This document shows positions 1-64,000 of a DNA stretch of 64,000 bases, one piece after another. Numbering within the stretch: the first letter of the stretch is position 1; each line of letters opens with the position of its first letter. The DNA comes from Alphaproteobacteria bacterium (GTDB lineage Bacteria; Pseudomonadota; Alphaproteobacteria; RF32; CAG-239). Below the pieces are notes generated by a model. The model made no database searches. It had not been told where the DNA came from and was given only the letters and a program-made list of their open reading frames with translations. The stretch is taken from NCBI GenBank assembly GCA_047975765.1, contig JBKEEF010000004.1, positions 7,960 through 71,959 of the forward strand, written 5' to 3'. Made by a program: the position numbers and the translations under genes.

Positions 1-1
1 T

Positions 2-406
2 GATGTTTATCGTGCTTCTGGTGCGGGTGGTCAGCACGTTAACAAAACAGAATCTGCAGTTCGTATTACGCACTTGCCAACAAATACTGTTGTTCAATGC
101 CAAGATGGTCGTTCACAGTTCAAAAACAAAGAAAGTGCAATGCGTCAGCTTCGTGCAAAACTTTATGATAACCAAAAAGCAACGAAGGATGCTGTTTATT
201 CAGAACGTCGTAAACTTCAGGTTGGAAGTGGTGACAGAAGTGAGCGAATCAGAACTTATAACTACCCTCAAGGTCGTGTGACAGACCATAGAATCAATCT
301 CACCCTTTATAAGCTTGAAGATGTTGTTAGTGGTGATTCTTTATACGAACTTATTGATGCACTTGTGTCAGAGGATCAGGCTGAACGTCTTCTTGAACTC
401 AACTAA
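2..406 (+). CDS. prfA: Peptide chain release factor 1, 3' part (5' end outside window)
   Basis: Frame 2 from the window edge reads [27 protein letters not shown] (GGQ motif) and [29 protein letters not shown]. Confidence 0.97.
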
Positions 407-623
407 AAAAATATGTGTATAATGGAGAGCTAATGCAGAAATCTCAGATAAAAATTTTAGTCAAGGACTTGTGTGTCCGTTCAAAAATTTTTTCCTCATT
501 TCTTATTATCTCTCTCATTCTCCACATATTTACAAAAACTTGTACACTCGTTCATAAAATCCTTCAATTCTTATCACTCGCCTTATATACAAGGTTTTTA
601 CGTTCTCTCAAGAAATGTTCTGC

Positions 624-780
624 TGTCATACTTGAACTCTTTTTTAGTGTCATACTCGGGCTTGACCCGAGTATCCACAATGTGCTGAGGTTTGTAAATA
701 TGGATTCCCGATTTCTCGGGAATGACAGGATGGGGCTAGGAATGACAGACAGATAGATTCCCAGTCAAGCTGGGAATGAC
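624..780. repeat. Cluster of GTCA-headed REP/dRS3-like palindromes
   Basis: TGTCATACTCGGGCTTGACCCGAGTATCCA (648-677, forward), TGGATTCCCGATTTCTCGGGAATGACA (701-727, reverse), TAGATTCCCAGTCAAGCTGGGAATGAC (754-780, reverse); partial heads at 624-634 and 739-747. Confidence 0.8.
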
Positions 781-856
781 GCCACACTTTTATTCTGGTT
801 AAGCCTAAAATATGAAGGATAAAAATATCTAGTAAATCTTTTTCTCACTTTACTTT

Positions 857-871
857 GTTCTTGTTTTGTTC
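857..871 (+). promoter_or_regulatory. Alphaproteobacterial LexA (SOS) box upstream of umuD
   Basis: GTTC-TTGTTTT-GTTC = GTTC-N7-GTTC, 30 nt before the umuD ATG; the same motif precedes lexA. Confidence 0.85.
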
Positions 872-901
872 TATATCTTCTATGTGATTATGGAGGGTGG
901 A

Positions 902-1330
902 ATGAGTGGATTGAAGTTGAGTTCTTTAGAGGTTAAGTCAGAAATTGAATTACCTTTTGCTGAACAAGGGGTTAGAGCTGGTTTTCCGAGTCCGGCACAA
1001 GACTTTATGGAAAATTCTATTGATTTGAACAGAGAGCTTATCAAGCATCCAGCAAGCACATTTTTTGCCAGAGTTTGTGGTAAAAGTATGATTGATTCTG
1101 GTGTTGATGAAGGAGATATTTTAGTTATTGATAAGTCTTTAGAACCTAAAAATGGAGATATGGCAGTATGTTATGTTGATGGAGAATTTACACTCAAATA
1201 TATTAAAATCTCTAAAAATGAAATATGGTTAATGCCAGCGAATCGAGAATTTTCTCCAATTCAAATTACCTCTGAAAACGAATTTATGATTTGGGGTGTG
1301 GTGACTTATTCCATCAAGAATCAAAACTGA
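902..1330 (+). CDS. umuD: DNA polymerase V subunit UmuD (S24 autopeptidase)
   Basis: VRAGFPSPAQD, GKSMID (catalytic Ser), GEFTLK (Lys), WGVVT; ATG at 902 follows GGAGGG. Confidence 0.95.
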   Translation: MSGLKLSSLEVKSEIELPFAEQGVRAGFPSPAQDFMENSIDLNRELIKHPASTFFARVCGKSMIDSGVDEGDILVIDKSLEPKNGDMAVCYVDGEFTLKYIKISKNEIWLMPANREFSPIQITSENEFMIWGVVTYSIKNQN

Positions 1331-1338
1331 GCATAAAA

Positions 1339-2592
1339 ATGTATGGGCTTTTAGATTGTAATAATTTCTTTGTAAGTTGTGAACGGGCTTTTAATCTATC
1401 ACTAAGAGGAAAAGCCATTGGTGTTTTGAGTAACAACGATGGTTGTATTGTGGCTCGTTCTAATGAGCTAAAAGCACTGGGTATTAAAATGGGAACGCCA
1501 ATGTATCAAATTAAAAATTTGATAGATCGAGGAGATGTGAAAGTTCTTTCTTCTAATTATACGCTCTATGGAGATATGTCGGCTCGAGTGATGCGAGTTT
1601 TGGGAGAAAATGTTCCAAGTCTTGAAATTTATTCTATTGATGAAGCTTTCTTCAAAGTTGGTGCGTTGGAAGACAGAGAAAAGTTTGTGAGAGATGTTGC
1701 TCGTAAAGTGAGTAAGTCAACAGGAATCCCTGTTTCTGTTGGGGTGGCGGAAACAAAAACTTTAGCAAAAATAGCGAATCATTTTGCAAAGAAATATAAG
1801 CGTTATAATCAGGTTTGCTTTATGGATACTCCTGAAAAAAGAGAAAAAGCATTGAAACTTACCCCAATAGGAGATGTTTGGGGAATTGGACGTAAAACAC
1901 TTGAAAAAATGAAGTTTGAAGGAATTTTTACGGCTTATGATTTTGTTCAAAGAGATCGTGCTTGGGTCAGAAAAAATTTTATGTTGGGTGGAGAAAAAAC
2001 ATGGCGAGAACTTCAAGGTGAAGTCTGTGTTGATATGGATAATATTGAAGGAAAAAAGCAAATTTGTACTTCAAGAAGTTTTGGAGAGATGATTGAAGAT
2101 TTAGACACTATGTCTCAAGCGGTTTCTTCTTTTGCTTCAGATTGTGCCTATAAGCTTCGTTGTCAAAAAACTTGTGCTCATGCTGTTTCTGTCTTTATTT
2201 ATACAAATCGTTTTCGAACAGATTTGCCACAATATATGCAAAGTAAGGTCATCACTTTTCCTGTGGCAACCTCTGATACGATTGAAATTGTAAATGCTTC
2301 TCTTCAAGCATTAAAAAAAATATTTATAGGTGGATTTAAATATAAAAAAGCAGGTGTTGTAGTGATGGATGTGGTTCCTGAATCGGCTGTTCAGCAAAAT
2401 CTTTTTGATGCGAAGAATCGGAAAAAATCTGAAAAACTGATGCAAATGGTGGATAAGATAAATAATGAATATCATTCAGGTGTTGTGAAATTGGCAGTTC
2501 AAGGTTTTGTTGGGGAATGGTTGTTGAAAAGAGAAAATCTTTCTCCAAACTACACTACAAAACTTGCGGATATTATCAAAGTCAAAATTTAA
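1339..2592 (+). CDS. umuC: DNA polymerase V subunit UmuC (Y-family)
   Basis: LLDCNNFFVSCER, VLSNNDGC, YSIDEAF, C-terminal LSPNYTT. Confidence 0.95.
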   Translation: MYGLLDCNNFFVSCERAFNLSLRGKAIGVLSNNDGCIVARSNELKALGIKMGTPMYQIKNLIDRGDVKVLSSNYTLYGDMSARVMRVLGENVPSLEIYSIDEAFFKVGALEDREKFVRDVARKVSKSTGIPVSVGVAETKTLAKIANHFAKKYKRYNQVCFMDTPEKREKALKLTPIGDVWGIGRKTLEKMKFEGIFTAYDFVQRDRAWVRKNFMLGGEKTWRELQGEVCVDMDNIEGKKQICTSRSFGEMIEDLDTMSQAVSSFASDCAYKLRCQKTCAHAVSVFIYTNRFRTDLPQYMQSKVITFPVATSDTIEIVNASLQALKKIFIGGFKYKKAGVVVMDVVPESAVQQNLFDAKNRKKSEKLMQMVDKINNEYHSGVVKLAVQGFVGEWLLKRENLSPNYTTKLADIIKVKI

Positions 2593-2625
2593 GCACCAAA
2601 AACCAGAAGGTTTAAGGTGCTTAAA
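2588..2625. terminator. Bidirectional hairpin between convergent genes
   Basis: TTTAAGCACC...GGTGCTTAAA inverted repeat. Confidence 0.6.
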
Positions 2626-2628
2626 AAA

Positions 2629-3045
2629 TTAGATTTTGAAAAGAGGATTTTTCAATCCTGCCGGAAGCTCATCTCTTGAAAAGTTATATTTTTCCGTGTC
2701 GGCTGGATGAATTAAGTTTTCATCTTTTGAGAGAAAAAATTTGGCTCCTTTCACGAGTTTGTCATCAATAATTTTTCCGAGGCACATGTGAGAGACAGGA
2801 GAAAGAAAAATCTCTTTGCCAATGCAAGGAAATTTCTCTAAGTCGACAAGTCTGTGTAAGTAAAAAGGAGGATTGATAGAATAAATCAAAATTTTCTCAC
2901 CTTCACTTTCAGCTTTCAACATGGCGTCATATAATTCTTCATTAAATTCACCGCTGAAGCTTAAAAGAGTTCCCATAACATTTACCAAAGAATAATCAAT
3001 GATAACAATGTCTTCGTCTTCTTTCAAAATTTTTTTGTAGTCCAT
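2629..3045 (-). CDS. Orphan protein, possibly a degenerate HAD-like fold; SD-less leader
   Basis: ORF starting MDYKK after promoter TTGAAA-N17-TAAAAT; NVMGTLL / KILIYS / IIDD loosely echo HAD motifs. Confidence 0.55.
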   Translation of the reverse strand: MDYKKILKEDEDIVIIDYSLVNVMGTLLSFSGEFNEELYDAMLKAESEGEKILIYSINPPFYLHRLVDLEKFPCIGKEIFLSPVSHMCLGKIIDDKLVKGAKFFLSKDENLIHPADTEKYNFSRDELPAGLKNPLFKI

Positions 3046-3223
3046 AGGAATAATAAAATTAAAAATTAAAAAAATAATATTTTGCTCTTTCATTTTAACA
3101 TCTGGAATTTTGAGTTTCAAGCAGATTAAAATGAAGGATTTGTTTCAGAATAACTTTTCTTTTGTTGTTGTATAAGTTTCTTAATCTCGCTATGATGTCA
3201 GACATAAGTTTTTAAGGAAAACA

Positions 3224-6200
3224 ATGTCAGAACCTAAATTTGTACATCTTCGCGTTCATAGTGCCTATTCATTGTCTGAAGGAGCAATGAAGATTAAGTC
3301 TTTATTGCCAAAGGCGAAAGCTTTGGGTTATTCAGCCCTCGCAATTACAGATACGGCAAATATGTTTGGAGCAAAAGAATTTTCCTCAGTAGCTTCAAAA
3401 GAAGGTGTTAAGCCTCTCTTAGGTTGCCAATTCAATCTCAGAAATGCGGATGCTGATGACCCTTTCAAATCCAAAGGAATGGTCGTTGAGCCTGATAAAA
3501 TTGTTCTTTTGGTACAAAATCAAGAGGGCTATCAAAATATTATGCATTTGATGAAAGTGTCTTATTTGGATAATATGGGATATGCTGAAAAACCTCAGCT
3601 TTTGCTTTCAGATTTAGAAACATATGGCAAAGGGCTTATCTTTTTGAGTGGTGGCTTCGAAGGTCCTATTGGCAGATTGTATCTTGATAATCGTGCTCAA
3701 GAGGCAGAAGAACTTGCTGTTAAATTCAAAGAGATTTTCGATAATAGATTTTATATGGAAATTTCTCGTGTGGGTTATGAGAATGAGAAAAAAACAGAAG
3801 ATTTCTTTCTTGATATTGCCTATAAGTATAATATTCCTTTAGTGGCAACAAACGAAGCTTTTTTCTTCACTGCTGAAATGTATGAAGCTCATGATGCTCT
3901 TGTGTGTATTGCACAAGGTGAATATGTTGCCAATGATAATCGTAAAAAGTTTTCTCCAAATAATCGTTTGCGTTTTCCAGAAGAAATGGTGGACTTATTC
4001 AGAGATTTGCCAGAAGCAGTTCAAAACACTGTTGCAATTGCAAAACGTTGTAGTTTTATGTCTGAATTTGTTTCTCCACTTCTACCTCACTTTGATTGTG
4101 GTGAGATGTCAGCAGATGATTTTATCCGTGAAGAATCACTAAAAGGTTTAGCACAAAGGATGAAAGATCATGTTTATAAAGAAGACATGACGGACGAAGA
4201 AAAAAAAGCTAAAGACGATGTTTATTATGCACGTTTGGATTATGAGCTTGGTGTGATTAAAGGAATGGGGTTTGCTGGATACTTTCTCATCGTGTCAGAC
4301 TTCATTCGTTGGTCAAAAAATAATGGCGTTCCTGTTGGTCCGGGACGTGGTTCTGGTGCAGGTTCTATTGTGGCTTGGTCGCTTGAAATTACCAACTTAG
4401 ATCCAATTCACTATGATTTGCTCTTCGAAAGATTTCTAAATCCAGATCGTATTTCCATGCCGGACTTTGACGTTGACTTTTGCCAAGAAAAACGTGAAAA
4501 AACCATAGAATATGTAAAAAATAAATATGGTGCTGAAAATGTGGCACAAATTATTACTTATGGTAAATTGCAGTCGAAGGCTGTTATTCGAGATGTAGCC
4601 CGTGTTTTACAGATGCCTTATTCTCAGGCTGACAAAATAAGTAAAATGATTCCTGCTGGGAATCAGGGAAAAAATCCAACTTTACCAGAAGCATTAGAAC
4701 AAGTTCCTGAGCTTGAAGAAATGCGTGTCAATGACCCTCAAATCAATAAGCTTTTTGATATTGCGATGAAATTAGAAGGGCTTTATCGTCATTCAGGGGT
4801 TCATGCTGCAGGTGTGGTGATTGGTGACAGGTCTTTAGAACAACTTGTACCACTTTATAAAGATCCTCGTGCTGAAATGCCAGTAACTCAATTTGATATG
4901 AAGTTTGTGGAAGAATCTGGTTTGATTAAGTTCGACTTCTTAGGCTTGAAAACCTTAACTGTTATCAAAAAGGCTTTGGAGTTAGTCAAAAAAAATTATA
5001 ATGTTGATATAGATATAGATAAAATCCCTATCGATGATAAGGCTTCTTATGAACTTTTACAAAGAGGGGATACTTCTGCTGTGTTCCAATTTGAATCGGC
5101 AGGCATGAAAGATGTTCATAAGCAAATCAGACCAGATAGATTTGAAGACCTTATTGCGATTGTGTCTTTGTATCGTCCTGGTCCAATGGATAATATTCCA
5201 AGCTATATTAAGAGAAAACATGGTGAAGAAAAAGTTGAATATCTTCATCCGATGTTAGAATCTATTCTTTCTGAAACATATGGTATTATGATTTATCAAG
5301 AGCAGGTGATGAGAATTTCTCAAAAACTTGCGAATTATACCCAAGGTGAAGCAGATACACTTCGTAAGATTATGGGTAAGAAGATGATGGATAAAATGCC
5401 AGCTCAAAAAGACAAATTTGTTCAAGGATCAGTGCAAAATGGAATTGCCCAAGATGTTGCAGAAACGATTTTTGAACAAATGGCAAAATTTGCTTCTTAT
5501 GGGTTTAACAAATCTCATGCGGCAGCATATTCACTTATTTCATATCAAACTGCTTATTTGAAAGCCCATTATCCAGTTGAGTTTATGTGTGCAGTGATGA
5601 GTTTGGATATTACGAATACAGATAAACTACTTTTCTTCAAAGATGAAGTGAAGCAAATGGGGATTCCTGTTTTGACACCAAATATCAATAAGTCAGGTGT
5701 GGAATTTACGGTTGAAGGAAAAAGTATTCGCTATGCACTTGCTGCTATCAAAGGCGTTGGTGAGGCAAGTATGAGAGCAATTGTTGAAGAACGTGAAAAA
5801 AATGGTGTTTATAAGGATATTTCGGATTTTATCCATCGAACAGATTTCAAACAAATCAATCGACGTCAACTTGAACAATTGGCAAAATCTGGTGCTTTTG
5901 ATGATTTAGAAAAAAACAGAGCTAAACTTTTTGAAAATACTGAAACAATTATTAGACATATCTATGCAGCAACTGAAGTCAAAACAAGTGCTCAAACAAC
6001 TTTGTTTGGAAGTGTTGAGCTTCAAACTGAAGTGAAGTTGGAAGATAAACCAGAATGGCCAGAATTAGAAAAACTTAGAAATGAGGCAGAGGCAATTGGT
6101 TTTTATCTTTCTGCTCATCCTTTAGATATTTATGGTAAAGGTATGGAAAGATTGAGCGTCAAAAAAAGCAGTCAGGTTTTTGGAAATGTTAAAGTTGGAG

Positions 6201-6694
6201 ATACCATCAAGGCAAAGCTTGCAGGTTGTGTGAATAGCTTTAAGAAAAGATTGAGTAAAAATGGAAATAAATATGCTTTTCTTGAAATGTCTGATTTGGA
6301 AGGAAAGTTTGAGGGATTGATGTTTTCAGAAGCAATTGCAAGATACGAAGAAATTATAAATTCGGGTCTTCCTTTGTTGGTTAGTATGACAGTTGACCGC
6401 CAAACAGAAGAGGGAAGTCCTCGAGTACTGATTAATATCGTGGAAACGCTGGATAAAGCAATTGCAGATGTTGCCACAGGTTTTAATGTTTTTGTATCTA
6501 GCCAAAGTGCTATTAGAGAATTAAAAGAAATTCTGGCTCAGGATAAAAAAGGCAGAAATAAGATATATATTATACCTGATGATAAAAATTGGGATGTGAG
6601 AATTGAACTACCATATGGCTATGCTTTTGAAAATAGCGATGCCTTGACTAAAATTAGAAGTATTCACGGTGTAACCTCTGTTCAGGAGATATAA
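3224..6694 (+). CDS. dnaE: DNA polymerase III alpha subunit
   Basis: PHP domain FVHLRVHSAYSL, GPGRGSGAGS, SMPDFDVDF, GFNKSHAAAY; 1156 aa. Confidence 0.98.
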   Translation: MSEPKFVHLRVHSAYSLSEGAMKIKSLLPKAKALGYSALAITDTANMFGAKEFSSVASKEGVKPLLGCQFNLRNADADDPFKSKGMVVEPDKIVLLVQNQEGYQNIMHLMKVSYLDNMGYAEKPQLLLSDLETYGKGLIFLSGGFEGPIGRLYLDNRAQEAEELAVKFKEIFDNRFYMEISRVGYENEKKTEDFFLDIAYKYNIPLVATNEAFFFTAEMYEAHDALVCIAQGEYVANDNRKKFSPNNRLRFPEEMVDLFRDLPEAVQNTVAIAKRCSFMSEFVSPLLPHFDCGEMSADDFIREESLKGLAQRMKDHVYKEDMTDEEKKAKDDVYYARLDYELGVIKGMGFAGYFLIVSDFIRWSKNNGVPVGPGRGSGAGSIVAWSLEITNLDPIHYDLLFERFLNPDRISMPDFDVDFCQEKREKTIEYVKNKYGAENVAQIITYGKLQSKAVIRDVARVLQMPYSQADKISKMIPAGNQGKNPTLPEALEQVPELEEMRVNDPQINKLFDIAMKLEGLYRHSGVHAAGVVIGDRSLEQLVPLYKDPRAEMPVTQFDMKFVEESGLIKFDFLGLKTLTVIKKALELVKKNYNVDIDIDKIPIDDKASYELLQRGDTSAVFQFESAGMKDVHKQIRPDRFEDLIAIVSLYRPGPMDNIPSYIKRKHGEEKVEYLHPMLESILSETYGIMIYQEQVMRISQKLANYTQGEADTLRKIMGKKMMDKMPAQKDKFVQGSVQNGIAQDVAETIFEQMAKFASYGFNKSHAAAYSLISYQTAYLKAHYPVEFMCAVMSLDITNTDKLLFFKDEVKQMGIPVLTPNINKSGVEFTVEGKSIRYALAAIKGVGEASMRAIVEEREKNGVYKDISDFIHRTDFKQINRRQLEQLAKSGAFDDLEKNRAKLFENTETIIRHIYAATEVKTSAQTTLFGSVELQTEVKLEDKPEWPELEKLRNEAEAIGFYLSAHPLDIYGKGMERLSVKKSSQVFGNVKVGDTIKAKLAGCVNSFKKRLSKNGNKYAFLEMSDLEGKFEGLMFSEAIARYEEIINSGLPLLVSMTVDRQTEEGSPRVLINIVETLDKAIADVATGFNVFVSSQSAIRELKEILAQDKKGRNKIYIIPDDKNWDVRIELPYGYAFENSDALTKIRSIHGVTSVQEI

Positions 6695-6696
6695 AA

Positions 6697-7530
6697 ATGA
6701 GTGATTTTATTAAAAGAGTGATAGGTGAAAAAGATGATTTCACGGTGGAAAATGTGAAGATGCCATTCTTTGGATTGATATTTTCACCTTTTAATTATTT
6801 CATAGATAACCTAAAAGGATTCTTTCTTTCCGCAGCGATTTATTCTGTCGTTCTTACGATCGCGGCTTGTGCACTTGGAACATTTTTTCTGTGTGGCGTT
6901 GAAGGGGCAAGAGAAAATATTTTTTGTTCAAGTTCCGATTTAAGTAGTATATCTTATTTGGCTATCAAAGGTTTCATCATGCTTTTGTTCTGCATCTTCT
7001 TTTATGAATTGCTTTCAAAAAGGGCATTTTCTTGGAAGAATTTATTCGTTTTAAATCATAGAATGTTTAAACTTTTTATAGCTTTTTTTGTTGCATTTTT
7101 ATTGATATTGCTTCCAATAATTTCTTTTTATACCCTTTATGTTAGAGAGCCTAATCCGGATTGGCTTATTGAGATTTCATTCTTCGCATTTGTTTCAATT
7201 GGTTTCTTTTCTCCATTTTTGATTTTGAGATTTTTCTCAGTTTTTGGTTTGATTGTTGAAGAAAGAGAAATTCCTTCTTTGATTGCACTTTGGCGTCGTT
7301 CAGCTGATAATATGTTCAAAATCATTACATCAATCTTTTTTATTATGGCATTTCTTTTGGTTTTGGTTATGAATTTTTATTATAATTTTGTGGGCTATAC
7401 AGCGGAAAATTTTGCTGTCGTTTTGCTCATTGAATTTTTTTATAATATTATTTTCTTTCTCCTTGTTTCCTTGTTTGTTGGGCATGTGAAAGCACAGACA
7501 TTTTATTTGTTTGGAGAAATTGAAGACTAA
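6697..7530 (+). CDS. Polytopic membrane protein, unknown function
   Basis: 277-aa ORF directly after dnaE with about six hydrophobic segments. Confidence 0.75.
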   Translation: MSDFIKRVIGEKDDFTVENVKMPFFGLIFSPFNYFIDNLKGFFLSAAIYSVVLTIAACALGTFFLCGVEGARENIFCSSSDLSSISYLAIKGFIMLLFCIFFYELLSKRAFSWKNLFVLNHRMFKLFIAFFVAFLLILLPIISFYTLYVREPNPDWLIEISFFAFVSIGFFSPFLILRFFSVFGLIVEEREIPSLIALWRRSADNMFKIITSIFFIMAFLLVLVMNFYYNFVGYTAENFAVVLLIEFFYNIIFFLLVSLFVGHVKAQTFYLFGEIED

Positions 7531-7531
7531 T

Positions 7532-7561
7532 AAAAAAAGCACCGAAAACGGTGCTTTTTTT
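7532..7561. terminator. Bidirectional intrinsic terminator
   Basis: A7-GCACCG-AAAA-CGGTGC-T7. Confidence 0.85.
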
Positions 7562-7568
7562 ATTTTAT

Positions 7569-9647
7569 CTAGATATTACGGATGATATCATTTACAATCT
7601 TCAGCTTGTTGTCTTCTTTGTCACCAACAGATTCATTGTAAGTTTCTGTGAGTTCAAAGGCAAAGATAGCAGGTTGTTGTGTGCTAAAAAGTCTATCTGA
7701 GCTATTTTCAGAAATGTTTTTGTTCAAATTTTCACGCAATTGTCGTGCTTCTGAAATATTGTTTTTAATAAGTCCATTTTGCCCAGAGAAAAGATTTGTG
7801 AAAGCAAAAATAGTGATGATTGCTACAACATTCAAAATAGCAGAAGTGGTACTGACAATAATACCAAACAAAACCAAACATATAGTGATGGCGATGACAG
7901 CAATTGGTTTGTAGGTATATTGCCAAAAAGATTTTGTTTTATACATTGCTATTGTCAGAGCAACAGCAATGATACTATCTAGAACAATCATAAACAGAAA
8001 GTTGTTAAGAGGATTGTAGCTTAAAAGTGCTGTGCCTAATTGTACTAAGAGAAGCATCAAAATACTAAATCCAATATACCCACTATTCGTCATTAAGATG
8101 AATTTTTTAATTTTGCTTTTTGTATCCATACTACTAGCTTTATAAGCACGGCTAATTTTTAACACATTGTTTCTGTTTACTTCTAAATAAGATTCTTTGT
8201 TTGGAAATAAGTTATGAATTGCTGTAGCTTCAAGCTTTGACAAACCAGAAGTGCTATCTGAAAGTTTGATGAGATATATCTTTCCATCTTCTTGTTTAAT
8301 GTTGATTATTCGTTTTTTGTATAGCTCAAGAAGGAAGGCACCAAATGATATCTTATCAAAACCATTTTTTACAAGATATCTCAAAATTGGTCCTGTTTTA
8401 GAAATTGAATATTGTTTTTTTGTTTTTGTGTTGTTAGAAATGAAAATCCAAGAAACAAAATATCCTCCGACAATTGCAATCAAACCAAGGATAGATAAGA
8501 TAATATCTCCATAATCATTGATAAGACGATATGATGTGTTGTTTTGAGTTTTTAAGAAGTTTTCTTTTGGAATAGAAAGAACGGTTTGTAATGACTCGCC
8601 TACAAAAATTGGGCCAATTGAAGCAACACCAACTGCATTGTTTTCCATTTCGAAAGTTCTAACATTAACAAAATCGGCTCTACCAAAACTCATGATAAAT
8701 CCAGCTTTTCCCAGAACAGGATCACTTCCTGGAATTTTTATGATAGCTCCAGCACGTGCAATGATGAGGTTCCAATAGTTTCCTGTGATATTCCAGTAAA
8801 ACTCATCAAAATCTTCATAGACCCAAAGTTGACGATTGACAATATATTCAAAGTCATAGGTATATACACCTGGTTGAAGTTCGTATTCATATTTTGGTTT
8901 AAAATAGATTGTGTTACCAATTTCTTCAATTTTATAGTCAAATTCTTGTCCGTCGATTTTGACACTAATGAGGTTAATATCAATTTTATTACTTGTACCA
9001 TCTCGAGAAACAGAAAATTTAGGTAGTGCTTTTGATAGTCCATGTTTGAGTTTTTCTCCATTTGCCACCACAATAACTTTTTCACTGATTTTTGCTGCCC
9101 CATTGGAAAGTAAATCAATATCTGTCAACAAATATGAAATGTGCTCAATTGCTGGAGCAAGGATTTTTGTACCAGTTGGAAGAGAAACACTTACTGTTTG
9201 ATAATTTGGTTTTTCCCATGTTTCTTGCTGATTTTTAACTTGTTGAGCTTGGGGTTGACCTTGTCCTTGAAGAACGTTTTGTGAATATGTTGGTTCTTTA
9301 GATGTTGCTCTTGATACCGCATTTTCATATATTTTCTGAAAGAATGATTTGTTTTTATCTTCCATCATTTGAGCATGTTCAGGGCTTAGAACACTGCTTT
9401 GTGACATTGAGTTATTAACTTCATCGTCAGGAATTGCTGTAACAATTGATTTGCCCGCACGATCCTCTAAAAGATCTGTTAAGGTCTTATATTTTGGGCT
9501 TGTTTTTGCAGTTACTGGCACATTTTTTTTGTTTTTACTATATTGTTCAGCTTCTGTTGGATCAGCAAATGAATGAATCTTGGCTTGAACCTGAGTCGTC
9601 ATGAAAAGGATAGGAATGAAATATAATGCAAGAAAAAGTTTTTTCAT
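7569..9647 (-). CDS. DUF2207-like membrane protein
   Basis: Signal peptide, YTYDFEY...DEFYWNITGNYWNLII periplasmic domain, C-terminal TM helices. Confidence 0.75.
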   Translation of the reverse strand: MKKLFLALYFIPILFMTTQVQAKIHSFADPTEAEQYSKNKKNVPVTAKTSPKYKTLTDLLEDRAGKSIVTAIPDDEVNNSMSQSSVLSPEHAQMMEDKNKSFFQKIYENAVSRATSKEPTYSQNVLQGQGQPQAQQVKNQQETWEKPNYQTVSVSLPTGTKILAPAIEHISYLLTDIDLLSNGAAKISEKVIVVANGEKLKHGLSKALPKFSVSRDGTSNKIDINLISVKIDGQEFDYKIEEIGNTIYFKPKYEYELQPGVYTYDFEYIVNRQLWVYEDFDEFYWNITGNYWNLIIARAGAIIKIPGSDPVLGKAGFIMSFGRADFVNVRTFEMENNAVGVASIGPIFVGESLQTVLSIPKENFLKTQNNTSYRLINDYGDIILSILGLIAIVGGYFVSWIFISNNTKTKKQYSISKTGPILRYLVKNGFDKISFGAFLLELYKKRIINIKQEDGKIYLIKLSDSTSGLSKLEATAIHNLFPNKESYLEVNRNNVLKISRAYKASSMDTKSKIKKFILMTNSGYIGFSILMLLLVQLGTALLSYNPLNNFLFMIVLDSIIAVALTIAMYKTKSFWQYTYKPIAVIAITICLVLFGIIVSTTSAILNVVAIITIFAFTNLFSGQNGLIKNNISEARQLRENLNKNISENSSDRLFSTQQPAIFAFELTETYNESVGDKEDNKLKIVNDIIRNI

Positions 9648-9741
9648 AAAACTTACACCTTTGTTAACAAATAAAATATAATTTTATACTATATATGATA
9701 GATATTAAAAAAAGAATAAACAAACAAGGAGAACTTTAGTT

Positions 9742-10473
9742 ATGACAAAAGAAAGAATTGCAGCGATAGTTTTAGGTGCAGGAAAAGGAAGCAGAATGAA
9801 GTCTGATCTTCCAAAGGTTATGATGCCGGTTAAAGGCAAGTCCATGATTAAGAGAATTATCGAAACTTTAGAACAACTTCCAGCAGATGAAATTGTTACA
9901 GTTATTGCTCCAGATGGACAAATCGTGGCTAAAGAAGTAGCTCCTTATAAAACATCCATTCAATATAAACAATTAGGAACAGGAAATGCTGTTCTTGCTG
10001 CCAAAGAACATCTCAATAAGTTTGATGGTTCTGTTGTGATGATTTTTGGTGATACGCCAATTGTAACTGCTGAAACAGTTAAAAAAGCTGTTCAAAAAAG
10101 ATTGGAAGGCAATTACGCAGTTGTTGTGGTTGGAATTAGGCCTGAAACTTGCCCTCCGCATGGTAGACTTGTGATGAAGGGTGATAAACTTGAAAAAATC
10201 GTAGAGTTTAAAGATGCAACTGATGAAGAAAGAAAAATCAATTTCCTTAATTCGGGAATGATGATATTTGACGGAAGAGTCTTATTTGATTTATTAGAGC
10301 AAATTGGAAATAATAATGTTGCTGGTGAATATTACTTAACTGATGTTGTTGAAATTGCTATTAAAAATGGATTTTCTTGTTCAACAATTGAAGCAAACCC
10401 TGAGGAAGTTGCAAGTGCAAATACATTAGAAGAACTTGCTCAATTGGAAACATATTTAGATAAGAGAAAATAA
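9742..10473 (+). CDS. glmU: GlmU-like uridylyltransferase domain only (no acetyltransferase beta-helix)
   Basis: LGAGKGSRMKSDLPKV, QLGTGNAV, GDTP, IVEFKDA, GEYYLTDVV; stops at 243 aa. Confidence 0.8.
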   Translation: MTKERIAAIVLGAGKGSRMKSDLPKVMMPVKGKSMIKRIIETLEQLPADEIVTVIAPDGQIVAKEVAPYKTSIQYKQLGTGNAVLAAKEHLNKFDGSVVMIFGDTPIVTAETVKKAVQKRLEGNYAVVVVGIRPETCPPHGRLVMKGDKLEKIVEFKDATDEERKINFLNSGMMIFDGRVLFDLLEQIGNNNVAGEYYLTDVVEIAIKNGFSCSTIEANPEEVASANTLEELAQLETYLDKRK

Positions 10474-10898
10474 TGACATTCATTAAAAATCATTGGTTTG
10501 GGTTTTTGCTTAGTCTTTTTGTGAGTTTCTTTATCTTGGTTTTTGTTTTGGTTCTTATATCTCCCAAACAAGATGTACAAAAAAGAGGTTTCACGATTTG
10601 TTCAGAAAATTTTGTGGATGAAGTAAGCCTCTGTCAAAAGTCATATGGTTGTGTGTTGAAAGCTGTTCTTGGGCATGGTTATTGTACAGCAAAAACGGTG
10701 GTTGTTGGAGCCGAAAATTGGATTTTAGGAGAACAACAAACGCCATGGGGAAACTATATGTTCAGCCCACAGTCATTGGCTAATGAAGAAATGGATGAAG
10801 AGCTAAAATTGTTTTATCATGAAAACCCAAATTTAGCAGAGCAAATGAATGATTTTAGAAAGAAGAATAAGGAGTTGAAAATTGATGAAGAAGAGTGA
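10473..10898 (+). CDS. Membrane-anchored hypothetical protein
   Basis: N-terminal TM, four Cys; TAATG coupling to the upstream gene. Confidence 0.7.
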   Translation: MTFIKNHWFGFLLSLFVSFFILVFVLVLISPKQDVQKRGFTICSENFVDEVSLCQKSYGCVLKAVLGHGYCTAKTVVVGAENWILGEQQTPWGNYMFSPQSLANEEMDEELKLFYHENPNLAEQMNDFRKKNKELKIDEEE

Positions 10899-12669
10899 AC
10901 TCCCTGCATGGGATTTGTCAGATCTATATGCGGGTCTCAAAGACAAAAAAATCAATGAAGATTTGGAAAAATATAAATTTTTGAACCAAAAACTTGAGCA
11001 AGAATATAAAGGAAAAATAGCAAGATTATCTTCAAAGAATTTTGCGGAAGCTTTGAAAGTTTATGAGGATATTGTTGTTATTGGTCATTTTCTTGGTGGT
11101 TTTGGGTATTTGAATATGTGCACTCAAATGGACAATAAGGATGCAACTATATTCTTTCAAAATTTGAGCGAAAAATTGACTGACTATAGCAAATGCAGTG
11201 TATTTTTCTCTTTGGAAATTAATCAACTTTCTGATGAAAAAATTAGTGAACTTTTGAAAGATGAAAAAGTTGCAGTTTATAAACCATGGCTGGATAGACT
11301 TCGTTTGTTCAAGAAATATGAACTTTCAGAAGATTTAGAAGGAATGCTACTTGAAAAAAGTGTTACATCGGGTAGTGCGTGGGTTCTTTTGTATGATGAA
11401 TATTCATCAGAGCTTAAGTATATTGTTGATGGCAAAGAATATAATGATTCTGGAATCAGTAAGCTCACTCAAGATAAAAATGCAGAAATTCGTCACAAAG
11501 CTGGAAAAGAAATTAATCGTGTCTGCAAAGAAAATGATAATCTTTTCACTTTCATTTATAATATGGTGGTTAAAGATAAAGCGATTGAAGATGAAAAAAG
11601 AGGTTTCAAAACACCTATTGCTTCTCAAAATCTAGCAAATAATGTTGAAGGTGAAGTTGTTGAAAGTTTGGTTGCTTCTGTGACAGCAAATTACACAAAC
11701 ATAGCTCACCGTTTTTATAAACTTAAGGCAAAATGGCTAGGTGTCGACAAGCTTAGCTATTGGGATCGCAACGCACCTCTTCCATTCGAAAAAGATGTTG
11801 ATTATTCTTGGGATGAGGCAGTTAAAATTGTTTTAGATGCTTATCAATCTTTTTCACCAAAACTGTATGAACTTGCGCAAGATTTTTTCACAAAAAATTG
11901 GATTGATGTACCTGTTAGAAATGGAAAAAGAAGTGGAGCTTTTGCTCATCCTGTTTCTAGTCATGCTCATCCGTATCTGTTTTTGAATTTTACTGGTAAA
12001 CTCAGAGATGTTTTGACTTTAGCTCATGAGCTTGGGCATGGTTGTCACATGCGTCTTAGTGGCAAACAAGGAGAGCTTCAGGATGATACGCCTTTGACCT
12101 TGGCAGAAGTTGCTTCTGTTTTTGCAGAATCACTTACATTTAAAAGTCTACTAGAAAATATTGATGATGATATGACAAAGCTTTGTTTGATTGCAAGCAA
12201 AGTGAACGATATGATAAATACTGCCATTCGTCAGATTGCTTTCCATAATTTTGAAACCAAAGTTCACAATGAACGTCGAGAAGGTGAAGTTTCCTCCGTT
12301 AGACTTGTTGAAATTTGGAAAGAAGAAATGAAAGAAAGCTTAGGTTCTTCTGTGGAGGTTGGTGAAGATAGTGAATATATTTGGTCTCAAGTGAGCCATT
12401 TTTATCACCTTCCATTTTATGTTTATGCCTATTCTTTTGCAGACTGCGTCGTCAATTCGCTTTATAGTGTTTATCGCCATAATAAAGTTGAAAATTTTGC
12501 TGATAAATATTTACATATGCTTTCAGAAACTGGGGTTAAGAAATATGATGAGCTTTTGCAACCTTTTGGACTTGATGCAAAAGATGAAAAGTTTTGGAAT
12601 CTCGGTCTTGGTGTAATTTCTGAATATATTGACGAACTAGAAAGACTAACCAAAAAACTTGGGCTTTAA
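10885..12669 (+). CDS. pepF: M3B oligoendopeptidase F
   Basis: LPAWDLSDLY N-terminus, GKRSGAF, HELGH zinc motif, AEVASVF, FYVYAY. Confidence 0.93.
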   Translation: MKKSELPAWDLSDLYAGLKDKKINEDLEKYKFLNQKLEQEYKGKIARLSSKNFAEALKVYEDIVVIGHFLGGFGYLNMCTQMDNKDATIFFQNLSEKLTDYSKCSVFFSLEINQLSDEKISELLKDEKVAVYKPWLDRLRLFKKYELSEDLEGMLLEKSVTSGSAWVLLYDEYSSELKYIVDGKEYNDSGISKLTQDKNAEIRHKAGKEINRVCKENDNLFTFIYNMVVKDKAIEDEKRGFKTPIASQNLANNVEGEVVESLVASVTANYTNIAHRFYKLKAKWLGVDKLSYWDRNAPLPFEKDVDYSWDEAVKIVLDAYQSFSPKLYELAQDFFTKNWIDVPVRNGKRSGAFAHPVSSHAHPYLFLNFTGKLRDVLTLAHELGHGCHMRLSGKQGELQDDTPLTLAEVASVFAESLTFKSLLENIDDDMTKLCLIASKVNDMINTAIRQIAFHNFETKVHNERREGEVSSVRLVEIWKEEMKESLGSSVEVGEDSEYIWSQVSHFYHLPFYVYAYSFADCVVNSLYSVYRHNKVENFADKYLHMLSETGVKKYDELLQPFGLDAKDEKFWNLGLGVISEYIDELERLTKKLGL

Positions 12670-12672
12670 GCT

Positions 12673-12703
12673 AAAAAAACTCCTTCTTCTGAAGGAGTTT
12701 TTT
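12673..12703. terminator. Bidirectional intrinsic terminator
   Basis: A7-CTCCTTC-TTCT-GAAGGAG-T6. Confidence 0.85.
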
Positions 12704-12713
12704 ATTTGTCTTT

Positions 12714-13496
12714 TTAATAAATTTTGTAATAGTCAACGGTTGTTTTTTTGATATGTTCTAAGTAACTCGCAGGACTTCCTGGTCTGCCCACATATCCAAG
12801 AGAATAGTTGGTTATTCTAAAACCAAAAGGGTTGATAATAGCTGTTGATCTTTTGAGATCAGTTTGTCTTACAAAAGCAACTCTAATGGTTGCGCGCCAG
12901 ATGTTTACGTCTGGATTAGGAAAATTAGGGAGGTAGTCCATTGTTCTGAATTGAACTTGCCACAGATTTCTTCCAATTGAACGAACCCAATCAATATCGA
13001 CATCTCTTTGCATATTTTTTTCTCTAAACATCGAAATGTTTAATTTGGCATCATATGCCGTGAATTCTTCAAAAACAGCAGGAGAGGAATACCAATATAC
13101 AATTCCGCCTTTTTCCCAACGGGTCATCAATTCATCATAGTCTCTAGTGATGATATATCTGTACATAATATATTGAGAGATATACTGCTCTGCGACCATA
13201 GAAGCTGCGGGAACAATAATTTCATCTGGCTGCAGCCTCTCTAGAACACTGAAATACTTGTTAATATATAAGAGACGTGGAAGTGCATCTCTTTGTGGGA
13301 GCATAAGATATATAGTGCTTGAGAGCATCATATTAATGCAAATGCTAATGCAAGCAACAATCACTAAAACTCGAGATGTCCAAAGATATCTTCTTTCTGG
13401 CATCGCAGAAACATCAAGAAGTTCTGGATATTTTCCAAGAACATCAGGACTTTCTTTTTCTTTATATTTAAAAATTGTTCGAAAAATGCCAAACAT
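12714..13496 (-). CDS. virB8: VirB8-family type IV secretion inner-membrane protein
   Basis: Single TM, YIMYRY helix, SSPAVF, WQVQF / WRATI strands and NPFGFRITNY (NPxG motif). Confidence 0.8.
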   Translation of the reverse strand: MFGIFRTIFKYKEKESPDVLGKYPELLDVSAMPERRYLWTSRVLVIVACISICINMMLSSTIYLMLPQRDALPRLLYINKYFSVLERLQPDEIIVPAASMVAEQYISQYIMYRYIITRDYDELMTRWEKGGIVYWYSSPAVFEEFTAYDAKLNISMFREKNMQRDVDIDWVRSIGRNLWQVQFRTMDYLPNFPNPDVNIWRATIRVAFVRQTDLKRSTAIINPFGFRITNYSLGYVGRPGSPASYLEHIKKTTVDYYKIY

Positions 13497-13648
13497 AATA
13501 AAAAATTGCCTTTGCTACGTATATTAACATATATTTTATCTTTATTGTATAACATGAAAGTTGAATAAAAGTAAATAAATACTGTTCAGATTAAAAATAT
13601 TGATATATTTATATATAAATACAAAGATTTATATGAAGGGCCTTGATA

Positions 13649-15544
13649 ATGAAGAAAGTATTGTTGTCAATTGTTGCAGGTGTTGTTTTCTTGGTTGGTT
13701 GCGCATCTGAAGAAAGCAAACAAGTAATTAAAGACGAAAAAGCAGCTGCATATTACTCTGACTGGGATAGAGCGGTTAGAGCTGACGTTGATATGCAGAA
13801 TATGTTTGTCAGTACACCTAAAAAAATTGAAAAGCCAATTGATGTGTATATGGCAATGGCTTTGGCTGTGAAATATAACTATTCAGGCCGTATGGTTAGA
13901 TATGAAAAAGCTATTGTTGATGCTGGAAAAGTTCCTGTCAATAGGCTTCCTGAAGTTTTGAGTAAGGCTGGTTATGTGAATACTGATTCAATTGAGAGCA
14001 CAAACTCTGACTTGAAAGCAACATGGAACATCTTGGACCTTTCAACTGTTTATTATCAGACAACCACAAAAGAATATCAATCTGCAATTGCTTACGAACA
14101 AAGTCGCAAAGTAATTCATAATATTTTGCAAGAAACGAGAAATTTATATTGGAAAGCATTGATGGCTCAAAAACTTCTGCCAACAATGGATGATATGACA
14201 GAGTTTATGACTTTGCAAGTTGATGAAATGAACATTGCTGCTAAAGAATATGCAAAAATGGGCAAAACAGTTCCAGTTGAAGAATTGCAGAAAAAAAGAA
14301 AGTATATGGAAGATATCAAAAAACTTTCAGCTCTCAAACGTGATGTAGAAACTTCAGAAGCACGTTTGGCAGCTTTCATGGGTTTCCACCCTTCAACAGA
14401 ATTTAAGCTTGTTGGAAAAGAATATGGCAACTTTGCACTTCCTGAAATGAAAACAGATTTGAGTGGTCTGGAATGGTTAGCTTTGACAAATCGCCCAGAA
14501 ATCCGCGTACATGATACATTTGTCAAAAAAGAAGATTTGAAAATTATTGTCAAAGAATTTCAAACTCCAAACGAAAAAGGTTATGAAAATGACCCTAAAT
14601 ACTATAATCGCTTGTGGGCGAAAAAAGGTAAAGAAGTTGGTTTGAGTGTTTTTGAAGATATCAAACGACCAAATCGTCAAGATCTTGAAACACTTCGTCG
14701 TCAGAGAATGTCTATCCTTGTTTTGAGCCAAGTTTATGTTTCTTGGGCAAGATATGAATCTTCTGTAGAAGACTACCAAATTAATATGGAAATTGCAGGT
14801 ATTTCAGAAGATATTGCTGAAGATACAACTTATGCAAAAGGATATAAAGATTCTAAAAGTCATCTAGAATCAGCTCGTGCGATTGAAGATGAGGCAAAGG
14901 CTTATCGTTCATATATTGAAGTTCAAGACTCTTTAGGCAACTTATATTCAACAATTGGTTTAGATGCTTTGCCATACTATATGGTTAATGAAAAACTTTC
15001 AAAAATTGCATTCCAATTGAGAGAAACAATGGAAAAATGGAGAAAAGGAGAGTTTATTCCTGATAGTCGTCCATATTTATTGAATATTCCAAGCAAACGT
15101 CCTCCAATTAATTTGTCATCTGTCAATTTGATTCCGGACATCAATACAGAAACTGGAAAAAGAGTCACTTTCCAAATTCCGATGGCTGCTTTGGCAAAAA
15201 TTGAATTTCGTGGAAAAATTACATCCAAAGCAGGGCTTGTTGGTGATCAACCACTTCCATCTTGGTTGAAGTATAATGAAAAAACTTTTACATTTGATGG
15301 TATTGCAATGCCTTCAGAAGTTGGAACATATCCAATTAAGGTATATTTTACGGATCAATTTAGCAATGTGGGTTATTTGACATTTAACATTAATGTTCTG
15401 GATGTTTATGTTCCATCGATGCGTGTTCAGGGTTTGACAGAAGGAAGTAAAGCAACAGTTCTCAAACGTTGTATTGGTTCTCAATGTAAAGACGATTATA
15501 TTGAAAAGACAGTGATTGGAACAGAAGTCGAAGTTGTTAGATAA
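13649..15544 (+). CDS. TolC-family outer-membrane lipoprotein with C-terminal cadherin/He_PIG-like domain
   Basis: Lipobox FLVGC; MAMALAVKYN, TWNILDL, ALTNRPEI (TolC-like); PLPSWLKYN...TFDG...GTYPIKVYFTD (CADG-like). Confidence 0.7.
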   Translation: MKKVLLSIVAGVVFLVGCASEESKQVIKDEKAAAYYSDWDRAVRADVDMQNMFVSTPKKIEKPIDVYMAMALAVKYNYSGRMVRYEKAIVDAGKVPVNRLPEVLSKAGYVNTDSIESTNSDLKATWNILDLSTVYYQTTTKEYQSAIAYEQSRKVIHNILQETRNLYWKALMAQKLLPTMDDMTEFMTLQVDEMNIAAKEYAKMGKTVPVEELQKKRKYMEDIKKLSALKRDVETSEARLAAFMGFHPSTEFKLVGKEYGNFALPEMKTDLSGLEWLALTNRPEIRVHDTFVKKEDLKIIVKEFQTPNEKGYENDPKYYNRLWAKKGKEVGLSVFEDIKRPNRQDLETLRRQRMSILVLSQVYVSWARYESSVEDYQINMEIAGISEDIAEDTTYAKGYKDSKSHLESARAIEDEAKAYRSYIEVQDSLGNLYSTIGLDALPYYMVNEKLSKIAFQLRETMEKWRKGEFIPDSRPYLLNIPSKRPPINLSSVNLIPDINTETGKRVTFQIPMAALAKIEFRGKITSKAGLVGDQPLPSWLKYNEKTFTFDGIAMPSEVGTYPIKVYFTDQFSNVGYLTFNINVLDVYVPSMRVQGLTEGSKATVLKRCIGSQCKDDYIEKTVIGTEVEVVR

Positions 15545-15545
15545 G

Positions 15546-15679
15546 AGAATCTATATAATTGAAAATAACTTGCAACTTTTTCACTCGTGTAGTGAAGTTT
15601 ACACGTCGCTCAAAACTTGTCTGCACTCTTTTCTAATTTTCTAGATTCTTAACGTGAAATAATTGAAAATAGCTTGCAA
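15546..15679. repeat. About 104-bp MITE-like nested palindrome plus a partial tandem copy
   Basis: Ends AGAATCTA (15546) / TAGATTCT (15649), central CGTGTA..TACACG hairpin; 15555-15575 recurs at 15659-15679 (20/21). Confidence 0.55.
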
Positions 15680-15693
15680 ATTTATATAACAAC

Positions 15694-15727
15694 AAAAAAG
15701 AGATTTCCAAAAGAGTCTCTTTTTTTT
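15694..15727 (+). terminator. Intrinsic terminator
   Basis: AAAAAAGAGATTTC-CAAAA-GAGTCTC-T8 imperfect hairpin. Confidence 0.65.
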
Positions 15728-15928
15728 ATTAAGAATCTTATCTAATATTCATTAACTTTAGTTAATGAGGTTATCCACTTTTTCAAAAAAATAATATGTA
15801 TAAAAAATAAGAAGATAGAAGATTTTAAAATATTTTTTTGTTTTATATGTTGTGATAAAAATTTTAATAATTCATACTAGTTTTCATAGAATTTTCAAAT
15901 TCTTTTAGTTTTAATCTTTTAAATAAAC

Positions 15929-15975
15929 ATACAAGATGTAGTTGTTTTAAATTTTTGTTAAACTATATCTTGTAT
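15929..15975 (+). promoter_or_regulatory. Tandem NrdR boxes upstream of nrdD
   Basis: ATACAAGATGTAGTTG (15929-15944) and AAACTATATCTTGTAT (15960-15975) match acaCwAtATaTwGtg; starts are 31 bp apart. Confidence 0.85.
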
Positions 15976-16025
15976 ATTATTGAATTAATAGCCAACGAAT
16001 ATAATAATGGGGGATACTATTAGAT

Positions 16026-18086
16026 ATGTCAGATGTAAGTTCAGATACCAAAGTTTTAGATTTTGAGAAAGTTCCTTTTGAAAACATCTTGAAAAGAGAT
16101 GGAACTCTTTCTCCATTCGATAGTCATAGAATTTTTAATGCCATTCTCAGAGCTGGAACTTCCACATCTGAATTTGCAGAACAAGAAGCATGGTTGTTGA
16201 CGGCTCAAGTTTTAAAAGTTTTAAAGCACAAATTTGCTGAAACTTTACCAACGATTGAACAAGTTCAAGATGTTGTTGAACAAGTTATCATCTCTGCGAA
16301 TCACTTTTTAACAGCTAAGGCGTATATCTTATATCGTGATCAAAGAAGCAGAACGAGAAGTGATCGCAAAGTGATGGTTGATGTTGAAAGTTCAATTAAT
16401 GAATATTTAGAAAGATTAGATTGGCGTGTGAATGCAAATGCGAATCAGGGCTATTCAAATGGTGGTTTGATTTTGAATGTTTCTGGTAAGGTCACTGCAA
16501 ATTACTGGCTCAGCCATGTTTATCCTGCGGAAATTGGTGAAGCTCACAGAAATGGTGATATGCATATTCACGATTTGGATATGTTGGCAGCCTATTGTGC
16601 TGGCTGGTCTTTGAAAAATTTGCTTCACGAAGGATTTAATGGTGTTTCAGGAAAGGCTGAAGCTGGTCCAGCAAAGCATCTTTCTGCGGCAGTTGGTCAA
16701 ATGGTCAATTTTATGGGAACGCTTCAAAATGAATGGGCAGGGGCACAAGCTTTTTCTTCTGTGGATACCTATCTTGCACCATATGTCCGTAGAGACAATC
16801 TTTCTTACGACCAAGTTTTGCAACAAATTCAGGAACTCATTTATAACTTGAACATTCCTTCTCGTTGGGGTTCTCAAACACCTTTCACAAACTTCACATT
16901 TGACTGGGTTTGCCCAGAAGATTTATGTGATAAACACCCAATTATTGCGGGAGAAGAACAATCTTTCACTTATGGTGATTTAAAACCTGAAATGGATATG
17001 ATTAATAAGTCCTATATCACAGTGATGATGGGGGGAGATATTAAGGGACGTCCATTTACATTCCCAATCCCAACTTATAATATGACGCCAGATTTTCCTT
17101 GGGAAGATGAAAATACAGAACTTCTTTTTGAAATGACCGCAAAATATGGTTTGCCATATTTCCAAAACTTTATAAATTCTGTTTTGAAACCTGGTCAAAT
17201 TCGTTCAATGTGTTGTCGTTTGCAACTTGATTTGCGAGAACTTTTGGCGAGAGGAAATGGTTTGTTTGGTTCTGCTGAACAAACAGGTTCTGTTGGGGTT
17301 GTCACTTTTAACTGCGCAAGACTAGGCTTTGTATATAAGGGCAATGAGGCTGGACTTTTTGGTCGTGTTGATGAGTTGATGCAAATTGCTAAAACAAGTT
17401 TGGAAATCAAAAGAAAAGTCATTACACGCTTGATTGATAATGGTCTTTTCCCATATACAAAACGTTATTTAGGAACTTTACGCAACCACTTCTCAACAAT
17501 TGGTGTGAATGGTATTAACGAAATGATTTTGAACTACACAGATGGCAAATATGACATTGCTTCCGCTTATGGTCAACAATTTGCTGAAAAGTTCTTAGAT
17601 TATATCCGTGCAAAGATGGTTAAAATTCAAGAAGACACGGGACATATGTATAATCTTGAAGCAACTCCTGCCGAAAGTGCAACATATCGTTTTGCACGTG
17701 AAGACAAGAAAAGATTTAATGGAATTATCCAAGCGGGAACGCAAGAGAATCCATACTATACAAATTCTTCTCAACTTCCTGTCGGCTACACAGATGATCC
17801 ATTTGAGGCTTTAGATTTGCAATCTACTTTGCAATCCAAATATACGGGTGGAACGGTGCTTCACCTTTATATGAGCCAAAGACTATCTTCTGCAAAAGTT
17901 TGTCGTGACCTCGTCAAAAGGGTGCTCACAAACTATCGCCTGCCATATGTGACAATTACACCAACATTTTCTGTGTGTCCAAAACATGGATATTTGTCTG
18001 GTGAACATAAATATTGTCCAATTTGTGACGAAGAGAAAAAAGCTGAAAAATTGAGAGTTTTAGAAAACAAAAAAGAGATTGCATAA
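16026..18086 (+). CDS. nrdD: Class III anaerobic ribonucleoside-triphosphate reductase large subunit with ATP-cone, lacking the C-terminal glycyl-radical loop
   Basis: ILKRDG ATP-cone, HIHDLD, QNEWAGAQA, RSMCCRL, EATPAES, YTGGT, CPKH...CPIC; no R-x-x-GY motif before the stop. Confidence 0.95.
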   Translation: MSDVSSDTKVLDFEKVPFENILKRDGTLSPFDSHRIFNAILRAGTSTSEFAEQEAWLLTAQVLKVLKHKFAETLPTIEQVQDVVEQVIISANHFLTAKAYILYRDQRSRTRSDRKVMVDVESSINEYLERLDWRVNANANQGYSNGGLILNVSGKVTANYWLSHVYPAEIGEAHRNGDMHIHDLDMLAAYCAGWSLKNLLHEGFNGVSGKAEAGPAKHLSAAVGQMVNFMGTLQNEWAGAQAFSSVDTYLAPYVRRDNLSYDQVLQQIQELIYNLNIPSRWGSQTPFTNFTFDWVCPEDLCDKHPIIAGEEQSFTYGDLKPEMDMINKSYITVMMGGDIKGRPFTFPIPTYNMTPDFPWEDENTELLFEMTAKYGLPYFQNFINSVLKPGQIRSMCCRLQLDLRELLARGNGLFGSAEQTGSVGVVTFNCARLGFVYKGNEAGLFGRVDELMQIAKTSLEIKRKVITRLIDNGLFPYTKRYLGTLRNHFSTIGVNGINEMILNYTDGKYDIASAYGQQFAEKFLDYIRAKMVKIQEDTGHMYNLEATPAESATYRFAREDKKRFNGIIQAGTQENPYYTNSSQLPVGYTDDPFEALDLQSTLQSKYTGGTVLHLYMSQRLSSAKVCRDLVKRVLTNYRLPYVTITPTFSVCPKHGYLSGEHKYCPICDEEKKAEKLRVLENKKEIA

Positions 18087-18113
18087 ATATATATTTATAA
18101 GGGGGATAAAACA

Positions 18114-18323
18114 ATGAACGTAATTAATTTTAGTGAAATTAAATTGAGTGATGAAGAAAGACAACCTTGCGAAGTTTGGACAAGAGTAATGGGCTATTGC
18201 CGTCCTGTTTCAGAATTCAACAAAGGTAAAAAATCTGAATTTTATTCAAGAGTTTGTTTCACAGAAGAAAAGGCTATGATTAGAATTACAGAGGAAAATG
18301 CACTTGCTTGTGCAGCAGAGTAA
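18114..18323 (+). CDS. Stand-alone NrdD glycyl-radical domain (69 aa)
   Basis: CEVWTRVMGYCRPVSEFNKGKKSEF matches the NrdD C-terminus; own RBS AAGGGGGA. Confidence 0.9.
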   Translation: MNVINFSEIKLSDEERQPCEVWTRVMGYCRPVSEFNKGKKSEFYSRVCFTEEKAMIRITEENALACAAE

Positions 18324-18372
18324 AATTCCTTTGCTTTTATAAAATTTTCATATAAAGTTGGGGTTGCATGTA

Positions 18373-19125
18373 ATGTCATCAGTAGTAGAATTTAATAATA
18401 AATGTTCTGAACCTGATGAGAAGGCATGCAGCTCTATTTTTATTGGCGGAATTGAAAAGTTTAGTGTTGTTGACTATCCTGGAAAAATTTCCGCCGTTGT
18501 TTTTTTAAAGGGTTGTCCTTGGCGTTGTCCATTTTGCTATAACACGCATCTACAAAAGCTAGATAATGAAACAAATTTTTTCTGGCATCAGTTTAAAAAT
18601 TTTTTAGAAAAAAGAAAGGGCATCTTAGACGCTGTTGTTTTTAGTGGTGGCGAGCCTTTGATGCAGAAAAAAATCGTTGGAGCTATTCAAGAAGTTAAAG
18701 CATTAGGGTTTCAAATAGGGGTTCACACTGGTGGCTATTACCCTGAAACTTTGAAAGAAATTATCCCTCTCGTTGACTGGGTTGGTTTTGATGTCAAAGC
18801 TCCATTTGAAAAAGAACGTTACAAAAAGTCGGTGGGAGGTGTCGAGAGCCTTGATAAAACTATACAAAGCCTTCAAGTGTTGTTGGATAGTAAAGTCAAT
18901 TTTGAAACGAGAACAACCTGTGATCCTCGAATTTTGAGCATTGAAGATATTTATACAATTGCGAAAGATTTGAAATTACGTGGTGTTAGGAAATATAATC
19001 TACAAAGATATCGTCAAGTCCAAGGAGATAATACTCCAGATGAAGAATGTGAAAAATTTTTCAATGATGAAAAACTTAGAGATTTTTTAGAAGCTAGTTT
19101 TGAAGTTGTAGAATTTAGAAGATAA
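18373..19125 (+). CDS. nrdG: Anaerobic RNR activating enzyme (radical SAM)
   Basis: SVVDYPGK, GCPWRCPFCYN (CxxxCxxC), FSGGEP, FETRTT. Confidence 0.93.
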   Translation: MSSVVEFNNKCSEPDEKACSSIFIGGIEKFSVVDYPGKISAVVFLKGCPWRCPFCYNTHLQKLDNETNFFWHQFKNFLEKRKGILDAVVFSGGEPLMQKKIVGAIQEVKALGFQIGVHTGGYYPETLKEIIPLVDWVGFDVKAPFEKERYKKSVGGVESLDKTIQSLQVLLDSKVNFETRTTCDPRILSIEDIYTIAKDLKLRGVRKYNLQRYRQVQGDNTPDEECEKFFNDEKLRDFLEASFEVVEFRR

Positions 19126-19141
19126 ATCAAAGGAAATCGTA

Positions 19142-19555
19142 ATGACTGGAAAATTAAGACCAATTGCTGTGGCTTTATTGAGGCACGGTAATAAACTTTT
19201 GGCAATGAAAGGCTATGACAAAGTTAAAGATGAAGTTTTCTACCGCCTTCTTGGTGGTGGAATTGAATTTGGAGAAACTTCAAGAGAAACAATTCAAAGA
19301 GAATTTATGGAAGAACTTGCTGTTGAAGTAGAGGTTCAAGAAAGACTTGATGTTGAAGAAAATATTTTCACATTCAATGGTAAACAAGGACATGAAATTG
19401 TGTTTTTATATAATGCCAAATTCAAAGATAAATCTCTTTATGAAAAGACTGACTTTGACTTTGTAGAAGAAGGAAAGACAACAGAAACGGTTGGTTGGGT
19501 AAAGATAAATGATGATGCGATTATCTATCCTGAAATCGCAAAGAAATATTTGTAG
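19142..19555 (+). CDS. NUDIX hydrolase
   Basis: GGGIEFGETSRETIQREFMEELA Nudix box; ENIFTFNGKQGHEIVF. Confidence 0.9.
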   Translation: MTGKLRPIAVALLRHGNKLLAMKGYDKVKDEVFYRLLGGGIEFGETSRETIQREFMEELAVEVEVQERLDVEENIFTFNGKQGHEIVFLYNAKFKDKSLYEKTDFDFVEEGKTTETVGWVKINDDAIIYPEIAKKYL

Positions 19556-19556
19556 T

Positions 19557-19587
19557 AAAAAAGGCTCTCAATTGAGAGCCTTTTTTT
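19557..19587. terminator. Bidirectional intrinsic terminator
   Basis: A6-GGCTCTC-AATT-GAGAGCC-T7. Confidence 0.9.
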
Positions 19588-19613
19588 GTGTTAAATCAAT
19601 TTCAAAGTTATTA

Positions 19614-20237
19614 TTAATTAACACATTTTCCACCGGCATCACCAGTTATTCCTTTGCTAGCATCTGTAGCTGTAATGCATCTGACGCAATTTAATTTCCA
19701 GCCATTTGGTGCTGCGTAATCTGCAGAGGTTAGCAACGATCTGCCTGAAGCATAACATTTTTGGTAAGAGCCAGTGTATATTTTAACAGCAGCAGGGCAG
19801 TCATTCTTAGTTCTAGTATCACCATTTGTTCCTGAAATATATTTACTTCCTTTCCACTCAGAACCCAGAGTTCTACAATCACCTAGTCTTATACATTTAT
19901 AAGTGCAACTGTCATATTCAGCACATTCTGTATAGTCTTCAGGGAAAACTTCTGTATTATTTGAAACACAAGTACATTTTGAATATTTATCACCACCTAA
20001 AGTGTTTTTAGATGATGGGCAATTTATTGAATCATATTTGTAAATGTTTGCATCGCATATTTCTCCGCAGAAAAACTTTGTTTCATCTGTTGGGCAAGCA
20101 ACTTTATTTTTGCCTGCACAAGCTGCTGCAGTATTCGTATATCCAAGTGTTGAACAGCTTGGTGCTGTTTGTGCATTTGCATTGCCCACTGAAAAAGCCA
20201 AGAATGCAAAAGCTGTAAGGGTAATTATTTTTTTCAT
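19614..20237 (-). CDS. Secreted cysteine-rich protein
   Basis: Signal peptide ending ANA-Q; PSCSTLGY...C...CPTDETKFFC motif; many Cys. Confidence 0.8.
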   Translation of the reverse strand: MKKIITLTAFAFLAFSVGNANAQTAPSCSTLGYTNTAAACAGKNKVACPTDETKFFCGEICDANIYKYDSINCPSSKNTLGGDKYSKCTCVSNNTEVFPEDYTECAEYDSCTYKCIRLGDCRTLGSEWKGSKYISGTNGDTRTKNDCPAAVKIYTGSYQKCYASGRSLLTSADYAAPNGWKLNCVRCITATDASKGITGDAGGKCVN

Positions 20238-20270
20238 TTTATCTCTCCAAACTTTTTATTAAAATTACTG

Positions 20271-21529
20271 TTAGTCGCCATTACATTCAAGACAGCAGCG
20301 GTGCCATGAGTCAACATCACAAGCTCCTGTTCCTTCTCCAACAGCTCCATTATGATAGCATTGATTTCCTAATTCGTTGTATCTTGCATGACATTGTTGA
20401 CCAGTTTGATATGCACTGAATTCTGAACATGAACGATTTTTATAGTATCCATATTCATTTGAACAAGATGATTTTGTGGTGTTTGATGGTGTATAACAAC
20501 TTGTGTAACATGTTTTTCCATAATAAGACACGGAAGTACATGTTTGTCCGCTTGGAATTGAACTTTGATATCCACCGAGAGCACAGGTTACAGTTACACA
20601 ATCTTTGTAACATGATTTTCCTTCATAAAAAACTCCATTACAGATCTTTCCACTTGGAACACTATCTACATATCCGCCATCTTCACAAGTTATCTCTTTC
20701 TTATCTGCTAAACAAAATTCTTTTGTTGTATCAAAAGGACATTTGATAGAAGAATGACCTGAAAATTCATGTTGAATCCAAGTTCTGAACACGTAGGAAT
20801 GATAACACAGGTTTTTGTTCCGGCTGTTGAATGTTTTCTCTTGTTAACATCAAGGAAATATTTCAAATCTCCATTTGCCCAATATGTATTCAAATCTACA
20901 GTTCCAGAAGGACAAGTTGGCTCTTCACAACTCGTATATTTTGTTCCAGAACTATCTGTACAAGATTGTGAACCAGTAGCTCCTTTGCCTGTTGAACATT
21001 TTTTATAGATTGACGGGTCACAAACGCATTCTTTATATTTTCCGTCACAAGATTCACCAGAACCAATCATTCCTGCTGGACAGGTTTTGAATGTGTCTGG
21101 ACATTTACATTCAGGATAGTGCGTGTTGTTACAATTTGTAGAACCAGCTAAAATCTTAGGGCTTTCACAATTGTCCTTTGTGTATGGGAATTTTGTTTCA
21201 TTACAACCACATTCAGTATATTGTGTGTTATTACAAATTTCACCACCCAGCATGTCAGCTGAGCAGTTTCCAATATGAAATTTATATTTGTTTATATCGC
21301 ATCGACAACTTCTCCAATAGTTTCCATTAGGACATTTGTCATAGAGTGTTCGATTGAGTGTGCAGTCAGAACTTCTGATGGTGTAACAAGGTTTTTGATT
21401 AGGGTCACCATAAGCATCGTCTTTCTTTTCAATGAAATGGACAGCTGCATTTGCGTGGCTCATGGTAACAGCACATAATATCATAACTGCTAATGTGAGC
21501 ATAATTCCTTTATAATTTTTCATTTGCAT
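20271..21529 (-). pseudogene. Secreted cysteine-rich repeat protein, frameshifted near 20760-20775 (ORFs 20708-21529 + 20271-20792)
   Basis: PTCSELGFNM in one frame continues as SGHSSIKCPFDTTKEFC in the -1 frame, rebuilding the motif found intact in the neighbouring gene; GGAGG RBS before 21529. Confidence 0.7.
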
Positions 21530-21677
21530 AACAGCCTCCTACATAAATATATTCTTATCTTAATTTTGAGGTATGGAGCCACTTTTAACAACCCTATCTT
21601 TCGTTATGGAGAAATTTTCCATAAAAAAGCGAGGTTTAATTATTTATTTATAAAAAAAGTGCATTATAGTTATTGCT

Positions 21678-21702
21678 AAAGATAATCTCAGATATTATCT
21701 TT
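21678..21702. promoter_or_regulatory. 9-bp inverted repeat (GATAAT-N7-ATTATC core) in a divergent promoter
   Basis: AAAGATAAT-CTCAGAT-ATTATCTTT; overlaps the expected -35 of a minus-strand TATAAT at 21663-21668. Confidence 0.4.
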
Positions 21703-21797
21703 TAAATAGCTTGATAAAAAGCTTGTAAAAGTTTTTAGATTTGCTAAAACTTATGTTTAGTTTAAATTTTGATTGTTAGATATAAAGGTTGTTATTG

Positions 21798-22835
21798 ATG
21801 TCTTCAAATGAAAAACGTGCGAATAAAAAACGTTTGATAAAAAAACTTATTTCTTGGGCAAGTTGGTTTTTCTTTGCTCTTGCTGCATATATGATTTATC
21901 GTCAGCTCTCTAAATATCATTTGGAAGATATTAAAAATGCTTTGATGAGTATCCCAACACATAATTTGATTTTTGCATGTCTTGCTTCTTTCTTTGGTTA
22001 TGTGGCGTTATCTCTTTATGATTTTTTAGCAATAACTTATATCAAAAGAAAACTAGAAGCTTGGAAGTGGATTTTAGCTGGATTTGTTGGTTTTTCAATC
22101 AGCAATAATGCTGGACATGCTATTATATCTGGTGGCTCTGTTCGTTATCGTTTTTACACACGTTGGAAATTTCAAGGAACAGAAATTATCAGAATGGTAA
22201 CTTTTTCAGGATTCACATATCTTTGGGCTTGCTTCTTTTTGATTATTTTAGGTTACCTTCTTACGCCTGATCATGCTTTTGGTGATGGTTCAGTTTCAAG
22301 AATGACAACCACTGTTACAGCACTTGTTGCTGCTATTGGTCTTGTCCTCTATTTCTCTGCTGTTATCTTTTATAAGAAACCCATTTTTATTAAGGGTGTG
22401 GAATTTACCATGCCAAGTTTGAAAATGGCTTTGGCGCAGGTCTTTATTGGTGGTGCAGATATTTTATTAGCTTCGTTAGTGCTTTATTTTGTGTTGACAC
22501 CATTTGTAGAAATTCCATTCCAAACTTTTATAGGTGTTTATTTAATTGCACAGGTTCTCGGTGTATTTAGCCAAGTTCCGGGTGGATTAGGGATTTTTGA
22601 AAGTTTATTCTTATATATCATTCCAGGTGACCACAATCAAGCAGTTCTGTTTGGTGCATTGATTGCTTATAGAATTATCTATTATCTCTTGCCGCTTGTG
22701 GTTTCTGCTATTTTGGTTATTTTATATGAAAGACATTTGTCTAGTTTGAAAGCAAAATTGCTTGTCAAGAAAAATGAAATTCTTGAGAAAATCAAAGATA
22801 AAGATATTAAATTCCGTAAGAAAAATAAAGCTTAA
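21798..22835 (+). CDS. MprF-type flippase/LPG-synthase transmembrane domain protein (no aminoacyl-transferase domain)
   Basis: YDFLA, SNNAGHAIISGGSVRYRFY, SQVPGGLGIFE, YRIIYYLLP. Confidence 0.85.
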   Translation: MSSNEKRANKKRLIKKLISWASWFFFALAAYMIYRQLSKYHLEDIKNALMSIPTHNLIFACLASFFGYVALSLYDFLAITYIKRKLEAWKWILAGFVGFSISNNAGHAIISGGSVRYRFYTRWKFQGTEIIRMVTFSGFTYLWACFFLIILGYLLTPDHAFGDGSVSRMTTTVTALVAAIGLVLYFSAVIFYKKPIFIKGVEFTMPSLKMALAQVFIGGADILLASLVLYFVLTPFVEIPFQTFIGVYLIAQVLGVFSQVPGGLGIFESLFLYIIPGDHNQAVLFGALIAYRIIYYLLPLVVSAILVILYERHLSSLKAKLLVKKNEILEKIKDKDIKFRKKNKA

Positions 22836-23488
22836 TTATATTTTCTCAGAAGACCAGAAAGAACACCTTGAATTTTCACTCTTGATGAGTGAAAGTGTCT
22901 TGTTTCATAATCTTTATTTTGTGGAATAAGATAAACTTCGTCACCTTCTTGTTTGAATATTTTGAGGGTTGCTTCACTATCGTCAACTAGTGCAACAACT
23001 GTTTCACCATTGCGCGCTACTTGTGCTTTTTTAATAATAACCGTATCGCCATCCAAAATTCCACCCTCAATCATTGAATCTCCTTCAATGTTGAGCGCGT
23101 AATATAAGCCGTGGGTTACCATTTCAAAAGGAACAGAAACAACTTCATTATCATCAGCAATCGCTTCAATAGGTGTTCCTGCTGCAATTTTACCATAAAG
23201 AGGAATTTGAGCAGCAGCATTTTGAAGTGCTTCATCTCTTTTCTTTTCTTCTTCAATGATGGCAGAAGGTTTAAGTTTTGGAAGACGAACAATTTCCAAA
23301 GCACGAGCTCGATGAGGGAGCTTTTTTATGAAATTTCTTTCAATTAAAGCTTCTAATAGCGAGTGAACACCAGATTTTGATTTTAGTCCGACAGCATCTT
23401 TCATTTCTTCAAAAGAAGGGCAACAACCGTTTTCTTTCAGAGATTTATTGATGAAGAGGAGTAGATTATATTGACGTGGTGTTAACAT
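22832..23488 (-). CDS. lexA: SOS repressor LexA (alphaproteobacterial type)
   Basis: MLTPRQ, PSFEEMKDAVGLKSKSGVH, RARALE, IAAGTPIEA, GDSMI, EATLK. Confidence 0.97.
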   Translation of the reverse strand: MLTPRQYNLLLFINKSLKENGCCPSFEEMKDAVGLKSKSGVHSLLEALIERNFIKKLPHRARALEIVRLPKLKPSAIIEEEKKRDEALQNAAAQIPLYGKIAAGTPIEAIADDNEVVSVPFEMVTHGLYYALNIEGDSMIEGGILDGDTVIIKKAQVARNGETVVALVDDSEATLKIFKQEGDEVYLIPQNKDYETRHFHSSRVKIQGVLSGLLRKYN

Positions 23489-23521
23489 GATTTGTTCCTT
23501 GAAAATTTATTCTCTCTAAAT

Positions 23522-23536
23522 GTTCTACTTTAGTTC
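23522..23536 (-). promoter_or_regulatory. LexA autoregulatory SOS box
   Basis: GTTC-TACTTTA-GTTC on the + strand (GAAC-N7-GAAC on the lexA strand), 33 nt upstream of the lexA start. Confidence 0.85.
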
Positions 23537-23655
23537 TTTTGAAAAGTCAAACTGATTTTGCAGTTTTCTAAAATAGCGGTTGAAAAATAAAAAGGATAGA
23601 AGTATATTTGAGACGAATTTTAAATATGTTATCAGAAATGATTGGAAGAAAGATT

Positions 23656-25146
23656 ATGACAACAGAAACAACAGCTAAAGAAAGTAATAACGTTCATAGA
23701 GACTCCCGCATCGTAAAGCTTAAAGCGTTGCAAGAAAAAGGCTATAACCCTTATCCTTATTGTTTTAAACCAAATGCTTTTGCAAATGACTTGCAAGAAA
23801 AATATAAAGATTTGGAAGCTGGAACAGATACTGAGGACAGATATGTTATTGCTGGACGTGCCATGGCTGTTCGTAATAGTGGAATGTTCATTGATTTAAA
23901 GGATGAAAGCGGAAAAATTCAAGTTTTTTGTCATAAGAATCACTTGTCAGAAGAAAATTTTGAACTTCTTAAAAATCTTGATTTTGGTGACATTGTTGGT
24001 GTTATGGGATATATCAGAAGAACCCCACGAGGAGAACTTTCTTTGGCGGCAGAAAAACTTGATATTATCTCTAAGGCTCTTTTGCCTCTTCCTGAAAAAT
24101 TTCATGGGTTGACAGATATGGAAGCAAGATATCGCCAACGTTATGTTGACTTTATCGTGAATGATGATGCAAAAGATATCTTCAAAAAAAGATGTCAGGT
24201 TGTTTCTGCAGTTCGTAGATATCTTGATAAAAGCGGTTTTTTGGAAGTTGAAACACCAATGTTACACCCGATTATGGGTGGAGCGAATGCAAAGCCTTTT
24301 GTAACACATCATAATTCTTTAGATATGGATTTATTTTTGAGAATTGCACCAGAATTATATTTGAAAAAATTAGTGGTTGGTGGTTTCGATCGTGTTTTTG
24401 AAATTGGTAGAAATTTCAGAAATGAAGGTGTTGATAAAACTCATAATCCAGAATTTACTGGGATGGAGCTTTATCAAGCTTATGCTGACTATAATGATAT
24501 GGCAGATTTGATTTCAAACATATTTTCTTCTGTTGTGGAAACTGTTCTGGGAACAAACACTTTTGAAGTTCAAGGACAAACCATTGATGCATCAAAACCA
24601 TTTGTTAGAAAATCCATTATTGATTTAATTAAAGAATATGCAGGTATTGATTTGCTTGAAGCTGAAGATTTAGAAACAGCTAAAAAAATGGCAAAAACTG
24701 TCGGTGTAGATGCTGATGAATGCATCTCTTGGGGTAAGGTTGTTCAAGAAGTGTTTGATGAAAAAGTTGAAGCACATCTTATTCAACCAACTTTAGTGAT
24801 GGATATGCCTAGAGATATCTCACCTCTTGCAAAAACGCATAGGAACAATCCACGTTTGGTTGAACACTGGGATGCTTATGTTGGTGGTATGGAACTTGGT
24901 TGTGCTTATTCAGAACTTTCAAATCCATTAGAGCAAAGAGAAAGATTTGAAGCTCAAGGTGTCGATCGTGAGGCAGGAGATGATGAAGCTCAGATGCTTG
25001 ATGAAGATTTCTTAACGGCTTTGGAAATTGGAATTCCTCCAACCGGTGGTATGGGAATTGGGATGGATAGACTTGCTATTTTGTTAAGTGGTGCAGACAC
25101 TATTCGTGATGTTATTGCTTTCCCAACACTTCGTAAAAGAGATTAA
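23656..25146 (+). CDS. lysS: Lysine--tRNA ligase, class II
   Basis: [45 protein letters not shown]. Confidence 0.96.
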
Positions 25147-25179
25147 TTCAATTTGTACTAAAACATTAAGTGAGCTGAG

Positions 25180-26304
25180 ATGATAGCGAGAATTTTAAGA
25201 GAGCTTTTGATTTTTACCAAGCATATAGTAATTTTTGCTTTCTTCTTGGCTCTTACTTTTGTTATTTTAGAATATGTGAAGGCTTTTGAGCGAGGTGATA
25301 AATTCAAAATGGCGGAAGTCGTTATTGAATTACCTGGTGAAGAGCAAAGTCAAGAATATCAAAATCTGAATGCTTTTGAAAGTTTTATAGACGACTCTCA
25401 AATGTTTTTAGGTGAAAAAGATGTACCTGATGTTATAACTCTAAGTGAAGAACCAGAAATAATTTCAGAAAAAGAAGACCAAGCAGAATATGATCTTTAT
25501 GAGGAAGAGCTCCCTCATGATATCGTTTTAGATGTCCTTCCTGTTGAAAAACAGGAAGTTCTTTCAAGTAAAGATGGAAAAGATATCAAAGATATTGCTA
25601 TTCAAGTGGTGAAAAAACCTTCACATTTTGAAGATGCTCCTGTTATTGCAATTGTCATTGATGATATGGGGATTAGCAAGAGAAGAACTAAAGACATCAA
25701 TCAACTCAACTTCCCAATTACATCTTCTTTTTTAACTTATGGAACTGCATTGGATTCACAAGTGGAAGATTCAATTAAAGCTGGACATGAAGTGATTGCC
25801 CATATTCCAATGGAAGCTAGTAAAAATATTGACACAGCACCAGATGTTTTGAAGGTGGCAATGTCTGATGATGAAGTTATAAAATCGTTTAACGCTATGC
25901 TTAATAAGTTTCATGGAATAAAGGGTATAAATAATCACATGGGAAGCAAGTTCACTGAAAGTGAAACAAAAATGGAAATAGTGATGAAAATTTTGAAAGA
26001 AAGAGACTTATTCTTTCTTGATTCTCGCACTTCCAATAAATCTGTTGGAAAGACAGTCGCTAATAAATTTGATGTGAAATATGTGAACCGTAATATTTTC
26101 TTAGACAATGTAAATGAATATAATTATATCATGGGGCAATTGGAAGCAAGTGAGAAGGTCGCGCGTAAAAAAGGCTATGCTATTGCAATTGGTCACCCTA
26201 AGTCTCAAACGTATCTTGCACTTAAAGATTGGTTGCCTAAAGCTTCTCAAAAAGGCTTTAAATTGGTTCATTTGAGTGAAATTGTTGACGTTTTGAATAA
26301 ATAA
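25180..26304 (+). CDS. Divergent polysaccharide deacetylase (YibQ family)
   Basis: IAIVIDDMG, HIPME, GINNHMGS, FLDSRT, IAIGHP. Confidence 0.9.
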   Translation: MIARILRELLIFTKHIVIFAFFLALTFVILEYVKAFERGDKFKMAEVVIELPGEEQSQEYQNLNAFESFIDDSQMFLGEKDVPDVITLSEEPEIISEKEDQAEYDLYEEELPHDIVLDVLPVEKQEVLSSKDGKDIKDIAIQVVKKPSHFEDAPVIAIVIDDMGISKRRTKDINQLNFPITSSFLTYGTALDSQVEDSIKAGHEVIAHIPMEASKNIDTAPDVLKVAMSDDEVIKSFNAMLNKFHGIKGINNHMGSKFTESETKMEIVMKILKERDLFFLDSRTSNKSVGKTVANKFDVKYVNRNIFLDNVNEYNYIMGQLEASEKVARKKGYAIAIGHPKSQTYLALKDWLPKASQKGFKLVHLSEIVDVLNK

Positions 26305-26400
26305 TAAAAAATTCTGAAAAATCTTCAAAAAAATGCTTGACCTCTCGATTTTTTGCCTGTATACACATCACGAGCAGAGAGAAAAGCCTTTGCAGATATT

Positions 26401-26476
26401 GGTCCCATCGTCTAGAGGCCTAGGACACGTCCCTTTCACGGATGAGACACGAGTTCGAATCTCGTTGGGATCACCA
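26401..26476 (+). tRNA. tRNA-Glu(UUC)
   Basis: Acceptor GGTCCCA/TGGGATC, anticodon arm CGTCC-CTTTCAC-GGATG, T arm ACGAG-TTCGAAT-CTCGT, encoded CCA; promoter TTGACC-N17-TATACA upstream. Confidence 0.97.
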
Positions 26477-26477
26477 T

Positions 26478-26518
26478 TAAAATAAAAATACGCCTTTATG
26501 GCGTTATTTTTATTTTAA
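26478..26518 (+). terminator. Hairpin after the tRNA
   Basis: AAAATAAAAATACGCC-TTTA-TGGCGTTATTTTTATTTT. Confidence 0.65.
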
Positions 26519-26533
26519 AAGTAATTTTAGTTT

Positions 26534-26764
26534 GATTAGAACTCGAGGAAAGAGTTCGACTACCAGCGGGAGGCAGACGAAAGTATGCCGGTGAGACCGA
26601 GCGTTGGTCGCGAGGGCGAATGAGCGCCAGTAGCAACTCGACTGAAAGGAGAGTAATCTCGTTGTCGTTGTGTAGCAACGAATGATTTATCCGGCACCCT
26701 TTTATGGGTGTTTTTGTTATTGGAAGTTTAACAGGATTTGAACTCGTGTCTCACGAGTTTGAAA
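26534..26764. repeat. tRNA-linked structured element containing fragments of the tRNA-Glu T-arm
   Basis: GC-rich island with several hairpins; antisense T-arm copies at 26534-26545 and 26735-26753 (18/19), sense fragment AATCTCGTTG at 26655-26664. Confidence 0.6.
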
Positions 26765-27197
26765 TAGGATTAATAAGCAAAATAGCCTCCTCATTTGAGA
26801 AGGCTATAAATTTTTTTGAAAGCTTATAGATTATTAAAAATAAATTTTTTGGCTGTTGGGGCATCAAAAATATCATATGTTGTATTTTCCCAGACATAAT
26901 AGTTATCAATTGGGATTGCATCTCCGCCGAAACGTTTTGCCAAAGCTTTTGCGGTGTCACGGTTGCCAATATATAGGCAAGGATGAATGTCTGTCTCATG
27001 AGAAACAAAAATTTTGGTTTTTTAACTCCAAGAATTGAACAGGAACTACTAATATAGCCAATTAAGAGTGCTGCTTCTTGCATGAGATCTAGCGGATTGC
27101 TCTTTTCTCTCAAATCTGGTCTTATCAGGAAAATGATGCTTTTTTCTTCATTCACTGATGAGAACAATCTTTCTAAAAGTTTAAATAAAGTTTCCAT
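26751..27197 (-). CDS. Orphan protein; SD-less conserved leader
   Basis: 148-aa ORF with promoter TTGCAA-N16-TATAGT; its stop codon lies inside the tRNA-like hairpin. Confidence 0.55.
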   Translation of the reverse strand: METLFKLLERLFSSVNEEKSIIFLIRPDLREKSNPLDLMQEAALLIGYISSSCSILGVKKPKFLFLMRQTFILAYILATVTPQKLWQNVSAEMQSQLITIMSGKIQHMIFLMPQQPKNLFLIIYKLSKKFIAFSNEEAILLINPISNS

Positions 27198-27291
27198 AAA
27201 ATGATATTTTAGTAATTAGTAAATAATTTGATTTGAAATCTACTATACATAGTTTTTTTTGCTTTGCAATAAAATTCAATACGTTAAATGT

Positions 27292-27318
27292 ATAAAGCAC
27301 CCTTTTGAGGTGCTTTAT
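27292..27318. terminator. Hairpin terminator
   Basis: ATAAAGCACC-CTTTTGA-GGTGCTTTAT. Confidence 0.7.
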
Positions 27319-27334
27319 GAGATTTTTTAGGAAT

Positions 27335-27736
27335 TTATAATCCGAGTTCTTTCAGAGAATAAACATAGAGAACATTTTCTATCTCTCTGAAAGGAGCGCA
27401 TTCAATGATGGATTCATCTTGATTGTTCCAACTCGTACAAAGACCTCTTCCGCCAATTTTATGTCTGAGCCAAAAAGATTGACTGCTGACAACATAAAGG
27501 CTTTCATCGAGAGATTTGGTTTCAAGAATTTGATTGAACTCATCTACAGATAGAAGGCGCTTTTCTGGATTGTTATTTTCCATTGCGCTATGCCAGTCAG
27601 TGCTTGTTTCAATTTCAATGGAACAGGCGAGATTTTTTTCAGCATCAAAGATAATAGCAATAGTGTGTTCATTTTCACGATTTTCACTGATGTAATATTT
27701 GCCATCTTTAAAATTTAGGAAATTTCCAATTTTCAT
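27335..27736 (-). CDS. Orphan protein, possible C-type-lectin (DUF1566-like) fold; SD-less conserved leader
   Basis: DWHSAM...RLLSVDEF...FW pattern resembles the CLec-fold W..A...RLP...EL...YW motif. Confidence 0.55.
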   Translation of the reverse strand: MKIGNFLNFKDGKYYISENRENEHTIAIIFDAEKNLACSIEIETSTDWHSAMENNNPEKRLLSVDEFNQILETKSLDESLYVVSSQSFWLRHKIGGRGLCTSWNNQDESIIECAPFREIENVLYVYSLKELGL

Positions 27737-27913
27737 AATGATATTTTTTAAGAGATTAATAATTTGATTTGAAGTTTGACCATAACATGTTTAGACAAAA
27801 AAACAAGATACTTTTGTTGTTGGTTATAGAAAGTTAGGTTTTGATGTGTTATTATTTGATAATCTGGAATTTGGGATATTTTTTAGAAAACAATTCTTAA
27901 AAAGGTGTGTTCA

Positions 27914-28369
27914 ATGTTTAGTTATAAAATTGATAAATTGTCGCTATGTCACTTGAATGATGCACTAGAACTTATTTGGTCAGTCTTTCTTAAGTGTGAT
28001 GCTCCTGATTATTCTGAAGAAGGGATTGAAACTTTTAAAAAGGTAATAGATAGACAGTCTGTTGAAGCAAAATTTATAAATGGAGAAATTGATGTTATTG
28101 GTTGCTGGGATGGAGATAAGCTTGTTGGTGTTTTAGCGATTAGAAAACCTTCTCATGTTTGGTTAATGTTTGTGGCTGAAAAATATCATAGACAAGGGGT
28201 TGCAAAAAATATGTTTTTTGAATTTTTGCTAAATATTTCTGAAGAAAAGATTACGGTTAATTCCACTCCATATGCTGTTAAAACTTATGAAAAATTAGGA
28301 TTTGTAGCTCAAACAGATGAGCAACTTTCAAATGGAATTAGGTTTGTACCAATGCTAATGATTAAGTGA
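27914..28369 (+). CDS. GNAT N-acetyltransferase
   Basis: APDYSEEG, LMFVAEKYHRQGVAK, TVNSTPYAVKTYEKLGF, NGIRFVPM. Confidence 0.9.
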   Translation: MFSYKIDKLSLCHLNDALELIWSVFLKCDAPDYSEEGIETFKKVIDRQSVEAKFINGEIDVIGCWDGDKLVGVLAIRKPSHVWLMFVAEKYHRQGVAKNMFFEFLLNISEEKITVNSTPYAVKTYEKLGFVAQTDEQLSNGIRFVPMLMIK

Positions 28370-28410
28370 TACTGCTTTAAATATTTTCTTTCAATATTTT
28401 GACTAAACGT

Positions 28411-28440
28411 AAAAAAAAGAGGTATAAGACCTCTTTTTTT
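28411..28440. terminator. Bidirectional intrinsic terminator
   Basis: A8-GAGGT-ATAAG-ACCTC-T7. Confidence 0.8.
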
Positions 28441-28466
28441 GCATAAAAATTGTGAAGATTTTATTT

Positions 28467-28730
28467 CTAGCGTTTGTACCTAGGTGCACGAAAACGTGAT
28501 GTCCATGAGTACCAGATGATGCTTATAATAAAACCCGCTACAGCAGTGACTATCCACAAAGGAATCTCTGTTTCGGTTAGCCATTTGGTTAAAAGTCCAT
28601 ATCTTGCAAGCGCAGCAGTTGAATCTGTGTCAAATGAGGCTTGTGCATACAATCCGGATAAAGCTCCAAACAATGGAAATAGAATAAACATGCCCTTTCC
28701 GTAAATTAAAGCAAATAAAGATTTTTTCAT
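28467..28730 (-). CDS. Small two-TM orphan protein; SD-less leader
   Basis: 87 aa, two hydrophobic segments, basic tail. Confidence 0.65.
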   Translation of the reverse strand: MKKSLFALIYGKGMFILFPLFGALSGLYAQASFDTDSTAALARYGLLTKWLTETEIPLWIVTAVAGFIISIIWYSWTSRFRAPRYKR

Positions 28731-28768
28731 AAAATTAAAATTTAGAGATTAATAATTAATATAATTTT

Positions 28769-29302
28769 TTATACATTAAGCTGTTCAAACAAATGTGAAA
28801 TTTTGTCTCTAGCATATGTTTCAAATTCTTCAAACAAAGAGGAAAATTTGCTGTTTGATTGATAATGTGTTACTTGCCGATGTTTGTCATAATAAGCGGC
28901 TTGTACGACTGCTTCCAATTTATCGAGTTGTTTAACAAATTTTGCTTCTTCAGTTTTTTGTTTTTCAAATTCAATAAAAAGTCCAATCAGTTCCGGTTTT
29001 TGAAGTTTATAAGAAATTTCTTTAACTGCCACCAATTCAGCTTCGTATTTTTCTTTCTCGGAAATATTCTCGTCAGGCGTATGGTCACCAGTGATGATTT
29101 CCACAATATCGTGTATGATAGCCATTTCCAAACAACGAAGTTTGTTTAGGTGAGAAGGACAAAGAAGAATTACTAACATAGCAACACCCCAAGAGTGACT
29201 TGGAATATTTTCAGGATTTTCAATGTTTCTTTTAACCCAACCGCTTCGTTTTAAATCTTTTGCAAGACCAAGAATCTCTGAAATTTCATCAAATTTTTTC
29301 AT
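28769..29302 (-). CDS. HD-domain phosphohydrolase (YfbR/HDDC2-like 5'-deoxynucleotidase)
   Basis: KRSGW, ENIPSHSW, IIHDIVE, GDHTP, EAKFVKQLDKLE. Confidence 0.9.
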   Translation of the reverse strand: MKKFDEISEILGLAKDLKRSGWVKRNIENPENIPSHSWGVAMLVILLCPSHLNKLRCLEMAIIHDIVEIITGDHTPDENISEKEKYEAELVAVKEISYKLQKPELIGLFIEFEKQKTEEAKFVKQLDKLEAVVQAAYYDKHRQVTHYQSNSKFSSLFEEFETYARDKISHLFEQLNV

Positions 29303-29460
29303 AAGGTTTATAATGATTGAGTGTTAATAATTTCATTTTCATTATTTTTTTAACACATTTAGACAAAAAAGTAAATAGAGATTAAAATTTTTTTATCTCT
29401 ATTTAATAAATTGTTTGGTATCTTATCTATTTAAGTGCATGTTAATTTATGGAGAAAGAT

Positions 29461-30159
29461 ATGTCAGAAAATAGCGATGTTCAAATCACCAAAGAAAACA
29501 AGGAAGATTTAATATATAAAACAGGCTGGCTTACTGTTCTGCCATTTGGAATTTGGTATGTTTTTCACTATCTTTTCAATGTGGGAGCTTTAAGTTTTTA
29601 TGGGATTGTTTCAGGCTATTCTAATATGAAAGTGGAAGTTGATTTTGTTTCAACACTTTTTATTGGTGGTTTGTTTTTTGCTTGTCTTATTCTCATTTAT
29701 AATTTGATTCAAGAAAAAATTCGTCTTTACAAGCTTCTTGTCATTTCCAGTATGTTTTTTATTGATATTGTCTTATTTTTAATCAGCTGGGTTGTAGGGC
29801 TTTTGGTTGCTATTTGTTTGGGTTTGAGTTTATCATGTTTGCTCAAAAAGAATGTGTTGAGAGGGATGTCTCAATATAGAAAAAATATCATTATCATTAC
29901 CTCTTTTTTAGCTTTATTTGTTTTTTCTTTTGGTTCAGGATATTTTTATTCTAAGAAATATTCAGATTATTACTGTATAGAAAATGAAAATTCAAAAGAC
30001 GAAGGAAAACTTGTCCTTGTTGCTAGGATTATAGAGCATAGTGGTGTTTTTGTGTCTTCCAAAGATATTCATAATAACTTCTTCAATAAAAATAAATACT
30101 ATATCAAAAGTTTGATTGATCAGGAATTTAAACGTTGTGATTTTGATGAAGAAGATTAA
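29461..30159 (+). CDS. Membrane protein, unknown function
   Basis: About five TM segments followed by a soluble C-terminus; GGAG RBS before the ATG at 29461. Confidence 0.7.
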   Translation: MSENSDVQITKENKEDLIYKTGWLTVLPFGIWYVFHYLFNVGALSFYGIVSGYSNMKVEVDFVSTLFIGGLFFACLILIYNLIQEKIRLYKLLVISSMFFIDIVLFLISWVVGLLVAICLGLSLSCLLKKNVLRGMSQYRKNIIIITSFLALFVFSFGSGYFYSKKYSDYYCIENENSKDEGKLVLVARIIEHSGVFVSSKDIHNNFFNKNKYYIKSLIDQEFKRCDFDEED

Positions 30160-30175
30160 GATTTAGCTTTAGTTT

Positions 30176-30631
30176 CTAGACTGGAACCTTGAGAACAACT
30201 TTCAAAACATCTTTTGGAAAAGCAAGAGCAAGTCCAGGTTTGTGTGCTTCTTCAGGGTAAAGAACACAAAAAGTTCCTTCTAACATTTTGAGAAGAGTGC
30301 TTTGCTTTTTATTACCATCATGGTAAAAAAATAGGTCTTTTTCAGCATCATACGGTGCTTCTTCTTTTAGTCCTTCAACAGGGGTAATCTCGATAATTTC
30401 TTCTCCAGATAAAACGCATTGAATATCAATGTATTTTCTGTGAGATTCAAATCTGCACTGCATAGAGTCTTTGGGACGATATTTGCTGACAGAAGCATAG
30501 ACGCCATTTTCAAGTTTATATCTACCTTCTGTGAGATCAGTTCTTTTTAGAAAGTTGAGAATGTCAGGTGTGATAATTTCATATTTGGAAAGGTTTTTTA
30601 AATAGTCATAAATCATTTTTGCTTCTTTCAT
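30176..30631 (-). CDS. YhcH/YjgK/YiaL (NanQ-like) cupin protein
   Basis: FESHRKYIDIQ, YDAEKDL, LYPEEAHKPG, KVVLKV. Confidence 0.9.
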   Translation of the reverse strand: MKEAKMIYDYLKNLSKYEIITPDILNFLKRTDLTEGRYKLENGVYASVSKYRPKDSMQCRFESHRKYIDIQCVLSGEEIIEITPVEGLKEEAPYDAEKDLFFYHDGNKKQSTLLKMLEGTFCVLYPEEAHKPGLALAFPKDVLKVVLKVPV

Positions 30632-30685
30632 AAGTTTTTTGTTGAGTTGATTTAATATCAGAATGTAAAAAGTATCAAGGAGTTT

Positions 30686-32555
30686 TTAGCTTTGGAAGAG
30701 TTTTAATACAGATTGCGCCGCTTGAGATGCTAAAGAAAGAGCATTGATATTAAGTTTCTGTCTGGTTTGTAGCGCGAGAATGTTTGCAGATTCTTCGTTC
30801 ATATCAGCAAGTGTCAGCTCATCCGCGCCGTCTTCTAGCACAACAATCAAGTTTTCTGTGAAGTTTTCTCGGTTTGAGATAATGCCATAATAACTACTTA
30901 AGCCTTCAGAGATTGTGCGAAGCTTTTTAATTGCTGCATCAATGTTGCTGATTGTTTGTTCTGTGTTTTTAGGGAAAATCCAGTCAACTTCTTCTAATCC
31001 AATTCCTCGAGATGTGGCATCTGTTCCTTTGACTTCAATTTTGGAAGAATTTTTTTCATTGAATTGAACGGATAGATTTTGATTGAGGAGTAAATTGACC
31101 CCCTTGTAACTTCCATCAGAAATGAGCATATCATATTGTCTTAGCAACTCATTGTATTGTTTTGAAAATTGGGGTGAAATCACATAGTCATTCGTGATTG
31201 AAAATTCATGCTTCTCTATTTCTTCCATAAGTTTTTCATATGTTATAGTTTGAAGAAGATGCTGCACTAATACCATCTAAATTATCAGTGTTTGCTGTGA
31301 TGTTTATTGCGCTATTTGTGTTATAAACTTTATAGTTATAAGCAGTTGTACTATTTTTGAAACCAATTATGACACCTGATTGAACGTTAATTGATGAGGC
31401 TTCAAGTGCTGTCCAGTCACTGTTAATCATGACTTTGCTTCCTGAAAGGATATCTAAGCCTCCTCTAATGCCTCTTGAAAAAGCACCCGTTGTCTCGATG
31501 TTGATATTTCCTTTGAGACTACCACTATTGACGAAATCAATACCATGAGAAAGAGCTCCTTTTGTTTTAATGTTAATTGTCCCTTGAGAGAATACATTTC
31601 CAAATCTCAGTGCTGAAGATGATGCTCCGTTGGTTTCTATATTTACAATAGCATCTGCAGTTATGTTTAAAGTAGGATGACTGTAATATCCATTATGGTA
31701 AACTCCTTGAATAGAGCCTCCTTTAGATTTGATGTTTATTATACCGCTCAGTTCAAGAGAAGAATTTGTTTTGTTAGCAATAGCTCCAATGTAGTTTAAT
31801 TGGTTATTTGTACGATTACTTGTTAATTCAACACTAACATTATGAAGTTTGACGCCTGTTTTGTTATTGACATATACGGTTGCTATGTCATCACCGGTAT
31901 ATTCAGTTTTCATAGAGACACTTAAATTTTCAAGTGTTGAGTTATTTCCCATAATGACACCACTTTTATACTGTGTTCCCATATCAAAATTTATAGATGA
32001 GGCATTGCTAGCATCAAAGTCTGAGCTGTAGCCATTTTCTTCGAGATATGTTTGAATTCCTGCTAGTTTGACTCCATTTTTAATAGTTAATGAATCATCT
32101 CCCATGTCAATGTTTCCAAATAGATAAATTGTATCACCAGAGTTTGCGGAAGCAAGTTTGGAGATAAGGGATGCTTTGTCTGTAGCAATATGTTGCATAT
32201 TGATTTCGTTATCTGTAAACCATTTTTCAGTAATTTGAGTTTTATCAATTGTACTTTGAAGAGATGCAGTTGCAATAGATTTCATTTGTTGCAAAATTTT
32301 GCTACCGCTTTCAAGGGTTTTAGAGGAAGTTTCAATTGTTTTAGAACCTTGTTCCATGGCATCGAGAAGCTCTGATAAATCTGAAGCCCGATTATTTAGG
32401 TTTGCTGCTGTAAAATAAGCTGAAGGATTACTTATAGCCGTGGAAACTTTTAGTCCTGTTGAAAGTTTGTTTTGAGTAATAGAAAATAAGTCTGTTGTTT
32501 TCTTATTTGCCAACAGATTATTGCGCATTGCCGATGTCAAAACGATATTACTTAT
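30686..32555 (-). pseudogene. Flagellin (alphaproteobacterial type) with a large beta-rich insert; ATA at the start position and a frameshift near 31236-31276
   Basis: N-term (I)SNIVLTSAMRNNLL...QNKLSTGLKV...NRASDL; C-term DGSYKGVNLL...LADMNEESANILALQTRQKL...QAAQSVLKLF in another frame; AAGGAG precedes ATA at 32555. Confidence 0.8.
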
Positions 32556-32778
32556 CTAGTTCTCCTTAGTTCCTTGTTATAATAATATTTTATTCTATTA
32601 TAAGTATAGCATATTTTCATAAAAATAAAGCATAGTTATGAGTTTTGAGATGCTTTTGTATTGGTTTAAAAAATAATCTCAAAAATAATTACTTCTTTAT
32701 ATGTTGACAAATAAAAAATAGAATATATATTGAAAAGTTCGAAACAAATTATTATTAACTTATTAAAACATTAAATTT

Positions 32779-32934
32779 ATGACAAACAAAACGTTCAGTA
32801 GAATTGTATGTGGTTTTTTTGTTGTCTTGTTTCTTCTTGCTTGGATAATAGCATTTAGTGGGAATAAAACAAGCTTAACATCTAATAAAGTGAGCAATTT
32901 TTCTGCAGAAAATGATTTAGTTCATCGTCCTTGA
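32779..32934 (+). CDS. Small single-TM protein (51 aa), below the ORF-track cutoff; SD-less conserved leader
   Basis: MTNKTFSRIVCGFFVVLFLLAWIIAFSGNKTSLTSNKVSNFSAENDLVHRP; promoter TTGACA-N16-TATATT upstream, terminator downstream. Confidence 0.7.
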   Translation: MTNKTFSRIVCGFFVVLFLLAWIIAFSGNKTSLTSNKVSNFSAENDLVHRP

Positions 32935-32958
32935 AAAAGTTTTTTATCTAAAACTTTT

Positions 32959-32990
32959 ACTTTGAATCCTTTCGGATTCAAAGTTTTTTT
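32959..32990 (+). terminator. Intrinsic terminator
   Basis: ACTTTGAATCC-TTTC-GGATTCAAAGT followed by a T run. Confidence 0.85.
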
Positions 32991-33056
32991 GTTTTTAAAT
33001 GTAGTGAAAATATGTTTTTTATGTTATCTTCATTATCAAGTTTAGGGGATAAGTAT

Positions 33057-33626
33057 ATGTCAAATTCTAATTTAAAACACAATCCTTGTGTTCTATGTCT
33101 GCTTGAGAAGGGAAATCAAATTTTGATGATAAAAAATTTGAGAGGTGTTCAACAAGGTTTTTATAGCTTTCCTGGGGGCAAACTTGAAGAAGGTGAAAGT
33201 CTTTCAGATTGTGTTTATCGCGAAGTTAAAGAAGAAACAGGATATTCTCTCAAAAAAGCTACTTGTTTGGGAAGGTTTGACATTGAGGATATTAAAAATG
33301 CAGAAAATCCGGACAGGTTTTCTGTGTCTGATAATACACATATTTACGTTTTTATTTCTAAAGAATTTTCAGGAGAACTTCGCCCAGCAGAAGGAGAAGT
33401 TGAAGCTTTTTGGATTGATAAAGATAAAATTCCTTATGAAAAAATGCGAGACAATGATAAAGCATGGCTTCCACAAGCTTTGTTGGAAGAAAAGTTTCAT
33501 AAACGTTTTTTGAAAAACAAAGAAGGAAAACTTGAACTGATTGAGCATGATGATAAAGATGTTGAAGGCTTGTTGAATGTGCGTCTTAAACAATATGAAA
33601 TGATGAGAAATTTAAAATCCAGATAA
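33057..33626 (+). CDS. NUDIX hydrolase (MutT/8-oxo-dGTPase-like)
   Basis: PGGKLEEGESLSDCVYREVKEETG, KIPYEKMRDNDKAWLP. Confidence 0.88.
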   Translation: MSNSNLKHNPCVLCLLEKGNQILMIKNLRGVQQGFYSFPGGKLEEGESLSDCVYREVKEETGYSLKKATCLGRFDIEDIKNAENPDRFSVSDNTHIYVFISKEFSGELRPAEGEVEAFWIDKDKIPYEKMRDNDKAWLPQALLEEKFHKRFLKNKEGKLELIEHDDKDVEGLLNVRLKQYEMMRNLKSR

Positions 33627-33782
33627 GTTTTTCGGTCGTAAAGTTATTTATTTAAAAATAAAAAAGGTGCCCAATTTTGAAAGCACCTTTTTTTGAAATC
33701 TTTTAGTCAAGGTTTAGCCTATAAGATTTTGTTTAATTTCATAGGCTAAAGTTGACATTTTTAACTCGAACCACACTTTGGT

Positions 33783-35093
33783 TTAATGCAAAGTTGGGGA
33801 CCAAGCAGGATCTGAAGCATCAGAAGGTGTGAGAACTTGTCTCTCATTATACCCCGTCACGTCAATCGTATAAAGCTTGACTGAAGAACTACGGAATCTT
33901 CCTCCTTTTTCTTGTCTAAAGAACATAAGGACACGTCCATTTGGAGACCAAACCGGAGCTTCTACTAAGTAGCCACTGGCGATTTGTCTCTCTCCTGAAC
34001 CATCAGGATACATAACACCAATGAAGAATTGACCTCCAGCCATCTTTGTGAAGGCAATGTAATCTCCACGAGGAGACCATCTCGGTGTTGCATAACGTCC
34101 ATTTCCAAAACTGATTCTTCGAACATTGCTGCCATCAGCATCCATGATATATAGTTGTTGATTACCGCCGCGATCGGAATTGAATACAATCTTTGAGCCA
34201 TCTGGTGAATAGCTTGGAGATGTATCAATGGCAGGACTGTTCGTCAGTTGTTTGATTCTTTTTGTTCTCAAATCCATTTCGTATATATTAGTTCTTCCCT
34301 TGTTGGCGTAGCTTAACAGGAGTTTATTACCATCAGGAGAAAAGACTGGTGCAAAAGTCATGCCTGGAAATTGTCCGACAAGCTCTTGACGACCAGTTTC
34401 AATGTCCAAAAGATATACTTTTGGAGTTGAACCTGCATAAGACATATATGTAATTTTTTGCATACTAGGAGAAAAACGAGGTGTCAAAGCCATAGCTGAT
34501 CCTGATGTGAGGTACTTATGGTTTTCACCGTCTTGGTCCATAATTGCAAGTCTTTTAACTCTTTTTGTTGCTGCACCACTTTCTGCAACATACACGATTC
34601 TTGTATCGAAATAGCCTTTTTCACCAGTCAATCTTTCATAAATTGCATCAGCGATAATATGAGCTACTCTTCTCCAGTTGTTTTTTGGAGTTGTGAAAGT
34701 TTGAGCGAAAAGTTCTTTGCCGGCAGGGATATCCCAGAGGCGAATATTGACACGATAGCTACCGCCTGTTTCTGAAATTGATCCCTGAATGAGCGCATGA
34801 ACTTTAATTGCACGCCAGTCAACGAAGTTTGGCTGCTCATTAATATTGGAAAATGTTTGGATGTAGCTGTCTTCATTTACTTTTCTGAATAAGCCAGAGC
34901 GTTCCAAATCGGCAACAACGACGTCTCTAATTTTATCACCTTGCATGCCAAGAAGAAAACCTTCTTTAGGCATTGAAGGAAAAGCTATCGGCATTGGTTC
35001 ACTTTGAGCGCCGACAACATCAATGGTAAGTTCTGCTTTACTTATTGTTGGTATCAAACAAAGTAAAAGTGTCAGAATATATTTTATTTTCAT
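33783..35093 (-). CDS. tolB: Tol-Pal beta-propeller protein TolB
   Basis: [53 protein letters not shown]40 repeats, ASDPAWSP. Confidence 0.96.
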
Positions 35094-35202
35094 TTTGGTT
35101 TTATCCTTAAAAAAGAATCCACGAGTTATAGAAAATCATATAGAAAAAGTATTAAAAATAGATTAGTGTTTAGGAAAATGGACATGAAAGGAAATAAAAA
35201 TT

Positions 35203-35661
35203 TTGGAAATTTTGGAATTTAAAGAAAGTTTGAAAAAACATAGTGCCATATTAGGTTTTGATTATGGCTCAAAGAGACTAGGTGTTGCAGTTTCAGATTT
35301 GCTCAGAATTATTGCGACGTCTTACAAAACAATTTATCGAAATGATTTTGAAAAAGACATTCAAGAAATTAAAAAAATTATTGAAGAAAAAGAAATTGGA
35401 GGAATCGTTTATGGTCTCCCACTTCAGATGAATGGTGAAGAGGGAGATATTGCAAAAGAAGTTCGTGCTTTTGCCGAGAAAATTTATGAAGCAACAAATC
35501 TACCCTATGCTTTTTGGGATGAGCGACTTTCTTCTTCTGCTATGGAGAATTTCTTGATTAAAGAAGTGGATATGAACCGCAAACGTCGTAAAGAGGTTTT
35601 AGATTCTTCAGCAGCCTCTTTTATCTTGCAAGGTTTTTTAGATAGACTAAGTTTTATTTAG
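35203..35661 (+). CDS. ruvX: YqgF/RuvX pre-16S rRNA nuclease
   Basis: LGFDYGSKRLGVAVSD, GLPLQMNG, WDERLSS, DSSAASFILQGFLD. Confidence 0.93.
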   Translation: MEILEFKESLKKHSAILGFDYGSKRLGVAVSDLLRIIATSYKTIYRNDFEKDIQEIKKIIEEKEIGGIVYGLPLQMNGEEGDIAKEVRAFAEKIYEATNLPYAFWDERLSSSAMENFLIKEVDMNRKRRKEVLDSSAASFILQGFLDRLSFI

Positions 35662-36385
35662 TAAATGTATATTGATAAGCAACTGCTTTTAGGGTTTTGA
35701 TAAAATCATTTCCCTTAAGCAGTTCTTTTTTACCTGTAGGATAAACATTATCTATAAGATGCGTTACATTCTGTTCAATTGCAATTTCCTTAGGCATGAA
35801 TCTTCGGCGAAAAGCATAAGCAGAAGCAATTGTTGATTCCTCATCTCTGGTATCATAGCCAATGATTTCAAGAAGCTCAGAGACATCTTCATCAAAAATG
35901 TTTTCAGAATCCTTTAGGTTATACCATAATCCCAATCTTTCATTAGCCAATTTTTGCCAAGGAAAAGTAATTCCAGGGTCTGGTTTACGAAGTGGCGCAA
36001 TGTCTGAATGAGCCACAATATTTTGAGGCTTAATATGATATTTTTTTATGAGTTCTTTAAGAAGTTCGGACAGGACTTCAATCTGTTTTTCGGAATATGC
36101 TGTTTGTCCTAAAGTTTCATTTGAAAGTTCAATTCCAATAGAACGGTCATTGATATTTGTTTTTTCATTCCAGAAACTGATGCCGGCATGCCAAGCTTTT
36201 TTGTCTTCTTCAATGGTTTGAATGAGTTCTCCCTCATAGCCGATGATGTAGTGTGAACTCAATTTTCTTTCATCAAGGACATCAATCATTTCTTTGCTGT
36301 TTAATGCTGAACAATGAAGGACAATCATGTCTATTTGAGAATTTCTTTCGCTGAAATGAGAAAGAGGATGTTTTATAATTTTCAT
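35654..36385 (-). CDS. N-acetylmuramoyl-L-alanine amidase (Amidase_2, AmpD/AmiD-like)
   Basis: IVLHC, SSHY, AWHAGISFW, SIGIEL, AHSDIAPLRKPDPG. Confidence 0.92.
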   Translation of the reverse strand: MKIIKHPLSHFSERNSQIDMIVLHCSALNSKEMIDVLDERKLSSHYIIGYEGELIQTIEEDKKAWHAGISFWNEKTNINDRSIGIELSNETLGQTAYSEKQIEVLSELLKELIKKYHIKPQNIVAHSDIAPLRKPDPGITFPWQKLANERLGLWYNLKDSENIFDEDVSELLEIIGYDTRDEESTIASAYAFRRRFMPKEIAIEQNVTHLIDNVYPTGKKELLKGNDFIKTLKAVAYQYTFTK

Positions 36386-37053
36386 AAAAGTTCTCTTATA
36401 TAATCAATTCTATCGCTACGATTGGCGATGGTGTAGTCAGTAAATAAGCTCTCTGCCAATCTTTTCAATGCTATCTTATCTTTTAAATATTCAAAAAGGA
36501 TTAATGTTTGTCTTTGAATGTTGATTTTATTAGTTTGATTATATGTATTCCAAATATATTGGCTGAATTTTGAAAAAGATTCAGAAGTATCAGATTCAGT
36601 TTTCAATAAGTGTTTCATGGTATTTGAAAATTTTCCACTATTGTAAAATATGTCAAAATATCTGGCAAAGCGTTTTAAGTCTTGAAGCTCAAGATAGTTG
36701 AGATCTTTTGTCTGCATCACTTCATAAGGAGGGTGTTTGGAATAAATCATCTTGCAATCGGTTGTGTGGCGATCAATTGGAGCACCACGGAGTCTTTTTA
36801 AAATGCCAATTTGAAGTTCTTGAGGATCACTTTGCATAATTTTATTGAAGTCATCTTTGAAGGTTTCAAGTGTAGCATAAGGAAGTCCAACAACTAAATC
36901 GGAATGGATAATTGCTCCGGTTTCTTTAGTGATAAACTCTAAATTTTTGAGTGTCTTTTCTTCATTTTGGGAGCGAGAAATGGCTTTGAGATATCTCAGG
37001 CCAAAAGAAGTATGTGAGTAGCGGGCATTGATGGTTGAAAGCAAAATTTTCAT
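36382..37053 (-). pseudogene. Internally deleted B12-binding radical SAM (DUF4080-type) protein
   Basis: Family N-terminus MKILLSTINARYSHTSFGLRYLKA joined in frame to the late barrel (ISR.Q...HSDLVVGLP...LQIGILKRLRG...PPYEV...YNSGKF); no CxxxCxxC. Confidence 0.7.
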
Positions 37054-38216
37054 TTCTGATTTCTTTGTTTCATAATTTGCTGATAGGCTTCGTTGATTTC
37101 TGCCATACGCATATTACTCATTGCAACGTCATATTCACTTCCGCCCTTGGCAATGACTAAGTCAGGATGGTTTGCGGTGGTCAATTCTCGCCAAGCAATA
37201 CGAATGTCGTTGTTGCTGGCAGCATAAGAGACACCCAAGATTTTATAATAGTCTTTATATTCACTATTTGAAGTGTTTTTGATTTCATATCTCTTACGAA
37301 TTGCTTCAAAATTGCCTTCAGGAAGTTCAATGATTTTTGCAATGTTTTTGAGCATATTTAATTCTTCAATGGTAATATTCCCATCTGAAATGCTCAGCTT
37401 GAACAAGTTGTCTATAACGTCTTCTTGTTGATCGAGATCGTCTTTGATGATATTTTTGATTTGCTTAGCATAAGGTTCATATCCTTCAGCATTATCCTGA
37501 GCTTCTTCAAAAATTTTCTTGAGTTTATGGTCATCTGAAGAAATGAAGAAAAGTTTTTTGAAGGTATTAATCTCATTCTTGCTGACAACACCATCTGCTC
37601 TGGAGAGTTTGGCAGCCAAAACGGTCATGGCTTGAATGAACGCCACTTTTTTTGCTTCATTGGAATGAATTGCCATTTTGAGGATGTTGGTACGAGGCCA
37701 TAAGATGTTGAGTGGCTTAATGCGACTAACAAGTCCATGGTCTGAACGAATGAAGTCGATGAAAAATCCAATGATAATTCCTGTGAAAAGAAGGATTTTG
37801 CTATGTAAGCTGTAACCAAGTGTAAACCCTATGATTTTGAAAAGGTTTTGATCAAAAAGCTCCTTGAGTTTACATTTGAAATGTTTGATTTTTTCATTGT
37901 CCTGCATATCAAAAATGATATGTCCAACAATTGCAAATAAAATGGCTGAAATCCATCCAAAAGTGACAAAACCGAGAACTAGTCCCCAGACTTTTCCAAA
38001 AAAATGCGAAATGAATTTGTCATATAAATTGTAATATTTATATGGAAGCATCAGGCGCATATTATCATCCAGATTGTTCAGTTTGTGGAAGAGAAATTTG
38101 AGTATCACTGTTCGGTCAAGCAATATATGTCCAAGACATAATCCCCAAAGAAAACCGGAAATTCCAAAAAGCTTCAAACCGATAATAGAAAATGTTAATT
38201 TACCCAAGGGCGACAT
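37050..38216 (-). CDS. djlA: DjlA-like co-chaperone (TerB + J domain) with repeated membrane anchor
   Basis: AAKLSRADGVVS (TerB), YKILGV...ANHPD...INEAY (J domain). Confidence 0.85.
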   Translation of the reverse strand: MSPLGKLTFSIIGLKLFGISGFLWGLCLGHILLDRTVILKFLFHKLNNLDDNMRLMLPYKYYNLYDKFISHFFGKVWGLVLGFVTFGWISAILFAIVGHIIFDMQDNEKIKHFKCKLKELFDQNLFKIIGFTLGYSLHSKILLFTGIIIGFFIDFIRSDHGLVSRIKPLNILWPRTNILKMAIHSNEAKKVAFIQAMTVLAAKLSRADGVVSKNEINTFKKLFFISSDDHKLKKIFEEAQDNAEGYEPYAKQIKNIIKDDLDQQEDVIDNLFKLSISDGNITIEELNMLKNIAKIIELPEGNFEAIRKRYEIKNTSNSEYKDYYKILGVSYAASNNDIRIAWRELTTANHPDLVIAKGGSEYDVAMSNMRMAEINEAYQQIMKQRNQK

Positions 38217-38282
38217 AAAATCCTCGAAGAATATTTATCAATGGGCAGATTTTACTCTCTTTAAACTTAAAAACAAAGTATT

Positions 38283-39035
38283 TTATAGTTTAATGGTTGA
38301 TAACTGTGTCGGAAAGTCATTTTGTTGCTTAATTTCTTGGTTATGACCACTGCGACGATAACTGAAATAGTTTTTGTCTGTGTAGGTGTCAATGTCAGAA
38401 AAAGTTGTTGATTTGAGAGGGTATTTTTTAAGAACATCCAAAATGAAGCTTTTGCTGTCAAATTTGAATTTGTCTTGAAATGGTTTGAAATATTTGACAA
38501 AGTCTGCATTTTTTTCTGCAAATTGATCAACCATATCTTGTCCAGCATCAAAAGACTTTTCAAGCAAGCAAGGACCAACTGCAGCGGAAATATTTTCTAT
38601 TTTTGCTCCTTTTTCAATCATTAAATTAATTGTGTTTTCAATTACGCCACGTAAAGCTCCACGCCAACCCGCATGAGCTGCTCCGACAATGCCATTTTCC
38701 CAATCAGCAAGTAGGACAGGGGCACAGTCAGCAGTCCTCAGGCAAAGAATGACATTTTTTTTATCTGTAACTAAGCCATCACCAGTCGTTTGGTAAAAAC
38801 CTGTTTCTGTCACATAGTTTGCAATGTTGGAAACACCTTGTCTTTGAAGACACAAATTTTCTTTGGATAAACCCAAGTGTTCACCAATGATTTGATAGTT
38901 TTTGGAAACGTTGTTTTTATCATCCAAACTAAAATCATTTGTATTTAGGCTTGTGTAAGTCCCTGTTGAAACACCACCATTTGAGCCGAAAAACGCGTGT
39001 TTATCTTGAGGTAAATTTTGAGCTTTATATATCAT
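38283..39035 (-). CDS. pgeF: YfiH/PgeF-family protein (purine nucleoside enzyme / peptidoglycan editing factor)
   Basis: GGVS...[33 protein letters not shown]. Confidence 0.92.
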
Positions 39036-40228
39036 AGAAAAGATTTTCCTGTTTTGAATGGTTCTAATTTGAAATAGGCTGCAATTGTTTGAGCAATATC
39101 AGCAAAAGTGTCACGTTGTCCGATATCTTGAATTTTGACTTTATGACCAAACATAATTACAGGAACTTGTTCTCTAGTGTGATCTGTGCCAACATAAGAA
39201 GGGTCACAACCATGGTCAGCAGTGATGAAAACAAGGTCATCTTCTTTGAGCAAAGGTTCAATTTCAGGAAGACGTTTGTCAAAATATTCCAGGCCTTTCG
39301 CATAACCTTCGACATATCTTCTGTGCCCCCACATCATGTCAAAATCCACAAAATTTGTGAAGATAATAGAGTTGTCTGGAGCTGTTTTGACTTCTTCTAA
39401 AGTCACATCCCAAAGTTCTTCCAAGCCACTTGCTTTGCGCGCTTTAGTGATTCCACAGTTGGCATAAATATCAGCAATTTTGCCAATGGAAATAACATTG
39501 CCACCACTGTCTTTGAGTTTATCCAAAACCGTCGGAGCAGGTGGGGTAACAGAATAATCATGACGATTTTTGGTGCGAACAAATTCACCTTTCTTTTCAC
39601 CAGAAAAAGGACGAGCAATAATACGTGCCACATTATATGGTTTTGCAAGTTCAAAAGTGATTTCACAAAGTTTGTAGAGATTTTCTAGCCCGAATTTTTC
39701 TTCATGAACAGCAATTTGAATCACACTATCTGCAGAAGTATAGAAAATTGGCTTTCCAGTTTTGAGATGTTCTTCACCTAGTTCATTTATGATTTCTGTT
39801 CCTGAAGCTGCTTTGTTGCCCAAAATACCTTCAATATTAGCTTGTTTGCAAATTTTATTTACCAAGCTTTCAGGAAAAGAAGGAAATTCTTTTGGAAAAT
39901 AGCCCCATTCCCTGAGAACAGGAACGCCAGCCATTTCCCAGTGGCCAGATGAAGTATCTTTTGCAACACTCAATTCGCTCATATGTCCAAATTTTGCAGG
40001 AAGCGTGATTCTTGGGGCTATATCTTGAACACCAAGAACAGGGTAAAGTCCACAAGCACCTTTTGCTGCTTGGGCTAGACCGAGTTTTTGTAAGTTTGGA
40101 ATTTGAAGTCCACCACTAAGATTAGCGATATGCCCGAAAGTGTTGGCTGTCAAATCTCCAAATTTTTCAGCATCTTTCGCACCACCAATACCAAAACTGT
40201 CCATCATCAAAATCACAACACGTCCCAT
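39032..40228 (-). CDS. deoB: Phosphopentomutase
   Basis: [50 protein letters not shown]. Confidence 0.96.
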
Positions 40229-40260
40229 TTTTCTTCCTTTCTTTTTTCAAGTTTAATAAG

Positions 40261-40289
40261 ATTCTAATCGCGAGGCAGATAAATTTCAA
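40261..40289 (-). promoter_or_regulatory. Sigma70-type promoter of deoB
   Basis: TTGAAA-N17-TAGAAT on the minus strand. Confidence 0.6.
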
Positions 40290-40362
40290 GAGATATATTG
40301 CTTTTCTTGTTTGATTATTGTATGTTGTCGCAAGTTATTAATTATTATAAAATTTTTGTGGT

Positions 40363-40827
40363 ATGGGATTTGAACGAAACGTTTTTAATTCGGATTCAAG
40401 TATTAATGTTTTACCATATGATTGGACAGACATTAAAGACATTCTTAGAAAAGCGGACATCAGAACACTAGGTGAGTATATGGCTTTGGGTGAAGAAGGT
40501 TTGCGTAAAAGAAAAGTGAAACTTGGAATTATTAAGATGAAAAAAATTTCAGATTATCTTGAAGAAGAAGGTATGGATTTTTCTTCTTTTTATATTTCAA
40601 AATCTGAAACAGTTTCTCTTAGTGATAGCGTTTATGCTTTGTCCAAAAATTCAAATTATGGAATTAGGGTGAAGAATACGCTTTATGATAGTGGCGTAAA
40701 AACAATTGGCGATTTCCTTCAAAAAGGAGGAAAAGTTTTATTGGAAAAAAGGGTTGCCACTGAAAAGACATTGTCAAAAATGTTTCAAGAAGTTCATGAA
40801 AGATTAGAAAAAGAGGAAGTTTGTTAA
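40363..40827 (+). CDS. Orphan protein with two RNA polymerase alpha-CTD-like repeats
   Basis: ILRKADIRTLGEYMALGEEGL..KLG..KMKKISDYL and IRVKNTLYDSGVKTIGDFL resemble the alpha-CTD pattern R..N.L...GI.T.GDL. Confidence 0.6.
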   Translation: MGFERNVFNSDSSINVLPYDWTDIKDILRKADIRTLGEYMALGEEGLRKRKVKLGIIKMKKISDYLEEEGMDFSSFYISKSETVSLSDSVYALSKNSNYGIRVKNTLYDSGVKTIGDFLQKGGKVLLEKRVATEKTLSKMFQEVHERLEKEEVC

Positions 40828-40843
40828 AACTTCCTCTTTTTCT
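40806..40843. terminator. Bidirectional terminator overlapping the orphan stop codon
   Basis: AGAAAAAGAGGAAGTTT-GTTA-AAACTTCCTCTTTTTCT. Confidence 0.85.
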
Positions 40844-40858
40844 TTGGGAAAAAAATTA

Positions 40859-42172
40859 TTATTTTATTTCTTCCAAGATTGCTGATTTTGGTTTGACTTT
40901 CTTTGTGCCAAGGTGAACTAAAAGTTTGAGTTCTTCTTCGGCTTGTTTAAATTGCTCTTCTGTTTGAGCATGAATTGTTGCAATTGGCTTTCCTTTTGGA
41001 AGAGCATTTCCAATTTGGCAAAAATCACTATATCCTGTTGCAAAATCCAGTTTTTGGTCAGGGTGGCTTCGTCCACCTTTCATACCAACAATGCTCATAC
41101 CAATATGATATGTATCCATTTCTTCAATATAGCCTTCAACATTATCGAATACAGGACGGATGATTTTTGCTTTTGGTAAATAGGTTTCATATTTTTCAAC
41201 AAAATCAGTTGGTCCACCAAGAGCAGAAACCATCTTTGCAAAAATTTCTAATGCAGCACCAGAATCAATCGATTTTTGAAGTTTTTCTTTTGCTTCTTTT
41301 TCATTTTTAGCAAGTTTTGAGGCAACTAATAAATTTGCACAAAGTCCAAGTGTAATTTCGTGAAGTCTTGGGTCTACTTTTTCCCCTTTAAGATATTCAA
41401 TTGTTTCAGCAACTTCTAGAGCATTTCCAACATTGCGGCCAAGAACTTGATTCATATCTGTGATAATTGCTTGTGTTGGCATACCTGCACCAGTTCCCAC
41501 ACGAGCAATAGATTTTGCGAGTGTTCTTGCATCATCAATATTTTTCATAAATGCGCCATTGCCACATTTCAAGTCCATAACCAAATGTTGAAGACCAGCC
41601 GCTAATTTTTTAGAAGTGATAGACGCTGTAATTAATGGAATTGATTCAACTGTTCCGCAAACATCACGGATGGCATAAATCTTTTTATCAGCAGGTGCAA
41701 GATTGCCAGTTTGTCCAATAATGGCACAGCCAATTTCTTTGACAACTTGTTTGAATTTTTCATTATCAGGAAGTGTATTATAGTTTGGAATAGCTTCCAA
41801 TTTGTCAACAGTTCCTCCTGTGTGACCAAGTCCACGCCCCGCAATCATTGGAACATATCCACCGCATGCAGCAAGCATTGGCGCAAGCATAAGACTCACT
41901 TTGTCGCCGACACCACCAGATGAATGTTTGTCAATAATAGGTCTGTCCGAGAGGTCTGACCAATTCATAATATCTCCAGAATCTCTCATTGCTAGTGCAA
42001 GGTTGACAGTTTCGTCATCATTAAAGCCATTGATGAAAATTGCCATTGTCAAAGCAGCAACTTGGCTGTCTGCAATATCACCAGAAGTGATTCCTTTAAT
42101 GAAAAAATCAATTTCTTCTTTTTTTAGAGCATTTTTATTTCTTTTGTTGATAATAACTTCTTGAGGAAACAT
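40859..42172 (-). CDS. deoA: Thymidine phosphorylase
   Basis: DKHSSGGVGDKVS, GRGLGHTGGTVDKLE, APADKKIYAIRDV, SKKLAAG, DMNQ. Confidence 0.96.
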   Translation of the reverse strand: MFPQEVIINKRNKNALKKEEIDFFIKGITSGDIADSQVAALTMAIFINGFNDDETVNLALAMRDSGDIMNWSDLSDRPIIDKHSSGGVGDKVSLMLAPMLAACGGYVPMIAGRGLGHTGGTVDKLEAIPNYNTLPDNEKFKQVVKEIGCAIIGQTGNLAPADKKIYAIRDVCGTVESIPLITASITSKKLAAGLQHLVMDLKCGNGAFMKNIDDARTLAKSIARVGTGAGMPTQAIITDMNQVLGRNVGNALEVAETIEYLKGEKVDPRLHEITLGLCANLLVASKLAKNEKEAKEKLQKSIDSGAALEIFAKMVSALGGPTDFVEKYETYLPKAKIIRPVFDNVEGYIEEMDTYHIGMSIVGMKGGRSHPDQKLDFATGYSDFCQIGNALPKGKPIATIHAQTEEQFKQAEEELKLLVHLGTKKVKPKSAILEEIK

Positions 42173-42175
42173 TTT

Positions 42176-42913
42176 TTATACTCCTGTCTCAATGGTTTTG
42201 ATAAGGTCATCCAAGACAGAACTTGCCCCAAGTCTTAAATTTTTAGGTGAAATCCATCTTGTTCCCATAATAGAATTAGCAAGGATGAGATATTTTTTTG
42301 CATCATAAGCAGTCTTTATCCCGCCACTTGCTTTGAAGCCAACTGGTTTTTTGCCAGAAAGAATAGTTTCTAAGATAAGATTAGCAACTTCGGGAGTGGC
42401 TGAAACTTCTGTTTTTCCTGTCGATGTCTTGATAAAGCTAACTCCAGCATCAATACACATTTTACAAGCACTGGTGATGAGCGAATTTTTCTTCAATTCT
42501 CCAGTTTCTAAAATTATTTTTGAAGTGTGTTTTTTACCACATTCTTCTGTAATCATTTTTAAGAAATCTTGGCAAAAGCTAATGTCTCCTGCCATAAATT
42601 TTTGGTATGGGAAAACGGCATCAATTTCGTCTGCTCCAAAATTGATGGCTTTTTTAATTTCTTTTTGAACTTCTTCAAGACTTGAATTTCCTTCTGGAAA
42701 ATTGACAACCGTTGCCGTTTTAATGTTAGTTCCTTTGAGATATTCAATGGCAAAAGGGATAAAACGAGGGTAAACACAAACCGCAGCAACATTGCCGTAA
42801 GGTGTTGTTGCCCTTTTGCATAAAGCTTCAATTCTTGCTTCGTTATCATCTTTGTTCAGAGACGTTAAATCAAGAAGTCGAATTGCAAGTTTGGCAGCAG
42901 TAATATCGTCCAT
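42176..42913 (-). CDS. deoC: Deoxyribose-phosphate aldolase
   Basis: LDLTSL, AAVCVYP, ATVVNFP, GADEID, FIKTSTGK, GFKASGG. Confidence 0.96.
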   Translation of the reverse strand: MDDITAAKLAIRLLDLTSLNKDDNEARIEALCKRATTPYGNVAAVCVYPRFIPFAIEYLKGTNIKTATVVNFPEGNSSLEEVQKEIKKAINFGADEIDAVFPYQKFMAGDISFCQDFLKMITEECGKKHTSKIILETGELKKNSLITSACKMCIDAGVSFIKTSTGKTEVSATPEVANLILETILSGKKPVGFKASGGIKTAYDAKKYLILANSIMGTRWISPKNLRLGASSVLDDLIKTIETGV

Positions 42914-42915
42914 TT

Positions 42916-43722
42916 TTAGATTTCCTTAAAGCAAGACTTGAGAAGTTTGATGAGGTTTTGAGAAGCTTTTTGACCTTCTGAAATCGTTTCATTATGGCTT
43001 TGTGCTTGTTTTTGTAAGCCTGTTCCTAAATTTGTAATCACGGAAAATCCAAGAACTTTCATTCCAGAATGAACCGCAGAAAGAACTTCAGGGACAGTTG
43101 ACATTCCAACAGCATCAGCACCCAAAACTTTGAAAGCTCTGATTTCGGCAGCCGTTTCAAAGTTTGGTCCTAAAACCATAAGGTAAACCCCTTCATAAAG
43201 TTTGATACCTTCTTTTTGAGCAATCTCTTTTGCTTTTGCACGAATGTCTCGGTCATAAGCATTACTTACATCAGGAAATCTTGGTCCTAAACCGTCATTA
43301 TTCACACCAATAAGAGGGTTCTTACCACTGAAGTTGATGTGGTCAGAAATCATCATAATACTTCCTGCTGGCATATCTAAATTGAGAGAACCAGCGGCAT
43401 TGGTCACAATGAGTTTTTCAATGCCAAGTTTTTTGAAAGATTTAATGATTAGATCAATTTTTTGAGGTTCATGTCCTTCGTAAAGGTGAATTCTGCCTTG
43501 CATGCAAAGAACTTCTTTACCTTCAAAAGTTCCTATAATTAGTTTTCCTGCGTGTCCACTAACAGTACTTCTCGGAAAGCCTTCAATATCTTCATATTTT
43601 ATGGTGACTGCATTTTCGATTTCTTCACCAATTTGTCCTAATCCACTTCCAAGAATAATGGCAATTTTTGGTTTTCTATTTCCAATTTTGGCTTGAATTT
43701 GTGAGGTAATTTTTTCAATCAT
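42916..43722 (-). CDS. punA: Purine-nucleoside phosphorylase (trimeric PunA/XapA type)
   Basis: IILGSGLG, GHAG, GRIHLYEG, TNAAG, GPNFETAAE, VGMSTVPE. Confidence 0.93.
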   Translation of the reverse strand: MIEKITSQIQAKIGNRKPKIAIILGSGLGQIGEEIENAVTIKYEDIEGFPRSTVSGHAGKLIIGTFEGKEVLCMQGRIHLYEGHEPQKIDLIIKSFKKLGIEKLIVTNAAGSLNLDMPAGSIMMISDHINFSGKNPLIGVNNDGLGPRFPDVSNAYDRDIRAKAKEIAQKEGIKLYEGVYLMVLGPNFETAAEIRAFKVLGADAVGMSTVPEVLSAVHSGMKVLGFSVITNLGTGLQKQAQSHNETISEGQKASQNLIKLLKSCFKEI

Positions 43723-44120
43723 AAACGAAGCTCCTTTTCGTCAAAAGCAAGAGGGAGAAAATCTGAAATTTTGAGAGATTTTTGAATGCCAGAATGGTTG
43801 GCAAGATGAATGATTGTTTCTTCATCTGAAAATTCTTTAATTCTTTGCAAACAAGCTCCGCACGGTGAAATGAGGCTGTTGCTATCAGCAATGATTAGAA
43901 TTTCTAAAATTTTACTTCCACCATTTGCAATCATTTCCGAAATAACACCAGCTTCAGCACACGTTCCACAAGGAAAAGATACATTTTCGACATTACAAGA
44001 AGCATAGTATTCTTGATTGTTGGCATAAATGGCAGCTCCAACTTTGAACTTTGAATAAGGTGAATAGGCGTTTTTTCTAGCATTTTCGGCCAAATTAAAC
44101 AATTTTTCCGCGATTTTCAT
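43719..44120 (-). CDS. cdd: Cytidine deaminase (homotetrameric)
   Basis: AYSPYSKFKVGAA, NVEN, CAE, PCGAC. Confidence 0.95.
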   Translation of the reverse strand: MKIAEKLFNLAENARKNAYSPYSKFKVGAAIYANNQEYYASCNVENVSFPCGTCAEAGVISEMIANGGSKILEILIIADSNSLISPCGACLQRIKEFSDEETIIHLANHSGIQKSLKISDFLPLAFDEKELRL

Positions 44121-44229
44121 AATTGCTTTTTTTCCTTAAAAGTTTTATTAATGAATTATGTTTTATAATATATTGATTAATATATGATTTAGCAAAGATT
44201 ATTTTGAGTCTTTACAAAGGAGAGAGAAC

Positions 44230-47200
44230 TTGAAAAAAGTTATTTTAGCAGTTATTGGAGCTTTAGTTATTGGAGCTGCGTCATTTTTTCTATATGTTTC
44301 CATGATAGACTGGAATTTACATAAAGATAAAATTGCTAATCAGTTTTCAAATGTCACTGGCAAAAAGGTCGTTTTTAGCGGTCCAGTGAGTTTTAATGTA
44401 TTTCCTTCTCCTTATTTGACGGCTTCAAATGTCAAAATATATAATGATTCAGCAGATATGTCTGCACCACCACTTGCTACAATTAATGAACTTGTTGCTG
44501 AACTTTCTCTCTTTCCTCTGTTACATGGCAATTTTGATGTCAAAAAAATGTTTCTTCGCGAACCAGAAATGTTTGTTGAAGTTTTACCTGAAGGAAAAAT
44601 CAACTGGCAAAGCAATCTTCCTGTGAATTATGATGCTCCAAAAGAAAGAATTGAAGTTGCTTTAGATAGTGTGATGATCGAAAAAGCAAAACTTAATATT
44701 GTTTCAAAAGAGCTCGGACTTAATCTTTCTTTTGATAATTTGAATGCTGAAATTATTGCAGATAGTATTTTTGGTCCATACCGTATTGAGGGAAGTTATA
44801 TTAATGATAATAACCCAGAAGGTTTTGCACTTTCACTTGGGCAGTTTTCAGAAAGTTTTGCTACCTCTCTCAATTTTGTTATTCGTCACCCAAAATCCGA
44901 TTCATACCTACGTTTTGATGGTTCATTTTTCCTTAAAAATAGTGCTGTTAATGGAAGTGTTGTTGTTGAATCTGCACGTTTGACAGATTTTGTAAATTCA
45001 TATTTCCCTCGTTTTACATTTGATAAAAAATATGAGTTTCCTTTGGCAATGTCAATGGAAGTCAACACGAATCGTACAAAGATTGATGTTTCGAACTTTG
45101 TTGTGAAATATGGTGGTACGGCTGGTGCTGGAAATATTTTAATTCCGCTTAAGGCAGATGAATTTAATACAAATGATAGTGAAACGGTTGAGAGAAAGAA
45201 AGTTGAAGTCGCTTTCAATATGACAGATTTAGATTTAAATCCATTTATTATGGCAATTAACGACAGTTACAAAGATTCAAAAGATTATAAATTGGATTTA
45301 GGTTATGATATTCTTTTCGATTTGAAATCTGTTAAAACAGTTTATAAAGACCAAAATATCAGAGATTTTGTTTTGAGTTTTGATCTCCTTGATAAGTCGC
45401 TCAATCTTCATTCTCTTGGTGGCATATTCCCTGGCGAAACAACACTGACAACACAAGGAAATATTTTTTCCAAAGATGAAAAGCTTTCTTATAATTTTGA
45501 TATCACAGCAAATAGTTTGGATTTTCTAAAACTTTCTTCTTGGTTGGGATATAATTTGCCAGCAGTTAACAACACAACTTACAGAAATTTTGAAATTTCT
45601 ACAGGAGTTTCAGGAAACAATGAAGTGACTAAAATTGCTCCTTTGAAGGTTAAGGTAGATAAAACAAATTTCAGTGGAGAGATGGGAATTGTTTGGGGTG
45701 ATAGACCAAATATTTATGCAAATATGGATATTGATGCTATAAATTTTGATAATTATTTTGAAAAAATCCCTGATGAAGTTTCTGCAAAAGGTTGGGGAGA
45801 GACATTTAAATATGCAGCTTCAAAACTGGGTATAATAAACGATTATGAGATAAAATTTGACACAAACTTATTGCTCGGAATTTATAATTCTGTACCATTT
45901 GAAAATACTGAAATTGCTTTCTCCGCTGATAAAGGTGTTGTGAATTTGGAAAAATTGAATATCACAAGTGTAAAAAATTCCACAATGGATTTTACTGGAA
46001 CTTTACAAGGTTTTGGCACAAGCAATCCATCTTTTTCAAATATTAAATATAATGTGTCAACACAAGACTTTTATTCTCTTTTTTCAAATGACAATCTTCC
46101 AACATTTATGAAACAGGCGAATGATTTCAAAAAGTTTGAAGCAAAAGGAATCATTACTGGTAATTTTGATAAATATGTGACTAAAACAGTTTTCAAACTA
46201 GATGATATTAATGCTGTCTATTCTGGTGAAGTTAGTAAAATCAATAATGAACAAGCTTTTAATGGGAAACTTGACCTTAGAACGCCAGATTTTGTTAAGT
46301 TTGTAAATAAGTTTGGCGTGAATTATGCTCCAACAGCTCTTTCTATGGGCGTTTTGAGAATTGGCACAAATATTTCAGGTAGTGACAAGAAGTTTTCGCT
46401 AAAAGATATGGAGCTTTTCATTGGTCCAAACACATTTAAAGGAAGCTTAGATTATAGCAAAGTTGAGGACAAAAATAATATATCCTTTGATTTGGCAATT
46501 AATCGTTTTGAGCTAGATAGGTTTTTCTATAATAAGGGTGCACAAGCAAATTCTGGTGCGAAATTTTCAGTTGAAAATGCAGCAGGTGCAGATTTCTTGA
46601 CAAAGCCATTTTGGGATAAAACGGCTTATGATTATACACCTTTCCAAAAATATACAATCAACGGCAAAGTTGCGGTTGAAACTTTGACTTATGGAAGTGA
46701 AGATATTTCTGGTGCGACATTTGCTTTGTCTCTTGATAATCAATTGCTTCGTATTCAAAACTTGAGTGGTAAATACCACAATGGAGCGATTACTTCAGCA
46801 TTGATTGAGCTTGGGATGTTTGGTTCTACTTATATTAAAGGAGATATCAATTTAGCCAATTCTACACTTGATTCGAAATATTTTTCAGGTTTGAAATATG
46901 GGTTGTTGTCAGGTTCATTAAATATGAATGCTGTCTTTAACACAGCTGCTACTTCATTCTTTGATATGATGACTAATTTAACAGGTGAAATTAAATTTAA
47001 TATTTCTAACCCTGTGTTGAAGGGATGGGATTTAGATGAAATTGAAATTGATTTAGAAAAAAGAACTGTGTCAGAAGGATTGACAGCATTCTTGCAAGCA
47101 AATTTACAGACTGGAAAAACAGAGTTTGATGATTTTTCAGGTAGGGTCACTTTTAATATGGCAGCCTTTCAATTTTTTGAAACAAAATTTTCTAAGGATA

Positions 47201-48462
47201 ATGTTGGCGTTGGCGTTGTGGCAAATGGAGATATTGGTTTGTGGGACATGAAAACAAACTATGTCGCAGATTATTTTAATACAAAATCAAAATTCAAACT
47301 CAATTATAGTTTGTCTGGTCCAATTTCGACACCAAGTTTGTTTGTTGATGCTACAAATATTGCTGCTATCTATGACAATAAAAACAGGCAAATTGCAGAA
47401 GAACAAAAGGAAAAAGCAAAACGCAGAAGTGAGAATTTGATTTTTGAAGTAGATAAAGAAAGAGAAAGAAGTGCTATTCTTAATCGTAAGATTGATGAGA
47501 AAATTCGTTTTATTATGGGACGTTTAGAATCGGTCACAAATGAAACAGTTAAACAAGAATATTCTCAGATTATGCACTCTCTACAAGTTCAAGAATCTGA
47601 AATCGCGGGAATGCTTGGTGAAACCCAAAATCCGCAAAATCTGGATTTGAATGAAGACTATATAAAAAATATGAACCGCAAAAATGATAATTATGAAAAA
47701 ACAGTTTCTGATCTTTTGGTGGGGGTTGATGGAATTTATTATAGAGATATTAAAGAGGCTCTAAATTCCAAATATAACTCACTTGCTGATAAGTATGGTC
47801 GCAGTCGTCAGAATGTTGTGAAGTATCGTGATGAATTTGTAAAATATCCCGTAAGAATGGCAGTAATGGGTAAAGTTTTTGTTTTGGATAATGATGCAAA
47901 AATCACCGAACTTAAATCTAAAATTGAAAGCGGTTTTTCAGCAATGGATAATATTAACACAGAGGCAAGTCAGGAATATATTGTTGCTCAAGCTTTGAAC
48001 AATCTAGATGAAATTAAGGCTTATGATGCTCAAGTTGATCGCTCATTGGTGGAAGTTGATGCTCGTGCAAAAGAAATTGACGAAACAATTGTTGAGCTAA
48101 ACGAATATACAGAGGCACTCGTGACAGCTCAAGAAGAAGCTTATGATGCTCAAGTTAAAGATACAGAAGTTAAAAATAAACTTGATGCAAACAAAGGGTC
48201 GATTTCTGCAAATGGAAAAGTGACAACTTTAGTCCGCGATATCAGCGAAATAAAAAAGTCTGAAGAGGCTGTTGCTGGAGAGGGTGTGAAGGTTCTTGAT
48301 TTCTCTAAAATTGACTCTAAGGTTGAGGAGGTGAAACCTGCTCAAAAAGTCATTTCTAGAGAAGAGGTTAATAGAATTATCACAGAAAAAACAGAAGGTA
48401 TTTTGAGCAAAAAAGAGGGCTCTGAAAAATCTTCTGTTAGTGGTGTTATTATCAAGAAATAA
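44230..48462 (+). CDS. AsmA-family protein with C-terminal coiled-coil region
   Basis: N-terminal TM, DWN..K..I...TG...GPVSF..FPSP AsmA start, G.T.F motif, helical tail; 1410 aa. Confidence 0.8.
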   Translation: MKKVILAVIGALVIGAASFFLYVSMIDWNLHKDKIANQFSNVTGKKVVFSGPVSFNVFPSPYLTASNVKIYNDSADMSAPPLATINELVAELSLFPLLHGNFDVKKMFLREPEMFVEVLPEGKINWQSNLPVNYDAPKERIEVALDSVMIEKAKLNIVSKELGLNLSFDNLNAEIIADSIFGPYRIEGSYINDNNPEGFALSLGQFSESFATSLNFVIRHPKSDSYLRFDGSFFLKNSAVNGSVVVESARLTDFVNSYFPRFTFDKKYEFPLAMSMEVNTNRTKIDVSNFVVKYGGTAGAGNILIPLKADEFNTNDSETVERKKVEVAFNMTDLDLNPFIMAINDSYKDSKDYKLDLGYDILFDLKSVKTVYKDQNIRDFVLSFDLLDKSLNLHSLGGIFPGETTLTTQGNIFSKDEKLSYNFDITANSLDFLKLSSWLGYNLPAVNNTTYRNFEISTGVSGNNEVTKIAPLKVKVDKTNFSGEMGIVWGDRPNIYANMDIDAINFDNYFEKIPDEVSAKGWGETFKYAASKLGIINDYEIKFDTNLLLGIYNSVPFENTEIAFSADKGVVNLEKLNITSVKNSTMDFTGTLQGFGTSNPSFSNIKYNVSTQDFYSLFSNDNLPTFMKQANDFKKFEAKGIITGNFDKYVTKTVFKLDDINAVYSGEVSKINNEQAFNGKLDLRTPDFVKFVNKFGVNYAPTALSMGVLRIGTNISGSDKKFSLKDMELFIGPNTFKGSLDYSKVEDKNNISFDLAINRFELDRFFYNKGAQANSGAKFSVENAAGADFLTKPFWDKTAYDYTPFQKYTINGKVAVETLTYGSEDISGATFALSLDNQLLRIQNLSGKYHNGAITSALIELGMFGSTYIKGDINLANSTLDSKYFSGLKYGLLSGSLNMNAVFNTAATSFFDMMTNLTGEIKFNISNPVLKGWDLDEIEIDLEKRTVSEGLTAFLQANLQTGKTEFDDFSGRVTFNMAAFQFFETKFSKDNVGVGVVANGDIGLWDMKTNYVADYFNTKSKFKLNYSLSGPISTPSLFVDATNIAAIYDNKNRQIAEEQKEKAKRRSENLIFEVDKERERSAILNRKIDEKIRFIMGRLESVTNETVKQEYSQIMHSLQVQESEIAGMLGETQNPQNLDLNEDYIKNMNRKNDNYEKTVSDLLVGVDGIYYRDIKEALNSKYNSLADKYGRSRQNVVKYRDEFVKYPVRMAVMGKVFVLDNDAKITELKSKIESGFSAMDNINTEASQEYIVAQALNNLDEIKAYDAQVDRSLVEVDARAKEIDETIVELNEYTEALVTAQEEAYDAQVKDTEVKNKLDANKGSISANGKVTTLVRDISEIKKSEEAVAGEGVKVLDFSKIDSKVEEVKPAQKVISREEVNRIITEKTEGILSKKEGSEKSSVSGVIIKK

Positions 48463-48533
48463 CTCTTGAGAATAAATCCTTTTATGATATAAGACTTCTA
48501 TAACAATTGTATTATTAATAGGAGTTTTATATC

Positions 48534-49427
48534 ATGAAAAAGAGACCAGAGGTTTGCATTCTTCCTGTTGCCGGACTTTCTACTAGAAATCTTCCGTCTA
48601 CCAAAGCTCTCCACAAAGGTTTTTTAACACTTAACAGCAAACCAATAATTCAATATGCGGTTGATGCTTGTGCCGAAATTGGCGTCAAAGAAATTGTGTT
48701 CATTTATAGTGACCAATCTTGTAAACATCTTTTTGAAACTCACTATTCCAAAAATGAATGGTTGGAAGAACATCTTCTCGAAAAAAATAAATTAGATATC
48801 TTAAAAACATTGCGTGAAATTGTCCCTGAAGGTATGAAGTTTTCTTTTGCTGAGCAAAAAGAACCAAAAGGAAATGGTCATGCTGTTTTAATGGCGAAAG
48901 AAATTGTTGGGGATAGAGATTTTATCGTGATGTGGCCAGATGATGTTTATGTGGCTAAAAAAGGTTCTGAAGGTATTTTGAAACAACTTCTTCATGTTTA
49001 TGATGAGTTTGGTGGTGTTGTTCAAAATACTGGTGTGTTTCCTGATAGTGAAATTGTTCGTTATGGTGTTTTAGAAGGTGCAAGAAGAGAAGGTAATATC
49101 ATTCATGCGAATGGTTTGATTGAAAAGCCGGCTGCTGATAAAATTCCATCAAACTTTGGCGTGTTGGGACCATACTTGTTGCCAAATGAAATTATGAAAA
49201 TTTTGCCTGAAGTTTCTAAAGGAACAAATGGAGAAATCAATCTTGCAGATGCTATTGGTTTAGCTGCCAAACGTGGTATGAAAATGACAGGTGTTATTTG
49301 TGATGCAATGCGCATGGATTGTGGTACAAATGAGGAACTTGCAAAGGCAAATATTAAGTTGTCTCTCATTCAGAATGAAGATTTGCGTCATTATGCAAAA
49401 GAACTTTTGAAAGAGTTAGAAGCGTAA
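48534..49427 (+). CDS. galU: UTP--glucose-1-phosphate uridylyltransferase
   Basis: PVAGLSTRNLPSTK, QKEPKGNGHAV, IEKP, GEINLADAI, DCG. Confidence 0.85.
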   Translation: MKKRPEVCILPVAGLSTRNLPSTKALHKGFLTLNSKPIIQYAVDACAEIGVKEIVFIYSDQSCKHLFETHYSKNEWLEEHLLEKNKLDILKTLREIVPEGMKFSFAEQKEPKGNGHAVLMAKEIVGDRDFIVMWPDDVYVAKKGSEGILKQLLHVYDEFGGVVQNTGVFPDSEIVRYGVLEGARREGNIIHANGLIEKPAADKIPSNFGVLGPYLLPNEIMKILPEVSKGTNGEINLADAIGLAAKRGMKMTGVICDAMRMDCGTNEELAKANIKLSLIQNEDLRHYAKELLKELEA

Positions 49428-49429
49428 TT

Positions 49430-49738
49430 ATGTTTCAAGTCGTTTTAACAACAGCCAAAGATAAAATTGAAGCTGAAGTTATTGCTAAGACTTTATTGGA
49501 AGAAAAGTTGTGTGCTTGCATACAACTTTTTCCAATTTCAAGTTACTATCATTGGGAAGGTAAATTTGAAAATTCGTCAGAGCTTTTGCTTTTGATAAAA
49601 ACTAGAAAAGAGTTGTATTCTGAAGTCGAGAAACGAATTTTGGAACTTCATTCTTATGATGTTCCTGAAATTATCTCTTTACCAATTGAAAATGGTTTTT
49701 CTGGTTATTTAGATTGGATTAAAAAAGAAACAAAATAA
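49430..49738 (+). CDS. cutA: Divalent-cation tolerance protein CutA
   Basis: LCACIQ, SYYHWEG, LLIKT, HSYDVPEII, YLDWI. Confidence 0.93.
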   Translation: MFQVVLTTAKDKIEAEVIAKTLLEEKLCACIQLFPISSYYHWEGKFENSSELLLLIKTRKELYSEVEKRILELHSYDVPEIISLPIENGFSGYLDWIKKETK

Positions 49739-49769
49739 AAAGGTTTGTTCTAATGAACAAACCTTTTTT
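49737..49769. terminator. Bidirectional intrinsic terminator
   Basis: AAAAAGGTTTGTTC-TAAT-GAACAAACC-T6. Confidence 0.85.
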
Positions 49770-49784
49770 GTAATCTGCGAGAAA

Positions 49785-50057
49785 TTACGCGATTTTTTTG
49801 TGCTTTTTATGAGTTTGGTATGAATAACCATTTTTTATCCTCATTTGATTGGCAGCAGTTTTGTTCTTTTGGAACATAGCTTGCGTAAAACTGGATTTTG
49901 TTTTCCTAACTCCCATAGCTTTTCTAATTTTTTTAATAGATTATCTTTTTTGAGAGCGAAATATTCGTTTTCCCTGATTGATGATTTTTTTATCTCCAAT
50001 TGTTTTTGGAACAGGGATCGTTGTCGCTTTTCTTTGAGGAATGAAAAAATTTCTCAT
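49785..50057 (-). pseudogene. Lys/Arg-rich 90-codon orphan with one internal TAA; SD-less conserved leader
   Basis: MRNFFIPQRKATTIPVPKTIGDKKIINQGKRIFRSQKR*SIKKIRKAMGVRKTKSSFTQAMFQKNKTAANQMRIKNGYSYQTHKKHKKIA*; promoter TTGATT-N17-TATAAA. Confidence 0.5.
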
Positions 50058-50135
50058 AACATTTTAATTTTAATAATTAGTAATAAATAATTGAGTTGAA
50101 CATCCTTTATAATATATATGGACAAAAAAATCAAC

Positions 50136-50168
50136 AAAAAAAGCTCCAAAAATTTTTTGGAGCTTTTT
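50136..50168. terminator. Terminator of pfkA
   Basis: AAAAAAAGCTCCAAAAA-TTTTTTGGAGCTTTTT. Confidence 0.8.
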
Positions 50169-50197
50169 AGATGTCATAAAGCATAAAGTAAGGTGAA

Positions 50198-51280
50198 TTA
50201 TTTCACTTCGCCAATATACATTCCAACAGCTTGAGCAGCTTTCACATAGTCACTGTTTACGTTAAGGAGTGTTGTACCTTCTTTGACAACATCTTCAATT
50301 TTGTACGCGTCAACTTTACCATTTTTCCAAACAACCATTTTGTGGTTTTCGCCGTTTTCCAAAAGTTCAATTGCTTTTGCACCAAAAAGAGTGCCTAAAA
50401 GTCTGTCAGAAGCTGTTGGGTGACCAGAACGTTGAATGTGTCCTAGTGTTGTAACGCGAGTTTGGAATTCTTTATATTTTGAGTTGATTTCAGCACTCAA
50501 ATATTCGCCAACACCACCGTATACAGCTTCGCCAACAAGATTTTGTTTATGGCTTATATGTCCGCCATTTTCAGTTTTCACACCTTCCGAAACAACGATG
50601 ATTGCATGGTTGCGACCAGTTGCTTTAACTTCTTTCATTTTTTTGATGATAGAATCGATAGAATATGGGATTTCTGGGATGATGCAAACATCAGCGAATC
50701 CTGCAACAGCTGAATGGAGAGCAAGGTGACCAGCATCACGACCCATTACTTCAACAATCAAGGCACGGTTGTGTGAACGTGCTGTGAGTTCTAGGCTATC
50801 AATGGCATCTGTACAAACTTGGCAGGCAGTTTCAAAGCCAACAGAAGATTCTGTGATAGGTGTGTCATTATCAATTGTCTTAGGAACGCCAACAACTTTA
50901 ACATCAGTTCCTTTGCAATAGTTACTTGTGATGTTCATAGAACCGTCGCCACCAATGACAACAATTGCATCAAGACCCAAATCTTTAACGCCTTTTGCGA
51001 ATCTCTTTGTCATTTCTTCAAGCGAATCCATCTTAACACCTTTGTTAAGAGAACCTAAATAGGAGCCACTTAGTCTTGGCCATGGTGTTGTTGAGAAATT
51101 GTCAACTGTCAAAACCTCATAGCTATGTGGTTCTTCTGTGATGCCATCAGTTCCATTTTTAATTCCATATACTTCCCAACCTTTTTGAGTAGCCGAATTA
51201 ACAACAGATCTGATGATTGCATTAAGCCCAGCACAGTCACCACCACTTGTTAAAACACCAATTCTTTTTATCTTTGTCAT
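50198..51280 (-). CDS. pfkA: 6-phosphofructokinase (GGDG, ATP-type)
   Basis: LTSGGDCAGLN, IGGDGS, PKTIDND, EVMGR, LGHIQR. Confidence 0.95.
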   Translation of the reverse strand: MTKIKRIGVLTSGGDCAGLNAIIRSVVNSATQKGWEVYGIKNGTDGITEEPHSYEVLTVDNFSTTPWPRLSGSYLGSLNKGVKMDSLEEMTKRFAKGVKDLGLDAIVVIGGDGSMNITSNYCKGTDVKVVGVPKTIDNDTPITESSVGFETACQVCTDAIDSLELTARSHNRALIVEVMGRDAGHLALHSAVAGFADVCIIPEIPYSIDSIIKKMKEVKATGRNHAIIVVSEGVKTENGGHISHKQNLVGEAVYGGVGEYLSAEINSKYKEFQTRVTTLGHIQRSGHPTASDRLLGTLFGAKAIELLENGENHKMVVWKNGKVDAYKIEDVVKEGTTLLNVNSDYVKAAQAVGMYIGEVK

Positions 51281-51404
51281 TAAGTACTCCTATATTTTGT
51301 TGATACTTGTTTTATTTTGTTGTATACTAATACAAATTTTATTTAATAGTTATTACTATAAATTAAAATTTATATATCTTTTTTTATTAAAAGGGTCAAC
51401 AAGA

Positions 51405-51617
51405 ATGAATAATAAAGATAGTTTAAACAAGTTGCAACTGCATTTGTGTGAGCTCAAGCTTGAAGAGAGAAGAGTCAACTTTGAGATTAAGGATATGCTT
51501 AAAAAAAGCAACATGGTAGACTTTTTTCAAGCTCAACAGCTTAACTCAACTAGGGTTGGGATAAAAAATAAAATTAAGACCGTAGAATCTAGCATCATGC
51601 CAAATATTATTGCCTAA
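51405..51617 (+). CDS. DUF465/YdcH-like small coiled-coil protein
   Basis: 70 aa ending PNIIA, as in alphaproteobacterial DUF465 proteins. Confidence 0.65.
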   Translation: MNNKDSLNKLQLHLCELKLEERRVNFEIKDMLKKSNMVDFFQAQQLNSTRVGIKNKIKTVESSIMPNIIA

Positions 51618-51721
51618 GAAAGAAGTTTTTTCTTGCAATCTATTTGATGCTGTGATAATCAAAACGGGAATTTATAATTCAAAAACAATAACAAACTAAA
51701 ATTGAAAAGGTGGTGATTTAA

Positions 51722-51928
51722 GTGGTTCAAGTTACTGTTATCGGTAATGATGTAGGGCAATCTTTGAAAGTTTTGAAAAAGAAAATGCAAAGAGAAGGCG
51801 TTTTCCGCGAGATGAAATTAAGACGTCATCATGAAAAATCTTCTGAGAAAAAAGCTCGTCGCCAAGCGGAAGCTGTTAGACGTGCTCGTAAGCAACTACG
51901 TAAACGCTTAGAGACTGAAGGATTTTAG
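51722..51928 (+). CDS. rpsU: 30S ribosomal protein S21
   Basis: [42 protein letters not shown]. Confidence 0.96.
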
Positions 51929-51950
51929 AATTTATTTTCTAAATGAAAAG

Positions 51951-51981
51951 AAAGGCTTAGATGTAAATCTAGGCCTTTTTT
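51951..51981 (+). terminator. Intrinsic terminator after rpsU
   Basis: AAAGGCTTAGAT-GTAA-ATCTAGGCC-T6. Confidence 0.8.
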
Positions 51982-52025
51982 GTTTTTTTGTGTATTATTT
52001 TTCTTGCATGTTATCTTTTTTAATT

Positions 52026-52049
52026 ATACCTTATACCCCTATAAGGTAT
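52026..52049. promoter_or_regulatory. CsoR/RcnR-like operator overlapping the -10 of the five-gene operon
   Basis: Perfect ATACCTTATA-CCCC-TATAAGGTAT; TTGCAT (52004) -N17- TACCTT (52027). Confidence 0.7.
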
Positions 52050-52079
52050 TTAACTGTTAATTAATTATGGAGATTCGAA

Positions 52080-52460
52080 ATGAAAAAATTTGGATATGTC
52101 GTTTTAACAATTGCAGCATTTTTATTTTCAGCTGTGAGTATCAATAAGGCTCAAGCAGAAGATGTGAAAACATATAGCCTTAAATATGAATGGCCAGAAA
52201 AACCAAAAGTGGGTGACCATGTTCTGAAAGTTAGGGTTTTTGAAGACAAAGAAATGGTGAGTGATGTTGATGTCTTGGTTAGCTATGATATGCCTTCGAT
52301 GAGAGGTCATCATGACACGACAGCAAAAATGTTGAAAAATAAAAAAGGTGAATTTTTGCTCCCAATTAATTTTGCGATGAGAGGTGGTTGGGAAATTATT
52401 CTAACTGCACAAAAAGATGGTAAAGAAGTCGCAAAAGAAACAATTTTATTGGATATCTAG
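52080..52460 (+). CDS. Periplasmic YtkA/FixH-like Ig-fold protein with Met/His motif
   Basis: Signal peptide; PKVG, YDMPSMRGHH, FAMRGGWEI. Confidence 0.75.
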   Translation: MKKFGYVVLTIAAFLFSAVSINKAQAEDVKTYSLKYEWPEKPKVGDHVLKVRVFEDKEMVSDVDVLVSYDMPSMRGHHDTTAKMLKNKKGEFLLPINFAMRGGWEIILTAQKDGKEVAKETILLDI

Positions 52461-52463
52461 TCT

Positions 52464-53441
52464 ATGAAAAAACTGTTTTATACATTATTGGGGTTGAGTT
52501 TCTTGACCCCAACTTATGCAAGAGCTTCGAACAGTTTGCTTTTTCTTGAAGCTCAAGGTGTGATGGGTTATTCCACAATGGATAAAGGCATTATCTATCG
52601 TTCAGGACATACGCATGACACAATGCAAAAAAATGGTGTTGGTTTTGATTATCTTCACAAGTTTTCTGGAGATTATGGTGACACTGGTACAGGTGCTTTA
52701 CAAATGCGTATGGTTTGGGATGATGATAGGCAAAAATTTCAGCTCCAAACATATAATGCTTATCTGAAAGCAAAGACAGAACTGGCAGATGTTTGGGCAG
52801 GACATAACCGAATCGCTTATGGCTTAAGTTCTTATTGGGATACACATGCCGACTTGTTGCAACCACTTTCAATGAATGGTTTTGGAGAAGATAGAGATTG
52901 GGGGGTGGGGCTTAGTCGAGATTTTGAAAAAAGTGATTTGGCGTTTGCTTTGACTACAGGTTCGGGAATGGGACTTCGCACAAAAGGAAACTGGCTTGCT
53001 ACATCAAGGGGTTCTTATGGGGTTTTGTCTCAGGACAATTATAATATTGGTTTGTCGGCAATGGTTGGCGAGAAGCTTGAAACGATGGGCTATAAAGTGA
53101 TGGATCCTGATCCTCAAAATGTAGCACTTGGTGCACTGGATTTTTCTTATAATCACAACAGGTTTGAACATAAATTTGAAGTCGATTATGGGCAGAAATC
53201 TTCGAGGCAAGCTTATGCAGGGTTTTATCGTCTGGGGATTAATTTTCTTGATGAGAATCGTCTAAAACTGGAAGGGCAATATGCTTATACACATGAAAAG
53301 GGTAAAGCAAATCAAATCCTAAGTGCAGGAACAACCTATAAAATCAATGCCGATTTAACAACGCGTTTGATGTATCAAAAAGAAAGAGAAATGAATAATG
53401 AAACAGTGGTTTTACAACTCTACTACTATTTTCGGTATTAA
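52464..53441 (+). CDS. Probable outer-membrane beta-barrel
   Basis: Signal peptide, alternating beta strands, C-terminal VLQLYYYFRY. Confidence 0.7.
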   Translation: MKKLFYTLLGLSFLTPTYARASNSLLFLEAQGVMGYSTMDKGIIYRSGHTHDTMQKNGVGFDYLHKFSGDYGDTGTGALQMRMVWDDDRQKFQLQTYNAYLKAKTELADVWAGHNRIAYGLSSYWDTHADLLQPLSMNGFGEDRDWGVGLSRDFEKSDLAFALTTGSGMGLRTKGNWLATSRGSYGVLSQDNYNIGLSAMVGEKLETMGYKVMDPDPQNVALGALDFSYNHNRFEHKFEVDYGQKSSRQAYAGFYRLGINFLDENRLKLEGQYAYTHEKGKANQILSAGTTYKINADLTTRLMYQKEREMNNETVVLQLYYYFRY

Positions 53442-53447
53442 GGAGGA

Positions 53448-54053
53448 ATGATGAAAAAAATATTTCTAACACTAGTTTTGCTCTTGGGCTTTCAAGTAGA
53501 TGTTTTTGCAGCGGTGGGGTGCGATTTGAATGATCCTGACCGTGATGTGAAAAGACTTTTCCCAACGTCAACGGGCTATAAAACAGACTATAAGTCTTTA
53601 GATAGAATGGGCGGAGAGGCAACACTTTTAGATGTTGAAAACCAACTTGGTGATAAATTCACAGGCATTTATGAAACAATTGATGTGCCATACACTGTTT
53701 ATACTGTTTTCAAAGGTAAAGAAGTTATTGGCTATATTCACGGTATTAATCAAAAAGGAAAATATGGTGGACTTCAAGTTTTTTTGGCTTTGAATCCTCA
53801 AGGTAAAATTGAAGATTTCTACTATCAGAAACTCACAAGCCGTGAGGCAGAACAAATGAGATCAAAGGAATTTGCGAATCAGTTTAAAAACATGACTTTT
53901 TCAGATTTCCAAAACTATGATCCAAACACAAAAGCAAATATTCCGAATTCAGTTTCTAAGATAGAAGATGTTGATTTCTATTCTACCCTTCGTGCCATTA
54001 AGAAAAATTTGATTCTGATGAATATCTTTGTTTTTAATCAAAAGGAAAAATAA
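53448..54053 (+). CDS. Periplasmic FMN-binding-domain-like protein
   Basis: Signal peptide, AVGCDLNDPDRDV, GKYGGLQVFLALNPQGKI...F.NQF. Confidence 0.55.
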   Translation: MMKKIFLTLVLLLGFQVDVFAAVGCDLNDPDRDVKRLFPTSTGYKTDYKSLDRMGGEATLLDVENQLGDKFTGIYETIDVPYTVYTVFKGKEVIGYIHGINQKGKYGGLQVFLALNPQGKIEDFYYQKLTSREAEQMRSKEFANQFKNMTFSDFQNYDPNTKANIPNSVSKIEDVDFYSTLRAIKKNLILMNIFVFNQKEK

Positions 54054-54054
54054 G

Positions 54055-55236
54055 ATGAACGTTTTTCAACTCTCATATAAAAATTTATTCAGACGTAAAG
54101 TGAGAACTTTATTCACGATTATAGGTATAACCCTTTCAACTTGGGTTTTGGTAACGCTTCTTGGCTTTAATAAGGGATATGAACACTCACTCAATGATAA
54201 CATTGAGGGAATGGGCTTTCAGATTGTTCTAACGGCTAAGGGTTGTCCTTATGAAGCAGCAACTTTGATGCTTAAAGGCGGAACAGGGCTTCGTTATATG
54301 CCAGAAGAAATGGTGGCAGATGTTGCAAGCAGAAAAGAAGTGGCTCAGGCAACGGCTCAGTTGATGCATGTTGAATTTGATCCAAATAAGGGTGAAAATG
54401 GTGGTTCCGTGGTTTATTTAGGAATTGACCCAAAAACTTTTTCAGAAATGAAGCCATATTTAGAATTCACTCAAGGTAAATGGTTTGATGAACAAACAGG
54501 AAATGTTGTGGTGCTTGGTTATGAAGCAGCTGAATTGGAACAAAGAGAAGTTGGCGATTTAATGCTTCTTCCAGGAAGTGATGCGGAATATGAAGTTGTT
54601 GGTGTTTTGAAAAGAACAGGAACACAAGATGATGGAATGATTTTTTTGCCACTGCAAACAGCCCAAAAAGCTTTTAATAAAGAAAACGAACTAACCATGC
54701 TTGGCATTAGATTGAATAAAGATGTAAATCAAACAGCTTTTGAAGAAGAGCTTTATAAGTTACCCGATGTTCAAGTTGTTTCTATGGCACAGGTTAAAAA
54801 TACGATTATGGGGTTGGTTTCCAGTGCGAAAGTGATTGTCCTTTCAATTGCTTTCATTGCTTTCATCATTGCAATGTTTGGGGTTTTGAATACGGTTTTG
54901 ATGAGTGTTTTTGAAAGATATCAAGAAATTGGCATTTTGAAAAGTATGGGCGCAATGCCAGTTGATATTTTTAAAATGATTTTAATTGAAACAACGATTT
55001 TGTGTTCTGCAGGTGGACTTTTAGGAATTGGTTTTTCTTATGTGTTCTCAGGAATTTCAGAAATTGCAATCAGGTATTTCTTGCCTTTCGCACCAAGTGG
55101 AAAACTCATTTTGATTGATAGCCAAATTGCTTTGTTTGCATTTGTTTCAATCACCTTAATCGGCATTGTCGGTGGAATGTATCCAGCTTGGAGAGCTTCC
55201 AAAGTCAGACCACTAGATAGCATTAGGAGTGAATAG
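54055..55236 (+). CDS. MacB/LolE (FtsX-family) ABC permease
   Basis: KNLFRRKVRTLFT, periplasmic GCPYEAA, SVFERYQEIGILKSMGA, YPAWRAS. Confidence 0.9.
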   Translation: MNVFQLSYKNLFRRKVRTLFTIIGITLSTWVLVTLLGFNKGYEHSLNDNIEGMGFQIVLTAKGCPYEAATLMLKGGTGLRYMPEEMVADVASRKEVAQATAQLMHVEFDPNKGENGGSVVYLGIDPKTFSEMKPYLEFTQGKWFDEQTGNVVVLGYEAAELEQREVGDLMLLPGSDAEYEVVGVLKRTGTQDDGMIFLPLQTAQKAFNKENELTMLGIRLNKDVNQTAFEEELYKLPDVQVVSMAQVKNTIMGLVSSAKVIVLSIAFIAFIIAMFGVLNTVLMSVFERYQEIGILKSMGAMPVDIFKMILIETTILCSAGGLLGIGFSYVFSGISEIAIRYFLPFAPSGKLILIDSQIALFAFVSITLIGIVGGMYPAWRASKVRPLDSIRSE

Positions 55237-55237
55237 A

Positions 55238-55918
55238 ATGAATAGTATTATTTCTGTAAAAAACTTGACTAAGATTTATGAAAGAGGTTCTGAAAAAATC
55301 CGAGCTGTTGATGGTGTGAATCTCGAAATCAATCAAGGAGATATTGTTTCTGTGATTGGTGAGTCTGGAAGCGGAAAGACAACTTTGGTCAATTTGATTG
55401 GTTGTTTGGACAATCCTACTAGCGGTGAACTTCATCTTGATGGGAAACAAATCTTTGCTCAAGGTATTGAGTTGAGTGAAAGTAAATTGACAAGAATTAG
55501 AAGCGAATTTTTTGGATATGTTTTCCAAAAATTCTTTCTTATTCCGACGTTGACAGTTAAAGAGAATATTCTCCTTCCAAGTATATTCCAGTCAAAAGTT
55601 AAAACTTCTGAAAAAGAACTCGATGAAATTATGGAATTGCTCGGAATTTTGAAGCGAAAGAACCATCTTCCAAGTGAGCTTTCAGGTGGAGAAATGCAAC
55701 GTGTGGCGATTGCTAGAGCATTGGTAGGTAAGCCCAAAATTTTGATTGCTGATGAGCCAACTGGAAATTTGGATAGCAAAAGAAGCCAGGAAATTAAAGC
55801 GTTGTTACTTAAGCTCAATAAAGAATTTGGCATTACAATCATTATGGTGACACATAGTCCTGATTTGGCAAAAATTGGCAATCGTGTGATTGAAATTAAA
55901 GACGGAAAAATAAGTTAG
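55238..55918 (+). CDS. LolD/MacB-type ABC ATPase
   Basis: GESGSGKT, LSGGEMQRVAIARAL, ADEPTGNLD, VTH. Confidence 0.93.
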   Translation: MNSIISVKNLTKIYERGSEKIRAVDGVNLEINQGDIVSVIGESGSGKTTLVNLIGCLDNPTSGELHLDGKQIFAQGIELSESKLTRIRSEFFGYVFQKFFLIPTLTVKENILLPSIFQSKVKTSEKELDEIMELLGILKRKNHLPSELSGGEMQRVAIARALVGKPKILIADEPTGNLDSKRSQEIKALLLKLNKEFGITIIMVTHSPDLAKIGNRVIEIKDGKIS

Positions 55919-55932
55919 TTCTTTCTAAGAAT

Positions 55933-55964
55933 AAACCCCCGAGAGGAAGTTGGCTCGGGGGTTT
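55933..55964. terminator. Bidirectional hairpin
   Basis: AAACCCCCGAG-N10-CTCGGGGGTTT. Confidence 0.75.
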
Positions 55965-55996
55965 GTGTTTTCTAAAACAGAGGAGAAGTTTTAGAT

Positions 55997-57262
55997 TTAG
56001 AAATTATATTGGAACTGAACACCATAAATATTGCTATAACTCTTTGAACTAGACTTGAGTGTTGAAGCAAGAGCGGGGTTAGAAGGGTGATCAGAGTTAT
56101 CAATGCTTGCCCCTCTCATAAAGAGGTGAGCATAACCAACATCAAAAGTCATTTGTTTATATTTGTAAGATGCTCCTAAGCTGACCCATTTTCTGTCCGT
56201 GTCAGGAATTCTGGCAGTTCTAAGTTCAGCATTTGGAATTGGTGTTGGATCTTCAGAAATACCTGTTCTGAATGTCCAAGCATCATTATGGTAATAGTCT
56301 AAACCGAGCGCAAATGTCCAAACATTTTTCCATTGTTCAGGAATAACAGTTGTTGTGCCACCGGCATATGAAGATTCAAGAACAAAATTATCAAAAATGT
56401 TCCACTTAGTCCAGCGAGCGCTACCAGATAACCCAAATTTTTCGTTCAAACGGTGGTAGCCGGAGATTGTGAGTTGATTTGGAAGAGTCATTTGGCTTCT
56501 GCCATCATATGTACCATCCATAGCGGGGTTTGTTCTATAAATCGTGTGTTTTCCTTTAACAGTATGAGCAGAATTTAGACGGTAGGCAACTCCAAGTCTG
56601 GTGTTTTGGGTGAATTCATACATCAATCCGAAGTTATAAGCTGTTCCCCAACCGTCTAAATCCATACGATTCCTAGAACCAGGAATAAGGTAAGTAGTTT
56701 CATTAATTAAGTCACCATGCACATAGCGTGCGATGATGGTTGCTCCAGCAGTTAATTTGTTCGTCAATCGATAAGCACCACCAGCAGCAAAATCAATCAC
56801 TTCAAGTTCAGTTTTAACCCCATGAGAAGCACCAAACCAGTCGCCATTATATACGGACGCAAGACCAAAAGGTGTGTACATTCCAAATCCAACAACAGCA
56901 TCATCATCATTTATTTTGTATTGGCTGAAAGCATGAGGAAGCGTGGCATAGTATCTGATTTTTCCTTTAGGTTTATCACCAAGAAAAGCACCATCGGCTT
57001 TACGATAAAGTCCACCTTCAGTGTTAGAATGCATTTCAACTTCTGAAATACCAACTTGTGCTCCAGTTCCTTTCAAAACCATTCCTGCAGGGTTAAAGGC
57101 AATTGCAGAATAGTCATCTCCAACAACACCTGTTCCAGCAAAAGAACGTCCTAAGTTTGTTGCAGAAAATTCGTTCAAGTTATATCCACTTGCTTTTGCA
57201 TTTGTTGAACCGAGGCAAATTGCAGAGAGTGTTAAGAGTGTTAATTGTAGTTTTTTAGTCAT
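55997..57262 (-). CDS. fadL: FadL/OmpP1 outer-membrane transporter
   Basis: SGYNLNE.SA..LGRSFAG, NPAG, PFGL, RIPDTDR.W, C-terminal YNF. Confidence 0.9.
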   Translation of the reverse strand: MTKKLQLTLLTLSAICLGSTNAKASGYNLNEFSATNLGRSFAGTGVVGDDYSAIAFNPAGMVLKGTGAQVGISEVEMHSNTEGGLYRKADGAFLGDKPKGKIRYYATLPHAFSQYKINDDDAVVGFGMYTPFGLASVYNGDWFGASHGVKTELEVIDFAAGGAYRLTNKLTAGATIIARYVHGDLINETTYLIPGSRNRMDLDGWGTAYNFGLMYEFTQNTRLGVAYRLNSAHTVKGKHTIYRTNPAMDGTYDGRSQMTLPNQLTISGYHRLNEKFGLSGSARWTKWNIFDNFVLESSYAGGTTTVIPEQWKNVWTFALGLDYYHNDAWTFRTGISEDPTPIPNAELRTARIPDTDRKWVSLGASYKYKQMTFDVGYAHLFMRGASIDNSDHPSNPALASTLKSSSKSYSNIYGVQFQYNF

Positions 57263-57321
57263 TATCAAGCCTTTTGTTAGGATAATTTGCAAAATATGTT
57301 GCTAAAAATATACACTTATAT

Positions 57322-57372
57322 TACTTTAGTAAAGTAGGTACTTTAGAGGTGCCTAGTATCCAAAAGAAACTA
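57322..57372. promoter_or_regulatory. Three abutting inverted repeats, probable HxlR-family operators
   Basis: TACTTT-AGT-AAAGTA, GGTAC-N7-GTGCC, TAGTATC-CAAAA-GAAACTA between divergent fadL and the HxlR gene. Confidence 0.5.
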
Positions 57373-57406
57373 ACGTAGCTTTTTGTAGAGGTTGAGAGAA
57401 CTCAAA

Positions 57407-57742
57407 ATGTTGGATAAAAATTTAAATATAATTGATGATTTGATTATGGAGCTTATGGGGAATCGGTGGAAGCTGATTATCATTAAGAATCTTATGGACG
57501 GAACGAAGCGTTTCGGTGAGTTGAAACAACAAATTGGTGATATCACTCAGAAGGTTTTGACTGAGAATTTGAAGATTTTAGAAAAACATGGGCTTTTGGT
57601 TAGAGAGGTTTATGCCCAAATTCCACCTCGAGTGGATTATACTCTGACGACGGTTGGAGAAAGCCTTAAACCGATTATAGATGCTCTTGTTGACTGGGCA
57701 ATGGACTATAAATCAAAAATCATGGGACTACAACAAGCATAA
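57407..57742 (+). CDS. HxlR-family winged-helix regulator
   Basis: GNRWKLIII..L.DGTKRFGEL, ITQKVLT..L..LE, PPRVDYTLT. Confidence 0.92.
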   Translation: MLDKNLNIIDDLIMELMGNRWKLIIIKNLMDGTKRFGELKQQIGDITQKVLTENLKILEKHGLLVREVYAQIPPRVDYTLTTVGESLKPIIDALVDWAMDYKSKIMGLQQA

Positions 57743-57843
57743 TATAACTAAAAGAGAGTTGAATAACTCTCTTTTATTGTTTTTGATATAGCTTGAATAA
57801 GGTAAAATTCATTTTTTAATTATTAATAACAGGAGAAAAGATT

Positions 57844-58830
57844 ATGGAAGGTGGAACGCTCATAGTGGTTGTGCTGATTGTGTTGGCACTAGCAATTGTG
57901 AAAAAAGGAATCATCATGGTACAACAAGGAACGGAGTGTACAATTGAAAGATTTGGTGAATATTATGCAACCTTGAAACCAGGACTTCATTTTGTTTTGC
58001 CTTTTTTCTATTCCATTGGTGCGAAAATCAATGTGAAAGAACAAGTTCTAGATGTTCCTTCACAAGAAGTAATTACGCGTGATAATGCAATGGTCAAGGT
58101 TGACGGTGTTGTGTTCTTCCAAGTTCTTAATCCAGTTAAAGCTGCTTATGAAATTACGAATCTTGAAGTTGCTCTGCTTAATTTAGTCACAACAAACATT
58201 CGTACGGTTATGGGCGGAATGGAAATGGATGAGCTTTTATCTCAACGTGACCATATTAATGTTAGACTATTAGGTGTGGTTGATGATGCCACTGGTCCTT
58301 GGGGTGTTAAAATTACACGTGTGGAAATTAAAGATATTTCTCCTCCACGCGATTTGGTTGATGCAATGGCTCGCCAGATGAAAGCAGAACGTGACAAACG
58401 TGCTCAAATTTTGGAGGCTGAAGGTTTAAAACAAGCTGAGATCTTGCGTGCAGATGGTATGAAACAATCTGCAATTTTGAAAGCTGAGGGCGAAAAAGAA
58501 GCTGCTTTTAGAGCTGCTGAAGCTCGTGAACGTTCAGCACAAGCTGAAGCAAAAGCAACAGAAATGGTTTCTCAAGCTGTTGAAAATGGTAGTGTACAGG
58601 CTCTTAACTATTTTATCGGCACAAAATATGTCGAAGCTTTACAATCTATCGCCAGTGCAAATAATCAAAAAGTGATTATGTTACCACTGGAAGCAACAAA
58701 TATGCTTGGTTCAATTGCGGGTATTGGTGAAATTGCTAAAGAAGCTTTTTCAAAAGCTGAAGAAAAAAAGATAACTCATAAAGCTTCTGCATCAACAACA
58801 CGTTCTAAAGGCGAAAAGATTTGGGAGTAG
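57844..58830 (+). CDS. qmcA: SPFH/band-7 protein QmcA
   Basis: ERFG, PGLHF, VITRDNA, PWGVKITRVEIKDI, QMKAER. Confidence 0.92.
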   Translation: MEGGTLIVVVLIVLALAIVKKGIIMVQQGTECTIERFGEYYATLKPGLHFVLPFFYSIGAKINVKEQVLDVPSQEVITRDNAMVKVDGVVFFQVLNPVKAAYEITNLEVALLNLVTTNIRTVMGGMEMDELLSQRDHINVRLLGVVDDATGPWGVKITRVEIKDISPPRDLVDAMARQMKAERDKRAQILEAEGLKQAEILRADGMKQSAILKAEGEKEAAFRAAEARERSAQAEAKATEMVSQAVENGSVQALNYFIGTKYVEALQSIASANNQKVIMLPLEATNMLGSIAGIGEIAKEAFSKAEEKKITHKASASTTRSKGEKIWE

Positions 58831-58835
58831 AAACA

Positions 58836-59267
58836 ATGATAGATATAACTTATTGGCATTGGATTTCATTCGGCTTATTTATGATTTTCTCCGAATTGGT
58901 AACACCCGGTTTCTATTTCTTATGGATCGGTTTGGCTGCCGTCTTATCAGGTGTTGTAAGCTATATTTTCCCTGAACTTGACTTTGTGGTTATTGGAAGC
59001 ATTTTTGCAATTTCTTCAGTGGTCTTTTGTTATCTTGGAAAAATTTCTCTTTATAAAAAAGTTTCTAATGAAGCAAGTTCTTCTTTGAATAATCGTGCAG
59101 CACAAAATATTGGTCTAACAGTGGTTGTATTTGAAGAAATTGTCAATGGGGCTGGAAAAGTGAAAGTTGGTGACAGTGTTTGGCCTGCAAAATCTAAAGA
59201 AGACAAAAAAGTGGGTGATGCTGTGAAGATAGTTGATGTTGATGGGATTAGCTTTATCGTTGAATAG
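58836..59267 (+). CDS. NfeD/YbbJ-family membrane protein
   Basis: WHW, ELVTPGFYFLW, LNNR, GKVKVGDSVW; follows qmcA. Confidence 0.9.
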   Translation: MIDITYWHWISFGLFMIFSELVTPGFYFLWIGLAAVLSGVVSYIFPELDFVVIGSIFAISSVVFCYLGKISLYKKVSNEASSSLNNRAAQNIGLTVVVFEEIVNGAGKVKVGDSVWPAKSKEDKKVGDAVKIVDVDGISFIVE

Positions 59268-59284
59268 TATCTTTTAATGTTGAT

Positions 59285-59313
59285 AAAAGACAGCCCATTT
59301 GGGCTGTCTTTTT
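59285..59313. terminator. Bidirectional intrinsic terminator
   Basis: AAAAGACAGCCC-ATTT-GGGCTGTC-T5. Confidence 0.85.
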
Positions 59314-59325
59314 GGGTGTTAGTTA

Positions 59326-60081
59326 TTACCTGTCTAAGATGAAGTATTTTGAAATAGAAATCATCTCTCTTAAATATGTTCCAGGTCTGAGATATAATTC
59401 AAGAGGAGCAGAAAGTGTTGAAACATTTAAACCTTTATCATTTGCCACAGACTTAGCTCTAAAAATGTGAAAATCAGTAGTAATGAGAACAATTTTGTCT
59501 TTTTCATAATCTATAAAATTATTTTCCAGAAGCTCTTTGGAAAAAGTTAAGTTTTCAATAGTGTTTCTTGCTTTAGTTTCTTTAATAATGTTTGATTTGG
59601 GAACACCACATTCTGAAAGGTATTTAGCCATAGCTTTTGCTTCAGAAATATCTTCTCCTCTTCCCTGTCCACCTGAAACAAGAAAAATGATGTTGGGATT
59701 ATGTTTATGATATTCAAGTGCTTTATCTAATCTTGCCTTGAGCATTGGTGTGAGTTTTTCACCACGAATGCCTGAACCAAGAATAATTGCAAATCTTTCG
59801 TTGTAGTCTACTTCGTTTTGAACACCATGAAAAATAATAACATTGAGGAAAATAGTCAGAATAACGAATCCACTGAGGAAAGAGAAAGATATTATATTTT
59901 TAAGAAGCGGTGAGACTTTCGAGTAGCTGTAACCAATCCCCCACAATACAGTTCCTAGAAGAAATGAAAGCGTGTTGTTTACAGAAAAACCATAAATTAG
60001 TGTAAGAACAATACTTAAAATTATAAGAAAAACTCCTATAAAAATAAGTAGTTTCTCTAAAAGTCTTGCTGTTTTTTCCAT
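59326..60081 (-). CDS. YdcF/DUF218 (ElyC-like) membrane protein
   Basis: IILGSG, RLDKA, VSGGQG..E.ISEA, NTIEN, TTDFHIFRA, LRE. Confidence 0.9.
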   Translation of the reverse strand: MEKTARLLEKLLIFIGVFLIILSIVLTLIYGFSVNNTLSFLLGTVLWGIGYSYSKVSPLLKNIISFSFLSGFVILTIFLNVIIFHGVQNEVDYNERFAIILGSGIRGEKLTPMLKARLDKALEYHKHNPNIIFLVSGGQGRGEDISEAKAMAKYLSECGVPKSNIIKETKARNTIENLTFSKELLENNFIDYEKDKIVLITTDFHIFRAKSVANDKGLNVSTLSAPLELYLRPGTYLREMISISKYFILDR

Positions 60082-60154
60082 GTTCAATTTTCTCCGCTAA
60101 AAAATGGCACCTTTTCAGATGCCATTCTTTATATTTTTTTAACTCAATGCAATA

Positions 60155-60334
60155 CTAACTATTGATATCTTGTAGAGTCATTCTTAAAATTTGATCCTTT
60201 TGTTTAAGCTTTTCTCTTTTCAATTCTTCAATCTTTGCAAGGTTTTTCCAAATATGAGTTTCCTCTTCTTTGATTGATGCATCGAGCAAGGCATGCTTAA
60301 CTCTTAAAGTCTCAATCGTTAGTTCATGTTCCAT
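60155..60334 (-). CDS. DUF465/YdcH-like small protein
   Basis: L..KHA.LD..I.EE....IEELKREKLKQKDQI; AAGGAG RBS. Confidence 0.75.
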   Translation of the reverse strand: MEHELTIETLRVKHALLDASIKEEETHIWKNLAKIEELKREKLKQKDQILRMTLQDINS

Positions 60335-60450
60335 ACCCATACACTCCTTATTGTTAAATTGCAACCATGAGCCTATTATAATATGAAAATGATTTAAAAG
60401 CTATATCCTTTTTATTGTTTAAAACTAAAGTATTGTATTTTATATATTTT

Positions 60451-61269
60451 TTATGGCCACTGGATATATCCATAAGAGATAAGTAGGAGGAAACTACCTA
60501 ATGCAACACGATAGATTACAAAAGGTAAGAAGGTGGATTTTTTGAGCCACCACATCATCGCATAAATTGCAGTGATGGAGGCAATGAACGAATATGTAAT
60601 GCCATCAATCGCATAAATAACGCCAGACAGATTATCATTTTTCCAAAGTTCATATGCCACAAGCAATCCTGCACCAAAAATTGTAGGGATAGAAAGAAGC
60701 ATTGAAAACTTTGCTGCTTCTCTTCTTTCAAGCCCAAGGATGCGTCCAACGGTCATTGTGATACCAGAGCGGCTTGTTCCTGGAATAAGGGCAAAACATT
60801 GTGCAATACCAATCATAAGGGCATCTGAAATGGTGAGGTGATCAGTTTTTTTAATTGTCATTCCATATTTGTCAGCCAAGAAAAGTACAATTCCGAAAGA
60901 AAGGATTGTCCAACCAATTAGTTTTGTGTTTCTGACAAATTCTGTTCCATATTCGTGGAACGCAAGTCCTGCAAAAACAGCTGGAACAGTCGCAATGATG
61001 ATGAGATAGAAAAGCTTATTGCCAGCATTTTTGAAATTAGGCAAGAAAAAGCTTTTCAGAAGACCAATAAGCATTTTATATATTTCTTCAGAAAAATATA
61101 TCATCACAGCGAGAATAGAGCCGACATGGACGGCAATATCCATATCAATTCCTTGGTCAGGAAAAGATGTGAATTTTGAGAAAAGAATCAGGTGACCAGA
61201 CGAACTTACTGGCAAAAATTCTGTGATTCCTTGTAGAATTGCAATAAAAATTATGTTTAAAGTAGTCAC
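60451..61269 (-). CDS. uppP: Undecaprenyl-diphosphate phosphatase
   Basis: QGITEFLPVSSSGHL, PGTSRSGIT, FSMLLSIP, FVIYR. Confidence 0.95.
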   Translation of the reverse strand: MTTLNIIFIAILQGITEFLPVSSSGHLILFSKFTSFPDQGIDMDIAVHVGSILAVMIYFSEEIYKMLIGLLKSFFLPNFKNAGNKLFYLIIIATVPAVFAGLAFHEYGTEFVRNTKLIGWTILSFGIVLFLADKYGMTIKKTDHLTISDALMIGIAQCFALIPGTSRSGITMTVGRILGLERREAAKFSMLLSIPTIFGAGLLVAYELWKNDNLSGVIYAIDGITYSFIASITAIYAMMWWLKKSTFLPFVIYRVALGSFLLLISYGYIQWP

Positions 61270-61272
61270 TTC

Positions 61273-61695
61273 TTATTTTCCTTGGCTTATGTTGAGTGCG
61301 TTCATAATGCGTTTTTTTAGGAGAAGAGGCGAAATTGGTTTTACCAAATAATCGCAAATTCCCAGTTTCTTAGCATTCTTAACAGTGTTTTCTCTTGTGT
61401 CAATTGATATCATAATTATTGGAGTGTTTTTTAGAGCAACATCCGTAGATGTTCGAATATCTTTGATAAATTCTATCCCTTTGACGTCTGGCATTTCTTG
61501 ATCCAAAAGGATAATATCCATTCTGTTTGTTTGTAGAATTTCAAGAGCTTCTTTTGCATTTTCTGCTTCTTTTATATTTCGTACACCAATTCTTAGAAGA
61601 GCTGTTTTAATAAATGTTCTTGAAAATTTGTCATCATCAAGAATAAGACAGTTTATAGTATTTAGTTCGTTTGATTTCCTCATGGTTTCAAGCAT
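61273..61695 (-). CDS. Single-domain response regulator (CheY-like)
   Basis: LILDDD, LLDQEMP, IIMIS, YLVKP. Confidence 0.88.
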   Translation of the reverse strand: MLETMRKSNELNTINCLILDDDKFSRTFIKTALLRIGVRNIKEAENAKEALEILQTNRMDIILLDQEMPDVKGIEFIKDIRTSTDVALKNTPIIMISIDTRENTVKNAKKLGICDYLVKPISPLLLKKRIMNALNISQGK

Positions 61696-61734
61696 CTAAA
61701 AATCCTTCCAAAGATAAATTTGGTTCATATCTTA

Positions 61735-62574
61735 TTACAAAAAAGAACAATAGTCATCCTTATAATTCAGCGAGTTAGGGTCGAATCTGATTCCATCATG
61801 AGAGGCTCCCCAATGAAGATGAGGACCGGTTGATCTGCCTGTCGTTCCCACGGTTCCAATCACATCACCTTTCTTTACTTTGTCACCAACTTTCATTTTT
61901 GTGTCTGTCAGATGTGCATAAATCGTGAAAAGTTTATAACCATGATCAATAATAACCACATTTCCTGAATAGAAAAAATTATTCTTTCCGCTTAAAGTGA
62001 TGATACCGTCATTAGGCGCTTTCACTGGAGTTCCTTTGGGCGCAGCAATGTCCATTCCTTGATGTGGGTTCATCTTCTTGCCATTCATAATTCTCTGACC
62101 ACCATAATTTCCGCTAGTCCTACCTTTAAGAGGCATTTCTATTTTATTTTGCCAGAAGATTTCTTCTCTATCTTCTGTCATAGCGTTACGAATAGCCTTT
62201 CTCTCTCTTTCAATTTCTTTCACTTCTTTTTGTGAAGGTTCAACTTTTTTGGGTTCAATTCCTTTAATGTTTTGGATATCCCACTTTGTCGCAGAAATTG
62301 GAAAGTCATATATTTGGGTTTCGCCATTAAAATCTGTTGCAGAAATTTTGTGGTTAAGCTTATCATCCCTTTCAAATGCAAAGATGAATTTTCCATTGGA
62401 AGCAATGTCAATTTTTCTTCCGTCAACAGAGAGTGTTTCAATGTTTGTTGCAATACCACTTAATATTTGACCTTGAGCTCTTTTGCCACAAATTTGAATG
62501 CTACTTTCGTTTGCATATGAGACACTACTTATCAAACACAAACTAAAAATTAAATAAATCGCCTTGAATTTCAT
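61735..62574 (-). CDS. M23-family metallopeptidase
   Basis: HQGMD, IDHG, YAHL, GRSTGPHLHW. Confidence 0.92.
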   Translation of the reverse strand: MKFKAIYLIFSLCLISSVSYANESSIQICGKRAQGQILSGIATNIETLSVDGRKIDIASNGKFIFAFERDDKLNHKISATDFNGETQIYDFPISATKWDIQNIKGIEPKKVEPSQKEVKEIERERKAIRNAMTEDREEIFWQNKIEMPLKGRTSGNYGGQRIMNGKKMNPHQGMDIAAPKGTPVKAPNDGIITLSGKNNFFYSGNVVIIDHGYKLFTIYAHLTDTKMKVGDKVKKGDVIGTVGTTGRSTGPHLHWGASHDGIRFDPNSLNYKDDYCSFL

Positions 62575-63841
62575 CTTTTTTTGACACCACTTTTGTTTTG
62601 ATTTCACCATCTATGAATTTAATCTCTAAAAACTGACTCTTTTTTGCCTCTTCAACATTATATATTGTTTTGTTCTTGTTTTTAATCCATGCAAAACCTC
62701 TGTTGAGGACAGAATCTATTGAAACATTATCTAAACGTATCATCAAATTGTTTAAATTTTCCTTTTTCTTTTCGAAAATATTTGAAATATAATAAGGACT
62801 TAGCCTCGTTTGGATAATCAGATTTTGTTTTTGGTTGAGAAAATTTCGGAAGGCGTTTTTAAGACGTTCACTTCTATCATCCAGTTTTTGATTTGCTTCA
62901 AATAAAATTTGTGAGAGATTAGGGATACCTCGGCTTAAAGCTTCCAGATATGTTTTCTTTTCCATAAAAAAACGGTGAGAAGCATTTTTCAGCCTGTTTT
63001 GAAGATTGCTTACTTGTAGGAGAAGTTCATTTCTGACAGGAACGGCAAATTCTGCGGCACCAGTTGGTGTTGGAGCGCGTAAATCTGAAACATAGTCAAT
63101 GAGCATTGTATCCGTTTCATGGCCCACTGCAGAAATGATAGGAATTTCTGAATTAAAAACAGCTCGAATAACAATTTCTTCATTGAAAGGCCATAAATCT
63201 TCTAAGCTTCCACCACCACGTGCAACAATCAAGACATCAGGTTTATGACTTGAAGGAAGTTTATTAAATCCCTCAACAGCGGCAGCAATTTTTTCGGCAG
63301 CTCCTTCTCCTTGAACAGGCGTTGGCCAGAGCAAAATATGGCTAGGGAAACGGTCTGTGACTCGATGAATGATATCTCGAATAACCGCTCCGCTTGCACT
63401 GGTAATTACCCCAATTTTTTCGGGAAGAAATGGAATCTTCTTTTTATGTCTTTGATCAAACAAACCTTCTGCCATAAATTTTTGTTTGCGTTCTTCAAGG
63501 AGTTTAAGTAAAGCTCCTGTTCCAGCAACTTCCATTGTCTCAATAATGATTTGGTAAGAGGATTTTCCGGCAAAGGTTGTGATCTTTCCAGTGACAATCA
63601 CTTCCATTCCGTCTTCAGGTTTGAAGGGAAGGCGTATCATTGTGCCTTTCCAGCAGACGGCTGAAAGCGTTGCATTTTCATCTTTTAAGGAAAGATAATA
63701 GTGTCCTGAATCAGCAAGTTTTCCGCCGAAAATTTCTCCTTTAACACGAACACGGTTAAAGGTGTTTTCGACAAATCTTTTAATTTCAAAAGAAATTTCA
63801 CTTACAGTGAATTCTTTAGGTTGTATATTGTTTTCTATCAT
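62543..63841 (-). CDS. xseA: Exodeoxyribonuclease VII large subunit
   Basis: SGHYYLSLKD, GAVIRDI, ARGGGSLEDLW, SAVGHETD, RAPTPTGAAE. Confidence 0.96.
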   Translation of the reverse strand: MIENNIQPKEFTVSEISFEIKRFVENTFNRVRVKGEIFGGKLADSGHYYLSLKDENATLSAVCWKGTMIRLPFKPEDGMEVIVTGKITTFAGKSSYQIIIETMEVAGTGALLKLLEERKQKFMAEGLFDQRHKKKIPFLPEKIGVITSASGAVIRDIIHRVTDRFPSHILLWPTPVQGEGAAEKIAAAVEGFNKLPSSHKPDVLIVARGGGSLEDLWPFNEEIVIRAVFNSEIPIISAVGHETDTMLIDYVSDLRAPTPTGAAEFAVPVRNELLLQVSNLQNRLKNASHRFFMEKKTYLEALSRGIPNLSQILFEANQKLDDRSERLKNAFRNFLNQKQNLIIQTRLSPYYISNIFEKKKENLNNLMIRLDNVSIDSVLNRGFAWIKNKNKTIYNVEEAKKSQFLEIKFIDGEIKTKVVSKKDEIQGDLFNF

Positions 63842-64000
63842 TTTTTCCTCAAAATATATCTTTTTGAATTTTAGTTGAAATTTCTAGCCTTGTTAAGGGA
63901 AAAAACGCTTTTATGCCTTGGTTTTTATGTTTGACCTTTGAAAGCGATATCTCATTTAAAAATACTGAAATTTTCAAGTTTGAAAAGTAAACAAATTCCT

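Follow-up and report, generated by a model that had tools for sequence, protein, structure and literature searches.

A promoter-phased AATTATT box and a Shine-Dalgarno-less leader precede orphan genes in a family of gut Alphaproteobacteria

A common expression module was found in front of about 86–104 genes (about 5%) of the source genome (G000), more than first noted. It consisted, in order, of a sigma70-like promoter, an AAATTATTAAT box, a G-poor leader lacking a Shine-Dalgarno (SD) sequence, an A-rich stretch at −13 to −11, and TT-ATG, and it occurred with the same phasing in most genera of the family, which is made up of uncultured gut Alphaproteobacteria. Because unrelated orphan genes share this one SD-less promoter-leader module, their initiation or control seems to differ from that of core genes. 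The best reading, held with moderate confidence, is an RNA-level leader for SD-independent initiation or control of fast-evolving accessory genes.

Eight sites lie in the window, a 64-kb stretch of DNA, with the following features:

27753..27766, minus strand: leader box CAAATTATTAATCT of gene 27736 (matrix scan, 12.4 bits)
27335..27736, minus strand: gene 27736, 133-aa ORF, class member, no Pfam family
27779..27806, minus strand: predicted promoter of 27736, TTGTTT-16-TATGGT (consensus match only, putative transcription start)
27794..27799, minus strand: TTTGTC within the promoter spacer of 27736
27217..27230, minus strand: leader box CAAATTATTTACTA of ORF 27197 (10.4 bits)
26751..27197, minus strand: ORF 27197, 148 aa, no Pfam family
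26782..26807: terminator-like hairpin within the 3' part of ORF 27197(-)
27242..27269, minus strand: predicted promoter of 27197, TTGCAA-16-TATAGT, separated from AATTATT by 14 nt
32745..32761, plus strand: leader box AAATTATTATTAACTT of gene 32779 (9.9 bits)
32704..32731, plus strand: predicted promoter of 32779, TTGACA-16-TATATT (11/12 matches)
32779..32934, plus strand: gene 32779, 51-aa ORF, hydrophobic, no Pfam family
32959..32990: terminator downstream of 32779(+)
50067..50092, minus strand: tandem boxes (n = 2), AATTATTTATTA and AATTATTAAAA, in the leader of 50057
49941..50057, minus strand: gene 50057, 38-aa ORF, no Pfam family
50121..50126, minus strand: TTTGTC promoter-associated element upstream of 50057
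28746..28759, minus strand: leader box TTAATTATTAATCT of gene 28730 (10.4 bits)
28467..28730, minus strand: gene 28730, 87-aa ORF, membrane-like, no Pfam family
29321..29334, minus strand: leader box GAAATTATTAACAC of gene 29302 (10.3 bits)
29362..29367, minus strand: TTTGTC upstream of 29302
28769..29302, minus strand: gene 29302, 177-aa ORF with an HD_3/YfbR-like domain, a class member with a known family
40331..40344, plus strand: weaker box CAAGTTATTAATTA of gene 40363 (8.5 bits)
40363..40827, plus strand: gene 40363, 154-aa ORF
3056..3069, minus strand: weakest box TTAATTTTTAATTT of ORF 3045 (7.9 bits, slightly below the 8-bit cut-off)
2629..3045, minus strand: ORF 3045, 138 aa, no Pfam family

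All eight upstream sequences named in the original prediction were present at their coordinates and strands, and each ended in TATG; their scores with the genome-wide matrix were 7.9–12.4 bits (8/8). The 16-mer TTCAAATCAAATTATT and the 11-mer AAAATATCATT were exactly common to 27197(-) and 27736(-), and TTTTTTGTCTA or TTTTTTGTCCA lay upstream of 27736, 29302, and 50057, as had been claimed. For 27736(-), 15 nt separated the end of the −10 hexamer from AATTATT. ORFs 27197(-) and 3045(-) were not called by the gene finder of this analysis, and the hairpin inside 27197(-) implies that its true product may be shorter. For 40363(+), only the C-terminal domain of RNA polymerase alpha matched, below threshold (E = 8e-4), and homologues of 29302(-) in relatives lacked the box. 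The protein of 27736(-) gave an Atlas fold lead only, Lcl_C-like and phage-associated.

De novo expectation maximization on the last 60 nt before 442 SD-less leading genes, with gene starts taken from the crude gene finder of this analysis, gave AAATTATTAATt as the motif of highest information. A 14-nt matrix was scanned at a threshold of at least 8 bits on the sense and antisense strands and on dinucleotide shuffles. SD-less leading genes had 79/442 matches in sense, 9/442 in antisense, and 20.2 in shuffles, an enrichment of about fourfold over shuffled DNA; split-half cross-validation gave 54/442 in sense versus 9/442 in antisense. Leading genes with an SD had 13/546 matches versus 13.4 in shuffles. 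The box was tied to leading genes lacking an SD (Fisher p = 1e-17), and significance was not confined to the adjacent pair 27197/27736. Core genes used GGAG/AAGG as predicted, the SD signal peaking sharply between −14 and −10 and a strong SD 4-mer occurring in 1141/1874 genes; AAGGAG is the start signal otherwise used in the source genome.

Each class gene has a predicted sigma70-like promoter, and across the class the box was phased to these promoters, which are of the host type. The box begins 13–15 nt past the −10 hexamer (putative mRNA +9). In 43/86 genes, 13–15 nt lay between the end of TAnnnT and the box, whereas the box-to-ATG interval ranged over about 18–32 nt; this tighter phasing to the promoter would suit a role at the level of DNA or RNA polymerase. 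A second promoter-linked element, TTTGTC[TCA]A, was present in 22/67 class genes versus 14/447 SD genes. Tandem copies, as in the 50057(-) leader, were typical of the class: ATTATT occurred at least twice in 32/86 leaders (6.05 in shuffles), spaced by 11–13 nt. ATT-ATG was found in 20 or 21 of 86 class genes versus 36/529 SD genes, and ATTAT stood precisely at −3 of ATG in 20/86 genes. Most class genes were single-gene units ending in a terminator. The terminators claimed earlier held for the class (49/86 versus 24/86 controls), although among the eight sites only 32779 passed the strict test; a tool scan placed hairpins near 27197 and 27736.

This phasing could mean that AAATTATTAAT, at about +9 to +19, is a DNA operator for a family-specific repressor or silencer. 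The box just past strong promoters would keep an accessory regulon off until a signal, its direct repeats would lie about one helical turn apart, and the SD-less leader would be a separate property of the genes. The fixed distance to the −10 element, kept across genera, fits this, as do the 11–13 bp repeat spacing, the near-palindrome AATTA-T-TAATT, and the accompanying TTTGTC[TCA]A element. However, the box was strongly strand-specific (79 sense versus 9 antisense), its central T was conserved at 94–96% where a dyad would be indifferent, and ATTAT stood at exactly −3 of ATG; the leader-wide depletion of G but not C and the ATG-phased features require a cause at the RNA level. An operator is therefore considered rather unlikely.

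Promoters of the lambdoid PR' type have sigma70-dependent promoter-proximal pause elements, and sigma-dependent pause sites lie in the range of about +20 to +25. The (A/T)ATTAT core resembles a −10 element and follows the true one at a constant interval of about 20 nt, with A at "−11" (.85) and T at "−7" (.94). Sigma still bound to RNA polymerase could re-read it on the non-template strand, so that early elongation would stall between about +20 and +25, much as on the late promoters of lambdoid phages; the stall could serve to load a factor or to link transcription with translation, and strand specificity would be expected. But all six core positions and the flanks were conserved at 85–96%, and the core prefers T where the real −10 hexamers of the genome mostly have A, and A at "−12" where they have T. 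Extra copies downstream and at the ATG, and the SD-less, G-poor leaders, do not fit either, and little probability is given to such a pause.

The leaders were nearly G-free, as the original prediction had stated (G 5% versus 17% in SD genes), and the depletion was strand-asymmetric, C being 9%. Their mean folding energy was −4.2, compared with −5.35 for their own shuffles and −6.2 for SD genes. The frequency of A at −13/−12/−11 was.64/.73/.67, and that of T at −2/−1 was.65/.74 (.36/.37 in SD genes). CUCAUAA is the loop sequence of the initiator tRNA. In the 16S of this family, the 3' end was canonical with a free anti-SD and contained no complement of the box. For Flavobacterium, PMC6847099 reports that initiation without SD is promoted by A at positions −14 to −11, −6, and −3 and proposes bS1 as reader of such start regions; PMC10018350 describes pairing of U at −1 with A37 of the initiator tRNA. 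Among the three readings first offered, one regulon or S1-type initiation fitted best: the box was strand-specific and anti-correlated with SD, and the weakly folding leader, depleted of G but not C, with ATG-phased A at −13 to −11 and TT at −2/−1, supports it further. bS1 alone fails to explain the distribution, because two same-genus relatives, presumably with the same ribosome, hardly use the module.

The class genes were largely unannotated, turned over rapidly, and lay outside prophages; 68/86 had no Pfam family, versus 21/86 matched controls. That their proteins are mutually unrelated was upheld, with just 7 paralogous pairs within 104 class genes. Another of the three readings traced them to a single donor pool lacking SD; Bacteroidota, phages, and plasmids were considered here as donors whose start signals the genes would have kept. 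In favour of this, the A tract phased to the ATG is similar to the start region of Bacteroidia, the nearest Atlas clusters of one protein are phage-associated (a lead only), and the genes were moderately clustered (11 adjacent pairs versus 4.4 expected). Yet GC, GC3, and coding score were native in G000, in a family genome of 49% GC, and in five other genera; no PHROG family matched any of the 68 Pfam-less proteins, and no relatives in viral contigs were found for two query proteins. The box is phased to host promoters, and a few housekeeping genes bear the module in G000, their orthologues having an SD instead. The donor pool was thus unsupported and foreign origin is very improbable.

The module proved to be a conserved, promoter-phased feature of the family, which the window could not show. 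The pattern TTGAC-N37-39-AATTATT had 22 matches in G000 versus 2 for a backwards control, and at least 10 matches in 56/120 other family genomes by hand count, where the control never exceeded 7. Across five genera, 109 matches had a gap of 37–39, 25 a gap of 47–49, and 16 a gap of 27–29. In the 49% GC genome, the module also fronted orphan genes, and the box preceded 9/95 SD-less leading genes versus 1.6 in shuffles. Among 31 modules from five other genera, A stood at −13/−12/−11 in 24, 24, and 22 and T at −1 in 26; G was 3.4%, and an SD 4-mer was found in 0/31. No such module was detected in the 149 other alphaproteobacterial families searched.

Self-contained cassettes, the remaining reading first offered, were right as a description of the units, which are mostly monocistronic and have their own promoter and terminator, but spread by copying was unsupported. 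One promoter-leader segment copied before unrelated genes would suit the 16-mer and 11-mer of the adjacent pair, the constant internal spacing with variable ATG distance, and the promoter reuse described in the available text of PMC3575422. Outside the box, however, identity was 33.1% in register and 32.1% out of register (86 modules, 3655 pairs), and the most similar pairs had only consensus hexamers in common; the modules are not recent duplicates of one another. Orthologues at 29–61% protein identity retained both promoter hexamers (−35 and −10), the box, and T-rich sequence around the start, and their modules diverged everywhere outside these functional blocks. Mobile cassettes are accordingly judged highly doubtful.

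Under the preferred reading of an SD-independent leader, the class would comprise small, fast-evolving, mostly single-gene accessory units, family-wide, with one common expression module. A housekeeping-type sigma70 promoter, often with TTTGTC adjoining or inside its spacer, would give an mRNA with about 35–45 untranslated bases and the AAAUUAUUAAU box about 8 bases from its probable 5' end. AUUAU(U) is commonly repeated every 11–13 nt, and its last copy can run into the start codon as AUU-AUG; the remainder of the leader is G-depleted, free of SD, and folded below the expectation from its composition, with AUG-phased A at −13 to −11 and −6 and UU at −2/−1. Beyond this observed structure, its statistics, its tie to SD-less orphan genes, and its conserved phasing in the family, we infer the transcription start, action at the RNA level, and the identity of the reader. 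30S subunits would initiate without SD pairing. They would rely on the unfolded, A/U-rich leader, in the manner of bS1-dependent or Bacteroidia-type starts, and on an extended pairing of UUAUG with CAUAA of the initiator tRNA anticodon loop. The box would be a putative binding site of a single-strand A/U-specific reader, either bS1 or a family-specific RNA-binding regulator, which may set or gate translation or stability of the whole class.

CsrA/RsmA reads repeated GGA sites in leaders, one of them over the start region. Its regulons are similar in that one short motif is common to many unrelated mRNAs, often two to three times per leader, and that the last copy may overlap the start codon; here the motif is A/U-only and promoter-phased, and it replaces the SD instead of overlapping it. 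Lambdoid PR' type pause elements share a −10-like, strand-specific sequence at a fixed short distance past the start site, whereas the box is conserved unlike a −10 hexamer, repeated down to the ATG, and tied to SD-less leaders. Phage morons are likewise unannotated, quickly replaced single genes with their own promoter and terminator, but the class genes lie outside prophages, lack phage-family matches, have native composition, and share one leader conserved across a bacterial family. The leader-selective ribosomes with bS21 paralogues in Francisella, as far as the available text of PMC12262407 describes them, offer a specialised initiation apparatus for one leader class; since the bS21 gene was single-copy in box-rich and box-poor family genomes alike, such a mechanism was unsupported here. 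SD-independent initiation at bS1-dependent enhancers, or at the Bacteroidia-type start regions described by Baez et al. (2019; PMC6847099), likewise involves no SD, A enriched at about −14 to −11 and −6, and an A/U-rich, weakly structured leader upstream of the start. In contrast to these, the module described here serves a minority of genes (about 5%) beside AAGGAG-led genes and a canonical free anti-SD in 16S, adds a sharply delimited AAAUUAUUAAU box at a fixed place near the putative 5' end and UU at −2/−1, and marks orphan genes rather than all genes.

The genome from which the window comes (G000) was 1.81 Mb in 23 contigs, with 34% GC. It used the standard genetic code, and an alternative code was rejected because long ORFs were not increased. 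The window encoded DnaE, NrdD, LysS, TolB, AsmA and flagellin. The public genomes whose LysS matched best were MAGs of uncultured bacteria from gut and rumen, recorded as 'Alphaproteobacteria bacterium' and in some cases as uncultured Azospirillum or Rhodospirillaceae. A purpose-written hexamer-based caller gave the gene set (1894 genes, 89% coding). Gene starts and Shine-Dalgarno (SD) classes rest on our own simple programs, and promoters and transcription starts were inferred from consensus. The flagellin gene was apparently split over two ORFs (window 30686-32540, minus strand), which lay in different frames and overlapped by about 40 nt:

31236-32540, minus strand, 434-aa ORF with Flagellin_N only
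30686-31276, minus strand, 196-aa ORF with Flagellin_C only

A frameshift in the gene, an error in sequencing or the presence of two genes could each explain this arrangement.

Core genes in G000 used SD sites, as had been stated from the sequence alone: GGAG, AGGA and AAGG peaked sharply between -14 and -10, and de novo expectation maximization (EM) put the occupancy of AAGGAG at about 62% of 988 leading genes. Among 1874 genes whose upstream sequence was long enough, 733 had no strong SD 4-mer. The last 50 nt contained AATTATTA in 49 of these 733 genes, compared with 10 of 1141 SD genes. When all leading genes were taken together, de novo EM returned SD and T runs only; before the 442 leading SD-less genes, the most informative motif was AAATTATTAATt. 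With a 14-nt matrix of the box at a threshold of at least 8 bits, hits were obtained at 79 of the 442 SD-less leading genes in the sense direction, at 9 in antisense and at 20.2 in dinucleotide shuffles, while SD-bearing leading genes gave 13/546 against 13.4 in shuffles. Cross-validation on split halves gave 54 sense and 9 antisense hits. According to these genome-wide matrix, shuffle and cross-validation results, the predicted enrichment exceeded both shuffles and SD-bearing genes and was not confined to the adjacent pair 27197/27736; composition, chance and local duplication were excluded as the source of the box signal. A plain k-mer count of the box over the whole genome (16 against 12.8 expected) was uninformative because coding DNA dominates, and a promoter-phased pattern was therefore used. 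In total, 104 genes of G000 carried the box, and the 86 without an SD 4-mer at -18 to -4 are referred to as the class.

The eight sites of the original prediction (27197, 27736, 28730, 29302 and 50057 on the minus strand, 32779 on the plus strand, and the weaker 40363 (+) and 3045 (-)) scored 7.9-12.4 bits with the matrix. Their upstream strings were all found in the sequence as written, as were the 16-mer and the 11-mer common to 27197 and 27736 and TTTTTTGTCYA at three sites. The products were orphans as described: no Pfam family was matched, except by 29302 (HD_3, firm), and the RNA polymerase alpha-CTD match of 40363 was sub-threshold. The latter gene (40363-40827, plus strand) encoded a 154-aa class protein whose alpha C-terminal domain match (E = 8e-4) did not reach the Pfam cut-off and which may be a small DNA-binding protein. 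For the product of 27335-27736 (minus strand), the closest clusters in the ESM Atlas (feature score 0.96, TM about 0.7) were hypothetical proteins, largely phage-associated or with an Lcl_C/DUF1566-like fold, which serves as a lead only. The matrix gave two further hits in the window. One, at 57844 (+, 9.0 bits) upstream of a 328-aa gene having an SD, is probably a mixed case; the other, at 16026 (+, 8.3 bits) upstream of nrdD with an intergenic space of only 2 nt, is probably due to chance. Between tRNA-Glu (26401-26476) and the orphan cluster, about 250 nt (26480-26750) were comparatively rich in GC and contained several hairpins followed by T runs. An Rfam search of this segment gave no family above threshold; it could be an sRNA or an island edge at the tRNA.

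The box started 24-35 nt upstream of the ATG, counted from the matrix start, and its phasing was tighter to the promoter than to the ATG. Among 48 class genes with a good TTGACA-17-TATAAT-like match, AATTATT lay 14-17 nt past the -10 in 27. The distance from the end of TAnnnT to the box was 13, 14 and 15 nt in 19, 14 and 10 of the 86 genes, with about 4 at other offsets. The pattern TTGAC-N37-39-AATTATT occurred 22 times in G000, compared with 2-5 times at most other gaps. Assuming the usual start 7 nt past the -10, the box would lie at about +9 to +18. Leaderless mRNAs were rejected, since the best promoters ended 30-48 nt upstream of the ATG (with the transcription start inferred). The class promoters resembled the housekeeping type, and 8 sigma70 region-2 matches were found in G000. 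At least two copies of ATTATT, mostly 11-13 nt apart, were present in 32 of the 86 leaders (6.05 in shuffles). The core (A/T)ATTAT had the critical A and T, deviated from the -10 hexamers of G000 at two positions and was over-conserved. The tight box-promoter phasing, the -10-like core and the roughly one-turn repeat speak for two less likely rivals, a DNA operator at the box and a sigma-dependent pause there.

A second intergenic element, TTTGTCTA(AA), was tied to the class (63 intergenic and 45 coding copies in G000); the density of TTTGTCTA in intergenic DNA was about ten times that in coding DNA. The form TTTGTC[TCA]A was found within 120 nt upstream of 22 of 67 class genes, compared with 14 of 447 SD genes. 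In the window the element was located as follows:

27794-27799, TTTGTC element
29362-29367, TTTGTC element
50121-50126, TTTGTC element

In G000 it lay mostly within the spacer or further upstream. In g3, a genus of the same family, it directly adjoined the -10 hexamer (TTTGTC-TATnnT), and in another genus it came straight after TTGAC (TTGACTTTTGTCTAA). A role as an extended -10-like element or as a factor site is possible.

The class leader was 86% A+T, with G at 5% compared with 17% in SD genes and C unchanged. Its folding energy was -4.2, compared with -5.35 for its own shuffles and -6.2 for SD genes. Aligned on the ATG, the class of G000 had A at -13, -12 and -11 in fractions of.64,.73 and.67 and at -6 in.55, followed by a weak enrichment at -3 (.47 in G000; 15/31 in modules of other genera). 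Positions -10 to -7 were T-rich, T at -2 and -1 reached.65 and.74 (.36 and.37 in SD genes), and the second codon was A-rich. ATTAT at -3 (ATT-ATG) was seen in 20 of 86 class genes. An upstream ATT as an in-frame start was rejected, as the frames (32/30/24) showed no preference and the box was frame-independent of the ATG. The initiator tRNA loop was the usual CUCAUAA. With the Rfam model, 16S rRNA was not found in G000 or five relatives; of 121 family genomes, 7 yielded a 3' end with a short conserved 16S pattern, and in 6 genomes of the family the tail was canonical. Since the recovered tails held no complement of the box, base pairing between box and 16S tail was rejected. A bS21 paralogue was likewise rejected: among the 121 family genomes, 112 had a single bS21 match, 2 had two and 7 had none.

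The class proteins were shorter than average (median 174 aa) and comprised a mixture of small membrane, secreted and cytoplasmic proteins. Any Pfam family was matched by 18 of 86, compared with 65 of 86 controls, which were SD-bearing leading genes matched for length and taken within the same 20-kb tiles (p = 6e-13). The proteins were mutually unrelated, as first proposed, with only 7 paralogous pairs among the 104 box genes. The class genes were moderately clustered in G000, and their coding score was somewhat reduced. An origin in a foreign pool of SD-less donors, also put forward for these genes, was not supported: they had the genome's own GC and GC3, the 9 of 86 class proteins with PHROG hits all had a Pfam family as well, no PHROG family was hit by any of the 68 Pfam-less proteins, and viral-contig scans with two class proteins gave no relatives.

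The proposal of self-contained spreading cassettes held in part. A terminator-like hairpin and T run followed the stop codon in 49 of 86 class genes (24 of 86 controls), and an operon-like downstream gene was present in 15 (33 of 86 controls), in agreement with single genes having their own promoter and terminator. Copy-and-paste spread was not supported, because the in-register identity of the G000 modules was 33.1%, compared with 32.1% out of register (3655 pairs). The modules were not copies of one another; the sole exception to the low identity was the adjacent pair 27197/27736.

Homologues in 400 kb of a genome of the same genus were found for 7 of 86 class genes, compared with 221 of 1141 SD genes (p = 0.009). 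The few orthologues of class genes in two relatives (G001, of the same genus, and G097) had an SD or no box, and the box was absent from the relatives' homologues of the 29302 HD protein. A few conserved enzymes had an SD-less box leader in G000, among them:

L022:304-1176 (contig C14 of G000), DAHP_synth_1 family gene
L006:304-1578, M16 peptidase

Since such enzymes were boxed in G000 and their orthologues in G001 and G097 had an SD or no box, the leader type can be exchanged on a resident gene.

No box was found before 84 SD-less leading genes in 400 kb of G001 (39% GC). In the family at large, the promoter-phased pattern reached at least 10 matches in 56 of 120 other genomes, which are not independent samples, and its backwards control never exceeded 7; the counts over these genomes and over the 149 families below were tallied by hand from tables. 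For example, eight genomes of four genera (g3, g6, g15 and g31) had 22, 21, 22, 22, 23, 21, 23 and 20 matches, while the two same-genus genomes (5 and 3 matches) and the genus g10 (0-5) were pattern-poor. In five genera the gap of 37-39 gave 22, 23, 21, 22 and 21 matches, compared with 5, 5, 7, 4 and 4 at 47-49 and 5, 4, 3, 1 and 3 at 27-29. The 31 distinct modules from those genera had a G-poor leader followed by an ATG ORF and the same ATG-phased signals (A at -13, -12 and -11 in 24, 24 and 22 modules, and at -6 in 21). None of the 31 had an SD 4-mer, and only 4 of their products matched Pfam. In a 49% GC genome of another genus, the box preceded 9 of 95 SD-less leading genes (shuffles 1.6) and 1 of 151 SD genes, and the GC and GC3 of these box genes were those of their own genome. 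Two gene families of a single genus, with protein identities of 56-61% and 29-43%, both retained the -35 and -10 hexamers, the box and a T-rich start context; elsewhere their upstream region had diverged. Of the 149 other families of the taxonomic class, represented by one genome each, only 2 reached 10 matches, and their hits were unlike promoter modules. Keyword searching of the accessible literature turned up no account, for these bacteria, of the box or of a leader lacking an SD before orphan genes.

The reading left is that of a conserved cis-acting module marking fast-evolving accessory genes. Genomes are usually treated as having one translation-start mode. Judged by sequence, two start modes are present in one genome and in an entire family of uncultured Alphaproteobacteria from gut and rumen, and the split tracks gene age and conservation: core genes have the SD, and fast-turnover orphans have a conserved SD-less leader with the box. 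If the box acts at the DNA level, it would mark a regulon of about 100 promoters under a putative common regulator. The favoured reading gives the module a role at the RNA level, in SD-independent initiation or in controlling it, since it is linked exclusively with SD-less genes and its leader is depleted of G in a strand-asymmetric way, folds little and carries signals phased to the ATG. Such a role would offer a handle on the group expression and control of new or accessory genes, a concrete sequence rule for gene finders at short orphan genes and their starts, and, for work on SD-independent initiation in Proteobacteria, a short leader (about 40 nt) that lends itself to testing. The module is nearly absent from the closest relatives, which argues that bS1 alone is not a full explanation. 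A more specific and rather doubtful extension of the RNA-level role is a dedicated second expression channel, in which a reader of the AAAUUAUUAAU box gates translation of SD-less mRNAs and pools young genes. The candidate reader would be an RNA-binding protein, or a factor riding RNA polymerase from about +9, that licenses or gates SD-less mRNAs at the AAAUUAUUAAU box. Young lineage-specific genes would then form a pool of their own, controlled separately from the core proteome with its SD-driven translation, and new genes could enter it simply by acquiring the module.

Compared with known systems, the class resembled phage morons in consisting of single genes with their own promoter and terminator; however, it had no prophage location or phage-related gene content. 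Unlike mobile (reused) promoters, its upstream segments lacked high identity. Its leaders were similar to those of SD-independent, bS1-type initiation in having no SD complementarity upstream of the start, in being A/U-rich and in their low folding. The Bacteroidia type differed in its organism-wide SD blindness, with a sequestered anti-SD and few SDs in the genome, given the approximately 62% AAGGAG occupancy and the canonical 16S tail found here, although the start region was alike, with A enriched at -13 to -11 and -6 and weakly at -3. These ATG-phased signals match the SD-less start context of Flavobacterium (A at -14 to -11, -6 and -3, with bS1 as the proposed reader; PMC6847099), and they also agree with base pairing between U-1 and A37 in the initiator tRNA (PMC10018350).

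Follow-up and report, generated by a model that had tools for sequence, protein, structure and literature searches.

Where is the radical held in a class III ribonucleotide reductase (RNR) whose catalytic chain ends before the glycyl radical loop? Glycyl radical enzymes, as described so far, consist of a single chain and are destroyed by oxygen, which cleaves their backbone at the radical glycine (PMC13450708, available in part). In the 64,000-nucleotide stretch of DNA analysed here (the window), a loop-less NrdD is followed by a short open reading frame (ORF) carrying the loop and by the gene for an activase, and we consider it very probable that this locus encodes an obligate two-chain class III RNR consisting of a 686-aa loop-less catalytic chain and a 69-aa loop chain.

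The large chain, NrdD (16026..18086, + strand, 686 aa), combines an ATP cone (residues 20-108, profile match), an NxN flap (N136/N138), the catalytic barrel, a finger loop of the double-cysteine type (M395-C396-C397-R398, 17208..17219, + strand; motif classes as in the available part of PMC9669993), a zinc site (C651-x2-H654...C664-x2-C667, 17976..18026, + strand) and a charged tail of 19 aa before the TAA stop (18084..18086, + strand). It exceeds the curated NrdD cut-offs of PRK08270 (1097 bits, cut-off 548, profile positions 3-652 of 684) and TIGR02487 (471, cut-off 326) and thus qualifies as a class III RNR at the level of the whole protein. Both the finger-loop cysteine motif, in which C397 and R398 are invariant (n = 40 aligned sequences), and the zinc site ahead of the loop, two further hallmarks of the class, are present, and E550 and N136/N138 correspond to the loop-contacting glutamate and the flap of P. 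copri NrdD (available part of PMC11226230). PF13597, the NRDD profile, covers the chain over positions 2-535 of 562. The first-pass annotation had this NrdD stopping 19 aa past the CPKH..CPIC metal site without a radical loop; the ORF end and a motif search agree, the latter finding no R-x-x-G-[YF] anywhere in the 686 residues. In class III RNRs an R-x-x-G-Y motif is expected at the C-terminus of the same chain; here the loop is absent from the large chain and present on the 69-aa ORF, and for this reason we file the locus as a two-chain variant.

The small chain, a glycyl radical loop domain (18114..18323, + strand, 69 aa, ending in -AAE), matches exactly what the large chain lacks. PF13597 aligns with it over positions 531-562 (34.5 bits, cut-off 26.2), the very end of the profile that is missing, and PRK08270 over 649-682, such that the two chains cover both profiles in a complementary manner and without a gap (2-535 plus 531-562 and 3-652 plus 649-682, respectively). 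A profile hidden Markov model (HMM) built from the loops of 58 one-piece relatives scored 56.5 bits with the small chain of the window and 55.6 bits with that of Cupriavidus necator H16, and matched neither of the corresponding large chains. By homology, the putative radical site is Gly27 in the motif RVMGY (codon 18192..18194, + strand). Gly27 is invariant among 72 aligned sequences, R-V-M-G-Y is invariant in 69/69 small chains, and the ORF evolves under purifying selection (pN/pS 0.12; median pN 0.085 and pS 0.71 over 75 comparisons of a 39-codon core). The profile of the pyruvate formate-lyase (PFL)-type radical domain, PF01228, did not match the small ORF, nor was it found on contig C23 in the genome search, and a search of PDB sequences in which the small chain served as query gave 0 matches at E values up to 10. 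A tmRNA, sought for comparison with the -AAE end, was not found.

The two ORFs lie in the same frame and are separated by one TAA and nine sense codons, with the ATG of the small ORF at 18114 and a Shine-Dalgarno-like AGGGGG (18100..18105, + strand) 8 nt before it; this layout had been proposed from the outset, and all its coordinates proved correct. On the + strand, no terminator-like site was found in the gap between the two ORFs or in that between the small ORF and nrdG. The latter (18373..19125, + strand, ATG at 18373) encodes a radical SAM activase of the NrdG2 type with 250 aa that matches TIGR02495 (194.3 bits, cut-off 131.15) and PF04055, so that a dedicated activase stands beside the reductase gene as is typical of class III RNRs. 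An alternative TTG start at 18358 would give 255 aa. Upstream of nrdD, two NrdR boxes (15929..15944 and, 15 nt further on, 15960..15975) each contain all six key bases (C4, A6, A8, T9, T11 and G13) named in the available part of PMC13584703. The match to TIGR02495 and the six-base boxes bear out the operon as first proposed, with nrdG behind the small ORF and tandem NrdR boxes ahead. Across the genome, which also holds an nrdR gene (TIGR00244, over cut-off), five such box pairs occur versus 0.66 expected, three of them before RNR operons, and a pair precedes the gene in 64/75 relatives with enough upstream DNA. A search with an idealised box and three mismatches missed the real boxes that the six-base rule found; a promoter scan remained at chance level (19 vs. 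15.3).

How might two such chains work together? In one-piece NrdDs, the radical domain flips out for hydrogen abstraction from the glycine by NrdG and then returns (available part of PMC12662201). Extrapolating from these enzymes, we propose that the large and small chains would assemble into one working enzyme in which NrdG, with SAM, would abstract hydrogen from the small-chain residue Gly27, the small chain would dock on the zinc ribbon of the large chain, and the radical would pass from Gly27 to a finger-loop cysteine of the large chain, with NTPs being reduced. Modelling of the complex had been suggested as a check on the first-pass annotation. Run on the small chain together with zinc and large-chain residues 112-686, it gave a score of 0.81, compared with 0.00 for the best of three controls, and so supports docking as a prediction; the mark applied to this score is reached by 116/157 solved and 2/215 mismatched pairs, and these counts apply only approximately to the present case. 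At least 89% of contacts are shared between model runs, the partner pLDDT is at least 77 and the predicted interface comprises 171-184 contacts. Best defined are the predicted pairings of small-chain residues 17-22 with the strand 647-651 and residues 660-667 of the large chain, i.e., with the zinc ribbon including C664/C667. The loop region is predicted to insert into the barrel, with E550 of the large chain in the interface; E550 maps to P. copri Glu581, which binds the tyrosine that follows the radical glycine (available part of PMC11226230). The interface residues placed with confidence in the model do not include C396/C397 of the finger loop. Resemblance to solved one-piece NrdDs may account for the favourable score, and the alignment for the large chain included one-piece relatives. 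Cys19 of the small chain is predicted to contact C651 and C664 and is a cysteine in 118/119 small homologues and 38/39 viral ones, compared with 17/58 one-piece relatives. This provides a hint, confounded by kinship, that Cys19 helps to anchor the small chain at the zinc. Divergence of large and small chains is correlated with a Spearman coefficient of 0.55, not above the 0.53 for the large chain and NrdG, and therefore gives no evidence of specific co-evolution of the two chains.

Compared with the reference class III RNRs (one-piece NrdD and NrdG: Thermotoga maritima 4COI/4U3E, P. copri 8P23, as well as 9D3X, 1H78, PRK08270 and TIGR02487), the locus shares barrel, ATP cone, NxN flap, finger loop, zinc site, the R-x-x-G-Y sequence of the loop, an adjacent nrdG and NrdR boxes. 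It differs in that the loop resides on a separate gene product, the cut lying inside the glycyl radical domain such that the zinc ligands remain on the large chain. The comparison drawn at first was that with GrcA/YfiD, the spare part of PFL, and it holds in one respect: like GrcA/YfiD (available part of PMC13450708), the small chain is a small stand-alone homologue of the radical domain at an enzyme's C-terminus, extended by a short N-terminal stretch. In the present case the homology is to NrdD, and the small chain also occurs as solo chromosomal and phage genes. The comparison fails in other respects, because GrcA takes the place of the cleaved end of a full-length PFL, whereas the large NrdD chain never carries a loop, and because the small chain has no PF01228 match. 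Since the large chain never has a loop of its own, the small chain would be an obligate subunit and not a spare. Two further systems invite comparison. NrdJa/NrdJb of Pseudomonas aeruginosa (PMC4520616 and PMC9669993, the latter available in part) are also encoded by two genes, with a zinc-finger C-terminal part as a separate chain, but form a B12-dependent class II enzyme whose second chain is large, supplies the reducing cysteine pair rather than a protein radical (available part of PMC9669993). Interrupted phage nrdD genes (available part of PMC3653736) resemble the locus in having a coding sequence in more than one piece; with their introns, inteins or breaks, these are insertions of mobile elements or, in phiAS4, a single fragmented gene, in contrast to a conserved fission with its own start past the zinc site.

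Small chains are not confined to complete operons. Contig C11 of the genome encodes another class III system, of the PRK07111 type with an MGCR loop and 746 aa, in which the break falls at the corresponding position. Its small ORF of 62 aa overlaps the stop of the large ORF and has a different loop sequence; this NrdD is split independently of that in the window. Neither NrdD core of the genome has a glycyl loop, and class I nrdAB is also present, behind an NrdR pair. A third small ORF, on contig C22, has no core or activase beside it and lies in a Mu-like prophage (assigned by eye from gene labels, the endolysin being confirmed by PHROGs); it is identical to the C11 small chain in 38/46 positions and to the window small chain in 12/30. 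Among 25 NrdD-bearing relatives, six have additional small-ORF matches outside the operon, 10 in total, and neither core nor NrdG was found in the flanks fetched for them. Two of the nine solo copies that were parsed (G004 and G021, both chromosomal) possess their own NrdR pair, and several others sit among phage- or plasmid-like genes. In IMG/VR, the flanks of 5-6 kb were devoid of an NrdD core at 32/42 loci retrieved with the window small protein and at 72/80 retrieved with the prophage peptide, these being the 80 best of at least 571; 28 of the 32 and 59 of the 72 had at least 2.5 kb upstream, and the statement covers the flanks only. Searches of phage entries in GenBank gave few informative matches.

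The split layout is widespread; the first-pass annotation, which called for a survey of truncated NrdDs paired with small ORFs, had thought it probable that similar short ORFs exist in other bacteria. The 150 best representatives of 50% clusters comprise 67 loop-less proteins with a tail, 10 that end just past the zinc site, 59 one-piece and 14 unclear ones; these labels were partly hand-corrected and refer to proteins without genomic context, some of which may be truncated. A FastTree phylogeny of 138 rows shows 19 state changes, at least 10 of them forced by starred branches, although gain and loss are indistinguishable in this unrooted tree, and a single clade of loop-less NrdDs is rejected (p-AU 8e-47, 36-row subset hand-picked to span the tree). 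In a sample of 200 genomes from the phylum, 24 have NrdD: 19 one-piece, four split with an adjacent small ORF and one lacking the loop, whose genome has small ORFs solely on other contigs; among the NrdDs of this sample with an SMCCR loop, the type found in the window, 5/8 are loop-less. Plasmid records matching the small protein number 161 and are mostly from Ralstonia, with others from Bradyrhizobium, Cupriavidus and Paracoccus.

Beyond the two-chain architecture itself, it is conceivable, though the balance tips slightly against it, that a large share of class III RNRs is modular, with the radical on an exchangeable chain of 55-70 residues, an arrangement that would have arisen repeatedly and would be topped up from NrdR-controlled genes and supplied by phages. 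Of about the same tentative standing is the step that, by analogy with GrcA and as inferred in the first-pass annotation, would give such a design its purpose: oxygen would cleave the small chain only, and fresh small chains might be swapped in. Such swapping would explain the extra solo genes, and action in trans is favoured by the solo NrdR-paired genes of G004 and G021, the prophage copy and the core-less viral loci. The main competitor, for which we see not quite an even chance, is a neutral gene fission that left a permanent complex acting like a one-piece NrdD and having no repair role. It shares the two-chain architecture with the explanation we prefer and competes only with the spare-part step. 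The 10-19 state changes, the rejection of a single loop-less clade and the existence of a fused NrdD whose linker is longer are what an easily cut hinge would lead one to expect, and the large predicted interface (171-184 contacts) suggests tight binding; neither this interface nor the many one-piece relatives require exchange of the small chain. The spare-part step is further disfavoured by the predominance of one-piece forms in the phylum sample (19/24), by the fact that only 2/9 solo copies have an NrdR pair and by the NrdR-controlled class I RNR, which already serves aerobic periods. Against neutrality, NrdR-boxed and phage-borne solo copies are hard to maintain by selection unless an extra small chain is useful, and the break falls at an identical point in both class III systems of the genome, which belong to different subfamilies.

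The caution on novelty expressed in the first-pass annotation was justified, as the layout is widespread and the small gene is already annotated in RefSeq. The literature search, which covered few subscription papers, nevertheless yielded no description of a split NrdD; supplements to RNR phylogenies could mention it. The phrase 'split NrdD' gave 0 matches, the available parts of PMC9669993, PMC4390871, PMC9531940, PMC11528403, PMC3653736, PMC12288474, PMC11226230, PMC2864759, PMC13584703, PMC3019208, PMC2795772, PMC4860495, PMC12662201 and PMC13450708 contain no mention of the layout, and RNR terms are absent from that of PMC3711429. In its available part, PMC13450708, a review from 2026, covers class III RNRs without depth, describes spare parts as known only for formate lyases and leaves other glycyl radical enzymes open. 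A natural two-chain NrdD makes the spare-part question testable beyond PFL, in the tractable C. necator H16, and the 69-residue chain would be a substrate for studying NrdG. It also explains many annotated NrdDs without a radical glycine; cloning nrdD and nrdG without the small gene would yield a dead enzyme, and surveys that drop proteins of fewer than 400 residues, as in the available part of PMC9531940, are blind to the second chain. If the modular reading is true, it would amount to a built-in spare-part design outside formate lyases, and phages with only a subtype-matched small gene would keep anaerobic dNTP synthesis of the host running. Solo copies borne by phages would be a compact auxiliary metabolic gene.

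Does the radical reside on the small chain at all? According to the alternative that concerns this point, it sits on G655 of the large-chain C-x2-H-G knuckle and the small ORF is an accessory. On pHG1, C. necator H16 has three genes annotated in RefSeq: that of a 676-aa reductase, a distinct 'nrdD' of 66 aa and that of an activase. The first two are 142 nt apart, and G655 aligns with G650 of this reductase, the equivalent knuckle glycine. In 1999, Siedow reportedly assigned the H16 radical to large-chain G650, and a G650A mutant is said to have lost function. Yet the knuckle glycine is kept in 52/59 one-piece relatives that also carry R-x-x-G-Y, so G655 behaves as a structural residue of the zinc knuckle, and the loop HMM recognises both small chains and neither large chain. 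Because G650 is a conserved knuckle glycine, loss of the zinc ribbon accounts better for the reported phenotype, and we regard a radical on G655 as very unlikely. If the modular reading is true, the radical glycine of H16 would lie on a gene long omitted from its nrdDG operon.

Even less probable is a single polypeptide formed by stop-codon read-through or programmed frameshifting, an idea suggested by the two window ORFs being in frame across one TAA. The split is found in 23/23 genomes of the same family that hold the gene (24 searched) and at 75/80 GTDB loci, with no locus being one-piece and five unresolved (three without a parsed zinc site, one with an open end and one on a contig ending 43 nt past the stop). 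The GTDB relatives, mostly titled uncultured Alphaproteobacteria, are kin and not independent; at the split loci, frames 0, 1 and 2 of the small ORF account for 26, 22 and 27 cases, respectively, with gaps of 25-51 nt, and this scatter together with the absence of one-piece loci excludes both a sequencing or nonsense error and conserved read-through despite the kinship. In G002, a genome of the same genus whose protein is 96% identical, the small ORF follows in a different frame, and three strain-level contigs have spacer indels of net +1, +1 and -4 that break the in-frame phase; the TAA stop is not among 40 listed of 138 substitutions in these contigs (about 92% alike). The gap of 142 nt in H16 and the Shine-Dalgarno-like site of the small ORF likewise speak against read-through. 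A read-through product would have 52 residues between the last zinc cysteine and the arginine of the motif, compared with 8 or 10 in one-piece relatives (n = 53 parsed). The spacing argument raised at the start is weakened by a genome of the same class, L188, in which a fused form has a 22-residue linker with split-type sequence on both sides, so that linker length is a weaker argument than the scatter of frames.

A sequencing error or pseudogene, which would be compatible with the single assembly and with the fact that no sequencing run contains half of the window's words (best share 0.11), has a negligible chance in view of the split of G002 in another frame, the purifying selection on the small ORF and the 0/80 one-piece loci. 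The split of NrdD into two ORFs is thus real, in keeping with the first-pass annotation, which had preferred it over a nonsense error. The 120 closest large-chain homologues are without a loop in 120/120 cases. GGAG-like elements, seen by eye and uncounted, are also visible before the small ORFs of relatives.

The genome encodes a second class III ribonucleotide reductase (L001:1072-4006, on contig C11 of genome G000), which is assigned to another subfamily (PRK07111) than the enzyme in the window, carries an MGCR loop and is split at the identical point. Its genes are linked by TAATG overlaps, an NrdR pair sits upstream of them, and reductases of this type are split in both same-genus genomes too. 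The small chain of this second enzyme is matched by a 62-aa glycyl-loop protein whose gene stands alone on contig C22 of the same genome (L004:1450-1638), in a Mu-like prophage (about 38.8-73 kb), and relatives of this prophage gene are encoded on at least 571 viral stretches. Solo copies of the small gene were also found on the chromosomes of relatives (L120:5911-6120 and L123:6031-6249), in both cases with tandem NrdR boxes of their own ahead. Another NrdR-like pair in the window (39984-40030) is within the 0.66 pairs expected by chance.

At the NrdD locus of Cupriavidus necator H16 pHG1 (L036:2456-4829), the R-x-x-G-Y loop resides on a 66-aa gene downstream of the reductase gene, and G650, reported to be the radical site, is the zinc-knuckle glycine. 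The sample of genomes from the phylum added three further arrangements. In the first (L188), NrdD is fused through a 22-aa linker with split-type sequence to either side, and is possibly a re-fusion. In the second (L194), neither a small ORF nor nrdG was seen downstream of a loop-less core, and the genome, which has 6% contamination, contains three small ORFs, all on other contigs. The third (L199) is a frame of about 103 aa, remote from an intact NrdD of the same genome, that matches positions 498-562 of PF13597 and therefore comprises the zinc site plus the loop; it is nearer to a true spare of the kind of GrcA, the stand-alone spare part of pyruvate formate-lyase.

The small chain in the window ends in -AAE (18315-18323), as do the small chains of all 69 relatives (69/69), and large chains end in -VA, -AE or -IA. 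Genome-wide, the AAE ending is rare (2 of 4839 open frames), and it is a possible candidate for a C-terminal degradation signal. Among the relatives of the large chain (P0243-P0392), many are 900-1900 aa long and were matched by the query in several stretches, as would be expected of intein insertions.

A NUDIX hydrolase gene (19142-19555) lies 16 nt 3' of nrdG on the same strand and may be co-transcribed with it. Beyond it, the minus strand carries a row of cysteine-rich, signal-peptide-like ORFs of 207, 173 and 273 aa (19614-21529), which may be parts of a single repeat protein.
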